Shown here: positions 1 to 64,000 of the stretch, piece after piece
How positions within the stretch are numbered: the stretch's first letter is position 1
How the letters are laid out: each line of letters opens with the position of its first letter
Assembly: GCA_965203415.1 (NCBI GenBank)
Contig: CBDBCS010000006.1
Coordinates: 343,789 to 407,788 of the forward strand
DNA from: Alphaproteobacteria bacterium
Lineage (GTDB): Bacteria > Pseudomonadota > Alphaproteobacteria > CBDBCS01
DNA length: 64,000 nt
Direction of reading: 5' to 3'
Made by a program: the position numbers and the translations under genes
Notes under the pieces: model-generated
The model's input: the letters and a program-made list of their open reading frames with translations, nothing else
The model's database searches: none
What the model was told of the DNA's origin: nothing

Positions 1-608
1 TCGGCGGCGGCACTGGCCTCGTCCAGTAAAGAGGCGTTCGCAACAGCACACCCCGTCAAGTCTGCCACCATCGTCTGATAGATCAGAAGAGCCTCGAGCC
101 TGCCCTGAGAAATCTCGGCCTGATACGGGGTATAGGCCGTGTACCAGGCGGGGTTCTCGAGAAAATTGCGCCGCAAAACCGCCGGCGTGTGACACCCGTA
201 ATAGCCCAACCCAATCAAAGACTTGAGCGAGCGATTCTGACGCGCCCAATGCCGGAGGCGTTCGAGGACTTGCGACTCTTCCCACGGGGCCGCAAGCGAT
301 AAGGGCCGCTTGAGACGCAAGTCCTCTGGCACGGCTTGATGCACAAGCGTTTCTAGGTCCGGAACGCCCAGAGCCCGAAGCATGGTGTGCCGGTCCTCGG
401 GGCGGCTCGGCCCGATGTGACGAGCCGCGAACCCCGAGAAGCCCTGCTCTTCTGCCGCTCCCGAGGATTCCGATGGTCTCGACGGTCCCGAGGATGCCGA
501 GGATGCCGGGGGCGTCCGAGAGGAAGACGAGGCGCCAACCCCTTTCCCAACCGACGCCCGAACCGACGGCGGCCGCTTCCCGGAATGCCCGGGGTCTTCC
601 TCACGCAT
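1..608 (-). CDS. gcvP: glycine dehydrogenase (decarboxylating) GcvP, N-terminal part (runs off window start); Ser/Pro-rich N-terminal extension
   Basis: Manual minus-strand translation gives [46 protein letters not shown]...[71 protein letters not shown], a classic GcvP N-terminus. ATG at 608 overlaps the gcvH stop (ATGCGTGA). Not in the ORF track because it is partial. Confidence 0.85.
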
Positions 609-975
609 TTTCCGCATCGCAGAGCTCCTTATACGCTTTCAGAGTCATAAGTTCCTCCAATTGTGTCTCGTCGGTGAGGCGGAGTTTGACAAACCACCCA
701 TCTTCCTCGGCGTCCGAATTCACGAGCCCCGGCTCGTCTTCCAGGGCGTGGTTGCAATCCACGACCTCGCCGTCCAGAGGCGCAAAGACATCATTGGCGG
801 CCTTCACCGACTCGACGGTCGCGAAGCTGTCGCCTGCTTTGAACTGGTCGCCTTCCGAGGGTAATTCGACGAAAACAACGTCGCCGAGTTGACGCTGGGC
901 ATAGTCGGTGATGCCGATAGTCGCAATATCGCCGTCTATCTCCAGCCATTCGTGGTCTCTTGTGTATCTGCGCAT
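601..975 (-). CDS. gcvH: glycine cleavage system H protein
   Basis: 124 aa; lipoyl-lysine motif region ...[21 protein letters not shown]...; positioned between gcvT and gcvP. Confidence 0.95.
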
Positions 976-985
976 AGGGCTCCTT

Positions 986-2221
986 TCAGCTAGAACTTCC
1001 CCGATAAAAACGGGGCTTTAAAAAAGGGAGGGAAACAAATTGCCCGACCAGGCTGGCCTGACGCCGCATGAGACGCACCTCGCCGGACACAGGGGGAGCG
1101 GACGCTCCCCGGACGTGACCGACATACCCCATGGCAATCGGCTTTTCCAGAGAAGGCGAAAAGCCTCCCGAGCTCACGGCCCCTATCGAGGCCCCTGTCG
1201 TATCGGTGATAACGGCTCCTGCTCGGACGGGGGCGCGTCCGTCCAGGATAATTCCGACGCGCCACGCGGCGGGGCCCGTTTGGAGCTCTTCCAGAATCCG
1301 ATTCGCACCGAAGAACCCGCCCTCTTTTCGGCGGCGTTTTCCGATGGTCCAGGCAAGGCCGGCCGCCACGGGCGAAGTCGTCTCGGTGAGTTCCTGGCCA
1401 TAGAGGCACAAGCCTGCCTCCAGCCGCAGCGAATCGCGTGCCCCCAAGCCGGCCGGCCCGACGCGCGGGTCCGAAACCAGAGCGTCCGCTAGAACGGGGG
1501 CGAGCTCGGGGGGCAGAGCTATCTCGAAGCCGTCCTCACCCGTATAACCGCTGCGGGCGACGCGTACAGGCCGACCGTCATAGGTGAAAGTGCCGAAATG
1601 CATGAAAGCCAGTTTCTCGACGCCGGCGATAAGCGTTCCAAGGACAGCGGCGGCGCAGGGGCCCTGGAGGGCCAAGAGAGCGTCTCCAGAGGCCTCTATA
1701 GAGATCGCCGGATAGATCGAGGGGGGTAAATGGGCTCGAAGCCACGCTTCATCGGTCATTTGCCGGCTCGCATTGACGACGAGGCCAAAGCGGTCCGACG
1801 CCAGACGGCTCACAAGCAGGTCATCCAGCACCCCGCCTGATGCATTCGGCAGCACACTATAGCGCATGTGACCGACCGGGAGCTCATGCAAATCCAGAGG
1901 CACGAGTTTCTCCAGGGCTTCCGCCACGCCGGGCCCGGACAGCGTCAGCTGCCCCATGTGCGAAACATCGAAGAGACTCGCTTCCTGGCGCGTCTTATGG
2001 TGCTCGGCCACAATGCCGCCCCCGTAATGGAGCGGTAAAGAAAAACCGGCAAAGGAAACCAGGCGAGCTCCGCGGGCCTTATGCCACGCATGCAGGCACG
2101 TCCGCCGGGGCTGGGCTACGCCCGGATCTAACCCGGGGTCTATCCCGGAATCCACCCCGGAATCTAACCCGGGGGCATCCTGAGAATCGGAGACAATGGG
2201 TTCTCGGTTTTGGTCTTGCAT
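986..2221 (-). CDS. gcvT: glycine cleavage system T protein (aminomethyltransferase), with low-complexity N-terminal extension
   Basis: 411 aa; ...[24 protein letters not shown]...[15 protein letters not shown]... matches GcvT; operon order gcvT-gcvH-gcvP. Confidence 0.9.
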
Positions 2222-2274
2222 GATCGAATCGGGAGGCCGCCGGCAAGAGCGGACTCCTTAAACGTATCGCATGC

Positions 2275-2531
2275 GCAAGACCTCCTCTGTCTTCGGAACC
2301 TGAGAGCATACTTCCCGGCGGTGTGCCGGAACCCCTTCGGCGGGTCTCTCGGACGGTCGGACGGCAAGCGTCCCGAGGCCGAGCGACCTCTTTCCAGAGT
2401 GCTCTGTATCCAGCGGCGGTCTTTGGGCCTGAGAGCTTACGAGGCCTATTCCCCTTCGGCGAAGCGGCCTCTTTTCTGCGATTGCGTCGCAAAAACGCAA
2501 ACAAAAAAGAGAACAGCTTTCTCTCCCGCCA
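2275..2531 (-). promoter_or_regulatory. tandem (two-aptamer) glycine riboswitch in the gcvT 5' UTR
   Basis: Reverse complement reads GGGAGAGAAAGC...CGCCGAAGGGGAA...CTCTCAGGCCCAAAGACCGCC (aptamer 1), then CACTCTGGAAAGAGG...ACCCGCCGAAGGGGTTCC...CTCTCAGGTTCCGAAGACAGAGG (aptamer 2). These match the conserved GGAGAG / ACCGAAGGGG / CUCAGG..AAGAC cores of the gcvT element. Sits directly upstream of the gcvT start. Confidence 0.75.
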
Positions 2532-2580
2532 CGGCTTTAGAGCATACGTGCACCCTCAACGTACGCTCTTTCGAACCGAA

Positions 2581-2664
2581 TGTCAAGCGGGTACCCCGTT
2601 CTGTCAAGCGGGTACCCCGTTCTGTCAAGCGGGTGCCCCGTTCTGTCAAGCGGGTGCCCCGCTT
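2581..2664. repeat. 4 x 21-bp direct repeats (TGTCAAGCGGGT[A/G]CCCCGTTC) 50-130 bp upstream of the riboswitch start, at the gcv promoter
   Basis: Directly visible tandem copies at 2581, 2602, 2623 and 2644; the ORF-track peptide MTERGTRLTERGTRL is their translation artefact. Confidence 0.9.
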
Positions 2665-2708
2665 CCGCCTATCAGAGCTCCCTATCAGGCCGGCCTCCCT
2701 TTGGCGGG

Positions 2709-3938
2709 CTATGGAGGCGAATCCCCAGCTGCGGGATACAGGGCCAAGGTTGCTCTTTTGGTCTCTTGGGTGAGAGCCGTCAGAAGCTTATCGCTCCAGA
2801 CTTCCGCGCGGTGAGGCGCATGCGCCTCGGCTTTTTCCAGCTCCCGCATCAGCAGGAGCGGCACGAACGCATAAGCCGGCTCCCTCGGCACGGCGAGCCA
2901 CGCATGGAGAAACCGCCGCGCCGGGCCCCACAACGAGGCCCGCAAAGCCGTCTCGACGAGCAGGTGGTACTCCAGGTCGGTCTTCGGCTTCTGGAGCAGC
3001 TCGTCCAAAGCCCGCATTTTTTCCAACGGCGTGACCGCTCCCCGCGCCCGGCAATACAGAGCCGCCAATTTCCAACTCTGGCACGCTCGCCAGTTCTGGC
3101 GAATCTGTTTCTGGACTTGACGGAACTGTTTCGCCTCGATCAGGAGCTCGGCATGGCGTTGCAAATAGGCTTCGGGGTGATACGCGGCCGCGGATTCGGC
3201 ATCCATCAAGACTTGTTTCTCACGCGAGGCAGCCCGAGACAGCACATCATAAGACCGCCCTAAAAGCGGATTTAAGGGCTCCCGCCGCGGCGGCGGCAGT
3301 TTCTCCAGACGCCCCAGAACCGCCCGCGCCTGGGCCTCGTGCCCGCTTTCCAGGAGATTCGGCACCAGGAGAACATCCAAAGCCAAACAATTGGAGGCGG
3401 CCCCTGGCTGGACGGTCTGGAGGGCCTCCAGAGCCAGCTGATGGCGCGCCTCGCCCGGACTGGCCTGATGCAGCCGATGCACAAAGGCCAGAGGCGTCAG
3501 CCAAACCGAGGCCGCCAGCACTGAACGCGCGCGCTGTCGGTCGCGCTCTTCCTGGACGAGTTCGGACACGAACAGAGCCGCAATCTTGTCTCGAGGCTCC
3601 GTCCGCAAAGCCTGCGAGAAGAACTTGCCCGCCATGGTCGAGTCCTCGTTTTTGAGGTGGAAAAAGGCTTGCTCCATCATTTTTTTCTGTGCCCCCGCCC
3701 GATTGTCGTGCAGTGCGCGGAACAAAGACGAAAAAAGACGCCGCGTCCGAAAAATCCAGCTCAAAAGCCAGTGATACACCAGGACAATCCCCAAAAGCGC
3801 GAGCAAAAGCGCCGTGACCGAGCCCTCTATGTGCCACTGATAAAACTTGAGCTCAAAGGCGTTCTCTGGGTGCGAAAGCCAGACAAGTCCGCCAATCGCG
3901 GCGAATACCAGGCCGATTCTCACGAAGAAGAACATCAT
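2709..3938 (-). CDS. HemY-like TPR membrane protein (heme-biosynthesis-cluster associated)
   Basis: 409 aa; two N-terminal TM helices followed by TPR-like helical repeats. ATGA start/stop overlap with the upstream mic60-like gene. Conserved position after hemC-hemD-mic60 in alphaproteobacteria. Confidence 0.75.
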   Translation of the reverse strand: MMFFFVRIGLVFAAIGGLVWLSHPENAFELKFYQWHIEGSVTALLLALLGIVLVYHWLLSWIFRTRRLFSSLFRALHDNRAGAQKKMMEQAFFHLKNEDSTMAGKFFSQALRTEPRDKIAALFVSELVQEERDRQRARSVLAASVWLTPLAFVHRLHQASPGEARHQLALEALQTVQPGAASNCLALDVLLVPNLLESGHEAQARAVLGRLEKLPPPRREPLNPLLGRSYDVLSRAASREKQVLMDAESAAAYHPEAYLQRHAELLIEAKQFRQVQKQIRQNWRACQSWKLAALYCRARGAVTPLEKMRALDELLQKPKTDLEYHLLVETALRASLWGPARRFLHAWLAVPREPAYAFVPLLLMRELEKAEAHAPHRAEVWSDKLLTALTQETKRATLALYPAAGDSPP

Positions 3939-5896
3939 GGGAACGCGGTTCCTTCCGCCTCGCCGGGAAGCGTCCCCGCCGCGGCGCGCCCATAGTGGTT
4001 ATCTAAATCCCGGGCAAGCCGCACAAGAGCCCCATCCGCCCGCAAACGCAACGCCAAAGCCGACCTCAAGGATTCGAGGCTGCTGTAAGAACTCCAGCCA
4101 AGCCGCGTTAAATGCGTGTCGAACAGACGCCAATTGTGGCCTAAAGCCGCCGTATCCAGAGCCGATACCGATAGGCCGCCCGCGGCGGGGCTTTCCGGGC
4201 TTTCCGGGCCGCCCGGATGACCCAGGCCGTAGGGATTGTCGCGACTCACGCGGAACAGGCTGAAAAAACGAGCCCGAAGACGCTCCCAGAGCGTCTGAGC
4301 CTCGAGTTCGCCCGCCTCCGCCACGGCTTTGAGACGGTTCTGAAGATAAAGGAGCTCTAAACTGGCATCCGAGGGAACTCCTGACGCCGCAAACCCACGC
4401 AGAGCCACCAGAGAAGCGTCCTCTTCCAGACCCGGGGGCAGCCATCGTTCCAGAAGCCTCAGAGGCGTTTCAAAACTGGTGCCGCTGCGAACCGCCTCGC
4501 GGAGTTCCAACAGACGCAGCTGAGCAGCAATATAACGATAGTCTCGGAACCGGTTGGTCGTTCTGACAAGAGCCTCGAGCCGTTCTGTGTGGTCTTCGAG
4601 GGCATCGGCAAGACGCTCTAAATGCGCCGCAGAGAGCGCCTGATTCGCCCGAAAAGCCGATTGTTGGTCGTCCAGACGCTCTAGACGCGCCTCCAAGCCC
4701 GAGAGACGCGTCTGGAGATCCGCAAGACGGGCCGCCAGGGCGGCCTGGGCCGAACGGTCCAGGGAAGCCGGGGAAACTGGCGAGACTGGCGGAAGTGGCG
4801 ATTCAGCAACGACCTCCGGCGGCGGCGTAGACGAGGGAGGCGGCGACAAGGGCACCGTATCAGCCGCCGGCGGGGCCGGGGCCGAACCAGCCGGGGCCGA
4901 ACCATCGGGAGAAACAGCCAAAGGTACCGGGGGCACCGCGGGCACCGCAGGCACCGCGTCGGACACAGGCCCGGATACAGGTCCGGACACAGACTCAGAT
5001 ACAGACTCGGGGGCAGAGGGCAAACCGATAAGCGTCAAAAGCTCCGAACTAAAAAAATAGAGCCCGCCCCCACCGAGACCTCCCAGCACCAGGAGAACCC
5101 CCAAAAGCCTAAGCCCCGGAATCCGAAACCGAGAAGGCCGCGGAGCTCGAGAAGCCCCCCGAGAATTTCCCTGGGCCCGAACGGAGGCCGCCTCGCCCGC
5201 GGCGGGAGCTTCGCTCTGCGAAGCTGGACGGCGGCCGCTGGGCTCCGGTTTGCCGGGAGAAGCCGACGCGTCCGGCTCCGGAGGCGAAGCCGCTTGCCGG
5301 GGAGAGGCCTCTCCGGCGTGTCCCTCTCCGACTCCGGCGGCGGACGAGGGCCTCGTCCGCCCAGACCCGCCGGCCAAAAACGGCCGCCGAAAGAGAGATT
5401 TCCCTCTGCCCAAGCCTGCCTCTTGGCTCGAAGGCTCTTTTTCAGACGGGGCCGATATCGATACGTTCTCGGGAGTTTCGGGGTTCCCGGGATTCTCGGG
5501 GTTCTCGGGGGTTTCGCTGCTGTTCTCGACGGCCGGCGGTTCCGCAGCGGCAGCAGCGGCGGCCGGTTCTGCGGGAGACGGCGAGGCAACCGAGATAACC
5601 GGGGCAACCGAAGCAACCGAAGCAACTGGGGGCACCGCCTCCCGAGCCAAGCCGATAGCGTCTAGATCCACACGATAAGCCAGCACGGCTTTCTCGATTT
5701 GAGCCAAACGGTTTTCGGGAATACGGCCTCGGCGCTGCCACCCTTGGAGCGTCGAAAAACTGACGCTCAATTTACGCGCCGCCGGACGCAGCCCCCCCAG
5801 CGCATCGATCAGGCTCTGGATCTCGTCCGGCGTGCGGGGCGGCCGCCAACCCACGCCCTCCCCCACGCCTCCCCCCACGGAGCCCTCCGTCGTCAC
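3935..5896 (-). CDS. Mic60/mitofilin-like membrane protein (alphaproteobacterial), with N-terminal HTH-like domain and long Pro/Ala/Ser/Glu-rich linker
   Basis: 653 aa; single TM (LRLLGVLLVLGGLGGGGLYFF), coiled-coil region, C-terminal mitofilin-like region (..LGHNWRLFDTHLTRLGW..). GTGA overlap with the hemD stop supports the long N-terminus being translated. Gene context hemC-hemD-X-hemY. Confidence 0.65.
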   Translation of the reverse strand: MTTEGSVGGGVGEGVGWRPPRTPDEIQSLIDALGGLRPAARKLSVSFSTLQGWQRRGRIPENRLAQIEKAVLAYRVDLDAIGLAREAVPPVASVASVAPVISVASPSPAEPAAAAAAAEPPAVENSSETPENPENPGNPETPENVSISAPSEKEPSSQEAGLGRGKSLFRRPFLAGGSGRTRPSSAAGVGEGHAGEASPRQAASPPEPDASASPGKPEPSGRRPASQSEAPAAGEAASVRAQGNSRGASRAPRPSRFRIPGLRLLGVLLVLGGLGGGGLYFFSSELLTLIGLPSAPESVSESVSGPVSGPVSDAVPAVPAVPPVPLAVSPDGSAPAGSAPAPPAADTVPLSPPPSSTPPPEVVAESPLPPVSPVSPASLDRSAQAALAARLADLQTRLSGLEARLERLDDQQSAFRANQALSAAHLERLADALEDHTERLEALVRTTNRFRDYRYIAAQLRLLELREAVRSGTSFETPLRLLERWLPPGLEEDASLVALRGFAASGVPSDASLELLYLQNRLKAVAEAGELEAQTLWERLRARFFSLFRVSRDNPYGLGHPGGPESPESPAAGGLSVSALDTAALGHNWRLFDTHLTRLGWSSYSSLESLRSALALRLRADGALVRLARDLDNHYGRAAAGTLPGEAEGTAFP

Positions 5897-6747
5897 TTGA
5901 CTGTCTCCTCGAGCGAACGCGCAGACACTCCAAAACGCGCAACCAGTGCCTCCAAAAGAGCCTGCTGACTGGGCTCGGCCGCGACGTCAACCCGCATAAA
6001 AGGACGCAGACGCGCCGCCACGGCCTCCGAGATCGCAAAAGCCCGAAGCTGAAACAGCCCCTGCCAGTTCCGTTTTGTCACGGCCTCCAGGAAAAGCCCC
6101 GCCGCCCGAGCCGAATAAAACAAGATTCCCTCGCACGCCTGAAGCTTCTGCACTGGTGGTGCGGCGTCCTCTGCCTCGATTCTGGCGTCCGCCCGATAGA
6201 TGGTTTCAATCTGCATGTCGTAATGTCTAGCAAGGTCCTCCAGGACTTTTACCGATTTTTCGTGACAATGTACAGACGAGAGATACAAGATACGGCGGGT
6301 CGGGTCGGGTCGAATCGCCTCCATCAGGCATAAAGCGAGTGCCTCCAGGCCGACCGGGGTCGAGGTGACGCGGCAAAACCCAAGCTGACGCGCCAAAAGA
6401 CCCGCCTGAGCCCCCGCCGAATAAAGCGGCATATGGTGCCGCACGCCGGCGACTTCAGACTCGGGGTAGGCACGCAGATAAGACGCCAGAGCCCGGACTG
6501 CATTCCGCGAACTCACGGCCACCGCGTCAAATGCCACAAGCTGAGACGGCGTCATCTCGAGCGGCACAGAGCTCAAATGCGTCAGAGGCCAGGCTACAAC
6601 GTGCCAGCCGTGACGCTCCAAAAGCGTTTGCGTGGTCACATTATCCGGAAACGGGCGGGTCAGAACTAGAGAAACCAAGAACTCAACACTCTTAAAACAA
6701 GCCTGGAAAAAAACGAGCCTAGGCGAGCCTAGGCTCCAATCGAGCAT
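5893..6747 (-). CDS. hemD: uroporphyrinogen-III synthase (ORF extends to 6837; true start probably internal, near ...LVSLVLTRPF)
   Basis: HemD-like sequence (VLTRP motif near the N-terminus, two-domain alpha/beta composition). Position directly after hemC. Start uncertain. Confidence 0.7.
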   Translation of the reverse strand: MLDWSLGSPRLVFFQACFKSVEFLVSLVLTRPFPDNVTTQTLLERHGWHVVAWPLTHLSSVPLEMTPSQLVAFDAVAVSSRNAVRALASYLRAYPESEVAGVRHHMPLYSAGAQAGLLARQLGFCRVTSTPVGLEALALCLMEAIRPDPTRRILYLSSVHCHEKSVKVLEDLARHYDMQIETIYRADARIEAEDAAPPVQKLQACEGILFYSARAAGLFLEAVTKRNWQGLFQLRAFAISEAVAARLRPFMRVDVAAEPSQQALLEALVARFGVSARSLEETVK

Positions 6748-7721
6748 AGATGCCGGTGCCCCGGGGGTATTTTGGACTTGAGTTCCTCGCCGAAATGGGC
6801 TCCGAAGGCGTGGCAGGCCTCGGCGGAGTCCACCCAATGCGTCCGATCGTGGTGGAACGCGAAACGACCTTGAGGATGCAGCACCATACCACGCAAGCGG
6901 AGACGCCCTCCCGCTGGGGGGGGCGCCTCGGATTCGGCAAATTCGGTAAACTCGTCAAATTCGGCATAGAGTCCGATAGGCGCGGTGCATGTCCCATCCA
7001 AGACCTCTAAGGCGGCGCGCTCGGTGGTCATACGCCAGAAACTCTTGGTGTGATTCGCCCGAGCCAAGAGCTCGACCAGGGCCGCCAAAGAGGGATGGGA
7101 CGCCGCCACCTGAAGCACCACAATCCCTTGGCAGGCCGCCGGCAGAAAGACAGAAAAAGGTAGCGAAAAACCGCGCGTCAGACCGAGCCTCTGCAGGCCA
7201 GCCCGGGCGAGGATGATGGCATCGAACGCCCCTGTGTCCAGCTGATGAAGGCGCCGGGGGAGATTGCCTCGCAAAAGCCTGCAACGCAAATCCGGACGCT
7301 GAGACAAACACTGCGCCTGGCGACGTATCGAAGCGGTCCCAAGCACCGCTCCGACCGGCAGAGTCTCTAGAGACTGCGCCTCAGGTGCGCGCGTCAATAA
7401 AACATCGGAGGGGTCCAGAGCTTCCAGAGCGGCCTCCAGGCGCAAGCCGGGGGCCAGGCGGGTCTCCACGTCTTTAGCCGAGTGCACCGCCACATCAATC
7501 GCACCGTCCATCAGAGCTTTCTCGAGGCCGCGCACAAAAACAGATTTGCCGCCCATCTCGGCGATGGAGCGGTCCAAACGGTCGTCCGCCGGCACACGCA
7601 TGGGCACAAGCTCTGTGGTGAGGCTCGGGTCCACCCGCCGCAGAGCTTCTTCAGCAGCCTGGCACTGGCGCCGCGCGAGCGCAGACCCACGCGTGCCAAG
7701 ACGGAGATGGCGGAGCGTCAT
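6729..7721 (-). CDS. hemC: porphobilinogen deaminase (hydroxymethylbilane synthase); ORF extends to 7898 but the conserved N-terminus MTLRHLRLGTRGSALA begins near 7721
   Basis: ...LRLGTRGSALARRQ... and ...LLRGNLPRRLHQLDTGAFDAIILARAGLQRLGL... are HemC signatures. Confidence 0.9.
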   Translation of the reverse strand: MTLRHLRLGTRGSALARRQCQAAEEALRRVDPSLTTELVPMRVPADDRLDRSIAEMGGKSVFVRGLEKALMDGAIDVAVHSAKDVETRLAPGLRLEAALEALDPSDVLLTRAPEAQSLETLPVGAVLGTASIRRQAQCLSQRPDLRCRLLRGNLPRRLHQLDTGAFDAIILARAGLQRLGLTRGFSLPFSVFLPAACQGIVVLQVAASHPSLAALVELLARANHTKSFWRMTTERAALEVLDGTCTAPIGLYAEFDEFTEFAESEAPPPAGGRLRLRGMVLHPQGRFAFHHDRTHWVDSAEACHAFGAHFGEELKSKIPPGHRHLCSIGA

Positions 7722-7737
7722 AAAGCGACAAACCCTA

Positions 7738-9363
7738 TCACGAAGACGAAAAGCGTCCGGCTTTGGACTCGTCCCCGGATGTTTCGGATTTTTCGGGGTG
7801 GGTGTCTGGATCATCGCCCGCCCCCGCCAGAGGCGCCCATCGACGCTGCAACCCCGCCAGACGCGTGGTGGTGGAATAGCCCTCCAGCAGCGGCACAAGA
7901 TGGAGGCGGCCGCCTGCGGCTTCCACGCTTTGACGTCCGACGACTTGGTCGGCTTGATAATCGCCCCCCTTCACGAGAACATCGGGCTTTAGGAGCTCTA
8001 TGAGCTCCAGAGGCGTATCCTGATCGAAGACAACCACCAAATCCACGCAGGCGAAGGCGGCTAAAAGACGTTCGCGCTCGGCCAGCGGGCAAACGGGACG
8101 CGTCGGCCCCTTGAGACGCCGAACCGAGGCATCGCTATTGAGACCCACAACCAGCCGGTCGCCTTGAGCTCGAGCAGCTTCCAGAACGTGCAGATGGCCG
8201 GCGTGCAAGAAATCGAAACACCCATTGGTGAAGCAGATACTCTGCCCCCGAGACTTCCAGACTCGGACGCGTACCGCGGCCGCCGGCCAGCCCGCGAGCT
8301 TGTCGCGCTTGTCGCTGTAAAGAGCATCCTGAGGAAAAAAACGCCCGCCATATTCGTCCAAAATTTCCTCCAGAGTTGCGGTGGCTGTCAGGCGTTTCGC
8401 GACCACGACGCCGGCGGCTCGATTCGCAAATTCGGCCGCCGCCGGCGGAGCAATCCCCAGAGCCAAGGCCGCCGTAAAAGCGGCCACCACCGTGTCGCCG
8501 GCGCCTGTGACGTTGAAGACCTCTCGGGCTCGAGTCGGCAGGTGAAAAGCCTGTTTCGTGGTCACCAGGCTCATCCCGTTTTCGCTGCGCGTCGCCAGAA
8601 CATTGCGGATACGGTAGGTCGACATAATCTTTCGGCAAGCTCGTTCGATCTCGGCGTCGGTGCCGGTCGGGAGGCCGCCTGAAACGGCCGATAATTCGGC
8701 ACGGTTCGGGGTCACATAGCTTGCGCCTCTGTAGTGAGAAAAACTGCGCGCCCGAGGGTCCACCAAAACCGGCAGGTTCCGTTTACGCCCCAGCTCGACC
8801 AATTTCTGAGTCAGAGACTCGGACAAAAGCCCTTTCTGATAGTCCGATAAAATCAGGGCTCGGGCGTGGTGGCTTTCGTGCTCGGCGTGGGCCAGCAGAG
8901 CGGCCTCTGCCGCCGCCGAGATCGGCTGAAAGCGCTCTTGGTCGAGGCGCAAAATCTGGTTCTGCGTTGTCCCCATCCGCGTTTTAATCGGCGTCTGGCG
9001 TGCGGCTTCGGTCACAATCCGAACGCGAGCGTGCGGGGCGGCGGCGGCGAGGTCTCGGATTTTTCTGGCGCCCTCGTCTTCGCCCAGAACGGTCAAAAGG
9101 ACAGAGCCTATCCCCAGACGCAGAAGATTGCGGTGCACATTGCCGGCACCGCCTAGGATCTCCATTTCCTCTTCCTGGATGAGGATGGGGATGGGGGCTT
9201 CGGGCGAGATGCGCTCTACGCGGCCGTCTATGTAGCGGTCCAAAATCACATCGCCGACCACGAGGACGCGACAATTTTCCGCCTGAGCGAAGGCCTCTCG
9301 TATCTGCTGGAGCGACAGACTCCGTTCCACGCCGAAATGCATGCCGGGAGACGTTACAGACAC
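7738..9363 (-). CDS. hldE: bifunctional D-beta-D-heptose 7-phosphate kinase / D-beta-D-heptose 1-phosphate adenylyltransferase, with C-terminal acidic tail
   Basis: 541 aa; N-terminal ribokinase-like sugar kinase domain (GGAGNV..., ...NVTGAGDT...) and C-terminal cytidylyltransferase-like domain (ICFTNGCFDFLHAGHLHVLEAA). Confidence 0.9.
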   Translation of the reverse strand: MSVTSPGMHFGVERSLSLQQIREAFAQAENCRVLVVGDVILDRYIDGRVERISPEAPIPILIQEEEMEILGGAGNVHRNLLRLGIGSVLLTVLGEDEGARKIRDLAAAAPHARVRIVTEAARQTPIKTRMGTTQNQILRLDQERFQPISAAAEAALLAHAEHESHHARALILSDYQKGLLSESLTQKLVELGRKRNLPVLVDPRARSFSHYRGASYVTPNRAELSAVSGGLPTGTDAEIERACRKIMSTYRIRNVLATRSENGMSLVTTKQAFHLPTRAREVFNVTGAGDTVVAAFTAALALGIAPPAAAEFANRAAGVVVAKRLTATATLEEILDEYGGRFFPQDALYSDKRDKLAGWPAAAVRVRVWKSRGQSICFTNGCFDFLHAGHLHVLEAARAQGDRLVVGLNSDASVRRLKGPTRPVCPLAERERLLAAFACVDLVVVFDQDTPLELIELLKPDVLVKGGDYQADQVVGRQSVEAAGGRLHLVPLLEGYSTTTRLAGLQRRWAPLAGAGDDPDTHPEKSETSGDESKAGRFSSS

Positions 9364-9822
9364 GTCGTTGACTCTCTATTGGGGTGTCCTCGCGTCAGAG
9401 CTTCTGCTCTGCCAGCGAGCGACGGGCTCCACATACCCCGGAAAATGAACCGGGAAATTATCCGGGGACCTAAACGAAAACTAAACAAGTCCACACAAAA
9501 AACCGAAAAACAGACCACACAAAATTGACAGAACGAAACAAAAGGCCTATAAGCAAACGGGCCTCGACGCATCCCGGGAGATTCCTGAGTGTCCCGAGAC
9601 GTTCCCCGGGAGGTTCCTGGGAGTCCAGGAACCTCGCAGAGCCGCAGCGGGGGCCAGGACTCTACCGGACCTCGCCGCCCGTTTTGTCCCGGGATTAACG
9701 TTTTATCGTGCCTCCGGTACGTCTGCTGGCGTCTGCCGGTTCGAGGGCCTCTGTTCTGCCCCATAGACAAGCACATTTTTTCTTTTTTGACAAGGAACCC
9801 CCAAGGAATTCATGAGTCCATG

Positions 9823-12800
9823 GCACGCCCTTCAGAGAGGTCCTCGGTGGACGCTTCCGTGAACGCATCGACGAACGCATCGACACGGGTTCCAAATGGG
9901 GACGCCCCAGAGAAAGCCGCCTGGCCGGTGCGCCTTCCGCGCACCTCTTTCGAGATGCGCGCCAATCTCCCGCAAAAAGAGACGGCTTGGATACGCCTCT
10001 GGGACGAAACGAGGCTTTGGCAGCGTCTGCGCCGCCAATCCGAGGGGCGTCCTGTTTTTGTCCTCCACGACGGGCCGCCTTATGCGAATGGTCATCTCCA
10101 TATCGGGCATGCGGTCAATAAAATTCTGAAAGACATCGTCAATAAGACCCAACAGATGGCGGGCTATGACGCGCACTATGTCCCGGGGTGGGATTGCCAC
10201 GGCCTGCCTATCGAGTGGAAAATCGAGGAAACCTACCGGCAAAAAGGACGCAATAAAGACGAGGTTCCGGCGCTGGACTTTCGGGAAGAGTGCCGCCGAT
10301 TCGCTCAAGATTGGGTCGGCATTCAGTCTCGGGAATTTCAGCGCATGGGCGTGCTAGGGGCCTGGGACGACCCCTATCTGACGATGACGCCTCAAGCGGA
10401 GGCCGCTATTGCCGCCGAGATGGGCTCTTTTCTGTTGTCTGGGGCTCTCTATCGCAAAGCGCGCCCGGTGTTGTGGTCTATCGCCGAGAAAACCGCCCTC
10501 GCCGAGGCCGAAATAGAATATCAAGAGGTGAAATCCATCACCGTCCACGTACGTTTCCCGGTGCGCTCCGTCCCGCCCGGCTTGCCGCCCGAGCTCCAAG
10601 AGCGCACGGGCGTGGTGATCTGGACCACCACGCCCTGGACGCTGCCGGGCAATCGAGCCATCGCGTGTGGCTCCTCGACGCGTTACGTGCATTTTGAACT
10701 GACGGCCCCGGTGGCGGCGGCTTCGGGCGGGCGCGGTTTAGTGGTCGGCGACCGCTTGCTGGTGGCCGAAGAGCGGCTCGAGTCCCTATGCCAGGCGTGT
10801 GGCCTCGCGTCGGTGCGGCGGCTAGGCGTGTATGCGGGCGCAGACCTAGAGGGCCTCCGGTGCGCCCACCCCTGGGCCGAGGCGGGCTATGCGTTTGAGG
10901 TGCCGCTGGCGTGCGCCTCGTTCGTCGAGAGCGACCAAGGCACGGGGTTCGTCCATGTGGCCCCGGGGCATGGGCCCGATGATTTTGCCCTCGGCGAGAA
11001 AATCGGGCTCGAGAACCCGCCGACGCTGGACGAAGAGGGCCGCTTTCTGCCGCATCTGCCTCTGGTGGCTGGGCTTGAGGTCTATCGACAGGATGGCTCG
11101 ATCGGGCGCGGGACGCTGGCTTGCGTTCGGGCTCTGGCGGAGACGACGCCGCATTTATTGGCGAAGGGCTCTTTACGGCATGCTTATCCGCACAGCTGGC
11201 GTTCTAAAATTCCGCTGCTGTTCCGGAATACGCCTCAGTGGTTCATCCCCATGGCGGCACTGCCGGGAAAGACATCGGAGACGGGGCTCCGAGAGCAGGC
11301 TCTCGAGGCTCTAGACGCGGTTCGTTTTTTCCCCCCCGCCGGCGGCGACCGGCTCCGAGCCATGATCCGGGAAAGACCCGACTGGTGCGTCTCGAGGCAG
11401 CGGAGTTGGGGCGTTCCTCTCCCTGTTTTCTACCACCGCGAAACGGGCGAGCCGCTGCGTTCTCCAGAACTTATGAAGCGTATCGCGGACATTTTTTCCA
11501 AAGAGGGCTCGGATGCTTGGTACAAGCCGGGTGCCAAGCAACGCTTCCTGCAGGGCCTCGTCGCCGACGAAGAAATGGGCGACCTCATCCAGAGCACGGA
11601 CGTCGTGGATGTCTGGTTCGATTCGGGGTCTTCGCATGCGTTTGTTTTAGACAGACGGAAGCTCCCGTGGCCGGCCGACCTCTATCTGGAGGGCAGCGAC
11701 CAGCATCGCGGCTGGTTCCACTCTTCGCTGCTGGAGGCCGTCGGCACACGAGGCCGAGCCCCCTATAAAGCCGTCTTGACGCACGGTTTTGCCCTGGATG
11801 ACCGAGGCCGAAAAATGTCCAAATCGCTCGGCAATATCGTGACGCCCGAGACCATCATAAAACGCTATGGGGCCGATATTTTGCGGATCTGGGTCGTCGC
11901 CGCCGACTATCAAGAGGACATCCGTATCGGAGAAGAAATCCTCGCGACGCATGTGGACGCCTATCGGTCTCTGCGTAACACGCTGCGTTTTCTTTTAGGG
12001 AATATGTCTCATTTTGACCCTGCGCGGGCTGTCCAGTCCTACGAGGCCTTCCCGCCGCTGGAACGCTATATTTGTCACCGGCTCCGCGAGCTGCACCAGC
12101 GTCTGGAACACCATCGGACCCAACACGCTTATACGCGGATCTTTCGAGAAATCCTGACGTTTGCGACGGTGGAGCTCTCTTCGTTTTATTTTGATATCCG
12201 GAAGGATGTCCTGTATTGCGATGGGGACGACTCGGGGGCCTATCGAGCCTGCCAGACGGTGTTAGAGGCTCTGTTCCGGAGCCTCTGTACGTGGCTCGCC
12301 CCGATTCTGTCTTTCACCTGCGAAGAGGCATGGGAGGCCTTTCCACATCGAAGCCCCGAAAGGCCCTCTATTCACGAACAGAGCTTTTTCGAACCGCCGG
12401 CTCCTTGGCTTCAGGCGGGTGTGGGGGCGAATTGGCGTCAGAATATTCTCCCTCTGAGGAAAAAAGTCATGGCTCTTATGGAGGAAAAACGCAGGGACAA
12501 AATCATCGGGCCCGCTAGAGAATCCCAAATCCGCATCCAAAGCCCGGAATTGAAAACCGAGGGGAAAACCGGGGTGAAAACCGGAGAGACTCTTTTTGGT
12601 TTGTCGGCGCCTCAGTGGGCGGAACTGTGCCTCACCGCAGAGGCACACTTGTGTCAAGGCCAGACAGAGACAGGCGACCCGGGAGACACAGGCGACCCCG
12701 GAGACACAGGAGACCCTAGCGCCCTGGAGGTCCAGGCCGTCCAAGGCAAAAAATGCCAGAGATGCTGGCGCGTCCTATCCGAACTCGCAGAGTCCTCGGC

Positions 12801-12867
12801 GGACCTGTGCCGGCGCTGCCGCAAAGTCGTGGAGGACTCGCCTATATCGCCCACGTCTCGCCCTTGA
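9823..12867 (+). CDS. ileS: isoleucine--tRNA ligase (ORF track begins at 9589; the conserved N-terminus MARPSERS...FEMRANLPQKE starts at 9823)
   Basis: HIGH motif (PPYANGHLHIGHAVNK), KMSKS motif (KMSKSLGNIV), C-terminal Zn-finger CQRCWRV...CRRC. Contains an in-frame GDPGDTGDPGDTGDP repeat (about 12674-12718). Confidence 0.95.
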   Translation, partial: ARPSERSSVDASVNASTNASTRVPNGDAPEKAAWPVRLPRTSFEMRANLPQKETAWIRLWDETRLWQRLRRQSEGRPVFVLHDGPPYANGHLHIGHAVNKILKDIVNKTQQMAGYDAHYVPGWDCHGLPIEWKIEETYRQKGRNKDEVPALDFREECRRFAQDWVGIQSREFQRMGVLGAWDDPYLTMTPQAEAAIAAEMGSFLLSGALYRKARPVLWSIAEKTALAEAEIEYQEVKSITVHVRFPVRSVPPGLPPELQERTGVVIWTTTPWTLPGNRAIACGSSTRYVHFELTAPVAAASGGRGLVVGDRLLVAEERLESLCQACGLASVRRLGVYAGADLEGLRCAHPWAEAGYAFEVPLACASFVESDQGTGFVHVAPGHGPDDFALGEKIGLENPPTLDEEGRFLPHLPLVAGLEVYRQDGSIGRGTLACVRALAETTPHLLAKGSLRHAYPHSWRSKIPLLFRNTPQWFIPMAALPGKTSETGLREQALEALDAVRFFPPAGGDRLRAMIRERPDWCVSRQRSWGVPLPVFYHRETGEPLRSPELMKRIADIFSKEGSDAWYKPGAKQRFLQGLVADEEMGDLIQSTDVVDVWFDSGSSHAFVLDRRKLPWPADLYLEGSDQHRGWFHSSLLEAVGTRGRAPYKAVLTHGFALDDRGRKMSKSLGNIVTPETIIKRYGADILRIWVVAADYQEDIRIGEEILATHVDAYRSLRNTLRFLLGNMSHFDPARAVQSYEAFPPLERYICHRLRELHQRLEHHRTQHAYTRIFREILTFATVELSSFYFDIRKDVLYCDGDDSGAYRACQTVLEALFRSLCTWLAPILSFTCEEAWEAFPHRSPERPSIHEQSFFEPPAPWLQAGVGANWRQNILPLRKKVMALMEEKRRDKIIGPARESQIRIQSPELKTEGKTGVKTGETLFGLSAPQWAELCLTAEAHLCQGQTETGDPGDTGDPGDTGDPSALEVQAVQGKKCQRCWRVLSELAESSADLCRRCRKVVEDSPISPTSRP

Positions 12868-12924
12868 CAGACATGAGAAACAGGCCTCTCGTGATGGTGC
12901 CTCGACGTTCCCTGACATACCACC

Positions 12925-13272
12925 CCTAGAAACACACACACAACCCACCCCTAGAAAAAAACACAACCGACGCCTAGAAAAACGCACAACCCACCCCTAG
13001 AAAAACGCACGACCGACACCTATAAAAACGCACAACCGACGCCTAGAAAAAAACACAACCGATACCTAGAAAAACGCACAACCGACACCTAGAAAAAAAC
13101 ACAACCGATACCTAGAAAAAAACACAACCGACGCCCAGAAAAACGCACAACCCAACCCTAGAAAAACGCACAACCGACGCCTAGAAAAACGCACAACCGA
13201 CGCCTAGACATACACACAACCCAACCCTAGAAAAACGCACGACCGACACCTAGAAACACACACACAACCCCC
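12925..13272. repeat. tandem array of 15 x 23-bp units (consensus CCTAGAAAAACGCACAACCGACG) in the ileS-lspA intergenic region
   Basis: Direct reading shows 15 contiguous head-to-tail units with minor variants and no unique spacers. The first, 13th and last units share a CACACACAACCC variant. Confidence 0.9.
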
Positions 13273-13313
13273 GCGCTAACGAGCCTCCAGAGCAATCTAT
13301 TAGAGTCAACCCC

Positions 13314-13823
13314 GTGCCACGCTTATCTTCTCCCATCGGAGGCCTAAAGAAGCTCGTCTGGAGTCTTGCGATAGGCTTCCCCATTGTGCTGCTCGACAAA
13401 GTCACGAAGGACCTCGTCCTGACCTTCCGGACGGAGCCGGGGCTCATTGCCGAGGTGACGTCTTTTTTCAATCTGGTGCTCGTCTATAATCGAGGCGTGA
13501 GTTTCGGACTTTTTCAACAAACCCCGGGGCAGGTTCCTTATCTGCTTTTTGCTCTTGTGGGGACTCTTCTGGTGCTGCTGCTCTTTTTCATAGCCCGCGC
13601 CCGGGACCTAGGGTCTCTTTGTGCTTTTTCGCTGATTTTCGCGGGCGGCATCGCCAATTTAACGGACCGAATCGCCTTGCCGGGCGTCGTTGATTTTCTG
13701 GATTTTCATCTGGGAGGCTACCACTGGCCCGCTTTTAACGTGGCTGATATAGCGATTTGCCTCGGGGTTTTTTTGTATCTCGTGGCGGGGTTTTGGAAAA
13801 GCAAGAAGGACGCGTCCAGCTAG
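13314..13823 (+). CDS. lspA: lipoprotein signal peptidase (signal peptidase II)
   Basis: 169 aa; motifs NRGVSFGLF and FNVADIAICLGV; conserved ileS-lspA synteny. Confidence 0.9.
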   Translation: MPRLSSPIGGLKKLVWSLAIGFPIVLLDKVTKDLVLTFRTEPGLIAEVTSFFNLVLVYNRGVSFGLFQQTPGQVPYLLFALVGTLLVLLLFFIARARDLGSLCAFSLIFAGGIANLTDRIALPGVVDFLDFHLGGYHWPAFNVADIAICLGVFLYLVAGFWKSKKDASS

Positions 13824-13829
13824 GAGCCC

Positions 13830-14476
13830 TTGTGCTGGCGGCCGGCCGCGGCTCCCGCATGGGGGGGTCGGTGCCCAAGCCTCTGGTGCCGCTCGACGGG
13901 AGGCCCATGGTGTTCCGAGTCCTAGACGGGCTGAGTCAAGCCGGTATCGCCAGAGCCACCCTCGTTCTGGGACACGAGGGGGCTCGTATTCAGCGCGCCG
14001 TTGAAGCCGAAGCTGAAATTTCCGAAAACACGGGCGCGAATGTGCCGGGACATTTCCCGGAACATTTTCCCGGACATTGTGCCGTGCGTTTTAGGGTCTG
14101 TCCGCAATGGGCTCTGGGGTTCGCCGAGTCCATGCGGTACGGCTTGCGTTTCTTGGCTTCGCATACATCATGGACGCACGCGCTGGTCTGTTTAGCCGAC
14201 ATGCCTTTGGTTCGGGCCTCGACGTACCGCCGGCTCCATGAGCGTGTTCTGCGTCAACCAGAGCTCGCGATTCTTTTCCCGCAACTTGGTTCTCTGTGTG
14301 GGCATCCGCCCGTTTTATCGCGGGCGGTGTGGCTGCGTCTTATCCGGGACCTGGCAGGAGGCGGCGACACGGGGCCCCGCAAACTGCTGGCAAATTACGC
14401 CCGCGAGGGCACCGCAACCGCCTATTTGAGCGTCGACGACCCGGGCATTTTGCGCGATTTCGACACGCCTTTCTGA
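13830..14476 (+). CDS. MocA/MobA-like NTP transferase (molybdenum cofactor cytidylyl/guanylyltransferase family)
   Basis: LVLAAGRGSRMGG..KPL motif, LADMP, GHPPV, VDDPGILRDFDTP. The ORF track starts at 13757, overlapping lspA; the real start is probably GTG near 13830 or ATG at 13858. Confidence 0.7.
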
Positions 14477-14517
14477 CGCCTCTTTTTTCCCCGGTTCTTT
14501 TCCCCGGGGCCTCCCGC

Positions 14518-15144
14518 CTAGAGGTCCAAATTCACGTCCGGCGGAAGCGTCACTTGAGCCAGGACTTCTCGACAGAGAGCTTCGCCGAAACCACGCCTCT
14601 GGAACGCGGCGTAAATTTTGTGGCGCGTTCTCGGGTCCTCGGGCGTCTGCCCAAAGGGCCCCACCGCCAGACGCCGAGCCAAATAATAGGCCGCCTGACG
14701 CTGCTTGTGCTGAGCCTCCTCGGACCGGGGGGCGAAAGGGAGACACGCGACGCCCTTTTGGGAGAGCCGGCTGCGGATATAAGCGACGGACTCGCCGCGG
14801 CGGAGACGGCGGCGAGTCTCGAGCCTGGCATAGCGTTCGTCCGAAATCCAGTCCTCGGCCTGGAGGCGCCGGAGGACCGATTCGATCAAAGAAGCGGCTT
14901 CGCCCTCGTCCTCGCCCTCTTGGTCTCGGTCTGGGTCTCGGTGTTTTCGTCGGAGTCGTCTCTGCAAGAGGTGCCGGACCATCTGCGTACTGGCCTCGCG
15001 CCTAGCGGCATAGGCGACGGCGATGCGATAGAGCTCCTCGATATCGGCGGCGGCGGCGGCATCGGCCGCCTCATCTGCCTCGGCGGTTGCGTCGTCAGGT
15101 TTTTTTTCCGACTTCGCGGTCATAAGCAGCCAGGAGCGTCTCAC
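14518..15144 (-). CDS. recX: RecX-like regulatory protein (start uncertain, low-complexity N-terminus)
   Basis: Three-helical-repeat pattern with ...RREASTQMVRHLLQRR..., ...VAYIRSRLSQKGV..., ...HKIYAAFQRRGFGEAL... resembling RecX. Confidence 0.55.
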   Translation of the reverse strand: MRRSWLLMTAKSEKKPDDATAEADEAADAAAAADIEELYRIAVAYAARREASTQMVRHLLQRRLRRKHRDPDRDQEGEDEGEAASLIESVLRRLQAEDWISDERYARLETRRRLRRGESVAYIRSRLSQKGVACLPFAPRSEEAQHKQRQAAYYLARRLAVGPFGQTPEDPRTRHKIYAAFQRRGFGEALCREVLAQVTLPPDVNLDL

Positions 15145-15967
15145 AAACGCGTCCGGGGTTAAAAGCGTGGCCGTCGATTTCTCGGATAGGTGTGATCTCG
15201 GCGGCGGTTCCGGTCAGGAACACTTCCGAGGCCTGTCGCAATTCGTCGGGCAAGATGGCGCGTTCGACGGTCGCCATCCCCTGGCGTTGAGCCAACTCTA
15301 TGACGGTTTGGCGGGTGATGCCGCTGAGAAAACAGTCGGCCTCGGGCGTGTGGAGTTTCCCATCCATAAACAAGAAAAGATTGGCTCCTGTGGCCTCGGC
15401 GAGGCGCCCTCGATAGTCCAGCATGAGCGCATCGTCATACCCGTTCGCCTCCGCCGCGTTTTTGGCGAGCGTGCAAATCATATAGAGACCGGCGGCTTTG
15501 GCGTGGACGGGGGCGGTCTCGGGCGGCGGGCGGCGCCATTGGCTCGTTTGGAGCCGGATGCCTCGCATACGGTCCTGAAAATAGTTCCCCATCGCCCAAC
15601 ACGCAATGGCGAGGTGAATCGTAGAGCCAACCGAGGCCACGGTCATAGACTCGCTCCCGCGCCAGGCGACGGGTCGGACATAAGCGTTCCTCAGGCCGTT
15701 CGCAGCGACGACGTCTCGGCAAGCCTGGTCGATAGCGGCGACCGAATAAGGCACCTCATAGCCGAGATAGGCCGCCGATTGGTGAAGGCGCTCGGAGTGC
15801 TGGGTAAGCTTGAAAATCTCGCCCTCATAGAGGCGATTCCCCTCGAAAACGGTCGAGCCATAGTGCAGCCCATGCGTCAGGACGTGCAAACGTGCCTCCT
15901 GCCACGGCACCAGAGCCCCATCAAACCATATGTTACCCTCTAATTGGTCAAAAGCTGGATGCGTCAT
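15095..15967 (-). CDS. ilvE: branched-chain-amino-acid aminotransferase (start taken at MTHPAFD; ORF track extends to 16027)
   Basis: ...IWFDGALVPWQEARLHVLTHGLHYGSTVFEGNRLYEG...TGTAAEITPIREIDG... are typical class IV aminotransferase / IlvE signatures. Confidence 0.9.
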   Translation of the reverse strand: MTHPAFDQLEGNIWFDGALVPWQEARLHVLTHGLHYGSTVFEGNRLYEGEIFKLTQHSERLHQSAAYLGYEVPYSVAAIDQACRDVVAANGLRNAYVRPVAWRGSESMTVASVGSTIHLAIACWAMGNYFQDRMRGIRLQTSQWRRPPPETAPVHAKAAGLYMICTLAKNAAEANGYDDALMLDYRGRLAEATGANLFLFMDGKLHTPEADCFLSGITRQTVIELAQRQGMATVERAILPDELRQASEVFLTGTAAEITPIREIDGHAFNPGRVCETLLAAYDREVGKKT

Positions 15968-16231
15968 GAGGTGGGCTCCTTGTGAGGGACACAGTTGCGA
16001 TACGAAAAGAGGCGTGCTATAATACACATGGGCACCCGTGCGGGGTACCGCGAGGTGCTCTGGGGGCTACTCTAGAGACCGCGAGGGGAAATGTCAATAT
16101 GGGGCGGCCCCGGGATGGAATCTGGGGTAAGATCCGGGGGAAGCCTGAAGAGACACTCGGGGAGATTCGGAGAGACTGGCCGTCGCACACTCAAGACGCC
16201 GTTCTTTCGAGGAGACACTAGAAACAAAAAA

Positions 16232-16987
16232 ATGCGAGGAACAGACCCCTTTTATCTCCACAAGGCGCGCCTGCGGGAGGGGCTGGAGCTCTTCATGCGC
16301 GGGCATGCCCGCCTGCGGGCCGGTTTCGAGAAAGAATTGACCGCGGCCGGGTTGGGCTACACGCATTACCGAGTCCTCAGTGCGCTTCTGCCGGAGGAGG
16401 GCTTAACGCTCAAGGCTTTGCGCCTGGAGTTGGATATCACGAAGCAGGCTCTCTCGAAGACGCTGGGGCGTTTGTCTCAGTTGGGGTGCATCGAGGCGAG
16501 CGTCGAACCCGGCGACCGACGCGCCCGAGCCCTGCACTTAACCGAAGCGGGGCGGCACCTGGAGGCCCGGCTCACGGCGGCTCTTTTGAGACCCCTCGGC
16601 CAGGCGTGGCGGGCGGCAGGCCCCGAAGCTGCCCTCGGGTTTTGCCTCGTTTTAGAGAATCTCGGGCGGATGTCGCTTGGGGCCGGGGCCCCGAGACGGC
16701 CAGGGAAACCGAAAAAACAAGAGACCCCAGAAACCCGGGAACCCAAGGGTTGGGAACCCAAGGAGCACAACAAACAGGCGATCGATTCGAACCAAGAAGA
16801 GGAGCCCCATCAAGATAGTCGCCATCGCCCCCCATCGGGAGGGCTCCGGAAAGAACGCCGGCCTCCGACGGCGGGGTCGGCGTGGTCGTCTCGTTTTGTC
16901 CCGTCTGAAAAAAAAGTCAGCCGGATGACGAACCGGATGACGAATCCGGGAAGAGAGCCTCTTCAACGCACGGAAGCGATTCTCTGA
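16232..16987 (+). CDS. MarR-family transcriptional regulator with about 100-aa low-complexity basic/acidic C-terminal tail
   Basis: Winged-helix region LTAAGLGYTHYRVLSALLPEEGLTLKALRLELDITKQALSKTLGRLSQLGCIEASVEPGDRRARALHLTEAG. The ORF track begins at 16091 in frame; ATG at 16232 is preceded by a purine-rich stretch. Confidence 0.75.
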   Translation: MRGTDPFYLHKARLREGLELFMRGHARLRAGFEKELTAAGLGYTHYRVLSALLPEEGLTLKALRLELDITKQALSKTLGRLSQLGCIEASVEPGDRRARALHLTEAGRHLEARLTAALLRPLGQAWRAAGPEAALGFCLVLENLGRMSLGAGAPRRPGKPKKQETPETREPKGWEPKEHNKQAIDSNQEEEPHQDSRHRPPSGGLRKERRPPTAGSAWSSRFVPSEKKVSRMTNRMTNPGREPLQRTEAIL

Positions 16988-17106
16988 AAAGAGGCAGACC
17001 TAGATAAACACAACGAGACAAACGCAACGGGCAACGAACAAAAAGAACAAGACGGCGAGACGACCCGTCGGAAAAAGGGGTCTGAAAGGGATGTGGAAGG
17101 AAATAT

Positions 17107-17928
17107 ATGACTGAGGCTCATGTTCTAGTGGTGGACGATGATGTTCGTCTTTTGCGTCTTCTGCGGAAATTTTTGGCGGATTGCGGGTTCCGGGTCTCGG
17201 AGGCGGAAAATGGCCTCGAGGCGCGGCGTCTCGTCCAGAGTATCGTTTTCGATATTATCGTCCTGGACGTCATGATGCCGGACGAGTCGGGCTTGGATGT
17301 GGCACGCGACCTTATGACGACGGCTTCTGGTCCTATTTTGATGCTCACGGCTCTCGGCGAGCCCGAACAGCGCATCGAGGGCCTGGAAATCGGTGTGGAT
17401 GAATATATGACAAAGCCCTTCGAGCCACGCGAACTGGAGTTGCGAATCCGGAATCTGCTGCGCCGGCGCAACGGCGATGGCGGCAAAATCGAAGCCTCCA
17501 AAAGTCGCGTGTTCCATTTCGGAGACCTCGTCTTTAGTTTAGACGACATGGCCCTGACCCGAGCCGGCCAAACGGTTCGGCTGACGCCGAACGAGCAGAA
17601 TTTACTCAAGATTTTCTGCGAGCGTCTGGACCAACCTCTCAGCCGTCCTCAAATCGGGCGGCTGGTCGGAATTGCAGGCGGGAACAGAGCCGTGGACGTC
17701 CAAATTGCCCGACTGAGGCGCAAAATAGAAAAAAATCACCACGAGCCGCAATTTCTCTTGACAAAACGCGGGCAGGGTTATCACTTGAGTACCTCCCCTA
17801 CCAAAAGCAAGGCTTCAGACGGCCTCTCGGAAGACGGGGGGGAGCTCGATGGGCCAAAATTCGATTTCGGGACTATCAACCCTCAGAGAAGCTCTAAGCA
17901 TGCGAATCGTGGGACCAAGGTGCTCTAG
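17107..17928 (+). CDS. OmpR-family two-component response regulator with C-terminal tail
   Basis: Receiver domain (VLVVDDD...D...LDVMMPDESGLDV...MLTALGE...KPFEPRELELRIRNLLRR) plus winged-helix output (RLTPNEQNLLKIF...VDVQIARLRRKIE...LLTKRGQGYHL). Confidence 0.85.
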   Translation: MTEAHVLVVDDDVRLLRLLRKFLADCGFRVSEAENGLEARRLVQSIVFDIIVLDVMMPDESGLDVARDLMTTASGPILMLTALGEPEQRIEGLEIGVDEYMTKPFEPRELELRIRNLLRRRNGDGGKIEASKSRVFHFGDLVFSLDDMALTRAGQTVRLTPNEQNLLKIFCERLDQPLSRPQIGRLVGIAGGNRAVDVQIARLRRKIEKNHHEPQFLLTKRGQGYHLSTSPTKSKASDGLSEDGGELDGPKFDFGTINPQRSSKHANRGTKVL

Positions 17929-18056
17929 GGTTGCTTCGCCCTTGCGGCTGCTCTTGCGACGATGTGATTCCTCTTTTTCAGGTGCCTCCTTTCCAGAAAA
18001 TCCCTCGGAACGTTTTCGCCAGGTCTTTTTCTTCGCCTGTTCCGGTGTCTCTGTCC

Positions 18057-18449
18057 ATGTTTGAAGCCGTCACCAACGCCATTCGAGTGCAGGTCCAGCC
18101 CAGCTTTGTGTCCGAAAAAAGCCATCTTCACAAGCACGTCTTTATCTGGTCTTATCGAGTTCGAATCTGCAATCTCGGGCAGGACACCGTGCAATTGCGG
18201 AGCCGCTATTGGCGTATCGTCGACGCGGACGGAAACATCCACGAAGTCCGCGGCCGCGGCGTCGTCGGCGAGGAACCCGTCCTTGTGCCGAACGCCAGTT
18301 TTGAGTATAGCTCTGGGACGCCTTTGGACACGAGCTCTGGGTTTATGTCGGGCCATTACGAAATGGAAAACCAGAACCAAGAGCGCTTTTATGTGGATAT
18401 CCCTCTTTTTTCGCTGGATAAGCCTGGCACGATTGTTTCGATTCATTAG
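18057..18449 (+). CDS. apaG: ApaG (DUF525) protein; ORF track starts at 17931 but the conserved start is MFEAVTNAIRVQV
   Basis: ...SYRVRICNLGQDTVQLRSRYWRIVDADGNIHEVRGRGVVGEEPVLVPNASFEYSSGTPL... matches the ApaG family. Confidence 0.85.
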   Translation: MFEAVTNAIRVQVQPSFVSEKSHLHKHVFIWSYRVRICNLGQDTVQLRSRYWRIVDADGNIHEVRGRGVVGEEPVLVPNASFEYSSGTPLDTSSGFMSGHYEMENQNQERFYVDIPLFSLDKPGTIVSIH

Positions 18450-18738
18450 CCTGTCATGAGCCCGGGCGGGTGCCGTCTCTCCCAGCATCGTTTTTCCTGA
18501 ATCGTCCCCCGGGGGGGTCCCCGGGGACTTTCCCCGAGTTTTTTCTGAACTTTTGCCTCTTTGATGGATTTTCGGCTTTTTTTCTGGCATGGCCTTATGG
18601 ACCCCATGGTGGGTTACATGGTGGGCCGGCGCCTTGTTCCGTCATCGTTTGGCGGCGGCGGCCTCTTGGGCCGCCCCGGCATGCATTTCTCCGGTATGAA
18701 TTCCGGCGTCTGAAAGACGCTGCTCGAAGAGGCCGACT

Positions 18739-19404
18739 ATGAACCGAACCCTTGTTCGTCAGACTCTGTGTGCCACGCCCCCGGCGGGCCCCGAGAGAGA
18801 CCCAGCGGGCGACCGCGGGCACGCTCTAGAGCGTGCCGCTCTAGAGCGTTCTCTCGCGGACCTCATTGACTGGGTCGGCGACGATTCAGAGCGTCTCGCC
18901 GACACCCCGGCGCGCGCCCTGCGCGCGTGGCGAGAGCTCACCGCCGGCTATCGCCAGGACCCGATAGCGCCTCTGATGCAGGCTCGTTTCCCGTATCAGG
19001 GCGGGCGTCAGCTTGTAACCGTCCATGCCATCCGCGTCCATGCCGTGTGCGAGCACCATTTACTCCCGTTTTTCGGCCTGGCGCATATTGCTTATTTTCC
19101 GACGCGTTTTATTGGCGGTCTCTCGAAATTTGCCCGGACGGTGGAGGCTTTGGCGCGACGTTTGCAACTCCAGGAGCATCTCACGCACCAGATTGCTCAA
19201 ACCATCCAGACGGCTCTGGAACCCGAGGGCGTGGCGGTCTGTTTGGATTGTCACCATACGTGCATGGCGTTGCGCGGAGCAAATCAGGCGGAAAGCCGAA
19301 CCACAACGCAATTTTTCTCGGGGCTGTTTGAGGAAGATTTTCGACTCCAGTCTCAGTTTTCGGACCAGTGCCGGCGCAAGAAGGCCTCGCCTGGAGATTT
19401 TTAG
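18739..19404 (+). CDS. folE: GTP cyclohydrolase I
   Basis: ...CEHHLLPFFGLAHIAYFP...GLSKFARTVEALARRLQLQEHLT...GVAVCLDCHHTCMALRG... are FolE signatures. Confidence 0.9.
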   Translation: MNRTLVRQTLCATPPAGPERDPAGDRGHALERAALERSLADLIDWVGDDSERLADTPARALRAWRELTAGYRQDPIAPLMQARFPYQGGRQLVTVHAIRVHAVCEHHLLPFFGLAHIAYFPTRFIGGLSKFARTVEALARRLQLQEHLTHQIAQTIQTALEPEGVAVCLDCHHTCMALRGANQAESRTTTQFFSGLFEEDFRLQSQFSDQCRRKKASPGDF

Positions 19405-19466
19405 GTTTTCTCTTTTTTTCCTGGTTTTCCCGGCTTGTTCCCGGTTTGTTTTTTGGGGGGCAGAGG

Positions 19467-20411
19467 ATGTTCGCGCTTTATCTTGGTTTTTCTTATTGTG
19501 CTTCGTTTCTCCACGCCCATCTCGAGCAGGAGCCAAGCCTCCAGCACGCCGCAACGAGACGGAAGCATAGTCGGACAGACTTACGCCTCGGCATCGAGCC
19601 CATTCCCCTCGAGCCTCCTTTTGAAGCCTTGCGTCGGGTCTGTGCCGAGGCCGATGTGATTCTGTGTTCGGCCCCGCCTCTTGCGGCGGCACAGCCGGCA
19701 CAACCGGGGCCGGGGCGCCAGGATTCGGCGAGCTCTCCAAGCGGCGACCCGTTTTTAGACCTATTCGTCCACGAATCGATTCGAATACGCCCTGGAGCCC
19801 GTCTGATGTATTTGTCCTCGACGGGCGTTTATGGCGACGCTCAGGGAGCCTGGGTCGACGAAGAGACGCCGCCGCACCCCACCACGGGGCGCGGCATGCG
19901 CCGCCTCAAAGCCGAACAGGCCTGGGAAGCCCTATGTCACGAGCACCAAATCCATCTGACGCGTTTTCGCGTCGGAGGCATTTACGGCCCTGGCCGGAAT
20001 GCTCTATGCCGCGTCCAGCAGGGTCTTGAGAAAATCTACGATAAACCTGGACAGGTCTTCAATCGCATCCACGCCGCCGATATAGGCCGAGCCCTCTATG
20101 CCTGCTGGCTGTGTCACCAAAAGGACCCTGGGGTTCTTTTGCCTTGTTACAATCTTGTGGACGGCCACCCGAGTTCGCCTCAATCCATGAGTCTCGCGGC
20201 CTTCGATTTAATGGGAAAAAGCCCGCCGGCACCTCTGCCGCCCCCTGTGGGGGCGTCCATGGGAGCCAGCTTCTATGCCGAGAACAAACGCGTCAAGAAC
20301 GACAGGCTTCTAGGCCTGCTGGCTCAGGCGGGGCTCGAGAAACGGCTGGTCTATCCGGACTATCGGGCGGGCCTGGCTTCTTTGCACGCCGACATGCAGG
20401 CCGACTTATAA
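19467..20411 (+). CDS. NAD(P)-dependent epimerase/dehydratase-family (SDR) protein
   Basis: N-terminal Rossmann-like start, ...YLSSTGVYGD... and ...GGIYGPGRN... motifs typical of the extended SDR family. The ORF track begins at 19368; ATG at 19467 is preferred. Confidence 0.55.
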   Translation: MFALYLGFSYCASFLHAHLEQEPSLQHAATRRKHSRTDLRLGIEPIPLEPPFEALRRVCAEADVILCSAPPLAAAQPAQPGPGRQDSASSPSGDPFLDLFVHESIRIRPGARLMYLSSTGVYGDAQGAWVDEETPPHPTTGRGMRRLKAEQAWEALCHEHQIHLTRFRVGGIYGPGRNALCRVQQGLEKIYDKPGQVFNRIHAADIGRALYACWLCHQKDPGVLLPCYNLVDGHPSSPQSMSLAAFDLMGKSPPAPLPPPVGASMGASFYAENKRVKNDRLLGLLAQAGLEKRLVYPDYRAGLASLHADMQADL

Positions 20412-20452
20412 TAGGTTGCTCTGCCCGCACCGGACGGAGCCGGAGCCGGCCG

Positions 20453-20620
20453 CTATTTCATCCGCTGTTCGCGGAACGTGACGTGCTTGCGTAGACGCGG
20501 GTCGTATTTGCGCACGGACATTTTCTCGGTCTGCGTCCGAGTATTCTTCTTTGTGACATAGAAATACCCCGTGCCCTCTGTCGAGACGAGCCTAATCTTT
20601 TGTGTAACGGCTTTAGCCAT
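20453..20620 (-). CDS. rpmG: 50S ribosomal protein L33 (55 aa; absent from the >=60 aa ORF track)
   Basis: Manual translation of the minus strand: [55 protein letters not shown], a textbook L33. Confidence 0.9.
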
Positions 20621-20726
20621 CTGGAATTCTCACACCTCATGCATGCTGTTTAGGGGATCGGTCCCCGGGAGTCGGCCCCCCGAGCGTGAGGCACACCCTA
20701 GCACAAAAAAGCCGCCCAGGTCAAGT

Positions 20727-22016
20727 TCAGCCTAGCAAAGACGTTTCGAACGGAAAGCTCGAGAGAAGCTTCGCCCCTTTATCGGTGACGAGGACTTGTT
20801 CCTCCAGTTTGACGCCCTCGCGCCCGCCCTCGCGCCCGATGTAGACCTCCAGGCACAGCGTCATATTGGGCTCAACGAGCCCCTCTTCGCCGGATTCGTT
20901 CCAGTCCTCCAAATAGACGATATGAGGGTACTCATCGCAGAGGCCTATCCCGTGGACGGGGGCCGAATAGCGATTCGCCACGAAGGCCTCGGGCAGGGCA
21001 TAGCTTTTTTCGGCAAATTCGCGGTAGCTCATCCCCGGTTTGAGGATCTCCAGATTGTGCTGGAGAATCGAATAAGCCAGATTATAGAGCCTTTTCTGCT
21101 CGTCCGAAGGCTTGACGTCGCCGCAAATCAGCGATCTAGAGATATCGCAGCAATACCCCCACGGCCCGATGAGGTCCGTGTCATAAGACACCATGTCGCC
21201 CGCCTGGATGGGGTTAAAAGACGCCTCCTGAAACCAGGGATTCGTGCGAGAGCCGGCGGCTAAAAGCCGGGTTTCGATCCACTCGCCGCCCTGGGCGATA
21301 TTGGCCTGATGGAGCCAGGACCAGAGTTCAACCTCTGTGATACCGGGGACCAGCTTTTCGTGCATGCGCGCCATAGAGGCCTGGCACACGGCAATCGCGC
21401 CCGCCATCGCCTTGAGTTCCTCGGGTGTTTTGAGGCATCGGGCTCGCTCGATGGTGCGCTGGCCGTCTCGAACCGTAAACCCGCGCTCGGCCAGAGCCAA
21501 AACGACCGTGCTGTTCCCGGCGTCTACGCCGAGCCGCCGCGACCCGCCAGCGTGCTCGTTCATCAAGTCTTCGATGACACGCACAAAGGTCTGAGCTTTT
21601 TCAGCCATTCTTTCCCCTGCCGAAAAATAATAGACGCCTATGTTGCGCCGCACCTCGTCCACCGTCCCTAAATGAGCCGATAGATGCTGGCCACCGTGAG
21701 AATCGAACAGGACGATCGGGCCCTCTAGAGGCACGAATAAACAGCGCGCCATATTGTGCAGGATCCAAACCTGCATATTGGTGCTGTCCGTCACATAACG
21801 GATGTTGATGGGATCAAACAAAACAAGCGCCGGAATCTCATGAGCCTGCATCATCTCGCGCGTCCGAGTAATGCGCTCTGTCCGCAATTTTTTCAGCTCG
21901 ACGCCGAAACCAGCGGGATAGCGCCACGCATCGTGATTTGGGACGGTCGCCTCGCCAACAGGAACGCCGCCTCGTGGAGAAGAAGGTGAAATCATCGTCT
22001 TGTCATCGTCCTGCAA
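20727..22016 (-). CDS. M24-family metallopeptidase (Xaa-Pro aminopeptidase/creatinase-like)
   Basis: 429 aa; N-terminal creatinase/prolidase-like domain plus C-terminal pita-bread domain (..HGIGLCDEYPHI.., ..TLCLEVYIGREGG..). Confidence 0.75.
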   Translation of the reverse strand: MQDDDKTMISPSSPRGGVPVGEATVPNHDAWRYPAGFGVELKKLRTERITRTREMMQAHEIPALVLFDPINIRYVTDSTNMQVWILHNMARCLFVPLEGPIVLFDSHGGQHLSAHLGTVDEVRRNIGVYYFSAGERMAEKAQTFVRVIEDLMNEHAGGSRRLGVDAGNSTVVLALAERGFTVRDGQRTIERARCLKTPEELKAMAGAIAVCQASMARMHEKLVPGITEVELWSWLHQANIAQGGEWIETRLLAAGSRTNPWFQEASFNPIQAGDMVSYDTDLIGPWGYCCDISRSLICGDVKPSDEQKRLYNLAYSILQHNLEILKPGMSYREFAEKSYALPEAFVANRYSAPVHGIGLCDEYPHIVYLEDWNESGEEGLVEPNMTLCLEVYIGREGGREGVKLEEQVLVTDKGAKLLSSFPFETSLLG

Positions 22017-22463
22017 AAAACTTTAACCGATAAACCGAGCCAAACGAGAGCCCAAACAAAGGCCACGGCACTCTACAATACTATCACAGAAACATCGTCA
22101 CACATCAGAGAACCCCAGCGAGCTCAGCTCAAAGAACCGGCAAGAAAAACCCATAGAACAGAAAATCCGAGCCGATAACAAAAGCCTAGAGAAAAAAACA
22201 TCGGTACAATTGTCTCACAACGACTTTTTTGATACCTTTCGGGCCATTCGGCGTGCCGGTCAGCGTATCGAGGGGAGGGATGCCGGGTTGTTTTTGAAGG
22301 GAACTCCCTCGAGCCATACCCCGGTCTTTTTGGCGAGGCTCGTTCGCAAGAGAGGCCGACCATGCTCTGAGAGAGAGCCTCTCAAGCGGACATCCGCAAG
22401 CCCAGCCCCTCTTGAGAAGCCTTTTTCTGTTATGTTCTTCTATTTTCCTGTTGTTTTGTTCCT

Positions 22464-22985
22464 ATGAGATGTCCTTTTTGTTCCAGTGAGAGAACGCAGA
22501 TTCGCGATTCACGACCCGAGCACGGAGGCACTCAAACGCGTCGAAGGCGCGTGTGTGTGGTGTGCGGCGGAAACTTCAGGACGACGGAGACCCTCTATAA
22601 GCCTCTTTTGGACGTTCGAAAAAAAGACAATCGAATCGAGCCTTTTGCCCCGGAAAAATTGCGCTGCGCCCTGCGTGGGGCTTTTGGCCTCAAGGCCATG
22701 GGAGGGGCGAACCTCGACGCTTTGGTTGAAACCCTTTGTCTGGAGCTCACCAGTCTCGATGTCTCGGTTCTGGCCGCCTCTGATATAGGCGCGGTGGTCA
22801 TGAAACGGCTTAAGCAGACGGATGCCATCGCCTATTTGAGGTTTGCCATTCGTCATTTAGGGCTCGTCTCTTTCGAGGAAGTTGCCCGGTTTCTCCGGGA
22901 GCACCAGGAGCACCAGGAGCACCTGGGTCCAAAGCCCCATACACCCGGGCCTCCCGTCCCCTGGGACCGTTCCGAAAAGCCGTGA
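22464..22985 (+). CDS. nrdR: transcriptional repressor NrdR (with HQEHQEH-containing C-terminal tail)
   Basis: MRCPFCSSERTQIRDSRPEHGGTQTRRRRVCVVCGGNFRTTE is the Zn-ribbon, followed by an ATP-cone; conserved nrdR-ribD pairing. Confidence 0.9.
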   Translation: MRCPFCSSERTQIRDSRPEHGGTQTRRRRVCVVCGGNFRTTETLYKPLLDVRKKDNRIEPFAPEKLRCALRGAFGLKAMGGANLDALVETLCLELTSLDVSVLAASDIGAVVMKRLKQTDAIAYLRFAIRHLGLVSFEEVARFLREHQEHQEHLGPKPHTPGPPVPWDRSEKP

Positions 22986-24238
22986 AGAACGCGGCGAACG
23001 CTTCGGGTGTTTCGGAGAGCTTGCCTCTAGACCCCGCCGCCCAGAGTTGGTTGCAGCGTGCGCTCCGTTTCGCGGAGGGCCGTATCGGTCGGACGGGGTC
23101 CAATCCTGCGGTCGCCTGTCTCCTGGTTCAAAACGACAGGCTGGTCGGCCGAGGCCGAACCGGCCTGGGCGGGCGCCCGCACGCCGAGAGCCTGGCTCTC
23201 GCCGAAGCGGGCGAGCACGCGCGCGGAGCATGCGGCTATGTCACGCTGGAGCCGTGCAACCACCACGGCCAGACGGAGCCATGTACGGAGGCTCTGATTC
23301 GAGCCGGCGTGCGGCGGGTCGTCGTCGGGTTTCTGGACCCGGACGTTCGCGTCCGAGGCCGCGGGCTGGCACGGCTCCGGGCCGCGGGGGTCGAGACCTA
23401 CCTGGCCCGCGGCGTGCCGCTCCCCGCGAGCCTGCGTCCTTATTTTTTCCACAGACAACACGGCGCGGCGTATCTGAGCCTCAAGAGCGCGACAAGCCTG
23501 GACGGACGCATCGCCCTGGCATCGGGCGAGAGCCGATGGATTACCAACGCCGCCGCCCGCCGCTGGAGCCACGGGCTGCGGGCTCGTGTCGATGGCGTGA
23601 TGATCGGGGCGGAAACGGCTCTGCGAGACCAACCCCGGCTGGATTGCCGACTCAGCGGGCTGGAGGACGCCGGCGGGCGGGTGATTCTTTTGGATACCTC
23701 TTTCCGGGTGCCGGCCTCTTTTTTCCGAGACAAACGCCAGACCGTCCTCATCGGGAGTCACGCGCATTTCGACCCGAGCTTGCCTCAGCTCGCCCCTCTC
23801 CAGCAGAGCGGCGGGCTTGTTCTGACGTGCCAGCCGTCCGAGCTGGATACGCTGGGACGCCCCGACCTTCGAGGCGTTCTCGTCCAATTAGCCCAGCTGG
23901 GTCTAGTCCACGTCTTGCTGGAGGGCGGAAGCCGTCTCGCCGGCACCGCCTTGCAGAACGACCTGCCGGGGCACATTTATCACTTCCAGAGTGAAAAAAT
24001 AATTGGGAAAACAGGGCTGTCTATGATAGACTCGCCCGCGTTGCCCGCGTTGTCTGGTGCATTTTCTGATGCATTGGCGAGGCCGCCTCGTTTTCAACTG
24101 GAGGACTCTGTCCTCTTCCCGCCGGACTCTGCGCAGGAGGGCGAGACTTTGCTTTCGGTCTGGGGCAGGGTTTCTTCTTTTTCGGAGAATTCAAGCCCCG
24201 CCTCTCCTGGTTCTCCCGGATCTCCTAGTTCTGATTGA
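22982..24238 (+). CDS. ribD: bifunctional riboflavin biosynthesis protein RibD (deaminase/reductase) with Ser/Pro-rich C-terminal tail
   Basis: CMP/dCMP deaminase zinc motif (HAESLALAEAG...TLEPCNHHGQTEPC) followed by a RibD C-terminal reductase domain. Confidence 0.85.
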   Translation: MKNAANASGVSESLPLDPAAQSWLQRALRFAEGRIGRTGSNPAVACLLVQNDRLVGRGRTGLGGRPHAESLALAEAGEHARGACGYVTLEPCNHHGQTEPCTEALIRAGVRRVVVGFLDPDVRVRGRGLARLRAAGVETYLARGVPLPASLRPYFFHRQHGAAYLSLKSATSLDGRIALASGESRWITNAAARRWSHGLRARVDGVMIGAETALRDQPRLDCRLSGLEDAGGRVILLDTSFRVPASFFRDKRQTVLIGSHAHFDPSLPQLAPLQQSGGLVLTCQPSELDTLGRPDLRGVLVQLAQLGLVHVLLEGGSRLAGTALQNDLPGHIYHFQSEKIIGKTGLSMIDSPALPALSGAFSDALARPPRFQLEDSVLFPPDSAQEGETLLSVWGRVSSFSENSSPASPGSPGSPSSD

Positions 24239-24569
24239 GGTTTTCCCCCCGGACTTCTGCCAGAGCCTTTCTTTTGGGGCGTCTTTGGTTTTGGCGTATT
24301 CGTCTTGTCCGTCCGTTGCGCGTGGAGGTGCATGGGCGTCAGATAGGCGTCGAATCCGGGACCGACCCAGACCTGGCCCCGGAATTGTCACCATGGGTTG
24401 TTCGTTACGGGTTGTTACCGGGGCTGTTATCCGGCATCTACGGCGTTATCGAGACCTATCGAACGCGTTCTGAACGGACGCGCGATGAGGGCACGATGGA
24501 AAAGACGGCGGAAAAGACGGCATTAGTTTTAGCAAGTTCAGCACATTTTTAGGGACAGCACGCGTTAAG

Positions 24570-27500
24570 ATGAAGCAAAAAATGATTTTGTCGGTGGCTC
24601 TGTGGCGGCAATTTTCAGCCGAAGAGCCCCGATTCGGAACGAGACCCTGCCCCTGGACGATAAGAGGGCCCCTTCTCGGAGCCCCGCTTCCTCTCGTTCT
24701 GGCGGCCTGTTCTTCGTTGGACGATGATTTTGCGGACCAAGAGTTTCCACAGGATGGCCTGTTCGTGGAATCCGATGGGAGTACGACCTACAGCCTCCCC
24801 GACGAAGTCGTTCTGGGTACCGACTCCGAGGAGGCCAGACGCACAAGTGCCTCTCCCAATGACGATGAAATTTTCGTCGTTGTCACGTTTAACCAGGACC
24901 TGGCCGGCCTGCCGCTAGACGAGATCGTCCTGATAGACGACGAAACGGAAGACGACGAGGACGAGACAACGGACACGACGCCCCAACCCCGCGGCCGCGT
25001 CACCAGTATCCAGAGCGACCCAGATAATCAACGCGTTTTTACGATCTCTCTGACCGTCGATGATGGGGCGGATGGTCTTCTGGCTCTTTTCTTGAAGGAG
25101 GGGGCTTTGGTGGAGAACAGCGATGGTTTTTTCTATCGTCTGGCGGCCGACCTGCCCCTTGGGCAGCATCGAGCCGACGGGATGGGGCCTCAGGCTCTTG
25201 GGGCGGACCCCGACGACTATCCAACGGGCGTGACCGAAGCGGTGAGCGTCTCTTCGGATGGGCCCAATGCCCGCCAAATCGTCTTCAGCCTCTTTTTCGA
25301 CGAGGACTATGAAGATTTAGACTGGGGCGACCTGGTGTTCCTGGACGCCGCAGGAAACACGCTGTCGATCGCCGAAGAGCTTGTGACGACCTCCATCGCC
25401 GACGGCGTCCTGAGCCTCGACGGCACCGAAGCCACGCCTCTGCCTCAATTTGTCGCGGTCACCGTCGAACTGGACGGGCGAGGCAGTATCAATGTCCGCC
25501 TCTCGGACGAACGGGCCGAGGAAGACGACGACGACGATGACCCCGCCACAGGCTATGGCCAAATCACCGACATTTACGGCAATGCCACGCTTTTCTCGGA
25601 CCTGACCCAAGAGGAACTAGACCGCTACCAGCTGGCGGACCCCTATTATTTTGACATTGTCTCGCCCGCCAGCCTGACAGTCGACGAAACAGGCCGAGAG
25701 GTGACCTTGGTCTTCTCGACGCCTGTAACGGCCGGTATGGTCGAGGCGGACGATTTCTCTCTTTTTGACGGCGACAGAGAACTCACCATCACCTCCCTCA
25801 CCGGGCTCACCGATACAGGGGACGAGGAGCTGGAAGAAGAGGAGCTGGAAGGAAATTTAAGCTACACCAGTTTCGTGCTCCACATCAGCGAGAGCCTGAA
25901 GGCCGACTCTGAAATAAGCCTGTCCTATGAAGGCGACATGGACAATCTCACCTACACGACGCGGCCGAGCGGCGGGCTTCAGGCGACCGAAACCTATGTT
26001 ACCAGTTTTACAAGAGACCAGGCCGAAAGAGCCCTGGGAGACCGTATCACGCTCGATCTGGTTCAACCGGGAGCCGATGCTTCGCTGGCGTTCACGGCGG
26101 GCGGAGCGATGCTCATGTTCGCCGAGGGCTCCGGCGGCGGCGGCGGCGTCCAGCTGGTCACCACCGAAACGAGCGAGGACTCTGAGACCGAGGCTGTGAC
26201 GACTCAAACGCTCCACCACGGCAGCGTGGGCGGCGCAGGCCGTGGCACGGACTCGGTTCTCACGGGCGGAGCGGGGTCTGATATTTTGTTCGCCGATGGG
26301 TCGGGCGGCGGCGGCGGCGGCGCTTCGACGACCTCCACGGACGATGATCTCAGCGCGGGCACACCGGGCGAAGGCGGAACCGTCGGCGACGGCGACGACG
26401 TCCTCCAAGGCGGCGGCGGGGTCGATATTTTAATCGGCGACGGCTTTGCGGGCTCGAGCGGCGAGGGAGCCGATGGCGGGGCCGGCGGCTTCGGCGGCGG
26501 CGGCGGCGGCGAGGCCTATCTCCGCTATGGCCCCGACCCAGACGATGAAGCGGAAACCATTGCGCTGGACGGCGGAACCGGGGGCGAAGGCGGCTTCGGC
26601 GGCGGCACCGGGGCCGGCTGGCAGACGGCCATCGACGCGGAAACCGACAGCGACGGCATGGTGACCCCGGCCACAGAGGCGATGGTGGTGTTTGCCCTCA
26701 CCCCGACCTACGGCCACCACGCCACCACCAGCATGCCCGAACGCATCGAGGCCGGCGCCGGCGTGAGTCCCGACGGGGCCACCGAAGACGACCCAAACGG
26801 CGGCGTTGTCCCCAATGACGAGGGCGACGCTGGCGCGCCGGGGGCACTCAATCTGGCTCTCGATCAGGCAAGCTTTGAGGCGTTCCTGGATCAATTGGAC
26901 CTCGACGGCAACGACGACGACGAGCGGCTGTGGGATGATTCGGCCATGCAGGCTCCCGGCCAGGGCCGAGACGTGCTGGATGGCGGGGCTGGGAATGATG
27001 TACTCCTGGGTGGGGGCGGAGCCGACCTCTTCGTTCTGGACCTGCGGACCATGGAGGACGGCGAAATCGACCGGATTCTGGACTGGGGCCGAGGCAATGA
27101 TTTGCTCCATCTCAAAGACAGAGACGGCGAAACCATCGCTTTTCCTTTTTTAAGGACGACCCGTTTCGACATAACGCGCGAGACAGGCTCAGACCGATTT
27201 GGCTCTTATTTGTCCATCGGGATCAAAGAGCTGGCAGAAGGCATGAATCCCGAAAAAAATGTCTCGCTGCGTCTTTATAGTCTCCATAATGCCGCCACGC
27301 TGACCGAGGACGATTTCACCGATGCGGCCTTTTATACGCCGTCTCTTTTTCAGCCTGTGTCGGGTACCAGTCGTCTGGTTTTTTACGACGGGTCGGGCAG
27401 TGGCGGGCGCGCTCAGGTCAGTTCTACCCGCGCCGGGAGCGGCGGTAACGGCGGCGGCGGCGGCGACGACGGCGAAGGCGACGACAGCGACCCCGACGGC

Positions 27501-30500
27501 CAGCAAGCCAGCGATTCGAGCGACATCCTCTTCGGCGACGGGTCCGGCGGCGGCGGCGGCGGCGGCGACCGGGCCGCGACTTATGGGCGCGGCGGCACGG
27601 GAGGCAGCGGCGACGACGTCCTCAACGGCAAGGGTGGCAATGATATTCTCTTCGGGGACGGGTATGGCGGCGGGAGCACGACTTCCAGCGGAAGCGGCCT
27701 GGGCGGTTTTGGCGGCGGCGGGCGCGGGCAACCGCTCACGGGAACCGCACAGTCCGAGTTCCTAGAGCGTCTCTCCGGGCTTGTCCCGTCTACCCCGGGC
27801 GAGGCGGGCGATGAAGCCGTCCATGCTTTTACGCTGACCGATGCGCTAGCTGGCACGCTCGATGACGCTTTTGAGGACCTCGGGGCCTTTTTCGAGGACA
27901 TGCTGGAGCGCATCGATTTCGATGGTATCGACGAAAAAAGCCGCGGCGATGACGCCCGAGTGTGGGGCGACGCCGACGGGATGGGAGCTCAGGCGCGAGG
28001 CGATGGCCGGGATGTCCTCCAGGGCGGGGCGGGGAGCGACTTTTTGATAGGGCTCGGCGGGTCGGATGTGTTCGTCCTCGACCTGGAAGAAAGCCAGGAC
28101 GGCGATATAGACCGCGTGCTGGACTGGGGACTGGGAACGGATTATCTCGAGATTCGAGATTTTAACGGCAATCTTCTCAATGCGCCTCTGACCTCCAATG
28201 TACAACCCGACAGCGAAGCCGAGGACGAGGACGAAGACGTCTGGACGATGCATCAACTAGAGGACGGGGTGCTCTCGATCACGCAGACGGAGGGTGCCGA
28301 CTTGTTCGGAAACTATCGGGCTCTGACGTTCCGCGTGGCCCCGGCGGCGGATAGCACAGGCGTCGAGGAAAAAATTGTTCAGACGCGGTTTTATAGGTTC
28401 CATGTAGATGCGATGATCGCGCCGACGGCCCTCACGAACGAGGACTTTCATGCCCCTGTTCTGTATAGTTCGGGCGGCGTTCTGGCGCTTTTAGACCGCT
28501 CGGGCGGCGGCGGCGGGGCCTCTTTGGATAGCAATCGAGTCGGTGGCGATGGCGGCGACGGCCAAGGCGAGGACGATGTCTATGAATCGGCTTCTGAGGG
28601 CTCCGATATTGTCTTTGCCGACGGGTCCGGCGGCGGCGGCGGCGGTATCCATGACGACAGCCGCAGTAGCACGCGCGCCGGAACAGGCGGCGAAGCCGGC
28701 AATGGCCACGATATTATCCGCACCGGGGCCGGGGACGATATTATTTTTGCCGACGGTTTCGACGGAGCCGCCGGCAATCGAGAAGATGGCGGCGCGGGCG
28801 GCTTCGGTTTTGCCGGCGGAGGGGCGGCAGGCGTCCAAGACGACGACGACAACACAGAGGGCGAAAACGGCGAGGATGGCTGGGGCCACGACCGGTTCTC
28901 TGGGAACGGGGCGGCGGCGGCGGGAACCACCCTATCCACGGGCGCCGGCGACGACGGCACCAACGGCGCGGCGGATAGTAACATTCTTTTTCCTTTGCTG
29001 GGGTCTCTGAGTCGGGCCGATTTTGAAGAGCTCTATGAGGCCATCGATAACGACGACAGCACCGACCGGACGCGCGGCGACGATGGGCGCATCACCTCCA
29101 GTCGGCTCGAATCGCTCGCCGGAGAGGGCTGGGACCGCCTGGATGCGGGCCCTGGCAATGACATTCTCATCACGGGGAATGGCGTCGACGTCGTCACCCT
29201 GGACATGCGAGAAATGGGCCACGGCGAAATCGACCGCGTCTTCGATTTCGAGGAAAGCTGGACAGATTTGAGCGATGAAGACGATGTCACGGGCGATTTA
29301 CTCTTTGTGATTGCCTCGGACGGTCGGCGCAATCTAGACCTCGACGATGTCGGCGAGGGCCTCACCCGGCGCGAATCCGTCGGCCGAGACCTTTTTGGAA
29401 GTTATTTGGAACAGACGCTCACGGATGACGTGAAAACTGTTTTTGTCCGGCTCTATACGCCGGGTTTTACGTCTGCCTCGGGCCGCGAATTAGAGCGCGA
29501 CAGCTTTCTGACACAGGATTATACCTCCGGCGGCGTCATTTTGTTCGGAGACCAGTCGGGCGGCGGCGGCGGCTATGACGACCGAGATGTCGACGAGGCG
29601 GAAGGCGGCGATGGCGGGCACGGCGGGAGCGGCCATGACCGGCTCCAGGGGACGGCGGGGTCGGATATTCTGTTCGGCGACGGGTCCGGCGGCGGCGGCG
29701 GCTCGAGCGAAAACGGCGATGACGGGACCCCTGGTCTCGCCGGGGCGGGCGACGACCGTCTATTCGGCGGAGCGGGCGACGATATTCTGTTCGGCGATGG
29801 GCTGGACGGGCTTTCCGCCGGGGTCGGCGGATTCGGGGGAGGTGCCAATGGCGTCGAAAACACCACGACGACCCTCGCCGAGGAACGCGAAGGCGGCTTC
29901 CAGGCAGCTCAGGCGGCGGCGGCCAATGGCGAAACGACCGCCGGAGACGCCCCCGGCGCCGGGAGCCATGGCGGCGATTTTGCCGTCACGCTGGATTTGG
30001 ACTATCTGGACTATCTGTCGCTCATAGAGGATATAGATTTGGATGGCACGCTCGATTTCGAGTTGTACGGCACGTCCTTCTGGCGCACGCGAGCCAGCCA
30101 CGGCACAGGCAACGACCAGCTAGATGGCGAAGCGGGCGATGATGTTCTCATTGGTCTGGGGGGCGAGGATGTGTTCGTTCTGGACTTGTCGAAAATGGCG
30201 CATAACGAGACAGACCGTATCTTGGATTGGGAGCCCACTCGAATCAATGACGACGATGAAGAGGTGCGGGTGGACCGCTTGAAACTTGTGGACTCGTCTG
30301 GCGAAGCGGTTGGAGCTCCTTTTGGGGACTCGGCGTTTACGCTGGACGGCTCGCGGGAGGGCACCGACCCCTGGGGGGCCTTTCTGGAGCTCGCGATTAC
30401 CGAAGAACAGGCGAATAGCGACTCGGCGAAGACGGTCTATGTCCGGTTCTATAACAATCACGCGCCGGCAACCGATGACATCGAGCCGATTACCGACGCA

Positions 30501-30515
30501 GATTTTACGATTTAA
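24570..30515 (+). CDS. giant (1981 aa) highly acidic Gly/Asp-rich repeat protein with RTX-like GGxGxD nonapeptides; probable exported, calcium-binding surface protein (possible lipobox LVLAAC near the N-terminus)
   Basis: Four roughly 360-415-aa modules each contain DILF(A/G)DGSGGGGGG (about 26281, 27527, 28607, 29657), then GGxGxDxLxG runs. Each also has a motif such as DVLDGGAGNDVLLGGGGADLFVLDL...EIDRILDWG. Extreme Asp/Glu/Gly content; (GGC)n microsatellites in the DNA. Confidence 0.7.
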   Translation: MKQKMILSVALWRQFSAEEPRFGTRPCPWTIRGPLLGAPLPLVLAACSSLDDDFADQEFPQDGLFVESDGSTTYSLPDEVVLGTDSEEARRTSASPNDDEIFVVVTFNQDLAGLPLDEIVLIDDETEDDEDETTDTTPQPRGRVTSIQSDPDNQRVFTISLTVDDGADGLLALFLKEGALVENSDGFFYRLAADLPLGQHRADGMGPQALGADPDDYPTGVTEAVSVSSDGPNARQIVFSLFFDEDYEDLDWGDLVFLDAAGNTLSIAEELVTTSIADGVLSLDGTEATPLPQFVAVTVELDGRGSINVRLSDERAEEDDDDDDPATGYGQITDIYGNATLFSDLTQEELDRYQLADPYYFDIVSPASLTVDETGREVTLVFSTPVTAGMVEADDFSLFDGDRELTITSLTGLTDTGDEELEEEELEGNLSYTSFVLHISESLKADSEISLSYEGDMDNLTYTTRPSGGLQATETYVTSFTRDQAERALGDRITLDLVQPGADASLAFTAGGAMLMFAEGSGGGGGVQLVTTETSEDSETEAVTTQTLHHGSVGGAGRGTDSVLTGGAGSDILFADGSGGGGGGASTTSTDDDLSAGTPGEGGTVGDGDDVLQGGGGVDILIGDGFAGSSGEGADGGAGGFGGGGGGEAYLRYGPDPDDEAETIALDGGTGGEGGFGGGTGAGWQTAIDAETDSDGMVTPATEAMVVFALTPTYGHHATTSMPERIEAGAGVSPDGATEDDPNGGVVPNDEGDAGAPGALNLALDQASFEAFLDQLDLDGNDDDERLWDDSAMQAPGQGRDVLDGGAGNDVLLGGGGADLFVLDLRTMEDGEIDRILDWGRGNDLLHLKDRDGETIAFPFLRTTRFDITRETGSDRFGSYLSIGIKELAEGMNPEKNVSLRLYSLHNAATLTEDDFTDAAFYTPSLFQPVSGTSRLVFYDGSGSGGRAQVSSTRAGSGGNGGGGGDDGEGDDSDPDGQQASDSSDILFGDGSGGGGGGGDRAATYGRGGTGGSGDDVLNGKGGNDILFGDGYGGGSTTSSGSGLGGFGGGGRGQPLTGTAQSEFLERLSGLVPSTPGEAGDEAVHAFTLTDALAGTLDDAFEDLGAFFEDMLERIDFDGIDEKSRGDDARVWGDADGMGAQARGDGRDVLQGGAGSDFLIGLGGSDVFVLDLEESQDGDIDRVLDWGLGTDYLEIRDFNGNLLNAPLTSNVQPDSEAEDEDEDVWTMHQLEDGVLSITQTEGADLFGNYRALTFRVAPAADSTGVEEKIVQTRFYRFHVDAMIAPTALTNEDFHAPVLYSSGGVLALLDRSGGGGGASLDSNRVGGDGGDGQGEDDVYESASEGSDIVFADGSGGGGGGIHDDSRSSTRAGTGGEAGNGHDIIRTGAGDDIIFADGFDGAAGNREDGGAGGFGFAGGGAAGVQDDDDNTEGENGEDGWGHDRFSGNGAAAAGTTLSTGAGDDGTNGAADSNILFPLLGSLSRADFEELYEAIDNDDSTDRTRGDDGRITSSRLESLAGEGWDRLDAGPGNDILITGNGVDVVTLDMREMGHGEIDRVFDFEESWTDLSDEDDVTGDLLFVIASDGRRNLDLDDVGEGLTRRESVGRDLFGSYLEQTLTDDVKTVFVRLYTPGFTSASGRELERDSFLTQDYTSGGVILFGDQSGGGGGYDDRDVDEAEGGDGGHGGSGHDRLQGTAGSDILFGDGSGGGGGSSENGDDGTPGLAGAGDDRLFGGAGDDILFGDGLDGLSAGVGGFGGGANGVENTTTTLAEEREGGFQAAQAAAANGETTAGDAPGAGSHGGDFAVTLDLDYLDYLSLIEDIDLDGTLDFELYGTSFWRTRASHGTGNDQLDGEAGDDVLIGLGGEDVFVLDLSKMAHNETDRILDWEPTRINDDDEEVRVDRLKLVDSSGEAVGAPFGDSAFTLDGSREGTDPWGAFLELAITEEQANSDSAKTVYVRFYNNHAPATDDIEPITDADFTI

Positions 30516-30699
30516 CGCCCCCTTCCTACAAAAACACTCGGCCAGAGCGGCAGCGAGAACCACAAGCTGGCCGCAAGCTGGCTTCGCCCGCATGCGGCGG
30601 GAGGGGGAGGCGCGGGCTTGCCTCATGGCATGGTGTGGCATGGCAGGGCAAGCAGGGCCGCCTGGAGACACGGACAACAACAGCCAAGAACAGCACCAA

Positions 30700-31885
30700 A
30701 AGAATAGATAGAATAGTTAGGGAGAATAATAGGGAGAACAGTTAGGTCAAACAGTAGGTGGAACAGTGAGGCGGAACAGTGAGGTGGAACAGCTAGGTGG
30801 AACAGTGAGGCGGAACAGTGAGGTGGAACAGCTAGGTAGAACAGTGCGGCGGAACAGTGAGACGGAACAGCTAGGCGGAACAGTGCGGCGGAACAGCTGG
30901 GTGGAACAGTGAGGCGGAACAGCTAGGTGGAACAGTGAGGCGGAACAGCTAGGTGGAACAGTGAGGCGGAACAGCTAGGTGGAACAGTGAGGCGGAACAG
31001 CTAGGTGGAACAGTGCGGCGGAACAGCTAGGTGGAACAGTAGGTAGAACAGTGAGGTAGAACAGTAGGTAGAACAGTGAGGCGGAACAGCTAGGTAGAAC
31101 AGTGAGGCGGAACAGCTAAGTGGAACAGCTAGGTGGAACAGTGAGGCGGAACAGTAGGGAGAACAGTGAGGCGGAACAGCTGGGTGGAACAGTAGGTAGA
31201 ACAGTGAGGCGGAACAGCTAGGTGAAACAGTGAGACGGAACAGCTAGGTGGAACAGTGAGACGGAACAGTGAGACGGAACAGCTAGGTGGAACAGTGAGG
31301 CGGAACAGCTAGGTGGAACAGTGAGGCGGAACAGCTAGGTGGAACAGTGAGGCGGAACAGCTAGGTGGAACAGTGAGGCGGAACAGCTAGGTGGAACAGT
31401 GAGGCGGAACAGCTAGGTGGAACAGTGAGGCGGAACAGCTAGGTGGAACCGTGAGACGGAACAGCTAGGTGGAACCGTGAGACGGAACAGCTAGGTGGAA
31501 CCGTGAGACGGAACAGCTAGGTGGAACCGTGAGACGGAACAGCTAGGTGGAACCGTGAGGCGGAACAGCTAGGTGGAACAGTGAGACGGAACAGTGAGGC
31601 GGAACAGCTAGGTGGAACAGTAGGTGGAACAGTGAGACGGAACAGCTAGGTAGAACCGTGAGGCGGAACAGCTAGGTAGAACCGTGAGGCGGAACAGCTA
31701 GGTGGAACAGTGAGGCGGAACAGCTAGGTGGAACCGTGAGGCGGAACAGCTAGGTGGAACAGTGAGGCGGAACAGCTAGGTGGAACCGTGAGACGGAACA
31801 GCTAGGTGGAACCGTGAGACGGAACAGCTGGGTGGAACCGTGAGACGGAACAGTGAGGCGGAACAGTAGGGAGAATAGATAGATT
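30700..31885. repeat. about 1.2 kb non-coding satellite: about 90 tandem 13-bp units (GGAACAGTGAGGC / GGAACAGCTAGGT alternating, i.e. about 45 x 26 bp), flanked on both sides by TAGGGAGAATAGATAGA-like sequence
   Basis: Directly visible. Every unit carries TAG/TGA so no frame is open (no ORF >=60 aa in any frame between 30712 and 31992). There are no unique spacers. Minor variants (GGAACCGTGAGAC) cluster in blocks. Confidence 0.95.
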
Positions 31886-32002
31886 GGGGAAATTAAACGC
31901 GATTTTTTCAGTTTTTTGCGGCTCATAGGGGTTGCACGCCCCCTCTTTTGCTGCTAGAGTGTTGACTGTCAGCGTGGCACTCCGAGGCTGCGTTGTTCGT
32001 GT

Positions 32003-32078
32003 GGGGCCGTAGCTCAGTTGGGAGAGCGCCTGTTTTGCACGCAGGAGGCCATCGGTTCAAGCCCGTTCGGTTCCACCA
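32003..32078 (+). tRNA. tRNA-Ala (anticodon TGC)
   Basis: 76 nt: GGGGCCG TA GCTC AGTTGGGA GAGC G CCTGT TTTGCAC GCAGG AGGCC ATCGG TTCAAGC CCGTT CGGTTCC A CCA. G3:U70 Ala identity pair present; encoded CCA. One T:T mismatch in the T-stem noted. Confidence 0.8.
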
Positions 32079-32130
32079 GTTTTTTTTCGCCCGTCGCTTT
32101 TTCCGGGCCGGGCGAGGCTTGTTGAGATGC

Positions 32131-32176
32131 GGGGGCAGAGTCGCATGGGTGCGGCTCTGTCCCTCGGCTTTTTTGA
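32131..32176 (+). terminator. rho-independent terminator-like hairpin plus T-run downstream of tRNA-Ala
   Basis: GGGGGCAGAGTCGC ATGGGT GCGGCTCTGTCCC followed by GGCTTTTTTG. Confidence 0.55.
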
Positions 32177-32306
32177 GACCCGGGCTTTTTATTGCCGGAT
32201 GCTTGTTTGAGGGGACCTAGACCCAGGGGTCTAGACCCAATGCTGCTCCAATGCTGCTAGAGCGTGTCCTACGTCAGCGTGGCACTCGAGGCTGCGTTGT
32301 TCGCGT

Positions 32307-32382
32307 GGGGCCGTAGCTCAGCAGCGAGAGTGCCCGTTTTGCACGCAGGAGGCCATCGGTTCGAACCCGTTCGGTTCCACCA
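32307..32382 (+). tRNA. second, diverged tRNA-Ala(TGC)-like copy (possible pseudo-tRNA) within a roughly 270-bp tandem duplication of the tRNA locus
   Basis: 76 nt, same anticodon loop and acceptor ends as the first copy. It has a C:A mismatch in the anticodon stem and an altered D-loop (AGCAGCGA). Its upstream region lacks the TTGACT -35-like hexamer seen before copy 1. Confidence 0.5.
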
Positions 32383-32431
32383 GTTTTTTCACCCGGCCGG
32401 TTTTATGTTTTTCGGCCGGGTATTGGGACGA

Positions 32432-32478
32432 GGGGGCAGGGTCGCATGGGTGCGACTCTGCCCCCGCTGCTTTTTTGA
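32432..32478 (+). terminator. rho-independent terminator-like hairpin plus T-run after the second tRNA copy
   Basis: GGGGGCAGGGTCGC ATGGGT GCGACTCTGCCCCC followed by GCTGCTTTTTTG. Confidence 0.55.
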
Positions 32479-32500
32479 GGGGTCTAAACCCCGAGGCGGT

Positions 32501-34045
32501 CTAAACCCAACTATCGGGCTCGGCGTTTTTCCGCTCCTGGATGAAAGCGTCCAGCTTTTCCAGCGTAGAGCTCTCCATGGCAGGGGGGGTGTAGGCGGCT
32601 AGCATAGACTTCCATTTTTCGTGAGCCCGGCTCGTCATGTCTTTCGAGCCTTGAGCTTCCCACTGCTCGAACGAATCGACGTCAGCCAGAGGCGAGCGAT
32701 AAAAAGCGGTCTCGAAGTTCTGGCGTGTGTGAGCAGCCCCCAGAAAGTGGCTTCCTGGCCCGACCTCTTCGATGGCCGATAGAGCCTGACCGTTTTCCGA
32801 AAAATCGGCGCCTCCCAGGAGGCGCGCGGCCATAATGGCCTGGTCGGCGTCCATGACGAATTTCTCATAACCCACCGTGAGCCCGCCCTCGAGCCAACCC
32901 GCGGTGTGCAACACAAAATGGACGCCCGCTAGAGCCGTCGTCTGCAAAGTCGCACACGCTTCATAAGCCGCCTGAGCATCAGCAATTTTAGACGAACACA
33001 GCCCGCCCCCCGACCGAAAGGGAATGCCCAGACGGCGCGCGAGCTGGCTGGCTCCGTACAAAATCAGAGAGGACTCTGGCGTGCCAAACGTCGGAGCCCC
33101 CGACTGCATGGAAACGGTCGCCGCAAACGTCCCGTAAATCACAGGAGCTCCAGGCCGAATCAATTGCGCTAAAGCCGCCCCTGCCAGAACCTCGGCGTGG
33201 ATCTGAGACAAAGTCCCGACCACAGCGACGGGACTCATCGCCCCGGCCAAAATAAAAGGCGAGACCACCGTGCCCTGGCCGGCCTCGGCATAGACCCGCA
33301 ACGCCCCGAGCATCGTCTCGTCAAACGTCAGAGGCGAATTCGCATTGATAAGCGAAATGACGACGCAATTGCGTGCCACGAAGGCCTCGCCGAAGAGGAG
33401 CCGGCACAGAGAAACCGTGTCCTCGGCTCGTTTCGACGAGGTCACAGACCCCATAAAAGGCTTATCCGACAGCACCATATGCGCGCGCAGCATATCCAGA
33501 TGGCGTTTATTGACGGGCACGTCGGTCGGCTCGCACACGGTGCCGCCCGAGTGATGCAAGCCAGGCGACAAATAAGCCAGTTTTACGAAATTGTGAAAAT
33601 CCTCTAAGTAGGCGTAGCGGCGGCCTTTCTCCAGGCACCGGACAAAAGGTGGCCCATAGGCCGGGGCAAAAACGCTGTGCGGCCCGCCTATCGGGACCGA
33701 GCGCGCCGGATTGCGCGCATGCTGCGTGAAGGTTTTCGGAGCCCGCTCTCGGATAAGCTCGGTCAGAAAACCCGGTTCGAATCGAACCCGTGACCCTTCT
33801 ACGGTCGCCCCCGCCTGCCGATAGAGGTCTAAAGCCCAGGCTGAATCGTGGAACTCGACGCCTATTTTTTCCAGAATATAGTCGGCATTAGACTCGATGG
33901 TCGTCATTTGCGCGTCTGAGTAGGGCTCAAAGACGGGAATAGCGCGCTCTGCAAAATTGCGGAGAGGCCCCGGGGCCGATTCGGCGGCCTGGCGGGCTCG
34001 GAGGCGGGCGGCGCGCCCGCTGCTGTCAGTTCGTCTTGATGTCAT
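32501..34045 (-). CDS. trimethylamine methyltransferase (MttB) family protein (non-pyrrolysine; glycine-betaine/quaternary-amine methyltransferase-like)
   Basis: 514 aa; MttB-family architecture (..PYSDAQMTTIESNADYILEKIGVEF.. N-terminus; TIM-barrel-like core with ..GTFAATVSMQSGAPTFGTPESS..). Confidence 0.8.
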   Translation of the reverse strand: MTSRRTDSSGRAARLRARQAAESAPGPLRNFAERAIPVFEPYSDAQMTTIESNADYILEKIGVEFHDSAWALDLYRQAGATVEGSRVRFEPGFLTELIRERAPKTFTQHARNPARSVPIGGPHSVFAPAYGPPFVRCLEKGRRYAYLEDFHNFVKLAYLSPGLHHSGGTVCEPTDVPVNKRHLDMLRAHMVLSDKPFMGSVTSSKRAEDTVSLCRLLFGEAFVARNCVVISLINANSPLTFDETMLGALRVYAEAGQGTVVSPFILAGAMSPVAVVGTLSQIHAEVLAGAALAQLIRPGAPVIYGTFAATVSMQSGAPTFGTPESSLILYGASQLARRLGIPFRSGGGLCSSKIADAQAAYEACATLQTTALAGVHFVLHTAGWLEGGLTVGYEKFVMDADQAIMAARLLGGADFSENGQALSAIEEVGPGSHFLGAAHTRQNFETAFYRSPLADVDSFEQWEAQGSKDMTSRAHEKWKSMLAAYTPPAMESSTLEKLDAFIQERKNAEPDSWV

Positions 34046-34512
34046 GCGTTTTTGTTCTCATACAGGGCAAACCACGGAGAAAACCACAGCCCGCCCCCGA
34101 GACAAACTCAGGACGCCGCCGTGCCCCCTGCCGGGGGCGGATTGTAGCAGATGTTCAAAGCCTTTCCAAGTTGTCAACGCCCAATCCGCGAGGACGTCTG
34201 GGAAAAAAACCTCAATCTAGCCCTCGCATGTCTCTTTTTAGGTTGTTTTTCTTGTGCCGATAGCGTACATTACCGCTTACACGCCTGGTTTCACGGCCCT
34301 GGGTTTTTGCAGGCCTGGGTCTGTTGTATTTAGGCGTGTGTCTGAAGGTGTGTTCGATGGTATTGGCCGGGGGTATGTTCCGGAGGTGTTTCTAAGAGCG
34401 AAGGCCCTAAAGTCCGAGACTTAAGCTCGGCCCTGGAACACAGGCAGGGGTTCCGTCAAAAGCTTGAGGGGCACTTCTCGGTTCAAGGCAATCAGCAGGA
34501 GGACGCGGGACG

Positions 34513-35767
34513 GTGAGCGGCAAAAAAAACGACCGATAAAGAGATCAAACTGGAGTGCTCGTTCTGCGGGAAAGCCCAGCACGAGGTCAGCAAGCTCATT
34601 GCGGGGCCGCGGGTCTTTATCTGCGACGAGTGCGTCCAACTATGCCGAGAGATCATCCAAGAGGATGTGGCGAAAAACCTCCGGACCCAATCCGAGGACA
34701 CCCCCATCCCTTCGAGGATCAAAGCCAAGCTGGACGCCTATGTGATCGGCCAAGAGCGGGCGAAAAAGGTTCTCGCCGTCGCGATTTACAACCACTATAA
34801 GCGTATTCGAGGCCCAGTCGAATCCGATGACGTAGAGATCGCCAAATCGAATATCTTACTGGTGGGGCCGACGGGGTCGGGCAAGACGCTTCTGGCTCAA
34901 ACGCTGGCGAAGATCCAGGATGTTCCTTTCACCATTGCCGATGCGACGGCTCTGACCGAGGCGGGCTATGTCGGCGAGGATGTCGAGAATATCATTTTAC
35001 GGCTCTTGCAGGCGGCCAATTATAATGTGGACAAAGCCAAACAGGGCATCGTCTATATAGACGAGGTCGATAAAATCAGCCGTAAATCTGAAAATCCCTC
35101 TATCACTCGGGATGTCTCGGGCGAGGGCGTGCAGCAGGCTCTTCTCAAACTGATGGAGGGCACGGTTGCCTCGGTGCCGCCCCAGGGCGGGCGCAAGCAT
35201 CCGCAACAGGAGTTCCTGCAGATCGATACGAGCAATATCTTGTTCATTTGCGGCGGGGCCTTCGCCGGGCTCGAGAAAGTGATCGCCGAACGGAGTACCG
35301 AACGTAATATCGGGTTCGGAGCCAACCTCCAGGTCCCAGGCGAACAGCACGCGGACGCTCTTTTGCAAAAGCTCCAGCCCCAAGACCTTGTCCGATACGG
35401 ACTTATTCCAGAGTTTGTCGGACGCCTGCCCGTCTTTGCCGTGCTGGAGACCCTGGACCAAAAGGCTCTGATCGAGATTCTGTCTAAACCGAAAAATGCG
35501 CTGACGAAGCAGTATGCGAAGCTCTTTGGTCAGGAGGGCGTGGAGCTCGTCTTTACGCGCGGGTCGCTCGAGGCCATTGCCGCGGAAGCTCTGAAACGCA
35601 GGACCGGCGCGCGAGGCCTCCGGGCCGTCATGGAAGAACTCCTCCTGGAGACCATGTACGAGATGCCCAACGCCACCAATCTGCAGCAAGTCGTCGTCGA
35701 TGGGGCAACGGTACGGAATCGCTCGCGGCCTGTCATGACGTACGCAGGGGAAGAGCGCTCCGCCTGA
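34513..35767 (+). CDS. clpX: ATP-dependent Clp protease ATP-binding subunit ClpX; start codon region disrupted by a +1 frameshift in an A8 tract
   Basis: Zn-binding N-domain in frame ([31 protein letters not shown]), Walker A ([18 protein letters not shown]), and downstream ClpX motifs. AGGAGG RBS sits 9 nt before GTG at 34513, but that frame hits TAA at 34537. Removing one A of the A8 run (34522-34529) restores [20 protein letters not shown]. Confidence 0.85.
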
Positions 35768-35876
35768 GCCTCTGGTTGGCCTTCGCCTAGCCCTCCGGTT
35801 GTCCTGGCGGCCCCGGCGGCCTAGAGGCGGGTCGTCTTTTCGATAAAATAAGGGTATGCCTGGCGTGGAGGACGAG

Positions 35877-35897
35877 CCTCCCTCTTAAAGAGGGAGG
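35877..35897. other. perfect inverted repeat CCTCCCTCTT-AA-AGAGGGAGG between clpX and the giant gene (stem-loop; possible terminator or regulatory hairpin, no T-run)
   Basis: Directly visible palindrome. Confidence 0.4.
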
Positions 35898-35919
35898 TCG
35901 TTCGCGCCCTTGCGGTTTT

Positions 35920-38900
35920 GTGGGCGATGAAGATGAATTTCACATGACTCTTTTGTCTTTTTTCCCGGTATGGTTCCCGGGCGGTCCAAATGGAGACTCG
36001 TCGAGACGGCGTTTGTTTCTCGGCACGGGCTTTTTGGGCCTCATCGCGGCGTGCGGTGGCAGCGACGGTTCGTCGAATTCGGGCGATGCAAACGGTGATT
36101 CCCAGACACGCGCGGATGGGAGCGAGCTCTATTCGGTCACGACAAGCCGGGATAATGACGGCAATCTTTTGGTGACGCTCGATTTCAGCCTGGCGATAAG
36201 CGGCATCGAGGAATCCGATTTCGACGTGCAGCATGCTTCGATTCTCAACACCTTAGCCACGGAGGCGGGGCCGAACAATCCTCTGGTCATCACCCTGAGT
36301 CTGGACGACCCGCGCTCTGGCCCGGCTCTGCTTATACTCAAATCGGGCGAAGTTTTCTCTCTTGTTGATTCGATGACGCCGGTCGTTGTGCCGGCATCCC
36401 AGACGCTCGTCGAGCTTCCGGCGGTCACGGTCTCGGTCTCGGTTTCGGAACCGGTTCCGGCGCCGGTTCCGGCGCCGGTTTCGCCTGACACGACGCCGCC
36501 CCGTCTTGAAGCGGATACGAACGGCGACACCGTCTTGATTTCCGAAACGACCCTGAACGACGCAGAGCCTCGGACGCATATCACATTTGCCTTTGACGAA
36601 AAAACGCGTGGCTTGCAGCTGGAGGACTTCCGGCTGGAAGGCGACGGAAGTCTCACGATGAGTTCGGGCGACCAACAAATTTTCACGCTGACGCTCGTCG
36701 CTGCCGAAGGCGTAGGCGAACAAACCCTGGCGATTTATTTTACCGAGAATGCCTCTTTCACGGACCTGGCGGGCAACACCGCCGTCGAGTTTCGAGGCAT
36801 GGAACTGGCAAGTTTTCTAGCGGACCGGCTTGCCCCGCGCTTGGCAGAAGGCCAAAGCCTACCTGAGACGCTCTGGTTCGGCGATTTTGTTCTGGACGCC
36901 ACGACGGGACGCCAGAGTCTGACGTATGATTTAGCCGATGCTTTCATCGATGATTCGGGCATGACGACCCTCTTTTTAGGGGAAGAATATCAAGCCCAGG
37001 AGCGTCTCAATTTTGTAGACGCAACGCTATCCGAATCGCTTCAATTGACGCTTGAGCTGGTGGAGGACGTAACCCAGCGGCCTTCTCTGGGAGAGCAACT
37101 GGAATTCAGCGTGCTAGACACAGCCGGCAATCGACTGGCGGTGGGTACGACGGTTTTCAGGACGGGGCTCCAGTTTCGCTATGACGACACCTGGTTGTAT
37201 TACACCATAGAGACCGTTCTCGGCGACGTCGCGCCTGCGGTTTCTCATTTTACACTCGAGGGTATCGGGGGGCAGGCCAACATTCGAGAGGTCTCGGAGC
37301 CCGTGGCCGGCAGCACGCCGTATCACCAGCGTTTCACTGTAACGATCGACCCGGGCGCGCAACTTGCGGATGCGACGGTGACGCTGGTGTCCTCCGAGCC
37401 GACGATTCGACTGCCGTCTCAACCGCTTGAGGTAGACAACACGCCGCTTGCTTTCAGTTCTCTGACGGTGACCACCGCACCGGGCCTATCAGGAGGTCTA
37501 CCGGAACTGCGGGCAGCCTTTGAGACAACAACTGTCACGCTTTCTTTCACCGACGACCAAATTGCTTTCCCCAGTTTTGACCCGCTAGATTTTGCTTTCG
37601 AGGGGCGAGGGCTTCACCTCGTTTCCATTGCTTCGCCGCAGCCGGATCAGATTGCGCTGGTGCTGGAGGCGGCTCCCGGTATTTTTGCCCAGTCTGTAAC
37701 GCTCATGTTTTCGCAGAGCGTCTCCATCGAAGACGACAACCGCAATCCGTCGGAGCCCGATTTTGCAGGGCAGGAGCTGGCGCGTTTTTTTGTCTCGACG
37801 GCACCGCCCGTCCGCCTGAGTTCCATCGAGAATCAAACGCTCGATTTCAGCAGCTCGCTGAACCCCAGTTTTGCCGACATCACTTTGTCAGAATTTTTCT
37901 CTATCGACGGGGCCGCCTTGCGTTACGCGGTTTCCTCGAACGGACAGACTGTCGCGGATACGACGATTTCTGATGAGGGCGTTCTTGTTCTCACGACGCG
38001 TCCCGGCATTTCGGGATCTCAGACGGTTACCGTTGTTGCGGAGGCCGCCTCCAACAATGGAGTCGCGGCCGGCGCCATGGTCGTGGCCATGGCAACGGAT
38101 AGTTTTGTGCTCACGGCTGCCCCCCCGACGAGTGCCGGGCCGACCTTGGAGGGTGTCACCTCGTTTGGTCTGCCTCTGCTGGCCCATCGTCGAGAGGGCG
38201 GTTTGGTCCTCACCTTCAGCGAGCCGTTGAATGAATCGCTGGACGTTACGGATTTTGTGATACAGGACGCTGCGGGCGACCCTGTGCCGGACCTCGCCCT
38301 CGAGGTGGCGAGCTATGGGGCTAGCAAGACCGTGACGCTTTTTGTGCAGGACACCGCCTCGGACCCTCGGAGCGCAATTCGGGCAACCGTGCAATTTGCT
38401 TCGGACGCCAGCTTTGGCGACCGGCAGAACAATCCGTTTACGGTTACGATTACGGCTCCGGACCCGGACGACCCGTCTATGACGGTCGTTCTTACGGATC
38501 AGAACGATTCGCTCCCCACTTTTCTGATCCAGACGGACCCGCCGCCGCCTTTTCTAGAGGCGTCCCGGCGTTATTTTCCTATCCCCGATACCGTCACGGC
38601 TGGAGCGGTGCTTTTTCCCCAAAATCTGGAGACTTACTTCGAAGGAGCCACGCGTTTCTCGTTTCGGGAAAGTGTCCGAACCGGGGACGGCGGCCCTATC
38701 GGGGCTTCCATCTCGGACGCCAATGTACTCACGGTAACGGCGACGGGCGAGGAGGGCCTAGAAACGCTCCTTGTGACCGCAAACTATCCAGAGAGCTTTG
38801 ACCTCGACAATCGAACCGTTTCGTGGATTTTCTGGCGAGGGGAGGCTCTCATAGAACCGACGGCAGGCGTTTCGCTTCCGACAAATCTGGCGAATTTTGC

Positions 38901-41900
38901 AACCCGCACGATTTGGGACCTGTCTGAGTATTTCGAGCCCACTTCGGATTCGGACCCGCCTCTAGGCTTCCAGTTTTCGCGAACGGGTTTGAGCCTGGTC
39001 GAGACCGAGCTCAACGGAACGAGCCTGTCTCTGACGCCCCTCGAGGGAACGCATGGGATGGAAGTTCTGACCGTCACAGCGGTGCACGACAATGGCTGGG
39101 GCCTGACGCATGCCATCACCCTCAGTTTCGAGGCTGTGACGCTGGACCTGGAGCCCGAGACCGCCGAAGAGGGAACCGATTTTAGCTTTGACCTCAAAAC
39201 GGTTCTGACGGGCTTTGGCGTCGCAGAGACGGACCTCTTGAGTTACGAAGTTTCGGCAACGCACGACGGGGCGGCCGTAGAGGACTTCGTCACCGTATCC
39301 ACGGCCGGCGGCCGGCGCGGCATCGTGCGAACGCCGGACGGCACGATGCTGCCCGAGGTGACCGCGGCCCAGCTCTATACTTTGTCCGTCACGCTGAAGT
39401 GGGAGGCCGGCACAACGACTCTGACGCACACCGATAGTTTTGAGCTCACGGTCACCAATAGGTCTGGCGACCTCGATCTCATTGCCAGACGCGATGTGAC
39501 CGCTCTGGGTAATTTTGATCTCGACACCGAGGCCCACCGGACCCGCCGTCTCGATGTGCTAAACGAGATTTTCACCACGACTCTGGCGGCGGCTGACATC
39601 GAGTTCTCTTACCAAGTTGCCCCTCGAGGCGACCCCCGCCAAACCGTGTTCGAGCTCACAGAGCCCTTCTTGAATTTAGCGGATGCTCTAGATGGTCTAT
39701 CGGCGTCGGCTCTTTTGACCCATACCGAGTTCGACTTGATTCTGCGCGCCCGCCCGAGCAACAGTCCAGAAGTCACGACGCATTCGATCCTGCTCCAGAG
39801 TGCAGTCCACCACAGTCATGCGCAGCTGGCGGCCGAGACAACCCAAGAGTTGCCGGCGGCTCTAGGCCTCATAGGGCGCAATCCTCAAACCAGTCGCGTT
39901 CTGGAGCCGTTCTATATCCAGAGCCTGGGCGACCTGGACCGAGACGGCCTAGACGACTTCGTCGTCGCCCAAGCCACGGGAGCCACGAGTCACTCGATTG
40001 TCCGAGGCTCCACCACTTTTGGAACCCACGATACCTACGAGGCGCACGCCGCCGAGCCGCCGCCCGCTGGAACCAGTCCGCCCGCCGCCGCTGTCCTAGA
40101 GAACTTCCCTCTAGACGGGGCGCTGCAGCGAGGGTGGCGCGGGGATCTCGATCAGGACGGGTCTCCGGATTTCGGTATCGGAGACCGTTTTTTTCTAGGC
40201 ACTTCAGGCGGCGGCTTGGCTCCAGCCGAGACTTTCCCCGCTATCGGAGCGTTGGGGACGGCGGCCCAGTCTACGACAGGGCCCGCCAACGCACAGACTC
40301 CCGTCGCAGAGATTCCCGTCGTAACGAGCTCAGGAGATGTGGACCAAAATGGTCTTGTGGATTGGGTCGTGCATGCCCCTGCCTCGGACGCGCTGGTTTT
40401 CATCCAGAGCGGCGTCTCTACGGCGGCGGACGTTTTTTTCGACGTGGCTCTGGTTCGGGCGCACGCCTTTCACGCCTCCTTTCATGCGGCGACGGATTTC
40501 TTTGTGCCGGATGCGGTGGAAGACGGCCGCTTGAGCCCGGCGTCGGGACCTGCCGGGAGTTATCAAACAGCGGGGCTCTTTCTTCGAACAACAGACACGG
40601 GAGACTCGGAGCTTGTAGAGGCGGGGTTTAGTTTTTACCATGCCTCGTTTTCATCGCATCCCGGGTCGGCTTTACCGGCCGGAGACATCAATGGCGACGG
40701 TGTAGACGATGTGCTTGTCACCATCCCCGGCCGCGATGCGCCCGGAGCCGCCAACGCCGGGGCCGTGGCCGTTTTATACGGCAGCTCTGGCCTGGGCCCA
40801 GGTCTAGGGCCGGGCGTCTATTATCAGACGCACACGCCGCAGCTCGATGCCTCGGCGGAAGCGACCCCCGGCCTGGGGAGCCTCGGCTTCCGAGCCCTCA
40901 ACGAAACGCATCTGAATGGCGGCCGCCATGGCTTTATGATTCACAGTTCCGAGGCAGGCCAGCTTCTGGGTCGCCATGTCGTCCCGGTCGGAGACTTCAA
41001 TGGCGACGGGTTGGCAGACGTTCTCCTTGGGGTGCCGGGAGTAAGCGGTGAGGGCACGCATCGGCTTCTTGTTTATTTGGGAACGGCCAGTGCGTCTGCT
41101 CAGCTGGACATTGGCGAGCGAGACGCAGAAGCTTTCCAAAACAGTTTTTTTGAAATCACCTCGAGTGTCGATTCTTTCGGTCAGACGCTTGCCCCCGTTG
41201 GCGATTTTAACGGCGACGGGCTGAGCGATTTTCTGGTCGGCGGCCCAGAGGCGAGCTATCTGTTCTTCGGACAACGCGGCTCCCGAGCCGACCTCGCGGG
41301 CATGGTTTTTTCTGCCGACACGGCCGAGACAACACCTGGTGGAGCACCAACGCAAATGCTGCGCTTAGCCGGCGAGGGCCACGCCGTTCAGGGGCTTGGC
41401 GACATCAATGGCGATGGTCTCGCGGATGTGGCCTATGGGACGCAGCACGGCACGTTTCGAGTTCTCTATGGCAACACGCATTACGGCACAGAAGCGGGCG
41501 AGGGCACGCCCTCGCCTTACGCCTCTCATGCGGGAGACGACCATCGGGACGCGCCGATTCAGAGCGGCCAAACGGCCTTAAGTGGCACGGGCGACGACAC
41601 GCTCTATCTCGAGAGCACCGGGGCCTTCATGGTGGACGGCGGGGCCGGCCAAGATACGCTTGTCGTCGGGCGCGGCCTCGAATTGGACCTCACGACCCAT
41701 GGACCCGGGCCTGGGGCAGACCTGGGGGCGAGACTCGGGCGGGGCGACGTCCGAAACATAGAGACACTCGCCCTGTATGACGAATCTGAAAGCGTCGTGA
41801 AACTCGACAGAGCCGCCGTCCTGGACCTGATCGAGACGAGTCCTCTTCAAACCTTGAACGTCACCTTCGAAGGCGGCGGAGTCGAAACCATTACCGCACG

Positions 41901-42174
41901 TCTATTGCGTATTGAACGCGCCGACTCGCCGGACAATGCCGCCCCAGCGGCATCGGACCCTCTCACCGAGGTCCTGTTGCAACAGAGCCATTTTGAAGAC
42001 CCCGAAGACCACGACCGAATCTATCGAGAGGGACGCTGGTATGCTCTGAATCGATCCGATACGTCGGACGCGGAGGACACATCGGACGCGGGGGACGCGG
42101 CGAGCGGGACTCTGATGGGTGTCTGGGTCGAGGCCTCTGAAGCTTCTATCGAGGTTGAGCTAGCAGCGTTCTAG
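35920..42174 (+). CDS. giant (2084 aa) Tat-signal lipoprotein with Ig-like/beta-rich repeats, FG-GAP-like DxNGDGxxD repeats and an RTX-like C-terminal module; probable surface adhesin-like protein
   Basis: N-terminus SRRRLFLGTGFLGLIAACGG has a twin-arginine motif plus lipobox. Repeated GDFNGDGLADVLLG, GDINGDGLADVAYG and GDINGDGVDDVLVT (FG-GAP/integrin-alpha-like) occur around aa 1500-1800. The C-terminal ...LSGTGDDTLYLESTGAFMVDGGAGQDTLVVG...LDL resembles the modules of the 24570 gene. Confidence 0.7.
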   Translation: MGDEDEFHMTLLSFFPVWFPGGPNGDSSRRRLFLGTGFLGLIAACGGSDGSSNSGDANGDSQTRADGSELYSVTTSRDNDGNLLVTLDFSLAISGIEESDFDVQHASILNTLATEAGPNNPLVITLSLDDPRSGPALLILKSGEVFSLVDSMTPVVVPASQTLVELPAVTVSVSVSEPVPAPVPAPVSPDTTPPRLEADTNGDTVLISETTLNDAEPRTHITFAFDEKTRGLQLEDFRLEGDGSLTMSSGDQQIFTLTLVAAEGVGEQTLAIYFTENASFTDLAGNTAVEFRGMELASFLADRLAPRLAEGQSLPETLWFGDFVLDATTGRQSLTYDLADAFIDDSGMTTLFLGEEYQAQERLNFVDATLSESLQLTLELVEDVTQRPSLGEQLEFSVLDTAGNRLAVGTTVFRTGLQFRYDDTWLYYTIETVLGDVAPAVSHFTLEGIGGQANIREVSEPVAGSTPYHQRFTVTIDPGAQLADATVTLVSSEPTIRLPSQPLEVDNTPLAFSSLTVTTAPGLSGGLPELRAAFETTTVTLSFTDDQIAFPSFDPLDFAFEGRGLHLVSIASPQPDQIALVLEAAPGIFAQSVTLMFSQSVSIEDDNRNPSEPDFAGQELARFFVSTAPPVRLSSIENQTLDFSSSLNPSFADITLSEFFSIDGAALRYAVSSNGQTVADTTISDEGVLVLTTRPGISGSQTVTVVAEAASNNGVAAGAMVVAMATDSFVLTAAPPTSAGPTLEGVTSFGLPLLAHRREGGLVLTFSEPLNESLDVTDFVIQDAAGDPVPDLALEVASYGASKTVTLFVQDTASDPRSAIRATVQFASDASFGDRQNNPFTVTITAPDPDDPSMTVVLTDQNDSLPTFLIQTDPPPPFLEASRRYFPIPDTVTAGAVLFPQNLETYFEGATRFSFRESVRTGDGGPIGASISDANVLTVTATGEEGLETLLVTANYPESFDLDNRTVSWIFWRGEALIEPTAGVSLPTNLANFATRTIWDLSEYFEPTSDSDPPLGFQFSRTGLSLVETELNGTSLSLTPLEGTHGMEVLTVTAVHDNGWGLTHAITLSFEAVTLDLEPETAEEGTDFSFDLKTVLTGFGVAETDLLSYEVSATHDGAAVEDFVTVSTAGGRRGIVRTPDGTMLPEVTAAQLYTLSVTLKWEAGTTTLTHTDSFELTVTNRSGDLDLIARRDVTALGNFDLDTEAHRTRRLDVLNEIFTTTLAAADIEFSYQVAPRGDPRQTVFELTEPFLNLADALDGLSASALLTHTEFDLILRARPSNSPEVTTHSILLQSAVHHSHAQLAAETTQELPAALGLIGRNPQTSRVLEPFYIQSLGDLDRDGLDDFVVAQATGATSHSIVRGSTTFGTHDTYEAHAAEPPPAGTSPPAAAVLENFPLDGALQRGWRGDLDQDGSPDFGIGDRFFLGTSGGGLAPAETFPAIGALGTAAQSTTGPANAQTPVAEIPVVTSSGDVDQNGLVDWVVHAPASDALVFIQSGVSTAADVFFDVALVRAHAFHASFHAATDFFVPDAVEDGRLSPASGPAGSYQTAGLFLRTTDTGDSELVEAGFSFYHASFSSHPGSALPAGDINGDGVDDVLVTIPGRDAPGAANAGAVAVLYGSSGLGPGLGPGVYYQTHTPQLDASAEATPGLGSLGFRALNETHLNGGRHGFMIHSSEAGQLLGRHVVPVGDFNGDGLADVLLGVPGVSGEGTHRLLVYLGTASASAQLDIGERDAEAFQNSFFEITSSVDSFGQTLAPVGDFNGDGLSDFLVGGPEASYLFFGQRGSRADLAGMVFSADTAETTPGGAPTQMLRLAGEGHAVQGLGDINGDGLADVAYGTQHGTFRVLYGNTHYGTEAGEGTPSPYASHAGDDHRDAPIQSGQTALSGTGDDTLYLESTGAFMVDGGAGQDTLVVGRGLELDLTTHGPGPGADLGARLGRGDVRNIETLALYDESESVVKLDRAAVLDLIETSPLQTLNVTFEGGGVETITARLLRIERADSPDNAAPAASDPLTEVLLQQSHFEDPEDHDRIYREGRWYALNRSDTSDAEDTSDAGDAASGTLMGVWVEASEASIEVELAAF

Positions 42175-42373
42175 CTGGCTCTCTGCGGCGGCCTCTCTTT
42201 CCGGATAGGCGGGCGGCGGGCGTTTCCCTCAAAGAGCTTGTTTTTTAAGGCAGGTGGTTTTATGCTGAAGGCCTCCGGCGGGAGTGGTCCCGAGGGAAAA
42301 TTCCGGCCTGTATTTGGGCCGGTCCATTCTTTCTTTGAGAGCGGCTTTTAAATCCGATAGGAGGTCAATAGCG

Positions 42374-43012
42374 ATGCGTTTTATGTTTTCATCCAAGCGG
42401 CGAGCTTTTCTCGGGCAGTCGGCGGCGGCTTCTGTCGGGATTTTCGGCCTGTTGTCGGGCGGGCGTTTGGCGTGGGGGCAGACGGCTGCCTATCCGCTGG
42501 AGGTTCCGTATGGGTCGCCGGAGGCCCCTCATGTTTTGCTGGAGTTCTATTCGCTGACCTGCTCGCATTGTTCGAGCTTTCACCGCGACTATTTTCCCCG
42601 TCTCAAAGCGGAATTTCTAGACCCCGGGCGGGTCCGGCTTGTCATGCGGCCTTTTCCGCTGGATGGCTGGGCGTTGCGAGCGCATGCGTTGGTCACGTGT
42701 CCCGCGGAGCTCTGGCAGCGGCAACGCTTGAATGATTATTTACTCGAGAACCGCGCCACGTGGGTGGAGGGCGATATTGGCGCCAATCTCGTCGAGATCG
42801 CGGGCCTCGTCGGCCTGAGTCGAGAACGCGCACAGGCGTGTCTGGAAGACCGGACCCGCCTGGAGGCCATCTTTGCTCTCAAAACCGCAGACCAGGGCAC
42901 GTATCAGATCCAGGGGACGCCCAGTTTCGCCCTGGACGAGGCGAAATTGTCCTTTGCCAATTTCGAGAATCTGTTCGAACAGATAGAAGAGACAATCGCC
43001 GAGGCCTCTTGA
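42374..43012 (+). CDS. DsbA-family thiol:disulfide oxidoreductase (Tat-like signal SKRRAFLG)
   Basis: Thioredoxin-fold CSHC active site (LLEFYSLTCSHCSSFH); conserved position immediately upstream of smc in alphaproteobacteria. Confidence 0.8.
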   Translation: MRFMFSSKRRAFLGQSAAASVGIFGLLSGGRLAWGQTAAYPLEVPYGSPEAPHVLLEFYSLTCSHCSSFHRDYFPRLKAEFLDPGRVRLVMRPFPLDGWALRAHALVTCPAELWQRQRLNDYLLENRATWVEGDIGANLVEIAGLVGLSRERAQACLEDRTRLEAIFALKTADQGTYQIQGTPSFALDEAKLSFANFENLFEQIEETIAEAS

Positions 43013-43021
43013 AGAGAGGCC

Positions 43022-46000
43022 ATGCATCTGAGTCGCCTTAGTCTAGCCGGGTTCAAGTCTTTCGCCGACCTCGCCGAGATCAGTTTTGATCGGAAGCTCA
43101 CGGGACTCATCGGGCCGAATGGGTGCGGGAAGTCCAATATCGTAGAGGCCCTGCGGTGGGGGATGGGCGAGAACTCGGCTCGGCGTCTGCGGGGCGCCGG
43201 CATGGAGGACGTGATTTTCGCCGGAACAGGCGACCGGGCCGCCAGAAATCTGGCCGAAGTCACGCTCTATATAGACAACCGAGACCACCAGGCCCCCGAG
43301 CCCTGGAAAGACCGCCTGGAGATCACCGTCACACGCAAAATTCAGCGCGACTTGGGCTCGGTTTATCGCGTGAACGGGCGAGAAGTTCGCGCGCGCGATG
43401 TGCAGATTTTATTCGCGGCCCTCTCGAGTGGCCCTGGGTCGCTCTCCATTGTGGGGCAGGGGCGCGTTGCCCGTCTCATCGAAGCACGGCCGGAAGAACG
43501 CCGTCTCCTGCTCGAGGAGGCTGCCGGTATCCGCAGTCTGCACCATCGCCGCCATGAGATAGAACTCAAACTCAAAGCGACCGAGGCGAATTTAACCACC
43601 CTGCGCGACCAGATGCAGGGTCTTCTCTCGAGTCACACCCGGCTGCTGCACCAGGTGAAACAGGCTCGGGCTTATCGGCGTTACGCCGACCAGCTGCGCG
43701 AGCTGGAACGCAAAAGCGCGCTGGCAACATGGCGAGCGCATGTCCAGACGGCTTTGACCGCTCAGACGCGCTTGTCGGAGGGCCTCACCCGATACACCGA
43801 AGCCCGAAAAGAGGCCGAAGCCGCCCAGGCGGCTCTAGCGGCGGGGGAGTCTCGGCTTGCCGACCAACGGCGGCACCTTTCGGCATTGTCGGCTCAAACG
43901 CGCCAGGGGCAGGTGGCATGGCAAGCGCAGCGCGCCCAGCTTGAGGCTCTGACCCAGCGGCGGCAATTTCTGACAACCATGCGCGAGGAGGCCCTCAAGC
44001 AGGCGAGGCAGGCCGAAACGGACGCTCAACAGGCCGAAGAAAAGCTGGCCAAGCTTCGCCTCGAGCAGCACCAGGAAGACGTCGCCGCCCCGCCCTTGCG
44101 CGAAGAGGAACTCGGACAAGAGCTGGCAGACTGTCGCCGCGAACGCGATCTCGCGCGCCAGGAACACGCCGAGCTGGCTCAACGCCTGGCTGTCCTGACG
44201 GCTGAAAAGGCTCTCCGGGAAAAAACGCGCCAGCGTGAAGAGCTCGAGCGGACGCAGCTGGAAAAACTTCGCCAGCAGACACTGGAAAAAGTTCAGGCGT
44301 TTGAAAAAGAGACCCAAGCCTTATCCAGCCAGCTCGAGGAAAAACGTGCCGCAAGTGAAAAACTGGCCGGAGACCTGGAGACATGTTTGTCGCATCTCCG
44401 GACGGTGCGCGCTCAGGCGGCCCGTTTTTCTGACCAGCTCCACACGGCGCGTCAGGGACAGATACAGCTCCGTCAGCGCGTGGAGAAAAACCTGTCTTCC
44501 CAACACCGAGAGCTCGCAGGGCTGGAGGCCGAATTGGCGACGCTCCGGCGCCTTGTCGGCACCCAGAATTCACAGAATTCCCAAAATTCCCAAAATTCAC
44601 AGAGGCCTTTCCAGGCTCTGGCGGAGCTCATTCGCATCGAGCCGGGGTACGAAATGGCTCTGGAGGCAGCCTTGGGGGTCCGCCTAGAGGCCCCCATCGA
44701 GCCCCTCCCCTCTGAGGCTGAGGACGGCGCGCCCGCCCCCGGGATCTCCCCCGTGGTCCCATCGGTGTCCTGGCACCAGCTCCCGCCGCTTCGCCAGCGT
44801 TTTGATTTTCCCGTCGAGACGCTTCTAGAAAAGACCGAAGCTCCTGGGCATTTGCAGCGGGCTCTATCGCAGACTGGGGTGATAGAGTCTCGGGAGCGGG
44901 GGGATTATTACCAGCCTTTCCTGAAGCCGGGTCAAGTTCTTGTCTCGAAACAGGGCGAGAGCTGGAGTTGGGACGGCTTTCGCGATGTATCGCAAAAGGC
45001 TTCTGTCCGAAAAGCGCGCCGCCTCGAGCGGGAGCGGCTGGTGCATCTCGAAACCGCGTGCGGGGTGGCTCGGGAAAAGCTTGCGGCGGAAACACAGAAA
45101 TGGGACGAGACGCAACACGCGGCGAATCGACTGATAGAGACGCTCGAGACGGCTTTGGCTCAAAAGCACGCGACGATCCGGCAGGAAACAGAGCAGGAAA
45201 CGCAAATCCGACAGCAGCTGGATGGGCTCCGGAACGGCGTTCATCGTGTGTCTCTTCGGCTGGGCGAACTCCAGTCGCATTTGACGCACGGCCGAGCCCG
45301 GCTCGAGAGGTGTCAGCGCGAACAGGAGGCTCTGGCCGAGCGGCATCCGCAGCTTGCCGCCGAACCGGCGGACGCCGAGCCTCTGGCTCGCAAGCACGAG
45401 CTGGCGACAACCCAAGTCCAGCGGCTGAACCAGCAGGTCGAAGAGCTGGAAGCCGAGCAGGCTCGCCTGCTCTTCGAGCGCGCCGCCTCGAAACGCCAGG
45501 CGGTTCGGCTCCAAGCGGAATCGGCCGAATGGACCGAACGCGCGGAAAACGCCCGGACTCGAGCTCGCCACCACCATCAGCTTGCCAGAGCGCACTCGGC
45601 CGAGGACCACCCCTTGGCCCATCAGCAGACCCAATTAGAGACGGGTCTGGCCCAGCAAGAGAAGATTCGAAACGCTCAACAAGAGCCCCTCAAGCGGCTG
45701 GAGGAAGCGATTCGCACGCAGGAACAAGACGTCCAGACGCAGGCTCGGGCCTGTCAGCACGCCCACGAGACATGCCAGAAACTGCGCGAGGAAACCATCC
45801 GAGCCGAGGAGCACCAAAAAAATTGCCAGGCCAGAACGGCAGAAATCGAAAAAAACATCCGAGAAACCTTCCAAACTCTGCCAGAAAAACCGGCCATGAC
45901 CGACATGACCCGAGCATCACAGGTGCCGCCAGAAGAGCTGCGAGCGCAAATCAACCGCCTGAGAGAAAAACGCGAAAAACTGGGCGAAATCAATCTGAGG

Positions 46001-46639
46001 GCCGAAACGGACGCTCAGGAGCTCGAAAAAGAACTTGAGGCTAAAAAGTCCGAAATTCGAGAAATAGAACAGGCCATCGAAAAATTCCGCCAGGCCATGC
46101 AGCACCTGGACCAAGAGGCAAGTCAGGACTTACTCGCCGCCTATGCCCGCATTAAAACCAATTTTGAAAAGATTTATCAGCGGCTCTTTGAGGGGGGCGA
46201 GGCGCGCCTGACTCTGGACGACGAGACTCGACCGCTGGAGGCGGGGCTGGAAATCTTTGCCTGCCCGCCTGGCAAACGCCTGCGCTCTATGAGTCTCCTG
46301 TCCGGCGGCGAGCAGACTTTGACGGCTTTGGCTCTTCTTTTTGCCGTCCTTTTGAGCGGTTCTTCGCTTATTTGTGTCCTGGACGAGGTCGATGCGCCTC
46401 TAGACGACGCCAATGTGGATTTGTTTTGTCAGATGCTCCAGTGGCTGGCGACCGAGAAAAACATGCGTTTTCTCGTCGTGACGCATCATCGTCTCACGAT
46501 GGCGCGCATGGATCATCTGTACGGTGTTACCATGCCGCGCCGAGGCAGTAGTCAGCTTCTGTCCGTCAATTTCGCCAAAGCGATGACCATGCTGGACACC
46601 GAAGAGATGCTTCTAGACGGGTCTACCGGGGCCGGATAA
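43022..46639 (+). CDS. smc: chromosome segregation protein SMC
   Basis: N-terminal Walker A (GLIGPNGCGKSNIVEALRWGMGE), long coiled coils, hinge, C-terminal signature LSGGEQTLTALALLFAV and Walker B (ICVLDEVDAPLDDAN). In-frame QNSQNSQNSQNSQ repeat near 44565-44600. Confidence 0.95.
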   Translation: MHLSRLSLAGFKSFADLAEISFDRKLTGLIGPNGCGKSNIVEALRWGMGENSARRLRGAGMEDVIFAGTGDRAARNLAEVTLYIDNRDHQAPEPWKDRLEITVTRKIQRDLGSVYRVNGREVRARDVQILFAALSSGPGSLSIVGQGRVARLIEARPEERRLLLEEAAGIRSLHHRRHEIELKLKATEANLTTLRDQMQGLLSSHTRLLHQVKQARAYRRYADQLRELERKSALATWRAHVQTALTAQTRLSEGLTRYTEARKEAEAAQAALAAGESRLADQRRHLSALSAQTRQGQVAWQAQRAQLEALTQRRQFLTTMREEALKQARQAETDAQQAEEKLAKLRLEQHQEDVAAPPLREEELGQELADCRRERDLARQEHAELAQRLAVLTAEKALREKTRQREELERTQLEKLRQQTLEKVQAFEKETQALSSQLEEKRAASEKLAGDLETCLSHLRTVRAQAARFSDQLHTARQGQIQLRQRVEKNLSSQHRELAGLEAELATLRRLVGTQNSQNSQNSQNSQRPFQALAELIRIEPGYEMALEAALGVRLEAPIEPLPSEAEDGAPAPGISPVVPSVSWHQLPPLRQRFDFPVETLLEKTEAPGHLQRALSQTGVIESRERGDYYQPFLKPGQVLVSKQGESWSWDGFRDVSQKASVRKARRLERERLVHLETACGVAREKLAAETQKWDETQHAANRLIETLETALAQKHATIRQETEQETQIRQQLDGLRNGVHRVSLRLGELQSHLTHGRARLERCQREQEALAERHPQLAAEPADAEPLARKHELATTQVQRLNQQVEELEAEQARLLFERAASKRQAVRLQAESAEWTERAENARTRARHHHQLARAHSAEDHPLAHQQTQLETGLAQQEKIRNAQQEPLKRLEEAIRTQEQDVQTQARACQHAHETCQKLREETIRAEEHQKNCQARTAEIEKNIRETFQTLPEKPAMTDMTRASQVPPEELRAQINRLREKREKLGEINLRAETDAQELEKELEAKKSEIREIEQAIEKFRQAMQHLDQEASQDLLAAYARIKTNFEKIYQRLFEGGEARLTLDDETRPLEAGLEIFACPPGKRLRSMSLLSGGEQTLTALALLFAVLLSGSSLICVLDEVDAPLDDANVDLFCQMLQWLATEKNMRFLVVTHHRLTMARMDHLYGVTMPRRGSSQLLSVNFAKAMTMLDTEEMLLDGSTGAG

Positions 46640-46907
46640 AGCCCTAACGCACGCCCCGCCGTCTGGGGAACCCATTTATGGGAACCCATTCATGGGAACC
46701 CATTCCCCAACAAAGAGCCGGCAAGAGCTTGGCCCACGCTCGGGCCAGGCGTTAAAAAGAAACCACCCGAAAAAAAGCCCGAAAAAACACACCGGGCGCA
46801 AGCAGGTGCCGGGCGAACGCAGGCGCCCACGTCCAATCTTGGCCGAGATAGCCGACGCCGCCCCCTCCCCTCCAAGAAGTGTTATCTTAAGCCCTATCTT
46901 ATACGAC

Positions 46908-47300
46908 ATGGCACGATTTTCTGATTACTCCATTGCGAAGCTCACGACTTGTCACCCCGATTTGCAAAAAATTTTCTACAAGGTGATCCAGAATTACGAT
47001 TGCCGAGTCCTGGAGGGCCATCGCAGCAACGCCACTCAGGAGGAACTCTTTCATCAGGGCAAAACGACCCTGCGAGGCGGGCAAAGCAAGCACAACCAAA
47101 ACCCCAGCCGAGCCGTGGATGTGGTGCCCTACCCTATCGATTGGAAGGATTTTCACCGCTTCTACCATTTTGTGGGCTATGTGCTGGCGACGGCTCACGG
47201 GCTGGGGCTGAATTTGAGATGCGGGGCCGATTGGAATCAAAATCTGATTTTCAAGGATCAGAATTTTCATGACATGCCTCATTTTGAACTCCCGGATTGA
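46908..47300 (+). CDS. peptidase M15 family (phage-endolysin-type L-Ala-D-Glu / D-Ala-D-Ala peptidase-like), lower GC than surroundings
   Basis: 130 aa from MARFSDYS...; Zn-ligand pattern LEGHRS...AVDVVPYP...FHDMPHFE typical of the M15A/M15_3 family. The ORF track starts at 46692 but the upstream part is Arg/Lys-rich low complexity. Confidence 0.65.
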   Translation: MARFSDYSIAKLTTCHPDLQKIFYKVIQNYDCRVLEGHRSNATQEELFHQGKTTLRGGQSKHNQNPSRAVDVVPYPIDWKDFHRFYHFVGYVLATAHGLGLNLRCGADWNQNLIFKDQNFHDMPHFELPD

Positions 47301-47772
47301 ATGCCCGGGCTGAGCGCCCGGGTTGAATGCCCGGGCTGAGTGCCCGGGTTGAGGCCGCATTCGAACGGCGGCCCGTTGGGCCATGTTGAGCCATGTCGGG
47401 CCATCCCGGCCGACGGACCCAGCGTCCAGCGTATAGGCAGGTGCGACGGCGGGAGGAGGACCCTTTCTGCAGCCTCCGCCCGTCCCCGCCTCCCGGCTTG
47501 TTTCCAGCTGTTCCGGACTTTTCCGGATTTTTCCGGACGTGCTATCGTGCTGTTTCGACTTGTCTCGAGGGCCAGAGTATGCTAGGGAGTTGTCCGGGAG
47601 GACCCCAGGCGATAGTCCTCGGGGGTAATCCTCGGGTCACCGTTTTGCCCATCTTCTAGCTGGCCTCTAGCTTGCCTGCGGCCTGGTGTGTGAGGGGTGG
47701 TTTCATCTAGCCGGCTTTCGTTTCGCTGGCTTCTGTTTCGCTGGCTTCCAGTGCGAGAAATGCGTTCGTTTT

Positions 47773-48318
47773 ATGGCAAAACAAGCAGAAGAACCTTTAG
47801 TACGGCGTTATGCTCGGGCTCTGTTTGAGCTCGCCCGCGACAAAAACAGCCTGGAGGCCGTCGCTGAAGACTTGGCTCAGCTGGACGCGCTACTCGGCCA
47901 GGCGCCGGAGCTTGTTTCGGCCCTCTCTGCCCCGGTTTATACGCGGGCTTCGCAGGCGCGTCTCCTGGAGGGGCTGGCTCAAAGAGCCGGTTTTCACCCC
48001 TACACCCGCAATTTCTTGCGTCTTCTGGCCCAGAAACGTCGTCAGGGCTTACTCGGGAACATGCTCCGGGCCTTTCAGGAACTCCAGGCCGAGGCTCGGG
48101 GCGACATTCGCGCGCATCTCACGAGTGCCCGGCCGCTCCCGGCCGAGCTTCGAGACGAACTGTGTGCGACGCTCGCCGCGGGTCGAGACCGCCACGTACA
48201 CCTCGACGAGCGCGTCGAACCCGCTCTTCTGGGAGGCTTTGTCCTCAAACTTGGGAGCCACCAGATAGACATGTCCATCCGGACAAAACTGGACAGGCTC
48301 TTTACCTGGAGAAATTAG
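47773..48318 (+). CDS. atpH: F0F1 ATP synthase subunit delta (OSCP)
   Basis: MAKQAEEPLVRRYARALFELA...; precedes atpA; the ORF track start at 47686 is an in-frame read-through of upstream repeats. Confidence 0.9.
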   Translation: MAKQAEEPLVRRYARALFELARDKNSLEAVAEDLAQLDALLGQAPELVSALSAPVYTRASQARLLEGLAQRAGFHPYTRNFLRLLAQKRRQGLLGNMLRAFQELQAEARGDIRAHLTSARPLPAELRDELCATLAAGRDRHVHLDERVEPALLGGFVLKLGSHQIDMSIRTKLDRLFTWRN

Positions 48319-48333
48319 GATTAGGATAGACCT

Positions 48334-49869
48334 ATGGCTATTAGTGCAGCAGAAATTTCTGACCTCCTCAGAAAACAAATAGAGAATTTCGACACCCAAG
48401 CCGATGTCGCCGAGATCGGCACGGTCCTCTCGGTGGGCGACGGCGTGGCGCGCGTCTATGGTCTCGATAACGTCCAAGCCGGCGAGATGGTCGTGTTCGA
48501 AAGCGGCGTCCGAGGCATGGCTCTCAATCTGGAGACCGACAACGTCGGCGTCGTCGTCTTTGGCGACGACCGGACGATTCGAGAGGGCGATACCGTCAAA
48601 CGCACCCAAGCCATTGTCGACGTCCCCGTCGGCAAAGAGCTCTTAGGACGCGTTGTAGACGGCATGGGCAATCCCATTGACGGCAAAGGGCCGCTCTTGA
48701 ACGAGGAGCGCCGCCAGGTCGAGACCAAAGCTCCCGGGATCATTCCTCGAAGATCCGTCCACGAGCCTGTCCAGACAGGCCTGAAGGCTCTAGATGCGCT
48801 GGTGCCGATCGGGCGCGGGCAACGAGAGCTCATTATCGGCGACCGCCAAACGGGCAAAACGGCCATCGCCGTCGACACCATCCTCAACCAGCGCGAGCTG
48901 AATGCTAAAGGCGAAGAGTCCCAAAAACTCTATTGCATCTATGTGGTCATCGGGCAAAAGCGCTCGTCGGTGGCGCAAGTCGTCCGGCAATTGGAGGAAC
49001 GCGGGGCTCTGCCGTACACCATTGTTGTTGCAGCGACGGCCTCGGACGCGGCTCCGCTGCAGTTTTTGGCTCCCTACGCCGGGTGCGCGATGGGCGAGTA
49101 TTTTCGCGACGCCGGCATGCATGCGCTTATCATTTACGACGATTTGTCGAAACAGGCGACGGCCTATCGGCAGATGTCGCTGCTTTTGCGCCGCCCGCCG
49201 GGACGCGAGGCCTATCCTGGCGATGTGTTTTATCTCCATTCGCGTCTGCTGGAGCGGGCCGCGAAACTGAGCGATGCTCATAAGGCTGGGTCTCTGACGG
49301 CTCTGCCCATCATAGAAACTCAGGCGAATGATGTCTCGGCCTATATTCCGACCAATGTGATTTCCATCACAGACGGACAAATCTTTCTGGAGACAAATCT
49401 GTTCTACAAAGGCATCCGGCCGGCGATCAATGTCGGCCTGTCCGTGAGTCGGGTCGGCTCGGCGGCTCAAACCAAGGCCATGAAAAAGGTGGCGGGCTCC
49501 ATTAAATTGGAACTGGCCCAATACCGAGAAATGGAGGCTTTTTCACAATTTGCCTCGGATTTGGATGCCTCGACGCAGGCTCTTCTGGCCCGCGGGGCGC
49601 GGCTGACCGAGCTTTTGAAGCAGCCTCAATTTTCCCCCATGCCTTTTGAAGAGCAGGTCGTTTCCATCTATGCGGGCGTCAATGGCTATCTGGAGGCCGT
49701 GGAGGTCGCTCAGGTTCAGGATTATGAACGCCAGATGCTGGTTTATTTACGGAATTCTTCCGCCGATGTTCTGGCGGCCATTCGCGACAGCGGGACTCTG
49801 TCCGACGAATCCGAGGCGGCCTTGAAGGAGGCTCTGGCGAAATTCCGTTACCAGGTTTCTCAGAACTAG
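48334..49869 (+). CDS. atpA: F0F1 ATP synthase subunit alpha
   Basis: Walker [19 protein letters not shown], ...[47 protein letters not shown]... Confidence 0.97.
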
Positions 49870-49936
49870 GGGGCGGTGTCAGAAACAAAACACAGCAACA
49901 CAATAGGGATAGAAACAGGGCCTTTTTCGCAATTCT

Positions 49937-50968
49937 ATGGCTTCTCTGAAAGAACTTCGGACGCGTCTGGCGGCGATTCACTCGACGCGTCGCATTACGT
50001 CCGCGATGAAGATGGTCGCGGCGGCCAAGCTGAGGCGGGCTCAAATCCAAGCCGAGCAGGCCCGTCCCTTTGCGGACCGTCTCGGTCACGTCATCGAGAA
50101 GCTGGTGCATTCGTATCAATTCGGCCCCGACCCATTCGGCACCAATCAATTCGGCCCCGGAGGGGAGGCCTCCACGGCAGGCAAAGACACGGGGCAGACG
50201 ACGCAGTTTCTCAATGCGCCGCCTTTGCTCCGAGGCAATCCCGACGGACGCCGCGTCTATCACATCGTCGTCGCCTCGGACCGGGGGTTGTGTGGCGGCT
50301 TCAATCATCATTTAATGCGCCGCGTGCAGCGTCACCTCCAGGCGCAGCGGGCGCAGCGGGCACAGCCCCAAGAGCTGGGTCTGATCACAGTCGGCCGCCG
50401 CGCGAGTCTCGCCTGTGCCGGTCTGGTGGAATCTGAGGCGCATAGCCGCTATGACGAGTTTTGTAAGCCAGCTCCAAGTTTCATTGGAGCTTTGGCTCTG
50501 TCCCAAGAGGTGTTAGATCGATTCGAGAAAGGGGAGATCTCCCGGTGCGAGATCCATTTCAACCGTTTTGTTTCGGCTCTGACGCAGACGCCCACGCGCT
50601 TAGTGCTCATTCCCTACGCTCGGACGGAGGACGCCACGTCCCCGGAAAAAGAAAATGGGACAGAAAAAAACGGCCCGCCCAGGGAATCCGGACAACCCGA
50701 CGAGACGCCCCATACGCCCTATACCTTCGAGCCCGACGAGAGCGAGCTTTTGGCGCAGCTTCTGCCGGCGAATCTTGCCACGCAAATCTACGGCGCCCTG
50801 CTAGAGAGCTTCGCCTCAGAACAAGCGGCTCGGATGACGGCGATGGACAATGCGACCCGCAATGCGGGGACGCTGATTCACGACCTGACCTTGACCTATA
50901 ACCGCGTGCGCCAGGCCGCCATCACCAAAGAGCTTATCGAGATTATCTCTGGGGCCGAAGCTCTGTAG
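49937..50968 (+). CDS. atpG: F0F1 ATP synthase subunit gamma (with two low-complexity insertions)
   Basis: MASLKELRTRLAAIHSTRRITSAMKMVAAAKLRRAQ... N-terminus and ...MTAMDNATRNAGTLIHDLTLTYNRVRQAAITKELIEIISGAEAL C-terminus. Confidence 0.9.
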   Translation: MASLKELRTRLAAIHSTRRITSAMKMVAAAKLRRAQIQAEQARPFADRLGHVIEKLVHSYQFGPDPFGTNQFGPGGEASTAGKDTGQTTQFLNAPPLLRGNPDGRRVYHIVVASDRGLCGGFNHHLMRRVQRHLQAQRAQRAQPQELGLITVGRRASLACAGLVESEAHSRYDEFCKPAPSFIGALALSQEVLDRFEKGEISRCEIHFNRFVSALTQTPTRLVLIPYARTEDATSPEKENGTEKNGPPRESGQPDETPHTPYTFEPDESELLAQLLPANLATQIYGALLESFASEQAARMTAMDNATRNAGTLIHDLTLTYNRVRQAAITKELIEIISGAEAL

Positions 50969-51010
50969 TTTTTCTTTTGTTCATCTTTTTTTCTCTATTC
51001 TGAATTCTGA

Positions 51011-52480
<1,470 letters not shown>

Positions 52481-52485
52481 CTCCC

Positions 52486-52923
52486 ATGACCATGACTGAA
52501 AAGACTCGTTTATTCCAATTTGATTTGGTCGCTCCTGATAAGCATCTCTGTGCGTGCCAGGCAGAGATGGTCATCGTCCCAGGCGTGGAGGGCGATTTGG
52601 GCTTGATGGCTCAAAGTGCCCCGATCATCTCGGAGCTCCGCCCGGGCGTGGTGCCTGTCTATCGGGATGGGACGAGGCAAGCTCTCTATTTTATTTTTAG
52701 GGGGCTGGCAGAGACAGACGGCCATGTACTCACGGTCCTAACGTCTTTGGCTTATGATTTATCCCAATTCTCGGCCTCGGCGGCAGAGGCGGCTCTGAAG
52801 GAAGTCCGGCAGACCCCGCCAGAAACGAACCGGGAGACACCTCAGGACCCGCGCCTGACGCCGGAGCACTATTTGGTGGGACTAGAGGCTCTGTGCGCCT
52901 TTTACGAAAACCCGGTTTACTAG
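52486..52923 (+). CDS. atpC: F0F1 ATP synthase subunit epsilon
   Basis: 145 aa; position after atpD and an epsilon-like N-terminal beta-sandwich sequence (LFQFDLVAPDKHL...VVPGVEGDLGLMAQSAPIISELRPGVV). Confidence 0.88.
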   Translation: MTMTEKTRLFQFDLVAPDKHLCACQAEMVIVPGVEGDLGLMAQSAPIISELRPGVVPVYRDGTRQALYFIFRGLAETDGHVLTVLTSLAYDLSQFSASAAEAALKEVRQTPPETNRETPQDPRLTPEHYLVGLEALCAFYENPVY

Positions 52924-52982
52924 CCGAGACCGGTTTGAGCCGACCGAGGGAGCCCGAAGAGACGTGAGGTAACGGCGGCATC

Positions 52983-53900
52983 ATGCATAAAATCGAAAAT
53001 GGGATTTTCTACACGCTCGCCAATCCCTTCGCCAATGAGGCTTTCAGACGCTGGGCTCGCAAAGCAGACTTACCCGCCAACCCCATCCTAGAGCCCTTTG
53101 CGGGGGCGAATCACTTGATTCGCCATCTCGAGACAATGGAGCTTTGCCACCGATTCGATTCTTTTGACATCGCGCCGAATGCGCCCTCTGTCGTCCAAAG
53201 AGACACCCTCCAAGACTTTCCCGACGGGTACGCGGTGTGCATCACGAACCCGCCCTGGCTGGCCAAAAACAGAGCCAAGAGAGTCGGCGTGCGTTATCCT
53301 CAAACGGCTTACAATGATTTGTACAAATTGGCTTTGTCGAAGTGTCTCGAGCACTGCGCGTGGCTTGCGGCCCTTGTGCCCGAGTCCTTTATTCAATCCG
53401 ACAGTCTGCAGGACCGACTGACCGATTTTGTGTCGCTGACGGGAGACTTATTCGGCGACACGACGCATCCGTCGGGTTTAGCTCTGTTTGCGCCCGCCTC
53501 GAGTCGCGACGTTGTGGTCTGGCAAAACAACAAGAAACTAGGCTTGTTGTCGGCTCTCAAGGCTCTGCGCCCGGTGCAGAACAAGGCCGTGCGCGTGCGG
53601 TTCAACGACCCGCGCGGGAATGTCGGCCTGGTCGCCATTGACAATATAAGAGAACCCTCCATCCGTTTCTGTGACCCTGTGGAATTGGGGTGTTATTCTG
53701 TCAGGCACAGCTCGCGTGCTATCACGAAACTATGGGTGGAGGGCGCGATAAAAACGAGTCTGTGGAATGCTTGGATAGCTCAATTCAGACGAGACACGCA
53801 CGATATCCTCTTGACGAGTTTCAAGGGAAGAAGAAAAGACGGCCAATACAGGCGCCGGATGGACTATGCCTTGGCGCGGCGTATCATCAACCATGTCTGA
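52983..53900 (+). CDS. orphan SAM-dependent methyltransferase with NPPW catalytic motif (gamma-class N6-adenine or N-methyltransferase-like), lower-GC gene
   Basis: Motif I-like ILEPFAGANHL, then motif IV AVCITNPPWLAKN (D/N-P-P-Y/F/W family). Local GC visibly lower (about 48-52%) than the roughly 62-65% context. No restriction endonuclease gene adjacent. Confidence 0.6.
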   Translation: MHKIENGIFYTLANPFANEAFRRWARKADLPANPILEPFAGANHLIRHLETMELCHRFDSFDIAPNAPSVVQRDTLQDFPDGYAVCITNPPWLAKNRAKRVGVRYPQTAYNDLYKLALSKCLEHCAWLAALVPESFIQSDSLQDRLTDFVSLTGDLFGDTTHPSGLALFAPASSRDVVVWQNNKKLGLLSALKALRPVQNKAVRVRFNDPRGNVGLVAIDNIREPSIRFCDPVELGCYSVRHSSRAITKLWVEGAIKTSLWNAWIAQFRRDTHDILLTSFKGRRKDGQYRRRMDYALARRIINHV

Positions 53901-54098
53901 AGATGTGGTTAGAAAAGTTTCTTGTCTCATCCCCAAAAGAGGGTTACGTTTATTGCAATTAATTGCGGTCCAAATAAGCTTAAGGCATGGCGTGTGCTTA
54001 CCAGAGCTCGGAAGCCCTCAGAGACTCAGAAGCACACCCTTTCATGGAGAAGCCCTCTAAAATAGACGAAACCTTGTGAGCGGAATAGTATTGGTCGT

Positions 54099-54320
54099 AT
54101 GGACGAGACTCTTTTGAAATTGCTGGTGTGCCCCAAGACGCGTGAGCCTCTTGTTTGGGATAAGACGCGCCATGAACTCGTGAGCCCGGCGGCAGGCCTC
54201 GCCTATCCCATCCGAGATGGCATCCCGATCATGCTCGTCGAGGAGGCGCGGGTCCTGGAAACACCTCCCGACCAAGAAAGTCCCGACCGCGCCTCGGGTA
54301 CGCCTGAATCCGGCGTGTAA
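54099..54320 (+). CDS. Trm112/YcaR-family small Zn-ribbon protein (UPF0434)
   Basis: 73 aa; [51 protein letters not shown] matches the Trm112-like family consensus (LL..LVCP.....L.......L.....[17 protein letters not shown]). Confidence 0.75.
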
Positions 54321-54342
54321 GTCCAGCGTGTGAGGTCTGACT

Positions 54343-55050
54343 ATGCACCCTGAAAGCCTGCATCGGCGGTTACCTTTTCGGCCTTTTCCAGGCCAGCGTT
54401 GTGCTTGGGCGGGCTGCGGGCAGGACGGTGCTTTTCCGGCCCCCAGAGACCGACATTTTCTGATCTATTATTTTTTCTGCAGAGACCACATCGCCGAATA
54501 TAACAAAGCGTGGGACTATTATCGGGGCATGTCCACCGCCGAGATCGATCAGGACCGCACCGAAGACGCGCACGGCCGACGGCCCACTTGGACGGCGCGG
54601 GGCGGCGGGGCGGGGCCTCGAGAAGAGTCTTTTTTGCGCCAGCATGCAGCCCGGGCTCATGGCCGAGCCCCTGGCCAAGCTCATGGGGCCCGGGGGACGT
54701 ATCGAGGGACGTATCGGGGGACGTGGGAGAACCACGAGCCCCATGCGGGCGGGGAAGACGCCGCCGAAGAACACCCGTCTCGGGGCGACGAGGCAACCTC
54801 GGCAGCCTCGTCGGCTCGGCGCGTTCCGCTTCCGGGGGCGGTCCGGCGCGCCTGTCGGACCCTGGGGTATGACAGTAGTGCGCAGGGTCTCCCGGCGTTA
54901 GAGGCACTCAAGGGGCATTACAAAGCCCTCGTCCGCGAGCTGCATCCCGACCTGAACGGAGCAGACCGGACCCGGGAAGAGAAACTCAAACGCGTCAATG
55001 CGGCCTATAGCCTTTTGTGCCGTCACCTTGGACAGAGGAAGCTCCACTGA
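54343..55050 (+). CDS. J-domain (DnaJ-like) protein with N-terminal Cys/His Zn-ribbon-like segment and low-complexity middle
   Basis: C-terminal J domain (KGHYKALVRELHPDLNGADRTREEKLKRVNAAYSLL; HPD motif). N-terminal CAWAGCG...FFCRDHIAEY. Confidence 0.7.
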   Translation: MHPESLHRRLPFRPFPGQRCAWAGCGQDGAFPAPRDRHFLIYYFFCRDHIAEYNKAWDYYRGMSTAEIDQDRTEDAHGRRPTWTARGGGAGPREESFLRQHAARAHGRAPGQAHGARGTYRGTYRGTWENHEPHAGGEDAAEEHPSRGDEATSAASSARRVPLPGAVRRACRTLGYDSSAQGLPALEALKGHYKALVRELHPDLNGADRTREEKLKRVNAAYSLLCRHLGQRKLH

Positions 55051-55055
55051 CGCGC

Positions 55056-56309
55056 GTGACGTTCCGCGTCCATCGGGCCATCGCCGACTTCACGGCCGAG
55101 CAGTGGCAGGCTTGTCTGCAGGCCGACCATCCTTTTTTGAACCACGCCTTTCTAGCGGCTCTGGAGAGCAGCGGTTCCGTCGGCGGCGAAACGGGGTGGG
55201 TGCCGTTCCATTTGGCTCTCTGGGACGGGGGCGAGCTTTTAGCGTGTGCCCCTGCTTTTCTCAAGACGCATTCTTACGGCGAATATGTCTTTGATTGGCT
55301 GTGGGCGGAAGCCTATGAGCACGCCGGCGGCCGCTATTATCCGAAACTTCTTTTCGGCGTGCCCTTCACGCCGGTGCCGGGGCCGCGGCTTCTTGTTTCG
55401 AGTCAAGGGGCGACTCGGTTAGGGGCGGCGACCGCGCGACGCCAGCTCGTCCGGGGGGCTCAAGAGCTCTTAAAGCACTATCACCTATCCTCTTGTCATG
55501 CGCTTTTTCTGCGCGAGGCGGCGGACCGCGAAGCTTTTGCGCAAATCGGAGCTCTGTCCCGTTTCGGGCTCCAGTATCACTGGCACGGTCGAGACGACTG
55601 TCCAGACTGGGCGGGCTATCTTGCTCGGATGCGCGCGCCCAAGCGCAAGCAGATAAAACGCGAACGAGCGGCGTGGTCGGCGTATCGTTTTGCCTGGCGG
55701 ACGGGCCGAGACCTCCAAGACCCAGCCGCTCTAACCACCTTCTACGAGCACTACGCAAGTACCTACGACCGCAAATGGGGCGCGCCGTATCTGCGTCCCG
55801 CCTTTTTTGATACTCTGTTCAGGAGTCTCCCAGAGGCCGTTCGATGCTTGTGTTGTTTTCACGACGGCGTCTGGTGTGCCTCGGCCCTCAATTATATAAG
55901 CTGGGAAGAGAAAGCCCTCTTCGGGCGTCACTGGGGGAGTTCGCAGGAACCCACCAACACGCCGGACTCAAGCCGGCTTCCTGGCCAACCTAGCGGCCTG
56001 CACTTCGAGTGTTGTTATTATCAGGCTCTAGATTTCGCGTTCCGGCACGGTCTCGCCCGGCACGAGGCAGGGGTCCAGGGGCATGCGCACAAATTGGCTC
56101 GGGGCTATGCGCCTGTTTTGACGCATTCGGCTCATTATTTTGTTCAGCCCGCCCTCGGAGAAGCCGTCGAGACGTGGCTCCGGCACGAACGAGCCCTCGT
56201 TCGTGCCCAATACGAAGCGGGGCTCGAGGCTCTGCCCTGGCGGCGCGAAGAAAACAAGACGGCCCCAGGAGACCCAGGCGGCGAGGCCTCATGCCGTTCC
56301 GGGTTGTGA
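55056..56309 (+). CDS. DUF482 / FemAB-like (BioF2-like) GNAT-superfamily protein
   Basis: ...VPFHLALWDGGELLACAPAFLKTHSYGEYVFDWLWAEAYEHAG... matches the DUF482 N-terminal signature. The ORF track starts at 55017, overlapping the J-domain gene; GTG at 55056 with upstream GAGGAA is preferred. Confidence 0.6.
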   Translation: MTFRVHRAIADFTAEQWQACLQADHPFLNHAFLAALESSGSVGGETGWVPFHLALWDGGELLACAPAFLKTHSYGEYVFDWLWAEAYEHAGGRYYPKLLFGVPFTPVPGPRLLVSSQGATRLGAATARRQLVRGAQELLKHYHLSSCHALFLREAADREAFAQIGALSRFGLQYHWHGRDDCPDWAGYLARMRAPKRKQIKRERAAWSAYRFAWRTGRDLQDPAALTTFYEHYASTYDRKWGAPYLRPAFFDTLFRSLPEAVRCLCCFHDGVWCASALNYISWEEKALFGRHWGSSQEPTNTPDSSRLPGQPSGLHFECCYYQALDFAFRHGLARHEAGVQGHAHKLARGYAPVLTHSAHYFVQPALGEAVETWLRHERALVRAQYEAGLEALPWRREENKTAPGDPGGEASCRSGL

Positions 56310-56903
56310 AAAGAGCATCTCGGGTCGGACACCCAGGCGCGTCAGAGCTCCGAGCCATTTTTTCTCGTCGGGGCAATTAAACACAATATCGGTGTCAAAA
56401 GGGAGCGTCAGCCAAACATTTTGTCGCAGTTCGTTCTCCAGCTGACCCGAGACCCATTTCGCCTGCCCCAGACACACGAGATACTCCGCCGGCCCCTTGC
56501 CCGCCGCCAGAGCGTGCAGAATCGAAACCGAGCTCGTACACCCCGCCTTGTCCTGAAGAAAAACCATGGACTCGTGGTGGTAGTCGGGGCTGTGGACGAC
56601 GAAGCCGCTCTGACTCGAGACGGGCCCGCCGAAATAAGCGGGGTGTTTAAATTTCTCGGCTTCGAACGGCACCTCGAGCTGGTTGAGGAGCGCGGCTACA
56701 TTGAGGCCTCGAATCCGCCGATTGATGATGATGCCCATAGAGCCCTCTTCATCGTGTTCGAACATCAGCACGACGCTTTCCGCAAAGCGCATATCGTGCA
56801 CCTCGGGCATGGCGATGAGCAAATGACCCACCAGAAAGCCCTCGTGCTGGATGGAGGGTAAAGTTGTGATCGACTGACTTTGCTGATTCTGCGGATTCTG
56901 CAT
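56289..56903 (-). CDS. YqgE/AlgH-family protein (UPF0301)
   Basis: ...GFLVGHLLIAMPEVHDMRFAESVVLMFEHDEEGSMGIIINRR... matches the family consensus. The ORF track extends to 56951. Confidence 0.8.
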   Translation of the reverse strand: MQNPQNQQSQSITTLPSIQHEGFLVGHLLIAMPEVHDMRFAESVVLMFEHDEEGSMGIIINRRIRGLNVAALLNQLEVPFEAEKFKHPAYFGGPVSSQSGFVVHSPDYHHESMVFLQDKAGCTSSVSILHALAAGKGPAEYLVCLGQAKWVSGQLENELRQNVWLTLPFDTDIVFNCPDEKKWLGALTRLGVRPEMLFSQPGTA

Positions 56904-56988
56904 AGAAATCGGGTCAAAAAACGCTAAAAAAAACGCAATCGAGGCATGCATTCGACAAAAGCTTGCCTGAGGTTTACTATAGAGGCTT

Positions 56989-59480
56989 ATGGCTAGAATT
57001 GCAATTTTTTTGAAACGGAGGGCTCGGCGAGGGCGGAGCCGCCTATGTGCGGGTCTACGCTCAAGCCTGCGTTCGGGCGTTTTGTATGCGGCGGTTCTGA
57101 CGGGGGCGGCGGTCTGGTCGTCGGAGGCGGCTCAGACCCAAGAGGCCCCTGCCTGGCACCGCCACGACTTCGGAGCCGTGCGTCTGGTGGCGGCCGGCCC
57201 GCCGAATGCCGAGGGAACCGTGTGGCTCGGGCTTGCCTTCGAGCTGGAACCGGGCTGGAAAATTTACTGGCGCACGCCAGGGGTTGGCGGGTATCCGCCT
57301 CGTCTTGTTCTGGAAGAGGACTCGGCGGCTGTTTCGGAGGTCCGGCTCTTATTCCCGAAGCCGACGCCCTTTGTGCTGTTTGGGGCTCAGAATTGGGGCT
57401 ATGGCGAGGAGGAGGTGCTCCTGCCCGTCTCCGTCCAGCTGACGGAGACAGACCTGGCGAGGCCAGACCTGGCTAAGCCTGACCTGGCGGCGGGACCAGA
57501 GCCACATACGCTCACGGCAGAGGTGTCCTATCTGACGTGCAGCGAGATTTGTGTGCCGATTCAGACGCGTCTGACGTTATCGCTGGGGGGTGACGAGGTC
57601 TTTTATCCTCATGCCATTGATCGGGCTCGCAAGCTTGTCCCGACGCCTCGGGTCGAATCCCTGTTCGAGTCCATTTTTTTCCAGGCCGAGGGGCCCTCGG
57701 ACAAGAGCGGCCCTATAGGCATGGGGCCCATGCGCCTAGAGGCTCTTTTCAAACCGACGCCCGATTTTCCGAATGCGCCTCTGGAGGTCATTTTTGAGGA
57801 TCTTGAAACGAAAAACGGGCCTCTGGTTTTTTCACCGGCGAGCCTCGCGGTCCAGTACGACGGTCGCACGAGGATCACGGCTCTTGGGGTGCCCTCGGGG
57901 CGGGCGCGAGTCAAATCTGCCGGACAGTCCACCGGGCAATCCACCGGGCAAATTACCGGGCAGGTCGCCGGGGGGGACACAGAGACCGCCGCCCCTCTCG
58001 GGGTTTCATCCGGGATTTTATCCGGGGCGAGCCCGGGGGCGAGCCCCGAGCTCGCCCTCCGCGTCACGGCGCGCTTTGCGGAAGTCGGTCTGACCGAACA
58101 CCTTGTTACGGCAGCCCCGGGCGTGCCGGGCGTTCGTGGCGAGGCGGGCTCTTGGGGGACGCTGGCTTTCATGCTTCTGATTGCGTTTCTGGGCGGCGTT
58201 CTTTTGAATTTCATGCCGTGTGTTTTGCCTGTTCTGTCCTTGAAGCTTATAGGGCTTGTGCAGGCGGACAGAGCGGACGACCCAAACAACCCAGGCGGTC
58301 CAAGCGACCTCCAGCGGCGGACGCGCCGCGTCCGGGCTCTTTTTCTCGCGAGCTTCCTGGGCGTCTGGAGCTGCTTTATGAGTCTGGGCGTGATTTTGGC
58401 TCTTTTGCAGGCCAGCGGAGGGCGCGTCGGGTGGGGGATTCAGTTCCAGAGTCCTCTTTTTTTAGCCGCCATGACCGGTGTTTTGCTTTTTTTCGCGGCG
58501 TCGCTCTTCGGGTGGTTCGAGCTCCGTCTCCCCGGCGGCGTGGCGCGTTTTCTGAGCCAGCGGCCTCTCCACATCAAAGACACAAGCTGGCTTGGGTCTT
58601 TTATGACGGGCGCCTTCGCCACGATTCTGGCGACGCCCTGTCTGGGGCCTTTTCTTGGGACGGCGCTCAGTTTTGCGCTCACGCAGGGGCCCGCCGAGAC
58701 ATGTGCGATCTTCGCCTGCCTAGGGCTGGGGATGGGCAGCCCGTATTTGGCGGGCGTTGTGGTGCCTCGCCCGACGCGGTTTTTGCCAACGCCGGGGCCC
58801 TGGATGGTTCATGTGAGGCGGCTCTTTGGGGTAGGCGTCCTCTTAACGGTGGGCTGGTTGTTGTGGCTTATGTCCGATTGGGCGGTGCAGCTGGCGGTTG
58901 TCGCCGGAGCCGCTGGGATGCTCGGGCTGATGAGGCTTTTCAAAAAAGACAGGGACTCGTTCTGGTTCTAGGGCTCTTAGGCTTGAGTCTCACGCCTTCG
59001 CTCGCCCGGGAGGGGCTGCCTGTGCCGGCGCGTCTGACGGAAACCGCCCGGGGGCTCTCTTGGGAGGCCTTCGACCCCATGGTTCTGAGTTCGGCTCTTC
59101 AGGCAGGCGAGCGGGTCTATGTCCACTTCACCGCCGACTGGTGCGTTTTGTGCAAACTCAACGAGCAGCGGGTTCTGACCGTGGCAGACCGCCGAGAATT
59201 ATCACGGGAATTATCGCGGGAATTGTCAAGCCAGGCGGCCGACCCGCCGCGGTCTCCAGACCAGAGCCAAAACCAGAGCCAAAACCCCGTCCGCTGGATG
59301 CGAGGCGACTGGACGCACCCCGACCCCGAGCTCGAAGCCTGGCTCAAACGCCATGGACGCTTCGGCATCCCCTTTGACATTGTGTACGGCCCAGAGCGTC
59401 CAGGCGGCATCCTTCTGCCCGAAATTTTGTCTCGGGACGGCGTGCGACGGGCCCTTGCCAGCGCCTTAAAAAAAGGCTAG
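56989..59480 (+). pseudogene. dsbD: thiol:disulfide interchange protein DsbD split by a -1 frameshift at an A6 tract (about 58936-58941); frames 56989..58971 and 58152..59480
   Basis: Frame A encodes an N-terminal periplasmic domain plus the DsbD/CcdA transmembrane core (LLNFMPCVLPVLSLK) and ends ...LFKKDRDSFWF*. Frame B continues ...FQKRQGLVLVLGLLGL... to the C-terminal thioredoxin domain (YVHFTADWCVLCK). Adding one A in TTTTCAAAAAAGACAGG fuses them into a full-length DsbD. Confidence 0.75.
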
Positions 59481-59643
59481 AATGGCTCGCCGTGTAACCG
59501 TGAGCCCTCCCGGCGTGCCGGAAAGTGTCCCGTCGGAAGACGTTCCGTCCAAACGCGAGAAACATAAGACGCCTCAAACGAGCGGCACAAACACGCGGAC
59601 CCGCACGGACCCCCGCACAGCACACAGGCACTCTTCGGTTTAT

Positions 59644-60939
59644 ATGCTCCCCCGACTTCTTTTCATTGATTTAGCCCGCCAACAAAAACGCCTCCGGGCA
59701 GGGCTGGAAAGACGGATGCAAGCCGTTTTAGACCACGGTCAGTATCTCAACGGCATAGAGGTGCACCAATTGGAGGAGGCTCTCGCGCAGCGGGCTGGCG
59801 TCCCCCACGTGGTGAGTTGTGCCAGTGGCACAGACGCGCTTGTGATTGCCTTGCGAGCTCTGGGGATCGGCCCAGGCGATTGTGTTTTCGTCCCGGCCTT
59901 CACCTTCATCGCCCCCGTAGAGGCCATCGTGCTCGTCGGTGCCCGCCCCTGTTTTGTGGATGTGGACGCGCACCAATTCACCATGGCGCCGGCAGCTTTG
60001 GAGAAAAGTCTGACGGAGGCACTGCGGCAGGGGTTGCGCCCCCGAGCTATTTTACCTGTCGATTTGTTTGGGTTGCCTGCGCCTTATCCGGCTCTGTTCG
60101 AGCTCGCCCAGCACTATCGTCTGGACGTTCTAGCGGATTGCGCTCAGAGTTTTGGCGCCTGTATCGGCAACAAGACCGTCCTTTCGCTCAATACGACGGG
60201 GACGACGAGTTTTTTTCCCTCTAAGCCTCTTGGAGCCTATGGAGACGCAGGTGCCATTTTTCTTCACGACGCCTCTCTGGCCGAGCTGTGCCGCTCTATT
60301 CGGGAACACGGGAAAGGCGCGCAACGCTATCAGCACGACCGACTTGGTTTCACGGGGCGCATGGACACCTTGCAGGCGGCGGTGCTGCTCGAAAAATTAA
60401 AGATCTTCGATGAGGAACTCGAAGCGCGTCAGAGGATTGCGGGGCGTTATCACCGCCTTCTGGGGGGCTCGGGCGTGTCCCTGCCCCGCGTCCCCGAGGG
60501 CTTTCAGAGCACGTGGGCTCTTTACACCATTCTGGCGTCTCACGAGCAACGGCGCGACCAGTTGCGGCGAGACCTTGACTCGGCCGGCATTCCCTCGGTG
60601 GTGTATTACCCGCGCCTGGCTTGCGATGAGCCGCCCTATCGGTCTTTTGTTTTGTCCCCGGCGGTCTCGGCCGCCTCGGCGGCGGCGGGGGCCGCGGCGG
60701 CAGCAGAAACAGCTTTTCCCGTGGCCCGGGCTCTGACGCGGCGCGTCCTGAGCCTGCCTATGCACCCTTATCTGACAGCAGAAGAACAGGCACGCATCGC
60801 GGCCGTCGTCCAGCAGAGTCAAGCTCTTCACCGCGAAGCGGACGCCGCCTCAGAGCTCAACGGAACGACCGAGGAAAGAGCCGGGGAAAGAGCCGGGGAA
60901 GCGGCCGAGCTCGGCCGCCTGCCCTCTCGTGCGGGATGA
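59644..60939 (+). CDS. DegT/DnrJ/EryC1/StrS-family PLP-dependent (sugar) aminotransferase; ORF track start 59482 is an N-terminal low-complexity extension
   Basis: ...VVSCASGTDALVIALRALGIGPGDCVFVPAFTFIAPVEAIVLVGARPCFVDVD... plus the downstream PLP-lysine region; Ala-rich C-terminal tail. Confidence 0.85.
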   Translation: MLPRLLFIDLARQQKRLRAGLERRMQAVLDHGQYLNGIEVHQLEEALAQRAGVPHVVSCASGTDALVIALRALGIGPGDCVFVPAFTFIAPVEAIVLVGARPCFVDVDAHQFTMAPAALEKSLTEALRQGLRPRAILPVDLFGLPAPYPALFELAQHYRLDVLADCAQSFGACIGNKTVLSLNTTGTTSFFPSKPLGAYGDAGAIFLHDASLAELCRSIREHGKGAQRYQHDRLGFTGRMDTLQAAVLLEKLKIFDEELEARQRIAGRYHRLLGGSGVSLPRVPEGFQSTWALYTILASHEQRRDQLRRDLDSAGIPSVVYYPRLACDEPPYRSFVLSPAVSAASAAAGAAAAAETAFPVARALTRRVLSLPMHPYLTAEEQARIAAVVQQSQALHREADAASELNGTTEERAGERAGEAAELGRLPSRAG

Positions 60940-61426
60940 GACCGAACAGCGTCTCGTCCTCCGTCGGCTTGTCCTGGAGGCCCTCGCCCGCCTGGCGACA
61001 GCCCGACCCGGGGACGATGGGGGCGATGGCGTCTCGGCTGGGCTCTCGTCCCAGGATTGGGACGAGCTCCAAGCGTGTTTCGAGGCTCTCAAAGCTTATT
61101 TTGACGAAGAAAAAGGGGCGGCCCCGAACGAGCCCTCGGGGGGCGTGGGTCTGACCGTGGGTCTGACAGAGCTGGAGCGTCTCCGGCGCGCTCTTGGTCA
61201 TTATGTGAGGGCTCAAGAACAGCAGGACCCCGAGCTGGCTCGGCACGATCGCCCGGCTCTGCAGCGGCTCCTGGCCTGGCTGGCCGACCAGGAACTGAGC
61301 CGTATTTGCCCGCTAGACCGGCAAAAATGGCGGGCTTATCTGAACGAACTGGCGCACGCGTGCCAAAACGAGCAAACGAAACAACTCAACAGCGACGCCC
61401 CCATAAGGCCCCATGAGGCCCCATGA
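60929..61426 (+). CDS. hypothetical protein (165 aa); ends in a GGCCCCATGA x3 micro-repeat
   Basis: Open frame with reasonable codon usage; no family recognised. Confidence 0.35.
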   Translation: MRDETEQRLVLRRLVLEALARLATARPGDDGGDGVSAGLSSQDWDELQACFEALKAYFDEEKGAAPNEPSGGVGLTVGLTELERLRRALGHYVRAQEQQDPELARHDRPALQRLLAWLADQELSRICPLDRQKWRAYLNELAHACQNEQTKQLNSDAPIRPHEAP

Positions 61427-61592
61427 GGCCCCATGACACGCTGGGGGGCGAGGCCCTGAAGAGGAGACTTGACACAGATTTTGGCACGTGATATGCTTGC
61501 CTCCGCTGGTGGTCTCATGTGAGAGAACCCTAACAGACAAAACGACGACGGCAGGCGGAACGCAACCCATGAGCATGCACAGGTGGTTATAG

Positions 61593-62534
61593 ATGGGGCA
61601 TGATCTTGTTCTCTCTGCTTCGGACAGAGAGGCTCTGACGCTTTTGCGGACCCTGGAGGGAACCCAAGAGCGGGCTCTAGGGCGTTTAAGTTCGGGGCGG
61701 CGGTCGCGCGAAGAGCTGCTTGCGGACCCTGTGGATTTCTATCGTCTGAACAGCTATCGTCGGCATCTCGCCCGCATCTACACCATCGAGCAGACGGTCG
61801 ACCAACACGAGACGGCAATTCAAGCGACGCTCCAGGGTCTAGAGGGCATTTCGGACTTGTTCGGACAGCTGCGGGCCGAGGTGAAACGCGCCCTCGCCGG
61901 AGACACGCCACGCGAAGAAATCAGCCGCAATTTTCAAGATTTTTTCGAACAAATCCTGCTTTTGGCTCGGGATAGTTCGTATCAGGGTCTCAATTTAATC
62001 ACCACCTCGCGCGCGGTCCTCGTCGCGGATACCGGCCCAGATCAAGAGGCCGTCAATCCACGCATCACCATCGAGGGGCTAGATTTGTTCAACAGGCCGC
62101 TCACCGAGGCGGGCGTTTTTGGCGCCCCTTGGGTCGACGAAGACGACCAATTTGCCTTTAGCCTCATCCAATTCGAGTTTGAAGGGGTGCGCGTTTCGTT
62201 CTCCAGAGGCTTTTCCAGCTTATCGCTCATCGGCGAGGTCCAGAGTGTTCTTCAAGCTCTCGACCGCGACCTAGACGATGCGCACCATCGTCTGGACAGT
62301 CAGGCGGAGCTTTTAGCGATCGACACTGCGAACATAGACCTCATCCGGCGCGACGTCCGGGCGCAGGTCACGGGGACTCTCGATCCGGCCATCCAACGCC
62401 TGCAGGACAACGACCTGAATGAAGACAGCGTCCTGGTGGCGGCGACGCGTTTGCGTCATGATTTATTGACGCGCTCTATTGCGAACGGTTTTGAGGTGTC
62501 GGCGGGGGCTCTTCGGGCTCTGCTCGCCAATTAG
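61593..62534 (+). CDS. hypothetical protein with distant flagellin/FlgL-superfamily-like N- and C-terminal helical segments
   Basis: N-terminal pattern ...ALTLLRTLEGTQERALGRLSSGRR...AIQATLQGLEGISDLFGQLRAEVKRA... parallels flagellin N-domain helices (ALQTLR...SSGLRI...AEGALNEI...LQRIREL...). Ends ...GALRALLAN. Weak; inference only. Confidence 0.4.
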   Translation: MGHDLVLSASDREALTLLRTLEGTQERALGRLSSGRRSREELLADPVDFYRLNSYRRHLARIYTIEQTVDQHETAIQATLQGLEGISDLFGQLRAEVKRALAGDTPREEISRNFQDFFEQILLLARDSSYQGLNLITTSRAVLVADTGPDQEAVNPRITIEGLDLFNRPLTEAGVFGAPWVDEDDQFAFSLIQFEFEGVRVSFSRGFSSLSLIGEVQSVLQALDRDLDDAHHRLDSQAELLAIDTANIDLIRRDVRAQVTGTLDPAIQRLQDNDLNEDSVLVAATRLRHDLLTRSIANGFEVSAGALRALLAN

Positions 62535-63321
62535 AGGCCACTAAACGCGCCAGCTGCAAATCGAGCGGCGTCGTGATCTTGAAATTAAGCTCGTCGCCGA
62601 CGACCAGACGCACGGATAGCGTCGGGTCTAGCCAGCTCCAATACGAAAGGTCGCAATAGAACGGGCGCGACGGCCGACCGGCGGCCTCTTTGGCGTTTTG
62701 GCTTCGGCTCTCTCTGTTCTCTCTGTTCTCCCGGTTCTCTAATAAGAGACGCCGCAGCACCCCCCAGCGCATAGCCTGAGGCGTCTGGAGTGCCCCGTAA
62801 CGGGCTCGGTCCTCGAACGCCTCGACGCGCGGCGAGCTGTGACCGAGCGGGGGACTCAACCGCACGAGACTCGACGACACCGGCACATAGGGCGCGGCCG
62901 CCGCCGCCGCGGCCGTCGTATCCGTCGCATTGCCGGGGGCGGGCCCCTCCAGAGCCCGGCACAGTTGTCTCACCAGAGAGGCCCGCACGAAAGGCCGCGC
63001 CACATCGTGGACAAGGAGGTAATCTGAATCCTCGGGTGCCAGTCCCGACAGAGCCGCCAGACCGCACAGAGCCGATTGATGACGCGTCGCGCCGCCTGGC
63101 ACAAGCGAAAGAAGCTCCAATCCAGCAAGACGGCGCCGCATAGAGGCTAAACTGTCCGGGTGAGACACAAGGATTATTCGATAGACCTCTGGCATGGACG
63201 CAAAAAGCCGGACAGACCAGTCAAAGAGAGGCCGTCCCCCTAAGTCCATCTCTTGTTTGGCCCGAGTCGGGTCTAGACGCTGGCCCGTACCGCCTGCGAG
63301 TAAAAGGACGAAAAGACGCAT
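62476..63321 (-). CDS. ispD: 2-C-methyl-D-erythritol 4-phosphate cytidylyltransferase (with RENRENRESR insertion)
   Basis: LLLAGGTGQRL, VHDVARPF, ALQTPQAM and C-terminal ...DELNFKITTPLDLQLARLV are IspD signatures. Confidence 0.85.
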   Translation of the reverse strand: MRLFVLLLAGGTGQRLDPTRAKQEMDLGGRPLFDWSVRLFASMPEVYRIILVSHPDSLASMRRRLAGLELLSLVPGGATRHQSALCGLAALSGLAPEDSDYLLVHDVARPFVRASLVRQLCRALEGPAPGNATDTTAAAAAAAPYVPVSSSLVRLSPPLGHSSPRVEAFEDRARYGALQTPQAMRWGVLRRLLLENRENRENRESRSQNAKEAAGRPSRPFYCDLSYWSWLDPTLSVRLVVGDELNFKITTPLDLQLARLVASNWRAEPEEPPPTPQNRSQ

Positions 63322-63433
63322 GCTCTGCCGCCGACCCCCGCCTTATATTAAAAAAAGAGACTTTACGCTCACATTATGCTATAATACAGGCGTGCTTGAA
63401 ACCCTTGAATAGCCCCGGCATAGGAGATGAACC

Positions 63434-64000
63434 GTGAGCCAAAAAATTCTTATCATCGAGGACGACGATGTTTTGCGTGCCTCGTTAGCCAGTCAACTCC
63501 GTGAAACGGGGAAGTACGCCGTCACCGAAGCCGCCAACGGCAAAGAGGGCGGCCTCGAGGTCTCCCGGGGGCAATACGATGGCGTCATCCTAGACATCGG
63601 CCTGCCCGACGTGGACGGCAGAGAACTATGCCGCTATTGGCGTAAGAGCGGCATCAATATCCCTGTCATCATGCTCACGGCTCGTTCGGGAGACTCGGAC
63701 ATTATTGCCGGGTTCGAGTCCGGAAGCAATGATTATGTGGTGAAGCCGTTCCGCGTCGCCGTTTTGCTGGCACGGCTCGAGGCTCGCATCCGGACGTTCG
63801 AGCGCGATGAAAATGCGGAATTGGCGGTTGGGCCTTATAGACTCCAGATCCGCCAGCGTCAGTTGGTCCACCGGGAAACCGGCAAGAAAACGCATCTGAC
63901 CGACAAGGAAACCGCGATTTTGAGGTATCTCTTCCGCGCCAGCGGGGAGCCCGTGTCGAAAGAGGAACTCTTGACCAATGTCTGGGGGTATCGGAGCAAT
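63434..64000 (+). CDS. OmpR-family response regulator (3' partial, runs off window)
   Basis: GTG at 63434 is 7 nt after TAGGAGA. Receiver domain (ILIIEDDDVLR...DGVILDIGLPDVDGREL...IMLTARSGDSD...KPFRVAVLLARLEARIR) followed by the start of a winged-helix domain. Confidence 0.85.
   Translation, partial: MSQKILIIEDDDVLRASLASQLRETGKYAVTEAANGKEGGLEVSRGQYDGVILDIGLPDVDGRELCRYWRKSGINIPVIMLTARSGDSDIIAGFESGSNDYVVKPFRVAVLLARLEARIRTFERDENAELAVGPYRLQIRQRQLVHRETGKKTHLTDKETAILRYLFRASGEPVSKEELLTNVWGYRSN

Follow-up and report, generated by a model that had tools for sequence, protein, structure and literature searches.

Two giant, strongly acidic proteins are encoded close together in the 64-kb window, by which we mean the whole stretch of DNA analyzed here. 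Its source is an uncultured, probably alphaproteobacterial, organism. On balance we favor the view that p1 (1981 aa; 24570..30515, + strand) and p2 (2084 aa; 35920..42174, + strand) are two independent Ca2+-binding lipoproteins of the cell envelope with adhesin-type roles, and that the block containing them is core chromosome that has been rearranged in a lineage-specific way, not an island. Both ORFs are intact and exist as initially annotated. Homology supports the earlier proposal that the products are probably Ca2+-binding cell-envelope or adhesin-type proteins, p1 being related to RTX proteins, AlgE R-modules and CyaA block V, and p2 to the blades of integrin alpha chains. The novelty of p1 is modest, and lies in the combination of toxin-type (RTX) Ca2+ repeats with a lipoprotein signal.

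Domain organization of p1

The initial annotation described p1 as extremely acidic, with four poly-Gly/RTX modules, and this holds. The protein has a net charge of -296, a pI of 4.05, 0.7% Lys and 17% Gly, and it contains 10 GGxGxDxUx nonapeptides and 12 poly-G runs. Acidity is specific to the two giants, both with a pI of ~4.1, as compared to 5 to 11 among their neighbors. From the translation, p1 begins with an N-terminal signal (24570..24710, + strand) made up of a long n-region, the h-region GPLLGAPLPLVLAA and the lipobox L-A-A-C, with Cys at residue 47. Next comes an acidic region of ~465 aa (aa 48-513; 24711..26108, + strand), predicted to consist of probably beta-rich stalk domains. A Pfam search with this region gave zero matches; residues ~88-206 are homologous to aa 99-213 of the p1 homologue P0018 (phmmer E 1e-6, small database).

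The rest of the protein is taken up by the four modules, all on the + strand. Modules 1 (aa 514-933; 26109..27368), 2 (aa 935-1303; 27372..28478) and 3 (aa 1304-1655; 28479..29534) were delimited by self-comparison, alignment and HMM envelope; module 4 (aa 1656-1981 plus stop codon; 29535..30515) was used for the structure model. The modules are diverged (326-420 aa each, local identity 33-58%) and their boundaries are approximate. In each, a Gly-rich beta-roll (FGDGSGGGGG) leads through a variable linker into canonical RTX nonapeptides, which are followed by a cap resembling those of AlgE R-modules and CyaA block V. The HMM searches for RTX, FG-GAP and Big domains suggested earlier gave HemolysinCabind in p1 (Pfam, E 5.8e-18) and FG-GAP, FG-GAP_3 and Big_12 in p2. 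A profile of the p1 module matches the R-modules of AlgE6 and AlgE4 (E 1e-9 to 5e-7; AlgE6 R3, E 1.4e-9). The AlphaFold2 model of module 4 has a mean pLDDT of 73.3 and a pTM of 0.77, and its best fold matches, all weak, are CyaA RTX block V, AlgE6 R-modules, serralysin and PML lipase (Foldseek, best E 2e-3, TM 0.13-0.27 on the query). At the sequence level, p1 is an orphan.

Domain organization of p2

The deposited version of p2 (P0007) starts at ATG 35944, which gives 2076 aa, and the start in a relative (~88% nucleotide identity) aligns at the same point. The signal, SSRRRLFLGTGFLGLIAA-C (Cys37; 35944..36054, + strand), contains an RRxFL motif and a lipobox. The relative, for which L001 DNA reads GRRFLLGTGFLGLVAAC, retains both despite a diverged n-region. 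Of the Tat-lipoprotein signal proposed initially, the lipobox and the conserved RRxFL motif stand; the Tat assignment comes from the motif, and an NCBIfam search of p2 matched no TAT-signal model. Since the RR motif is conserved, p2 may be of the Tat type.

The N-terminal ~1270 aa form an Ig-like stalk region (36055..39870, + strand), in which there is one match to Pfam Big_12 (E 1.6e-6, aa 204-289 in the 2084-aa numbering) and no detectable internal sequence repeat. Conservation is lower here than in the rest of p2. The FG-GAP-like repeats noted earlier are confirmed in the next region (39871..41523, + strand), where Pfam (FG-GAP E 2.4e-21, FG-GAP_3 E 2.4e-14), motif positions and integrin alignment define seven blades. 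Motif positions place seven DxxxDGxxD Ca2+ loops in these blades, which align to those of integrin alpha-V and alpha-4 (E 3e-6). The final ~215-aa domain (41524..42174, + strand) contains one RTX-like nonapeptide pair, ends ...IEVELAAF, and has no family match in Pfam or NCBIfam. It had been said to resemble p1, but a p1-type module at this end is rejected, as the only shared element is an RTX-like motif of ~23 residues (BLASTP E 0.065; module HMM 2.1 bits). The C-terminal 787 aa of p2 are 88% identical to the relative. Among 5.8 billion clusters, there is only one full-length homologue, of 80% identity; other database homologues share only the FG-GAP region. The structure model of p2 has a pLDDT of 27.

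Comparison with known systems

The R-modules of the Azotobacter vinelandii mannuronan C5-epimerases AlgE1-7 (PDB 2ML1/2ML2/2ML3, 2AGM) resemble the modules of p1 in pairing RTX nonapeptides with a C-terminal cap, as self-contained units of ~150 aa, and in occurring in tandem, 1-7 times in one protein. The AlgE motif GGAGxDxLxGGxGADxFxF...DRILDF..DKL aligns to p1 module positions ~195-290 (E 1.4e-9). In AlgE, the R-modules come after catalytic A-modules, and export is by a type I secretion system (T1SS) without an N-terminal signal. By contrast, p1 lacks an A-module, has a lipobox, and places a Gly-rich subdomain of ~100 aa (FGDGSGGGGG x2, GGFGGGG) and an acidic linker before each RTX part.

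Giant T1SS-exported RTX adhesins of the LapA/MpIBP type share with the layout proposed for p1 an N-terminal outer-membrane anchor, a long Ig-like stalk and distal C-terminal Ca2+-binding RTX modules. These adhesins have no N-terminal signal peptide and are held by an N-terminal plug in TolC. They end in a VCA0849-type T1SS domain, whereas in p1 a lipobox is present and the cap differs (DRILDW...VRLY). The Gly-rich subdomain of p1 is also found directly before the T1SS-type C-terminus of proteins of this kind, 3000-4400 aa in length (P0021, P0096, P0141). Several RTX blocks per chain are likewise seen in CyaA of Bordetella pertussis (blocks I-V; PDB 5CVW, 6SUS). Each CyaA block is a Ca2+-dependent beta-roll that needs a C-terminal cap in order to fold (PMC9120197). 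The highest TM-score on target for the module 4 model, 0.54, was obtained with block V; in sequence, CyaA and p1 match over the nonapeptides only (E about 1e-3 to 1e-5). As a T1SS toxin, CyaA leaves the cell with its C-terminus ahead and folds in that direction, whereas with Sec export the N-terminus of p1 would appear first.

The seven FG-GAP repeats of p2, with their DxxxDGxxD Ca2+ loops, are of the kind found in the integrin alpha-type propellers of bacterial surface proteins; in integrin alpha-V, alpha-4 and alpha-IIb, they align to blades 4-7. What sets p2 apart is that the propeller is joined to a lipoprotein (RR) signal, an Ig-like stalk of ~1270 aa and a private C-terminal domain.

We propose that p1 is made with a lipoprotein (SPII-type) signal and would cross the inner membrane unfolded via Sec, a route well matched to RTX repeats, which have no ordered structure at the Ca2+ levels of the cytoplasm. 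The protein would be lipidated at Cys47, cut by the LspA encoded in the window, and then sorted to the outer membrane. Each of the four modules would fold upon Ca2+ binding, such that mature p1 would be an N-terminally lipid-anchored stalk bearing four Ca2+-stiffened heads. Its function may be that of a giant RTX adhesin or of an S-layer-type protein, with the lipid anchor and Sec replacing the TolC plug and the T1SS. A second lipoprotein, possibly of the Tat type, p2 would comprise an Ig-like stalk, a seven-bladed, integrin-alpha-like Ca2+-binding propeller and the private C-terminal domain, an architecture suggestive of a ligand-binding adhesin. Surface exposure and an adhesive or structural role are also supposed; that a 200-kDa lipoprotein would have to cross the outer membrane counts against this reading.

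Proteins of ~2000 aa that combine Ig-like stalks with RTX heads or an integrin-like propeller match extracellular adhesins in architecture, homologous modules are located distally in giant adhesins of this kind, and the periplasm would be narrow for proteins this long. We therefore consider it possible but unlikely that p1 and p2 are lipoproteins facing the periplasm, serving as outer-membrane-tethered Ca2+-binding scaffolds or Ca2+ buffers rather than as adhesins or S-layer proteins. That orientation is the usual one, as the majority of Lol-sorted lipoproteins in Proteobacteria face the periplasm; in addition, the surface-export systems Slam, T2SS and T9SS were not found in the window, and no C-terminal sorting domain was detected.

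The lipoprotein signal and the proposed route of export

The defining traits of RTX proteins are export through a T1SS and Ca2+-driven folding, for which a C-terminal cap acts as the nucleus (PMC3034196, PMC6891781, PMC9120197). Having RTX repeats together with a lipoprotein signal, p1 probably does not use this export machine. A PROSITE-like lipobox pattern matches 2 of 36 proteins of the window, namely p1 and p2, and lipoboxes are also present in the p1 homologues P0018, P0020, P0028 and P0039. Searching 1.84 billion representatives with the p1-module profile gave 2758 matches, few of which contain a complete module. An N-terminal lipobox occurs in all five proteins with a complete module, versus none of 128 other profile matches (Fisher p 3e-9). 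Three single-module metagenome proteins (L095, L097, L099) have canonical lipoprotein signals, adding to these pairings; two others (L093, L096) are without a lipobox, as are P0035 and P0133, in which the cap region is apparently present and which may be fragments. Some module-bearing proteins have textbook SPII signals, e.g. MYRLVILSMLLLLGSSC and MGFRRKLRWLILVLMPLFLFTGC. The window itself contains lspA, for lipoprotein signal peptidase II (13314..13823, + strand), recognized by LspA motifs in the translated ORF; the orthologous ORF of the relative, in a collinear region, carries PF01252 (Peptidase_A8). The pairing of complete module and lipobox points to a Sec/lipoprotein-routed class of RTX proteins, distinct from classical T1SS substrates, and lends comparative support to the original suggestion that p1 is exported by an N-terminal signal instead of a T1SS. 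One caveat is the position of the lipobox Cys, which at residue 47 (p1) or 37 (p2) falls past the usual 15-35; another is the atypically long n-region of p1. Both count against the lipoprotein reading.

This long n-region leaves some room for p1 being an ordinary T1SS substrate, with unlinked T1SS genes, a secretion signal in module 4, and a lipobox that arose by chance or from an over-extended ORF start. The RTX nonapeptides and R-module-like caps, as in AlgE and CyaA, fit such a substrate, and the cap motif D(V/T)FV..D....DRILDW...D.L is like the VCA0849-type T1SS C-terminal domains of other module-bearing giants. The co-occurrence of lipobox and module, extended by the three metagenome proteins, and the textbook SPII signals speak against it, and none of the NCBIfam T1SS C-terminal target models matches p1. 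Consistent with the initial annotation, no T1SS genes (ABC/MFP/TolC) were found across the whole 64-kb window, and none lies within 10 kb of the homologues P0018, P0020 and P0028. Their absence carries little weight, because the positive control P0021, a giant T1SS-type RTX protein, likewise has none within 10 kb; T1SS loci need not be linked to the genes of their substrates, and the window is part of a 1.79 Mb source contig, such that these genes could sit elsewhere in the genome. Taken together, we regard T1SS export of p1 as quite unlikely.

Genomic context

The p1/p2 block is embedded in a housekeeping stretch (nrdR-ribD ... dsbA-smc-atp). GC is normal, and GC3 (0.71 for p1, 0.66 for p2) falls inside the 0.56-0.72 range of the neighbors. 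No integrase or transposase ORF was seen, nor are the flanks marked by convincing repeats, the sole inverted pair (24233/34193) being at chance level. The relative is collinear over window positions 6641-24021 and 32872-45948, and p2 has diverged from it at the same rate as the flanks. This synteny comes from one relative, which retains mttB-clpX-p2-dsbA-smc, while the interval with p1, the satellite and the tRNA genes falls outside its contigs. Given this composition, the lack of mobility genes, the collinearity and the location of clpX inside the interval, it is highly improbable that ribD..dsbA is a horizontally acquired, tRNA-associated island, even though tandemly duplicated tRNA genes, a large satellite, a clpX detached from clpP, an orphan p1 and the gap in the relative's coverage could each suggest one. 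The block, which has clpX and tRNA genes inside, thus does not look accessory or variable as described earlier, at least where the relative allows a comparison; "rearranged" remains fair for clpX.

The non-coding satellite (30736..31867, + strand) sits between p1 and the tRNA genes and belongs to neither p1 nor p2. Its 26-bp period, repeated 43.8 times (TRF score 1522), consists of two 13-bp half-units, GGAACAG(C)TAGGTG / GGAACAGTGAGGC, and the + strand is purine-rich. The unit has 32 matches at <=3 mismatches versus 0 expected; Rfam contains no family for it. As initially reported, duplicated tRNA-Ala genes and mttB follow. ARAGORN identifies two tRNA-Ala(UGC) genes on the + strand, copy A (32003..32078; Rfam 60.2 bits), with a strong intrinsic terminator at 32131-32164 in the terminator scan, and copy B (32307..32382; Rfam 50.1 bits), with a diverged D-loop (G19 replaced) and a terminator at 32432-32465. 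The pair (anticodon TGC in the DNA) is part of a tandem duplication of ~304 bp, which also takes in the upstream region and a terminator and whose units are 82% identical overall (92% over a 103-nt core). The mttB-superfamily methyltransferase (32501..34045, - strand; 514 aa) has no in-frame stop and is without pyrrolysine; it matches Pfam MTTB at E 8e-209, and NCBIfam trimeth_pyl at 264 bits, under the 525 cut-off.

Neither clpP nor lon was found in the whole window, a setting of clpX initially considered atypical. For clpP this is borne out, as it lies within 10 kb of clpX at 75 of 80 other proteobacterial loci; for lon less so, roughly 30 of the 80 having no lon motif, including those of Rhodobacteraceae and several Sphingomonadales. 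The clpX gene itself (34513..35767, + strand) matches the NCBIfam ClpX model over positions 53-413 only. The initial annotation overlooked a +1-nt frameshift, located in an A8 run (34522-34529), that cuts the N-domain from the start codon: the Zn-finger domain shares a reading frame with the AAA+ body, while the GTG start at 34513 lies in another. The relative has A7 at the same run and encodes an intact ClpX of 417 aa (P0005).

Module structure of p1

The first of two giant proteins in the window, p1 (24570-30515, + strand), is strongly acidic. Its translation gives a pI of 4.05 and a net charge of -296, with 17% Gly, 13% Asp and 0.7% Lys, and only two of its 1981 residues are Cys, one of them the lipobox Cys discussed below. 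RTX exoproteins are type I secretion system (T1SS) substrates with tandem Gly/Asp-rich GGxGxDxUx nonapeptides, an acidic pI and few or no cysteines (PMC3034196). The composition of p1 conforms to this description, and a regular expression finds 10 such nonapeptides in it. An acidic proteome of the halophile type is ruled out as the cause, since neighbouring proteins of the window have pI values of 5-11; the acidity is thus specific to p1 and to the second giant protein, p2. With ORFs of about 2000 codons, neither protein can be a chance reading frame, and both are recorded in public collections, on a 1.79-Mb contig. The initial annotation had read RTX-like repeats in p1 and FG-GAP-like repeats in p2, and domain searches recover both: HemolysinCabind in p1 and FG-GAP, FG-GAP_3 and Big_12 in p2. 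HemolysinCabind is the only Pfam family matched by p1 (E 5.8e-18; 64.9 bits, cut-off 23; six stretches).

Self-comparison and alignment resolve four modules in p1 (aa 514-933, 935-1303, 1304-1655 and 1656-1981), which share 33-58% local identity. Their DNA copies are just 60-90% alike, indicating that the duplications are old. Within a module, the N-part runs through x-hydrophobic-x-(D/E)xSGGGGG, SDILF(G/A)DGSGGGGG, GxDxLxGGxGxDILFGDGFxG and GGFGGGG to a variable acidic linker; the C-part follows with ExIDxDG, GxGxDxLDGGxGNDVLxGxGGxDVFVLD, (E/D)IDR(I/V)LDW, FGxYL and VxVRLY. The Gly-rich N-part is covered by no library model.

Module 4 was modelled with AlphaFold2 from an alignment of 13 module sequences (pLDDT 73.3, pTM 0.77). 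Two regions of the model are confident, residues 1-100, with short strands of beta-roll type, and residues 190-305, with a beta-roll plus beta-sandwich; the linker between them (102-185) is of low confidence. Foldseek against the PDB matched the model to CyaA RTX block V and blocks IV-V, to the R-modules of AlgE6, and further to serralysin-family C-domains and PML lipase. All of these matches are weak but consistent; for the AlgE R-module, the probability is 0.87 and the TM score low. A profile of the 13 modules also aligns its RTX-plus-cap part with AlgE6/AlgE4 R-modules (2ML3, 2ML2, 2ML1, 2AGM; E 1.4e-9 to 4.6e-7). In the AlgE R-module, RTX nonapeptides followed by a GADxFxF...DRILDF..DKL cap form a repeatable unit, and the C-part of the p1 module fits this layout. 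Together, the Foldseek and profile matches identify the C-part as an R-module- or RTX-block-like unit. The likeness to AlgE is limited to this part: p1 is without an A-module, and its extra Gly-rich subdomain is no part of AlgE R-modules. The Gly-rich N-part is an addition to the R-module- or RTX-block-like unit.

Putative lipoprotein signals in complete-module proteins

RTX exoproteins lack an N-terminal signal peptide, carry an uncleaved C-terminal export signal and depend on a dedicated ABC transporter and membrane fusion protein (plus TolC), which are mostly linked (PMC3034196). RTX repeats are treated as characteristic of type I secretion (PMC3034196, PMC6891781). p1 and all of its complete-module homologues depart from the signal-free pattern, each having an N-terminal h-region and lipobox, and a search of p1 for a T1SS C-terminal target domain gave no NCBIfam match. 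We scored the lipobox as [LVI][ASTVI][GAS]C following an h-region free of charges, the n-region being positively charged. Only p1 (..IRGPLLGAPLPLVLAAC) and p2 (..RRRLFLGTGFLGLIAAC) match among the 36 window proteins. The PROSITE rule PS51257 places the lipobox Cys about 15-35 residues from the start; counted from the predicted starts, Cys47 of p1 and Cys37 of p2 both lie beyond this range. A similarly long n-region is seen in the homologue P0018, with its Cys at residue 64.

Searched exhaustively with HMMER, 1.84 billion representatives gave 2758 matches to the module profile, most of which cover the nonapeptides only. Proteins matched over most of the module are of two kinds. In the first (e.g., P0021, P0022, P0026, P0027, P0096, P0141 and P0159), the Gly-rich part and RTX repeats are followed by a VCA0849-like ending, DTFVW..GD.G..DTIxDF...GDKLDLS.LL; these proteins are very large, have no N-terminal signal and, judged by sequence, look like classical T1SS adhesins. 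The second group (p1 itself, listed as P0001, with P0018, P0020, P0028 and P0039) has the complete module, including the DRILDW...VRLY cap. All five of its members carry an N-terminal lipobox, several within textbook-like signals (MYRLVILSMLLLLGSSC; ...FFILNSAFVAC), versus 0 of the 128 other matches in the scored set (Fisher test on a rounded split of 5/5 against 0/125, p 3.5e-9). The initial annotation's view that RTX-like proteins here use N-terminal signals is thereby backed by comparison. The nearest architectural homologue of p1 is P0018, which has three or more modules and shares part of the N-terminal region (E 1e-6); the MAG that encodes it is labelled Alphaproteobacteria bacterium.

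A scan of JGI metagenomes adds single-module proteins from deep-ocean samples. Three of these (L095, L097 and L099) begin with MGFRRKLRWLILVLMPLFLFTGC or similar and have the lipobox; it is absent from two other metagenome single-module proteins, L093 and L096. It is also absent from P0035 and P0133, in which the cap is apparently present; these two may be N-terminally incomplete. The predicted signal peptidase II-type signal is conserved in the five complete-module proteins, the three metagenome proteins and the p2 of a relative, and the processing enzyme is present, its gene, lspA, adjoining ileS in the window.

A second giant protein with a predicted propeller

p2 (35944-42174, + strand; the mechanical ORF begins at GTG 35920) has the signal MTLLSFFPVWFPGGPNGDSSRRRLFLGTGFLGLIAA-C. 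In the relative, a metagenome assembly (ENA ERZ25068803) of about 88% nucleotide identity, the n-region differs and GRRFLLGTGFLGLVAAC is kept. The Tat consensus is (S/T)RRxFLK ahead of a mildly hydrophobic h-region. RRRLFLG in the window p2 and GRRFLLG in the relative both fit the TatP pattern RR.[FGAVML][LITMVF], and the TAT-signal model gave no NCBIfam match to p2 at E up to 10. The stalk of about 1270 aa yields one Big_12 match and no detectable internal repeats. Beyond it lies a run of FG-GAP repeats, seven in all, that carry DxxxDGxxD loops (Pfam FG-GAP 75.6 bits, cut-off 22.1; FG-GAP_3 54.1 bits). They align at E 3e-6 with the blades that bind Ca2+ in integrin alpha-V, alpha-4 and alpha-IIb. 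By these matches, p2 is predicted to have a seven-bladed beta-propeller of the FG-GAP/integrin-alpha kind with Ca2+-binding loops of DxDxDG type. A model of the propeller and C-terminal domain, built from a two-sequence alignment, reached a pLDDT of 26.7 and does not confirm the fold.

The C-terminal domain, of about 215 aa, is assigned to no family. The initial annotation, largely correct as an observation, erred in reading this end of p2 as a module shared with p1: the likeness amounts to a single pair of DGGAGxDTL nonapeptides (E 0.065; 2.1 bits). Among 5.8 billion clusters, p2 has one full-length homologue, P0008, at 80% identity. Its orthologue in the relative (contig L001) is about 80% identical overall and 88% identical across the last 787 aa, which comprise propeller and C-domain, indicating that the stalk diverges faster than the head. 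Proteins flanking p2 are 88-90% identical to those of the relative, and at the nucleotide level p2 diverges at the same rate as its flanks.

Proposed export and folding

Our comparison of homologues supports a putative pairing of RTX-type modules with N-terminal lipoprotein signals, which is what is new here; a literature search for RTX combined with a lipobox or lipoprotein signal found nothing relevant. It is conceivable, if somewhat short of probable, that p1 and its scattered homologues form an undescribed RTX class, combining a lipobox and a stalk with one to four units of Gly-rich beta-roll plus R-module-like cap, and exported by Sec as lipoproteins rather than by type I secretion. In line with the initial annotation, the 64-kb window has no ABC, MFP or TolC gene in its set of annotated ORFs. 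More broadly, no T1SS components lie within 10 kb of the module genes in four contexts (the window, L002, L103 and L104), where these genes sit amid housekeeping genes. P0021, chosen as a positive control for T1SS linkage, likewise has no T1SS genes within 10 kb; such linkage is evidently not obligatory, and absence from the neighbourhood carries little weight.

In the absence of Ca2+, RTX repeats are disordered; they fold extracellularly, with nucleation by a C-terminal cap (PMC9120197, PMC6891781). For p1, we infer that an unfolded RTX chain would be a natural Sec substrate, that lipidation and LspA cleavage would tether its N-terminus, and that each capped module could fold once it had fully emerged. 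In the secretion ratchet as accepted, Ca2+ drives RTX proteins to fold from the C-terminal end back to the N-terminal end. If p1 and its homologues do form a Sec-exported class, Ca2+-triggered beta-roll folding would run from N to C, one capped module after another. The product would share the layout of LapA/MpIBP-type adhesins (anchor, stalk and Ca2+-stiffened distal modules), with a lipid anchor in place of their TolC plug. In p2, another stalk with a lipid anchor would present a propeller of integrin-like type. The alternative that p1 and p2 face the periplasm carries appreciable weight.

If such a class exists, p1 and its homologues would build a surface layer or adhesin that is anchored by lipid and depends on Ca2+, in several phyla of uncultured marine bacteria. 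A coherent family joining complete RTX-type modules to lipoprotein signals would place the Ca2+ switch of type I secretion on the Sec/lipoprotein route as well. It would also offer a simple test system, a 330-aa module with or without its cap, in which the two folding directions can be compared, and would aid annotation of the very large orphan surface proteins of uncultured marine bacteria.

Genomic context

The window is a housekeeping stretch. To the left of the block that holds p1, a satellite, two tRNA genes, mttB, clpX and p2 are gcvT, hemY-like, hemD, hemC, hldE, ileS, lspA, an aminotransferase gene, MarR, a response regulator gene, folE, an M24 peptidase gene and nrdR-ribD; to the right are dsbA-like, smc, atpHAGD, femAB-like, algH, dsbD, degT and ispD. 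The initial annotation took the block for a variable, accessory region. As a genomic island it fails on several counts: GC and GC3 are normal, there is no integrase or transposase among the ORFs, and no significant repeats flank it. The relative is collinear with the window over 6641-24021 and 32872-45948, the latter including mttB-clpX-p2-dsbA-smc. Its contigs stop inside ribD and inside mttB, so synteny holds for the right half of the block (mttB-clpX-p2), and the interval of p1, satellite and tRNAs falls outside the comparison. From normal composition, no mobility genes and clpX within the block, we conclude that the region is core but rearranged. A 25-nt inverted pair (24233/34193) bracketing p1 to mttB was rejected as an inversion footprint: it rests on an exact seed of 12 nt, and chance alone would give about 10 such seeds in 19 kb.

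Between nrdR and the M24 peptidase gene, the relative carries ~1.5 kb that the window lacks (contig L083, 15005-16554, versus window ~22050-22310), with a 357-aa ORF that has no Pfam match; across 30 kb that are otherwise collinear, it is the sole gene-sized indel. The - strand holds every gene up to 9363, the + strand most of those that follow from ileS (9589), and cumulative GC skew reaches its minimum at about 13-15 kb. A replication origin near 14 kb was considered and rejected, the eight DnaA-box-like sites (4.7 expected) being unclustered. Near the right end, the very acidic orf313 (61593-62534; pI 4.74, 0.3% Lys, no Pfam match) may likewise be secreted or belong to the envelope.

clpX (34513-35767, + strand, GTG start) has no clpP within the surrounding 64 kb. 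In a panel of 80 other proteobacterial genomes, drawn from the matches listed in a ClpX contig scan, clpP lies within 10 kb of clpX in 75, and none has mttB, dsbA, smc or ribD beside it. The initial annotation was thus right to call a clpX without clpP atypical, but many loci have no lon downstream either, those of Rhodobacterales and Sphingomonadales among them. The best ClpX identities among the matches listed are 61-67%, spread over many proteobacterial orders, compatible with a divergent lineage. Four codons past the GTG start, an A-run (34522-34529, within 34513-34560) has eight residues versus seven in the relative. Because of this 1-nt insertion, neither the Zn-finger domain nor the AAA+ body is in the frame set by the start codon. 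A true frameshift, slippage or an error in assembling the homopolymer could each account for it; several split genes in the relative's contigs (ileS, smc, mttB) suggest that the assemblies are prone to indels.

The mttB ORF (32501-34045, - strand) contains a weak match to the pyrrolysine insertion element PYLIS_3 (32902-32995, - strand; 29.7 bits against a gathering score of 38). There is no in-frame UAG in the ORF, which makes it a non-Pyl member of the MttB superfamily; the PYLIS_3 match probably reflects sequence ancestry.

The non-coding satellite (30736-31867, ~1.1 kb) separates the p1 stop from the tRNA-Ala promoter. It comprises 43.8 copies of a 26-bp period, made of two 13-bp half-units with degenerate AGAATAG-type edges; its + strand is 72% purine and carries 76 GGAAC motifs. 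It matches no Rfam family and has no further copies in the window. That it serves as a protein- or RNA-binding array, such as a GGA-motif sponge, is only an idea. Of the two tRNA-Ala(UGC) genes (copy A, 32003-32078; copy B, 32307-32382), copy B keeps the G3:U70 identity pair and has an anticodon-stem mismatch and an altered D-loop (AGCAGCGA, G19 to C). It scores 50 bits against Rfam versus 60 for copy A, and is possibly a duplicate in decay. Short palindromic motifs of the GGTCTAGACC / CCGTCTAGACGG type follow downstream of both tRNA terminators (32213-32240 and 32477-32508); in the relative, such motifs occur inside the coding part of the p2 signal n-region (L001, 3005-3065), and they could represent a small REP-like element.

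Follow-up and report, generated by a model that had tools for sequence, protein, structure and literature searches.

A 13-bp tandem array between an RTX-repeat gene and a tRNA-Ala locus in an alphaproteobacterial chromosome is probably a seed-expanded non-coding satellite

Between a giant RTX-repeat gene and a duplicated tRNA-Ala locus, an alphaproteobacterial chromosome carries an array of 88 tandem units which is probably a seed-expanded, fast-turnover non-coding satellite of the minisatellite or VNTR type, that is, a near-neutral and hypermutable spacer. The array was analysed within a window of 64 kb (the whole stretch of DNA under study). It shows several of the features by which satellites and VNTRs are recognised: head-to-tail units of about 10-100 bp, at least four copies, a position outside coding sequence and signatures of slippage or unequal exchange. 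It is of a kind that is uncommon in bacteria but already known. In the same lineage a kilobase array in one species corresponds to a single seed copy at the same site in the next.

Structure of the array

Unit parsing resolved 88 tandem units in 30735-31871, of which 81 measure 13 bp and seven 12 bp; including the degenerate edge units, the full array extends over 30701-31884 (Table 1). TRF found one array at 30736-31867, described either as 87.5 copies with a period of 13 bp (74% matches) or as 43.8 copies with a period of 26 bp (89% matches, score 1522). An earlier sequence-only reading, made without database searches, had counted about 90 units of 13 bp, which agrees with these results, and had called the minisatellite perfect, which it is not: self-identity amounts to 0.70 for a lag of 13 bp and to 0.82 for one of 26 bp, and perfectly 26-periodic tracts measure 116-175 bp, the longest being 175 bp. 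The commonest units are type A (GGAACAGCTAGGT, n=31), type B (GGAACAGTGAGGC, n=17) and b, a variant of B (GGAACCGTGAGAC, n=7). At 67 of the 87 junctions an A unit meets a B unit (permutation p<5e-5), which establishes the two-type, 26-bp super-unit that the reading had proposed. The repeat may also be written as (GGAACAGCTAGGTGGAACAGTGAGGC)n. With up to two mismatches the 13-bp unit matches 39 sites within the array and one outside it in the 64-kb window, against 1.07 expected by chance; solitary units sought elsewhere in the window gave chance k-mer matches only.

Variant units do occur in blocks, as had been noticed. The AACCG units, 11 in number, are confined to the right third of the array (runs test p=0.00085); in nine of them the sequence reads GGTGGAACCG, which is reverse-complementary to the 3' acceptor end of tRNA-Ala. 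The 12-bp units, all of which carry the same single-base deletion outside a homopolymer, are linked to an AGAAC unit that follows directly (Fisher p=1.2e-4), and the resulting 25-bp variant super-unit has been propagated several times (regex matches at 31033, 31148 and 31186). Being the longest perfectly 26-periodic tract, 31275-31449 is indicated as the site of the most recent amplification in the array.

The left edge opens with the 12-mer AGAATAGATAGA at 30701, and the same 12-mer is found at the right end (31872). Near-identical flanks had been described on the basis of a longer sequence, but the exact 17-mer TAGGGAGAATAGATAGA is present on the right side only and it is the 12-mer that is shared by both ends. 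The supposed flanks are in fact the array's own degenerate terminal units, which grade from AGAATAG... through AGAACAG... to GGAACAG.... The array is strongly strand-asymmetric, with 72% purine and a GC skew of +0.40 on the plus strand; in the core array the plus strand likewise has 72% purine, with 41% G and 16% C.

The view that the array is non-coding holds, only ORFs of 22-58 aa (cut-off at least 20 aa) touching it. Stop codons had been thought to occur in every frame. All frames are indeed interrupted: the longest open run of the three plus-strand frames is 58 codons, and on the minus strand open runs reach 80 codons and have no start codons. The array was also rightly distinguished from CRISPR, in which repeats of 23-55 bp alternate with unique spacers of similar size and cas genes are usually close by: its units abut without spacers, and there are no Cas families among the Pfam domains of the neighbours.

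Table 1. Features of the array and its surroundings in the 64-kb window
Feature	Coordinates	Strand	Description
Second satellite	12925-13273	+	23-bp unit CCTAGAAAAACGCACAACCGACG, 15 copies; ileS-lspA spacer; plus strand rich in C and A
Single-copy seed	22314-22324	+	CCATACCCCGG; upstream of nrdR
Orphan RTX gene	24570-30515	+	1981 aa; nonapeptide repeats PF00353, E=5.8e-18
Weak terminator-like hairpin	30549-30535	-	Just beyond the array
Left edge	30701-30759	+	Five degenerate AT-richer units: AGAATAGAT / AGAATAGTTAGGG / AGAATAATAGGG / AGAACAGTTAGGT / CAAACAGTAGGT
Core array	30760-31859	+	About 84 units of 13 bp, few of 12 bp (TRF, unit parse)
Left sub-block	30760-30876	+	39-bp (B-B-A) x3 higher-order pattern (unit-type string)
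Sub-block rich in 12-bp units	31033-31210	+	GGAACAGTAGGT, i.e. unit A minus one C, then AGAAC-initial unit
Longest perfectly 26-periodic tract	31275-31449	+	175 bp
AACCG (b) domain	31445-31846	+	Contains 11/11 AACCG variant units
Right edge	31860-31884	+	Degenerate units GGAACAGTAGGG / AGAATAGATAGAT, closing on 12-mer AGAATAGATAGA
Terminator-like element	31927-31960	+	Short GC hairpin and T-run just past the array (terminator scan)
tRNA-Ala(TGC) copy 1	32003-32078	+	Followed by terminator hairpin with 15-bp stem, 32131-32164
tRNA-Ala(TGC) copy 2	32307-32382	+	Diverged duplicate; followed by terminator hairpin, 32432-32465
mttB	32501-34045	-	Points at the array; no minus-strand hairpin + T-run

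Genomic context

The surrounding genes (nrdR-ribD, ileS-lspA, smc and atpHAGDC) place the array in the core chromosome. Its direct neighbours are those originally named, a 1981-aa ORF with RTX repeats and two tRNA-Ala(TGC) genes. A homologue search with the giant RTX protein found no homologue besides itself. In the terminator scan, the stretch from the stop codon of the RTX gene (30515) to the array, which measures about 185 bp to the edge units and about 220 bp to the core, contained no canonical intrinsic terminator. The hairpin and T-run just past the array overlap a weak promoter-like sequence, TTGCAC-N17-TAGAGT, upstream of tRNA-Ala 1, which to judge by its sequence may be the promoter of this gene; about 45 bp separate the end of the array from the -35-like hexamer. 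When the two tRNA units were aligned, tRNA-Ala 2 proved to be preceded by a conserved TAGAG(T/C) element and 55-nt leader as well. Homologues of MttB gave no synteny: the best were 66-67% identical (Rhodospirillales-type) and the Curvivirga locus was not syntenic. The top match of MttB, P0001, was only about 60% identical.

Database and motif searches

The exact 26-mer was not found in the JGI metagenomes or in IMG/VR and is thus considered lineage-specific; a relaxed 20-mer retrieved nothing from the same collections but one chance match (L120). A loose pattern of four GAACAG motifs at 13-bp spacing matched at least 119 stretches of unrelated genomes in the genome collection, and among the matches listed were other 13-bp arrays, including one of 1.6 kb in an unrelated Rubritalea MAG. 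The plasmid collection contained no match to the array. Rfam searches at gathering and at permissive thresholds (E<=1) gave no match to the array and detected only the two tRNAs and a distant glycine riboswitch in the window. No inverted repeats or cruciforms were found within the array.

Several known types of repeat array were considered and rejected. The alphaproteobacterial LexA (SOS) box is a direct repeat, GAAC-N7-GAAC (GTTC-N7-GTTC); it occurs four times in the window and not once in the array, where the spacing is N9 or N8. For a DnaA-box cluster of the oriC, datA or DARS type, TTATCCACA-like 9-mers with at most one mismatch were counted, and the eight matches in 64 kb (4.65 expected) include none in or near the array. 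The unit junction GGTGGAACA agrees with a relaxed DnaA box at seven of nine positions, which we estimate to be about chance level for a 26-bp unit. Motifs of a G-quadruplex array (four runs of at least three G, loops of 1-7 nt) are absent; the G-runs of the array, with five GGG runs in total, form two-tetrad (GG) patterns only. Plasmid iterons and partition centromeres (parC, tubC) do not accord with the core chromosomal location, the missing plasmid match and the lack of adjacent rep or par genes. A sponge sRNA of the CsrB/RsmY type, which presents multiple GGA motifs in hairpin loops, was dismissed as well, 14 of the 77 GGA motifs standing in an A-N-GGA context in a sequence with no defined fold and no Rfam match. 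Repeats with a period of 13 or 26 bp do not keep step with the helical turn, and planar DNA bending by the array would therefore not be expected.

Other arrays in the lineage

The 23-bp array between ileS and lspA has first and last units that share an identical 22-mer and differ from the interior units. By a SATFIND-like criterion the window contains at least three satellites. The only close relative found, L122 (ENA assembly ERZ25068803), shows about 87% nucleotide identity to the window; its contig ends inside ribD, before the locus of the 13-bp array, and the comparison concerns the site upstream of nrdR. There L122 possesses a 1.44-kb array (8435-9875) of about 81 units of 18 bp; in the window, a lone CCATACCCCGG is enclosed by the same conserved flanks. 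Expansion from a short seed had been suggested for the 13-bp array, in which the degenerate matching edges and the block-wise spread of variants support it; at this other locus of the lineage it is directly shown. The L122 array has the seed CCATACCCCG at both ends and a roughly symmetric unit, CCCCGGGG. One architecture, with matching edges and a derived interior, is common to the 13-bp, the 23-bp and the 18-bp array.

That 64 kb of core chromosome should contain two arrays of at least 340 bp whose units are unrelated argues for a propensity of the genome or lineage rather than for a site-specific device. Among the indels of at least 8 bp between the window and L122, three of 22 resembled tandem duplications, so there is no general excess of slippage between the two.

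Origin of the array and alternative explanations

The satellite most probably arose from a purine-rich short seed of the AGAATAGATAGA type in the spacer between the RTX gene and tRNA-Ala. Microhomology-mediated tandem duplication of such a seed would have started the array, which would then have been enlarged by slipped-strand mispairing at replication and by unequal recombination of misaligned units. Newer variants would have been born inside (AGAATAG giving AGAACAG and then GGAACAG, followed by the A/B pair and later by AACCG and GAGAC) and amplified block-wise, while the outermost units would have kept the old form. We infer slippage and recombination as the mechanism, and the array appears to have no sequence-specific function. 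Effects on its neighbours would be incidental, such as a longer 3' UTR of the giant gene or some distance between the tRNA-Ala promoter region and upstream read-through. Several observations count against this explanation. Bacterial genomes are thought to be deletion-biased, and an array of 1.1 kb would accordingly have to be of very recent origin unless it is in some way tolerated or favoured. The indels between the window and L122 show no general excess of slippage, as stated above. The strand asymmetry is pronounced, and the minus-strand transcript would be a textbook substrate for Rho loading. Lastly, a stretch of 10 nt in nine units is exactly complementary to the 3' end of tRNA-Ala, for which the empirical chance is about 0.9%, as calculated post hoc.

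As a first alternative, the array could function as a repeat RNA, a role that had also been suggested at the outset. The RNA would be a 1.4-kb 3' UTR read through from the RTX gene or an independent transcript, and might serve as a sponge or scaffold for a GGA- or GGAAC-binding protein or for the tRNA-Ala 3' end. It is true that the first hairpin and T-run after the RTX stop codon are located only past the array (31927-31944), that there are 77 GGA motifs on the plus strand, that the plus-strand RNA folds better than shuffled sequences (z=-6.25) and that the acceptor end is matched over 10 nt in nine units (p ~0.009, post hoc). However, the centroid structure is empty, which reflects many slipped registers and no defined fold, Rfam gives no match even at E<=1, and the A-N-GGA context is limited to the 14 motifs mentioned above. 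The tRNA complement is confined to the derived b variant, the consensus matching nine of ten positions; the 26-mer is missing from the JGI metagenomes and IMG/VR; and at the nrdR site one species has a comparable array which the next one lacks. We consider a functional RNA very unlikely. The Rho-loading property of the other strand leads to a different proposal, namely that a transcript entering from the right by read-through from mttB loads Rho and is terminated before it reaches the 3' end of the giant gene. The array would then be a sink for antisense transcription, its RNA being 1.1 kb long, antisense to the tRNAs, C-rich, G-poor and unstructured (z=+0.63), with cytosines in a 13-nt periodicity. 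In 78-nt windows the median C/G ratio of the minus strand is 2.46, a value reached by 0.12% of the other positions in the window, and the RNA agrees with the published definition of rut sites (at least 78 nt, C>G, cytosines every 11-13 nt, little structure; PMC6407284). Moreover, mttB is directed at the array and has no minus-strand hairpin with T-run, and a weak terminator-like hairpin on the minus strand lies beyond the array. Against this, any C-rich tandem array trivially has the properties of a rut site, and the rut predictor makes about 24,000 calls in E. coli (PMC6407284). Orientation with respect to transcription is inconsistent among the arrays, that between ileS and lspA being C-rich in the sense direction and the unit of L122 having little asymmetry. 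An antisense sink is thus very unlikely in our opinion.

It might also be supposed that the array acts at the DNA level, offering about 88 phased sites to a regulator or nucleoid-associated protein for titration, for a centromere-like or insulator complex or as an upstream element of the tRNA-Ala promoter. Short direct-repeat arrays are the working principle of plasmid iterons and of type II and type III partition centromeres; the spacing is regular, the array is directly upstream of the tRNA-Ala promoter-like region and an AAC-G core is unchanged in all 81 units of 13 bp. Yet the fully invariant positions number four of 13, and with about 15 independent variant events 13 x (12/13)^15, or about 3.9, would be expected by chance, so that the core is no evidence of constraint. 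No known motif fits, neither GAAC-N7-GAAC nor a DnaA-box cluster being present in the array. The 10-nt core with up to one mismatch occurs 14 times outside the array (about 10 expected), which gives no regulon of single sites. Genes of the rep, par or cas type are not adjacent, neighbouring sites, being 13 bp apart, do not fall on one side of the helix, and tRNA-Ala 2 keeps the promoter-proximal region without any array. The binding or titration array envisaged by the sequence-only reading is consequently disfavoured and, in our judgement, quite improbable. Much the same degree of doubt applies to an assembly artefact, by which the repeat would be real and its length, its internal order or even its presence would result from mis-assembly or read error. 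Tandem arrays are classic sites of mis-assembly and the source is probably a long-read assembly or a MAG, but the variants are structured rather than random (clustered in blocks, linked, degenerate at the edges) and the 12-bp units share one identical deletion outside a homopolymer. Perfect tracts do not exceed 175 bp, so long reads can be anchored, and the further arrays, one in the window and one in the independently assembled relative, show that arrays of this sort are real in the lineage. Finally, changes in the copy number of hypermutable repeats could switch the giant gene, whose RTX-type product is probably secreted or exposed on the surface, or tRNA-Ala on and off. We give almost no credence to such a contingency locus, proposed earlier as a phase-variation hot spot for the giant gene. 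The array is outside ORFs; some 185-220 bp separate it from the preceding stop codon and about 45 bp from the -35-like hexamer of tRNA-Ala that follows, and from this position a change in copy number alters neither the frame nor the promoter of the giant gene; interior changes also leave the promoter spacer and the promoter-proximal sequence unaltered.

Comparison with known repeat systems

Non-coding satellites with short units have been described in prokaryotes as unique and species-specific and were ascribed to replication errors (PMC6749651, Subirana & Messeguer 2019); Chloroflexus aurantiacus, for instance, has a family of short-unit satellites that is specific to this one species (PMC6749651). 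The initial statement that kilobase minisatellites are rare in bacteria is broadly right, since most bacterial satellites are short and only 2.7% of those surveyed exceed 1.5 kb, yet they are a described class (PMC6749651). Like the surveyed satellites, which have repeats of 10-30 nt (PMC6749651), the array is arranged head to tail, intergenic, unique and lineage-specific, and its unit of 13 bp is not a multiple of three. Unlike most of them it is at the long end, with 1.1-1.2 kb and 88 copies, and has a clear 26-bp higher-order repeat. The density of at least three satellites per 64 kb would, if the window is representative, be above that of every bacterium in Table 1 of PMC6749651; published values for bacteria have medians of 0-3 per Mb.

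The Borg elements of Methanoperedens contain fast-evolving arrays in which flanking partial repeats have been read as seeds (PMC9879509). With these the array shares its intergenic position, a unit length not divisible by three, seed-like flanking partial units and a purine- or A-enriched strand, as well as, to judge by the nrdR site, a probably fast evolution with presence or absence between relatives of about 83-87% identity. Borg repeats, however, are perfect, without SNPs, and reside on archaeal extrachromosomal elements (PMC9879509), whereas the present array is imperfect (82-89% at period 26), has far more copies and belongs to a bacterial core chromosome. The alternating units, the homogenised interior with divergent edges and the block-wise spread of variants, presumably by unequal exchange, resemble the higher-order repeats of eukaryotic satellites, from which the array differs in size (1 kb versus hundreds of kb), in lacking a centromeric or heterochromatic context and in being a single-copy locus. 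A minus-strand transcript would resemble rut sites in its high C content, low G content and lack of structure, and its cytosines would recur every 13 nt over much more than 78 nt; this apparent match would arise from composition alone, and the other arrays of the lineage differ in orientation. Iterons, parC of R1 and tubC are likewise short tandem direct repeats without spacers, but number 4-20 copies and accompany rep, parMR or tubRZ genes on plasmids or phages, as opposed to 88 copies in a core chromosome with none of these genes nearby.

Significance

Taken alone, the array is a curiosity, a kilobase satellite with eukaryote-like higher-order structure in a compact bacterial chromosome. It may be of practical use as a hypervariable marker, and it is a warning for the assembly and annotation of long-read MAGs. 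The comparative aspect is of greater scope, as related genomes carry large arrays at different sites and with different units, one site having the seed only in one genome and about 81 copies in the other. The occurrence of three arrays, unrelated in their units, in the 75 kb examined, one of them with about 81 copies versus one at 87% identity, raises the rather unlikely possibility that this uncultured lineage has a Borg-like propensity to form kilobase intergenic arrays from seeds of 10-12 bp, with turnover between species. If this were true, it would imply a lineage-specific repeat generator, such as a polymerase prone to slippage or the lack of a repair function, or alternatively selection for long, strand-asymmetric untranslated spacers acting as Rho-loading or insulating tracts between transcription units. 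Should the phenomenon extend over the whole genome, the lineage would offer a natural system in which to follow the birth and loss of bacterial satellites, and could show whether strand-asymmetric untranslated spacers influence the boundaries of transcription.

Structure of the 13/26-bp satellite

The array between the giant RTX-repeat gene and the tRNA-Ala genes is a single uninterrupted tandem tract (30736-31867; Tandem Repeats Finder and direct reading), which can be described as 87.5 copies of a 13-bp period (74% matches) or 43.8 copies of a 26-bp period (89% matches). The sequence-only reading had reported a perfect 1.2-kb minisatellite; the tandem array itself is borne out, its perfection is not. 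When cut at the conserved core, the stretch 30735-31871 was parsed into 88 units, of which 81 are 13 bp long and the other 7 are 12 bp long. At 67 of the 87 junctions a type A unit meets a type B unit (permutation p<5e-5), and the true repeat is therefore a 26-bp higher-order unit, as had been proposed. Identity at a lag of 26 bp is 0.82, against 0.70 at 13 bp, perfectly 26-periodic tracts reach 116-175 bp, and the left end shows the order B-B-A (39 bp).

Variant units are clustered rather than scattered, in agreement with the earlier remark that they occur in blocks. The 11 AACCG units are confined to the right third of the array (runs test p=0.00085), all 12-bp units carry the identical single-base deletion of unit A, and a unit beginning with AGAAC tends to follow a 12-bp unit (Fisher p=1.2e-4). 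The edge units are degenerate and AT-richer, passing from AGAATAG... through AGAACAG... to GGAACAG.... A 12-mer common to both ends, AGAATAGATAGA, closes the array at 30701 and 31872, so that the originally proposed span of 30700-31885 was correct. The near-identical flanks described at the same time do share this 12-mer; they are decayed terminal units and not separate flanks. The plus strand is rich in purines (72%; G 41%, C 16%). Every frame contains stops or lacks starts and the only ORFs touching the array are of 22-58 aa, upholding the claim that it does not encode protein. The array is thus a real, non-coding, higher-order 13/26-bp satellite.

Genomic context

Features of the window and unit types of the main array
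Feature	Position	Strand	Description
gcvT	986-2221	-	
Tandem repeat TGTCAAGCGGGTACCCCGTTC	2581-2661		21 bp x 3.9, near-perfect, directly upstream of the glycine riboswitch
Glycine riboswitch	2407-2538	-	upstream of gcvT
ileS	9589-12867		
Second satellite CCTAGAAAAACGCACAACCGACG	12925-13273		15 x 23 bp, non-coding, between ileS and lspA
lspA	13314-13823		
RTX-repeat ORF	24570-30515	+	1981 aa, RTX nonapeptide repeats, upstream of main array
Unit A, GGAACAGCTAGGT	main array		31 exact copies
Unit B, GGAACAGTGAGGC	main array		17 exact copies
Unit b, GGAACCGTGAGAC	main array		7 copies, derived form of B
tRNA-Ala(TGC)	32003-32078 and 32307-32382		two diverged genes downstream of main array
MttB-family ORF	32501-34045	-	514 aa, intact, next after the tRNA-Ala genes
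Tandem repeat CCCGGGTTGAATG / CCCGGGCTGAGCG	47291-47353		small, 13/26 bp, 4.8 copies, spacer before atpHAGDC-type operon

The wider window is core chromosome, with a glycine riboswitch and gcvT, hemC/hemD, ileS-lspA, nrdR-ribD, smc and an atpHAGDC-type operon, and no plasmid match was found for it. A search of 5.8 billion proteins with the RTX-repeat protein returned only the protein itself. Both tRNA-Ala genes are preceded by a conserved leader, and a strong terminator hairpin follows each of them. The MttB-family ORF lacks an in-frame stop and is therefore a non-pyrrolysine member. It had no 100%-identity match in the protein collection, in which RibD and the giant protein from the same contig were matched. 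Because the closest MttB homologues (Rhodospirillales-type Alphaproteobacteria) are only 66-67% identical and RibD matched itself, one relative at 90% identity and otherwise proteins at ~47%, the host probably represents a poorly sampled alphaproteobacterial lineage. The small repeat before the atpHAGDC-type operon has the 13/26 periodicity of the main array and an unrelated sequence.

Other arrays and their probable turnover

The genes ileS and lspA are usually close neighbours within one operon; here they are separated by the second satellite. Its plus strand is 36% C and 47% A, and its first and last units contain an identical 22-mer, unlike the interior units.

The sole close relative found was a metagenome contig (L122; ENA ERZ25068803 ctg7410l), which aligns with window positions 13658-24021 at ~87% identity and stops inside ribD, short of the main array locus. 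In this contig an M24 peptidase is broken into fragments (6830-7710) and nrdR-ribD is annotated as one fused 500-aa protein (10001-11503), which suggests noisy long-read frameshift errors or pseudogenes. Since such errors are possible, caution applies to the unit sequence and count of the relative's own array. This 1.44-kb tract (8435-9875) occupies the spacer upstream of nrdR and comprises ~81 18-bp units (CATACCCCGGGGGCGAGA), among which an insert of ~40 bp recurs. A 357-aa gene annotated within the tract is probably spurious. The array is precisely the segment without a counterpart in the window, where the orthologous site reads ...ctcgagCCATACCCCGGtctttttggcgaggct... and has the same flanks and one seed copy, a single CCATACCCCGG at 22314-22324. 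Among small indels between the two sequences, 3 of 22 looked like tandem duplications, which is no general excess.

The units of the three arrays are mutually unrelated, and their architecture is common: matching seed-like edges enclose a derived and amplified interior. Given this architecture, and given that one species has the array upstream of nrdR and the other lacks it, the pattern appears to reflect duplication of a seed, later slippage and unequal exchange, and fast turnover, rather than a conserved device tied to a particular site.

Neither the exact 26-mer, allowing for its degenerate positions, nor a relaxed 20-mer occurred in JGI metagenomes or IMG/VR, the one exception being a single, non-repeated chance match. 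A genome-collection scan with a loose pattern listed matches that include other 13-bp arrays. Among these matches a Rubritalea MAG has 124 units of 13 bp in 1617 bp (L096, 4870-6486) in a region without long ORFs. Also among them, the Gemmatimonadales MAG CAWBZM01 has the 13-bp unit GAACAGCGGGTGA at no fewer than six (at least 6) dispersed loci in both orientations, in arrays of 150-450 bp each (L037, L063, L095, L097, L106, L109); these form a dispersed satellite family, a phenomenon that to our knowledge is rare in bacteria. Many of the matches listed are from Gemmatimonadota, and most of the other 13-bp arrays listed are as strand-asymmetric as the main array. Arrays of 13-bp units are thus not unique to the source genome.

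Possible functions

One role suggested by the sequence-only reading was a protein-binding array. The alphaproteobacterial LexA box follows the grammar GAAC-N7-GAAC, which does not occur in the main array, where the spacing is N9; matches across the window are at chance level (4 versus 2.6 expected). One sequence ~95 bp upstream of the giant gene start codon, GAACGCGTTCTGAAC (24461-24475), fits this grammar. No DnaA-box clusters were found anywhere in the window, and the main array contains neither inverted repeats nor classical G-quadruplex motifs. Outside the array, isolated copies of the 10-nt core show no enrichment (14 observed, ~10 expected), and four invariant unit positions are just what the calculation predicts by chance for ~15 variant events. 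As to a functional repeat RNA, the plus-strand transcript folds better than shuffles (z=-6.25), yet its centroid is empty, in the folding model a result of many slipped registers. The minus strand is unstructured (z=+0.63), and no known RNA family matched the array even at E<=1. The suggested phase-variation hot spot for the giant gene is implausible by position, since the stop codon precedes the edge units by ~185 bp and the core by ~220 bp. Phase variation via tRNA-Ala is likewise implausible: a change of interior copy number leaves the promoter-proximal sequence intact.

A further candidate is a Rho sink acting on antisense transcripts that would enter from mttB, which is oriented toward the array. 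A rut site is defined as 78 nt with C>G and cytosines every 11-13 nt (PMC6407284), and a putative minus-strand transcript would satisfy this definition maximally, with a median C/G of 2.46 that only 0.12% of other window positions attain. Any C-rich array satisfies these criteria, however; in the 23-bp array the C-rich strand is the sense one (C/G ~2.6), and the 18-bp unit of the relative is roughly symmetric. In addition, nine units (within 31442-31840) read GGTGGAACCG, which is exactly reverse-complementary to the 3' acceptor end CGGTTCCACC of both adjacent tRNA-Ala genes (32068-32077 and 32372-32381). In a post hoc test the empirical chance of this match was 0.86% per 76-nt segment, and it is confined to the derived b variant; the complementarity is probably coincidental. 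On account of the rut-like minus strand and the tRNA-Ala complement, functional readings retain a low probability. We consider a repeat RNA, a protein-binding array, a Rho sink, a phase-variation switch and an assembly artefact each very improbable.

Origin and significance

Prokaryotic satellites with units of 10-30 nt are often unique and species-specific, with replication errors given as their source; the majority are short, and only 2.7% of bacterial ones exceed 1.5 kb (Subirana and Messeguer, PMC6749651). The tandem repeats of Borgs are fast-evolving intergenic arrays on compositionally biased strands, with unit lengths mostly not divisible by three and flanking partial repeats interpreted as seeds (PMC9879509). 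The main array fits this class, at its long, many-copy end. Its best explanation, which we hold to be probable, is a seed-expanded, rapidly turning-over satellite without sequence-specific function: a short seed would have been duplicated, and slippage and unequal exchange would then have amplified a derived interior and kept it in rapid turnover. A lineage-wide, Borg-like propensity to generate repeats, or selection for strand-asymmetric spacers, is unlikely. Under a rough, SATFIND-like criterion, three satellites lie in the 64 kb of the window, which was chosen for the main array; if representative, this would be a high density, the bacterial median being 0-3 per Mb (PMC6749651). The main array is of a kind already known from published prokaryotic satellites.

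Follow-up and report, generated by a model that had tools for sequence, protein, structure and literature searches.

Genes at the locus and their conservation in the clade

The gene analysed here lies at positions 52983..53900 of the forward strand of the window, by which we mean the whole 64-kb stretch of DNA that was studied, and on the evidence of its ORF, an AF2 model and Foldseek comparisons it is predicted to encode an orphan gamma-class N6-adenine DNA methyltransferase. The ORF has 305 codons and, as reported in the earlier note, its product contains the motifs ILEPFAGANHL (residues 35-45) and NPPW (residues 89-92). Upstream of it is found atpC (52486..52923, forward strand; Pfam ATP-synt_DE_N), the final gene of the atpHAGDC operon and the upstream edge of the proposed insertion site. 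Downstream, a spacer of 198 bp (53901..54098) precedes a gene of the Trm112/UPF0434 family (54099..54320, also forward), which matches Pfam PF03966 with an E-value of 7.9e-15, above the curated cut-off. Both the presence of this Trm112-like ORF and its distance from the methyltransferase gene agree with what had been described, although we regard it as a neighbour that stands outside the system. The spacer occupies the site at which other members of the methyltransferase family have a putative endonuclease gene, and tblastn found no remnant of such a gene there; in this respect, the claim that no restriction endonuclease adjoins the methyltransferase was confirmed at the locus. A scan of positions 52400-54500 for promoters and terminators gave nothing exceeding the shuffled expectation.

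The methyltransferase gene had also been described as having a visibly lower GC content, a statement that could be upheld only in part, given that the overall deficit is marginal and the third-position GC is normal. The GC of the gene is 0.548, whereas the 42 long ORFs of the window average 0.600 (sd 0.030; z = -1.7); this places it third lowest among them, and comparable values are observed in atpC (0.562) and algH (0.555). The third-position GC is 0.660, against a window mean of 0.656 (z +0.08), and the deficit sits at the first codon positions (0.546), which indicates an effect of amino-acid composition and not a foreign codon usage. Since third-position GC is typical, GC content was rejected as a sign of recent transfer of the gene. 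The genuinely low-GC part of the region is the 198-bp spacer between the methyltransferase and Trm112 genes, with a GC of 0.449.

Judged by the taxa of the Trm112 matches and of the nearest methyltransferase relatives, the window appears to come from an alphaproteobacterium. The gene order atpC-methyltransferase-Trm112-DnaJ-FemAB_like-AlgH-DsbD is common to three close relatives (loci L081, L082 and L092), where the methyltransferase is 84-94% identical to that of the window and is likewise present without an endonuclease. The window methyltransferase is under purifying selection: in comparisons with these relatives its dN/dS is 0.10-0.17, atpC having a value of 0.11, and its dS resembles that of the flanking genes. 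Furthermore, the catalytic motifs and the 80 family-invariant positions are all intact in it. In L082 the methyltransferase reading frame is interrupted after residue ~233 by a 1-nt deletion, beyond which the downstream frame is perfectly conserved. We rejected pseudogenisation as the explanation and consider this frameshift a probable assembly indel, because atpA, atpG and FemAB are also split in that assembly. The gene can thus be called an orphan in the sense of a methyltransferase that has no cognate endonuclease and is kept by selection in its lineage, the window genome having been searched over 64 kb.

Fold, motifs and class of the methyltransferase

The AF2 model of the protein (pLDDT 87, pTM 0.86) shows a core with the class I Rossmann fold of alternating strands and helices, and beyond it a separate beta-rich domain. 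Motif I, the AdoMet-binding loop (53085..53117, forward strand), comes after the strand formed by residues 35-37, and in an alignment of 25 family members its residues L36, E37, P38, F39, A40, G41 and N43 are invariant. The same is true of T88, N89, P90, P91 and W92 at and around the catalytic motif IV (53247..53258, forward strand), which immediately follows the strand of residues 85-88. The C-terminal domain (approximately residues 175-305; 53505..53897, forward strand) contains the blocks SIRFC and KGxRKDGxYRRRxD, strongly conserved across the 25 members, and presumably serves for the recognition of the DNA target. The linear order of these elements, from motif I through motif IV to the C-terminal domain, is the gamma-class arrangement.

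When the model was compared with the PDB by Foldseek, the best match was M.TaqI (E 6.6e-9, probability 1.00), to whose two domains the model aligned over its full length with a TMq of 0.54. Other top matches were M.BseCI, CamA, the type I subunit HsdM and PacII, and all of these named proteins are N6-adenine DNA methyltransferases. At the sequence level, weak matches to Pfam Eco57I were obtained for 17 of the 25 family members, the best with an E-value of 3e-5 and below threshold; the window protein itself scored 15.5 bits, under the gathering cut-off of 25.3. PADLOC returned weak MTase_II matches. Searches of PDB sequences with the single protein and with a profile matched no solved methyltransferase, and nothing above the curated cut-offs was found in Pfam and NCBIfam, the latter giving no match at all, so that the class assignment rests on the predicted fold and the motifs. 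From these we infer that the enzyme would methylate adenine within a short DNA site. The possibility of an orphan DNA m6A methyltransferase had already been raised, and it gains support from the M.TaqI-type fold, the recurrent weak Eco57I matches and the lack of an endonuclease at the locus.

The methyltransferase family, its partner gene and its transposons

A scan of contigs with the single methyltransferase protein gave no matches, while an alignment-based scan retrieved the family loci. The family comprises more than 1100 unannotated matches at about 50-60% identity in MAGs of many phyla, mostly sponge-associated. The hosts include Poribacteria, Dehalococcoidia, Acidimicrobiia, Terriglobia, Bacteroidota, Nitrospinales and Spirochaetota, as well as Alpha-, Beta- and Gammaproteobacteria. 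Outside the clade the nearest relatives are found at L001 and L091, with 61% identity, and both of them are accompanied by the putative endonuclease gene.

In 34 of the 78 loci with sufficient downstream sequence, a partner gene of ~225 aa is located directly at the methyltransferase stop codon, its start lying 3-73 bp before the stop or at most 35 bp after it, and decayed fragments of the partner are present at 10 more family loci. Sixteen of 27 partner proteins match the C-terminal part of the Pfam Tsp45I profile (PF06300), with a best E-value of 5.3e-6 that is below threshold. For a predicted model of the partner (pLDDT 94), Foldseek listed BstEII, EcoO109I and the nucleases Can2/Card1 as matches, with E-values of about 1e-3. 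These similarities suggest, weakly, that the partner may be a Tsp45I-like PD-(D/E)XK endonuclease. The only match of a partner profile against PDB sequences was judged spurious. In annotations, the methyltransferases of the family and their endonuclease-like partners bear no label other than 'hypothetical', and no Pfam or NCBIfam model exists for either; taken together, they can be read as a type II restriction-modification (R-M) cassette. Regarding the window, a tblastn search with 40 partner proteins across the 64 kb found no homologue, the spacer being clean at E<=10. It had been stated that the locus is not an obvious R-M system. This is true of the window locus, where the adjoining endonuclease gene by which a type II system is recognised is missing, but it does not extend to the family, which probably corresponds to a type II R-M system whose endonuclease has often been lost.

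In several genomes the methyltransferase and partner genes are carried by a 2.8-kb transposon of the IS1595 family. The features of this family, namely a DDE_Tnp_IS1595 transposase, inverted repeats and an 8-bp duplication, surround the methyltransferase at L016, L021, L054 and L055. In one genome the unit of transposase, methyltransferase and partner (2831 bp) is present at two loci with 100% identity, and in a second genome two loci of the unit are 99.9% identical. Its ends are terminal inverted repeats of ~24 nt, and at four insertions the target site is duplicated perfectly over 8 bp. The horizontal acquisition proposed for the window gene is therefore sound as to its origin, which is indicated by the cross-phylum spread and the carriage by transposons, but not as to the GC content from which it had been deduced.

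Furuta et al. 2010 (PMC2853133) described R-M units that resemble transposons in having inverted repeats and 8-bp duplications, and also noted IS-flanked R-M systems and solitary methyltransferase genes. IS1595-family elements with passenger genes are attributed to Siguier et al. 2009 in that same paper. The relatives resemble such elements in that the gene pair is part of an IS1595-family transposon, complete with terminal inverted repeats and target duplications of 8 bp; the window copy differs in lacking both transposase and terminal repeats. Tblastn found no transposase homologue in the 64-kb window, and an IS1595-type terminal repeat was also absent from it when 3 mismatches were allowed.

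Proposed origin of the orphan gene, its Trm112 neighbour and known systems

We consider it likely that the window gene encodes a stand-alone gamma-class N6-adenine DNA methyltransferase descended from a two-gene type II R-M cassette whose endonuclease was lost or never arrived. The ancestral cassette would have consisted of two overlapping and translationally coupled genes, first that of the methyltransferase and then that of the ~225-aa Tsp45I-like PD-(D/E)XK endonuclease. It would move across phyla in sponge-associated bacteria, in some genomes inside a transposon of the IS1595 family. The cassette, or the methyltransferase gene by itself, may have been inserted in an ancestor of this alphaproteobacterial clade, with atpC on one side and a Trm112 gene that had been relocated on the other. 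Given that the window shows no footprint of an endonuclease or of transposon ends, it is from the relatives that a lost endonuclease is deduced, in preference to a methyltransferase acquired on its own. The methyltransferase would then have been retained under purifying selection, perhaps because it shields the chromosome when copies of the circulating cassette invade again, or because it has acquired an epigenetic role.

Among the other explanations, it is very improbable that the gene is one half of a working R-M system whose cognate endonuclease is encoded outside the window. The family is indeed probably derived from R-M systems, the window represents 64 kb of a contig of ~1.79 Mb, and at L008 partner paralogues are located near the methyltransferase without overlapping it. 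Against this arrangement, however, in all 34 intact systems the endonuclease gene overlaps or abuts that of the methyltransferase, a configuration that the window, with no partner homologue, does not offer. Furthermore, at the 10 loci with partner fragments the endonuclease has decayed beside a methyltransferase that was kept, which makes solitary copies the common end state.

It is very unlikely that the enzyme modifies RNA (m6A in rRNA, tRNA or mRNA) or a glutamine or lysine of a protein, as could be imagined for a protein with an (N/D)PP(Y/F/W) motif encoded beside translation-related genes. NPPx motifs are also present in HemK/PrmC, RlmJ, RlmF and TrmN6, and the gene follows a housekeeping operon with no predicted terminator in between. 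Nevertheless, the protein matches no family of RNA or protein methyltransferases in Pfam or NCBIfam, and its structural neighbours are DNA methyltransferases, including the two-domain M.TaqI over the full length. In addition, a housekeeping RNA methyltransferase would not be expected to have so patchy a distribution across phyla, and transposons that carry the gene along with an endonuclease-like one fit DNA modification.

That the gene is a decaying and non-functional remnant of a mobile element, as the lack of partner and transposon ends in the window and the L082 frameshift might suggest, is hardly credible in view of its intact catalytic motifs and invariant positions, a dN/dS close to that of atpC, and the probable assembly error behind that single 1-nt deletion.

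The adjacent Trm112 gene deserves a separate comment. In eukaryotes and archaea, Trm112 is the partner of the methyltransferases Mtq2, Trm11, Bud23 and Trm9. A 2017 review gave the function of bacterial Trm112 as unknown and also mentioned fusions of some bacterial Trm112 proteins to methyltransferase domains (PMC5372719). The headline reading of the earlier note was that the pair forms a holoenzyme in which the Trm112-like protein binds and activates the methyltransferase, acting on protein, rRNA or tRNA; besides the content of that review, it could appeal to the common strand, the interval of only 198 bp and the preservation of the order in the three close relatives. This reading did not withstand the comparison with other genomes, and we regard it as extremely improbable. 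A Trm112 gene was found within 8 kb of the methyltransferase at only one of 80 family loci, 3.7 kb away; phmmer and a profile HMM, with which stop-to-stop segments no shorter than 35 aa were searched, agreed on this result, and the co-occurrence that had been put forward as a check was thus not borne out. Moreover, the Trm112 orthologues of other alphaproteobacteria, examined in four sets of contigs, have a conserved neighbourhood of their own (thioredoxin-TPR / LON_substr_bdg / Trm112 / GBBH-like_N), and in none of the four is the methyltransferase beside them. This is the kind of outcome that the earlier note had itself named as refuting the idea. No known Trm112 client appeared among the 50 listed Foldseek matches, the named ones being N6-adenine DNA methyltransferases, and the protein had no Pfam or NCBIfam match to the client families Mtq2/HemK2, Trm11, Bud23 and Trm9. 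Finally, the recurrent partner of the family is the endonuclease-like gene.

The adjacency is confined to one clade, and most likely the position of the methyltransferase gene next to Trm112 is an accident of gene order and not a partnership. As the adjacency is lineage-specific and the habitual partner of the family is a different one, the locus offers no handle on the function of bacterial Trm112. It could still be imagined that in this clade, where the order is retained in all four genomes seen, a domesticated orphan methyltransferase has become wired to Trm112, the latter acting for instance as an activator or stabiliser. If true, this would be the first concrete methyltransferase partner of a bacterial Trm112, but we give the idea almost no weight.

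Returning to the descent from an R-M cassette, an endonuclease that frequently decays beside a preserved methyltransferase is in keeping with the life cycle known for R-M systems, and the window gene would be one such end product. Reading the family as an R-M cassette could aid the annotation of MAGs from sponge symbionts and the interpretation of their methylomes.

With respect to known systems, the closest structural match is M.TaqI (PDB 1AQI, 2ADM, 1G38). In both proteins a Rossmann domain at the N-terminus carries motif I, an NPP-aromatic motif IV comes some 50 residues further on and a second domain forms the C-terminus; a type II R-M context is also common to the two. However, the sequence identity is only 10-14%, with no sequence or profile match, the window protein with its 305 aa falls about 80-115 residues short of the 382-421 aa of its counterpart and has NPPW in place of NPPY, and the SIRFC and KGxRKDGxYRRRxD blocks are specific to its family. 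The proteins of the PF07669 Eco57I and PF02384 N6_Mtase families (M.BseCI, CamA, HsdM) are related to it through the weak Eco57I matches around motif IV, and M.BseCI and CamA through the fold, but they have about 540-610 aa and the window protein scores below threshold. CamA, from C. difficile, is itself an adenine methyltransferase of the solitary kind. The Tsp45I family (PF06300), BstEII and EcoO109I resemble the partner whose gene overlaps the methyltransferase stop codon; the differences are that the partner is missing from the window and that its Pfam matches are sub-threshold.

In comparison with the Trm112 holoenzymes (Trm112-Mtq2, -Trm11, -Bud23 and -Trm9), the locus shares a zinc-knuckle protein of the Trm112 family, encoded next door, and a methyltransferase of class I whose NPP-aromatic motif recalls that of Mtq2/HemK2, whereas the homology to the clients is limited to the generic fold and Trm112 does not co-occur across the family. 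Finally, although the window methyltransferase belongs to the gamma permutation class, shares with Dam (alpha class) and CcrM (beta class) only the common fold, and has had its conservation shown for one narrow clade, it resembles both of these enzymes in being solitary, chromosomally fixed in its clade and maintained by purifying selection.

Methyltransferase locus and predicted fold

The methyltransferase ORF (52983-53900, + strand, 305 aa) begins 59 bp past atpC, the final gene of the atpHAGDC operon, and lies 198 bp before a 73-aa ORF of the Trm112p family (54099-54320, + strand; Pfam PF03966, E 7.9e-15), which is followed by a DnaJ-domain gene, a FemAB_like gene, algH (minus strand) and a DsbD-like gene. 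The methyltransferase contains the motifs ILEPFAGANHL (residues 35-45) and NPPW (residues 89-92); these, and the Trm112-like ORF 198 bp downstream, agree with what an earlier note had read from the DNA.

The search in Pfam gave only a sub-threshold Eco57I match (15.5 bits, where the cut-off is 25.3), PADLOC gave two very weak 'MTase_II' matches, and NCBIfam none. More than 1100 homologues were found at 50-60% identity, and each named one is a 'hypothetical protein'. In an alignment of 25 family members, 17 of which present weak Eco57I-domain matches, 80 positions are invariant, with the blocks EPFAG-N (37-43), TNPPW (88-92), the C-terminal SIRFC, and KG-R-DG-YRRR-D. The AlphaFold2 model built on this alignment is confident (pLDDT 87, pTM 0.86), and its top structural match in the PDB is M.TaqI (E 6.6e-9), with an alignment that covers both domains. 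Searches of the PDB by sequence, with the single sequence and with a profile, gave no match. M.BseCI, CamA, type I HsdM subunits and PacII come next; the named top matches are all N6-adenine DNA methyltransferases, and HemK/Mtq2, Trm11, Bud23, Trm9 and rRNA methyltransferases are absent from the structural matches listed. Furthermore, the domain order (motif I, motif IV, C-terminal domain) is the gamma-class arrangement. The protein thus combines the modelled fold of a gamma-class amino-methyltransferase with the motifs of that class; the placement that the earlier note had sought from profile searches is given weakly by these and more clearly by the fold.

The same note took the lower GC of the gene as a sign of horizontal acquisition. 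The gene does present a GC of 0.548 against 0.600 +/- 0.030 across 42 long window ORFs, the third lowest value but a weak deviation (z -1.7), and its third-position GC is typical (0.660, window-ORF mean 0.656). The shortfall is found in the first codon positions, and thus mirrors the amino-acid composition; the only clearly AT-richer part is the 198-bp spacer (0.449).

Another aspect to mention is a perfect 14-nt inverted repeat, CAGGACCCGCGCCT / AGGCGCGGGTCCTG (52843-52856 and 54244-54257), which flanks the gene with one arm within atpC and the other within Trm112. Both arms are found in the close relative L092 and not in L082, another close relative, and the repeat is probably due to chance. 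Elsewhere, the window encodes a 1981-aa RTX-repeat protein (24570-30515) and a 2084-aa FG-GAP / bacterial Ig-like protein (35920-42174); host-associated bacteria often have large secreted or adhesin-type proteins of this kind. The Rfam matches above gathering score are a glycine riboswitch (2407-2538, - strand) and two tRNA genes (32003-32075 and 32307-32379, + strand), with no others.

The neighbouring Trm112 gene

One of the two readings previously proposed was that the methyltransferase and Trm112 form a holoenzyme. Such a link would have mattered because a 2017 review (PMC5372719) gave the role of bacterial Trm112 as unknown; our search for newer literature on it gave nothing relevant. Co-occurrence was evaluated in 80 family loci, each of up to +/-8 kb, by phmmer with the window Trm112 against ORFs of 50 aa or longer, and by a profile HMM from 120 Trm112 homologues against every stop-to-stop segment of 35 aa or more (E <= 1). 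In both tests a Trm112 gene appeared in only one of the 80 loci (L078), 3.7 kb from the methyltransferase. In addition, distant alphaproteobacterial orthologues of Trm112 (60-72% identity) occupy a recurrent thioredoxin-TPR / LON_substr_bdg / Trm112 context, different from the kdsB/ycaR one named earlier, with GBBH-like_N following in three of the four contig sets and a methyltransferase next to Trm112 in none of the four. A conserved Trm112 context that lacks the methyltransferase is the kind of outcome which the earlier note had said would speak against its reading. The holoenzyme is therefore not supported, and the gene orders point to an adjacency that arose by coincidence, through a rearrangement within this clade.

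In the clade, Trm112 has moved out of its usual alphaproteobacterial context (seen in the orthologue loci L083-L090) to a site between the atp operon and the DnaJ-domain gene. The window protein presents a low-complexity C-terminal tail, and its 73 aa exceed the 55-72 aa of the shorter orthologues among the matches listed.

A probable restriction-modification family and its mobility

When all neighbouring ORFs were clustered in the 80 loci, retrieved from species-representative genomes, the sole widely shared neighbour was a gene of about 225 aa on the same strand, starting 3-73 bp before, or up to 35 bp after, the methyltransferase stop codon. Of the 78 loci with enough downstream sequence, 34 carry an intact copy, and a further 10 have, at that position, a split copy or only an N- or C-terminal fragment. 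The gene lacks annotation; 16 of 27 members match the Pfam profile of Tsp45I restriction enzymes, all in one common part (best E 5.3e-6), and the model (pLDDT 94) matches the PD-(D/E)XK nucleases BstEII, EcoO109I and Can2/Card1 and, more weakly, EcoRI, PspGI and HincII. The product is probably a nuclease, an assignment weaker than that of the methyltransferase. The overlapping or abutting position, these matches and the frequent decay make a type II R-M cassette (M then R) the best reading of the family, with an endonuclease gene that is often lost. In a Stappiaceae MAG (L008:6450-12320), three endonuclease-like paralogues lie around a methyltransferase without overlapping partner: a tandem pair on its upstream side and a single copy 2.7 kb downstream.

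The 80 loci, each about 50-60% identical to the window methyltransferase, span MAGs of Poribacteria, Dehalococcoidia, Acidimicrobiia, Terriglobia, Bacteroidota, Rhodothermales, Nitrospinales, Spirochaetota and Alpha-, Beta- and Gammaproteobacteria, and their flanking genes vary without conservation. Sponge-specific taxa or bins (Poribacteria, Porisulfidus, AqS2, Spongiisociaceae, Poriferihabitaceae) appear in many of the record titles; the literature found covers three of these names, AqS2, Porisulfidus and Poriferihabitaceae, and confirms their sponge association, and sponge genome projects are the source of many such MAGs.

About 11 loci carry an IS1595-family transposase (PF12762 and PF12760) immediately upstream and co-oriented. 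A Nitrosomonadaceae genome contains a 2831-bp transposase-M-R unit, 100% identical at L016:6958-9788 and L021:6958-9788, and shares a 1876-bp part with M and R at L022, where the transposase is inverted; an Azotimanducaceae genome has a 2833-bp unit, 99.9% identical at L054:~6952-9778 and L055:~6952-9778. Inverted repeats of about 24 nt (GGGAATTAyATAC...) form the ends of the units, and perfect 8-bp direct repeats surround all four insertions examined, in L016, L021, L054 and L055; the four 8-bp sequences are atagcaat, ttatatta, aaaagtta and ctaatttt. These identical or near-identical copies, terminal repeats and target duplications show that in some genomes the cassette is transposon cargo, a link that the family has in addition to the one with the endonuclease-like gene. 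Horizontal acquisition is consequently favoured by the cross-phylum spread and the transposon carriage in relatives, and not by GC. Eight full-length members (35-51% identity) were also found on IMG/VR contigs classed as viral (L093-L100), four of them with an endonuclease-like neighbour.

The solitary copy and its possible role

The absence of an adjacent endonuclease, as the earlier note had it, extends to the entire 64-kb window, where we found no endonuclease or transposase homologue and no IS1595-type terminal-repeat match: the methyltransferase is solitary within 64 kb. The close relatives L081, L082 and L092, from a single metagenome, share the order atpC - MT - Trm112 - DnaJ - FemAB_like - AlgH - DsbD, with Trm112 proteins 87-95% and methyltransferases 84-94% identical to those of the window. 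Against them, the methyltransferase presents a dN/dS of 0.10-0.17, comparable with atpC (0.11) and Trm112 (0.05-0.15), and a dS resembling that of the flanking genes, which indicates vertical inheritance within the clade under purifying selection. The truncation in L082 could be taken for pseudogenisation, but it comes down to one 1-nt deletion, past which the frame is conserved throughout, and contigs of the same sample (ERZ25068803) also split atpA, atpG and FemAB_like (L082:715-1900; L092:3340-5985, 10020-11277), so it is probably an assembly error of the long-read indel type.

The two nearest relatives outside the clade (L001 and L091, 61% identity) both have the endonuclease, in unrelated genomic contexts. 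In the simplest history, the ancestor of the clade would have made a single acquisition, after which the endonuclease was lost (unless the methyltransferase had been captured by itself) and the methyltransferase was retained. L091:3279-8328 presents a tandemly duplicated unit of methyltransferase (306 aa), endonuclease-like gene (217 or 220 aa) and, on the opposite strand, arginyl-tRNA-protein transferase.

The fold and motifs, the solitary status and the purifying selection all favour the other reading of the earlier note, an orphan DNA m6A methyltransferase, with the activity itself predicted from the model. The enzyme would hold AdoMet via motif I, read a short DNA site with its C-terminal domain and flip the target adenine into the NPPW pocket, yielding m6A. 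It may have been kept because it protects chromosomal DNA against restriction when further copies of the same circulating cassette enter or, alternatively, because methylation took on a regulatory role; both reasons are proposed with less confidence.

The window gene is then most likely a previously unannotated orphan type II DNA adenine methyltransferase, of a kind already known. Of moderate descriptive interest is the side result, an uncharacterised R-M family common to phyla of sponge-associated bacteria that sometimes rides an IS1595-family transposon. R-M enrichment in sponge microbiomes is established (PMC11410982; see also PMC5099237). R-M units that resemble transposons, with inverted repeats and 8-bp duplications, have also been described already, as have R-M systems and solitary M genes with IS elements at their flanks (PMC2853133).
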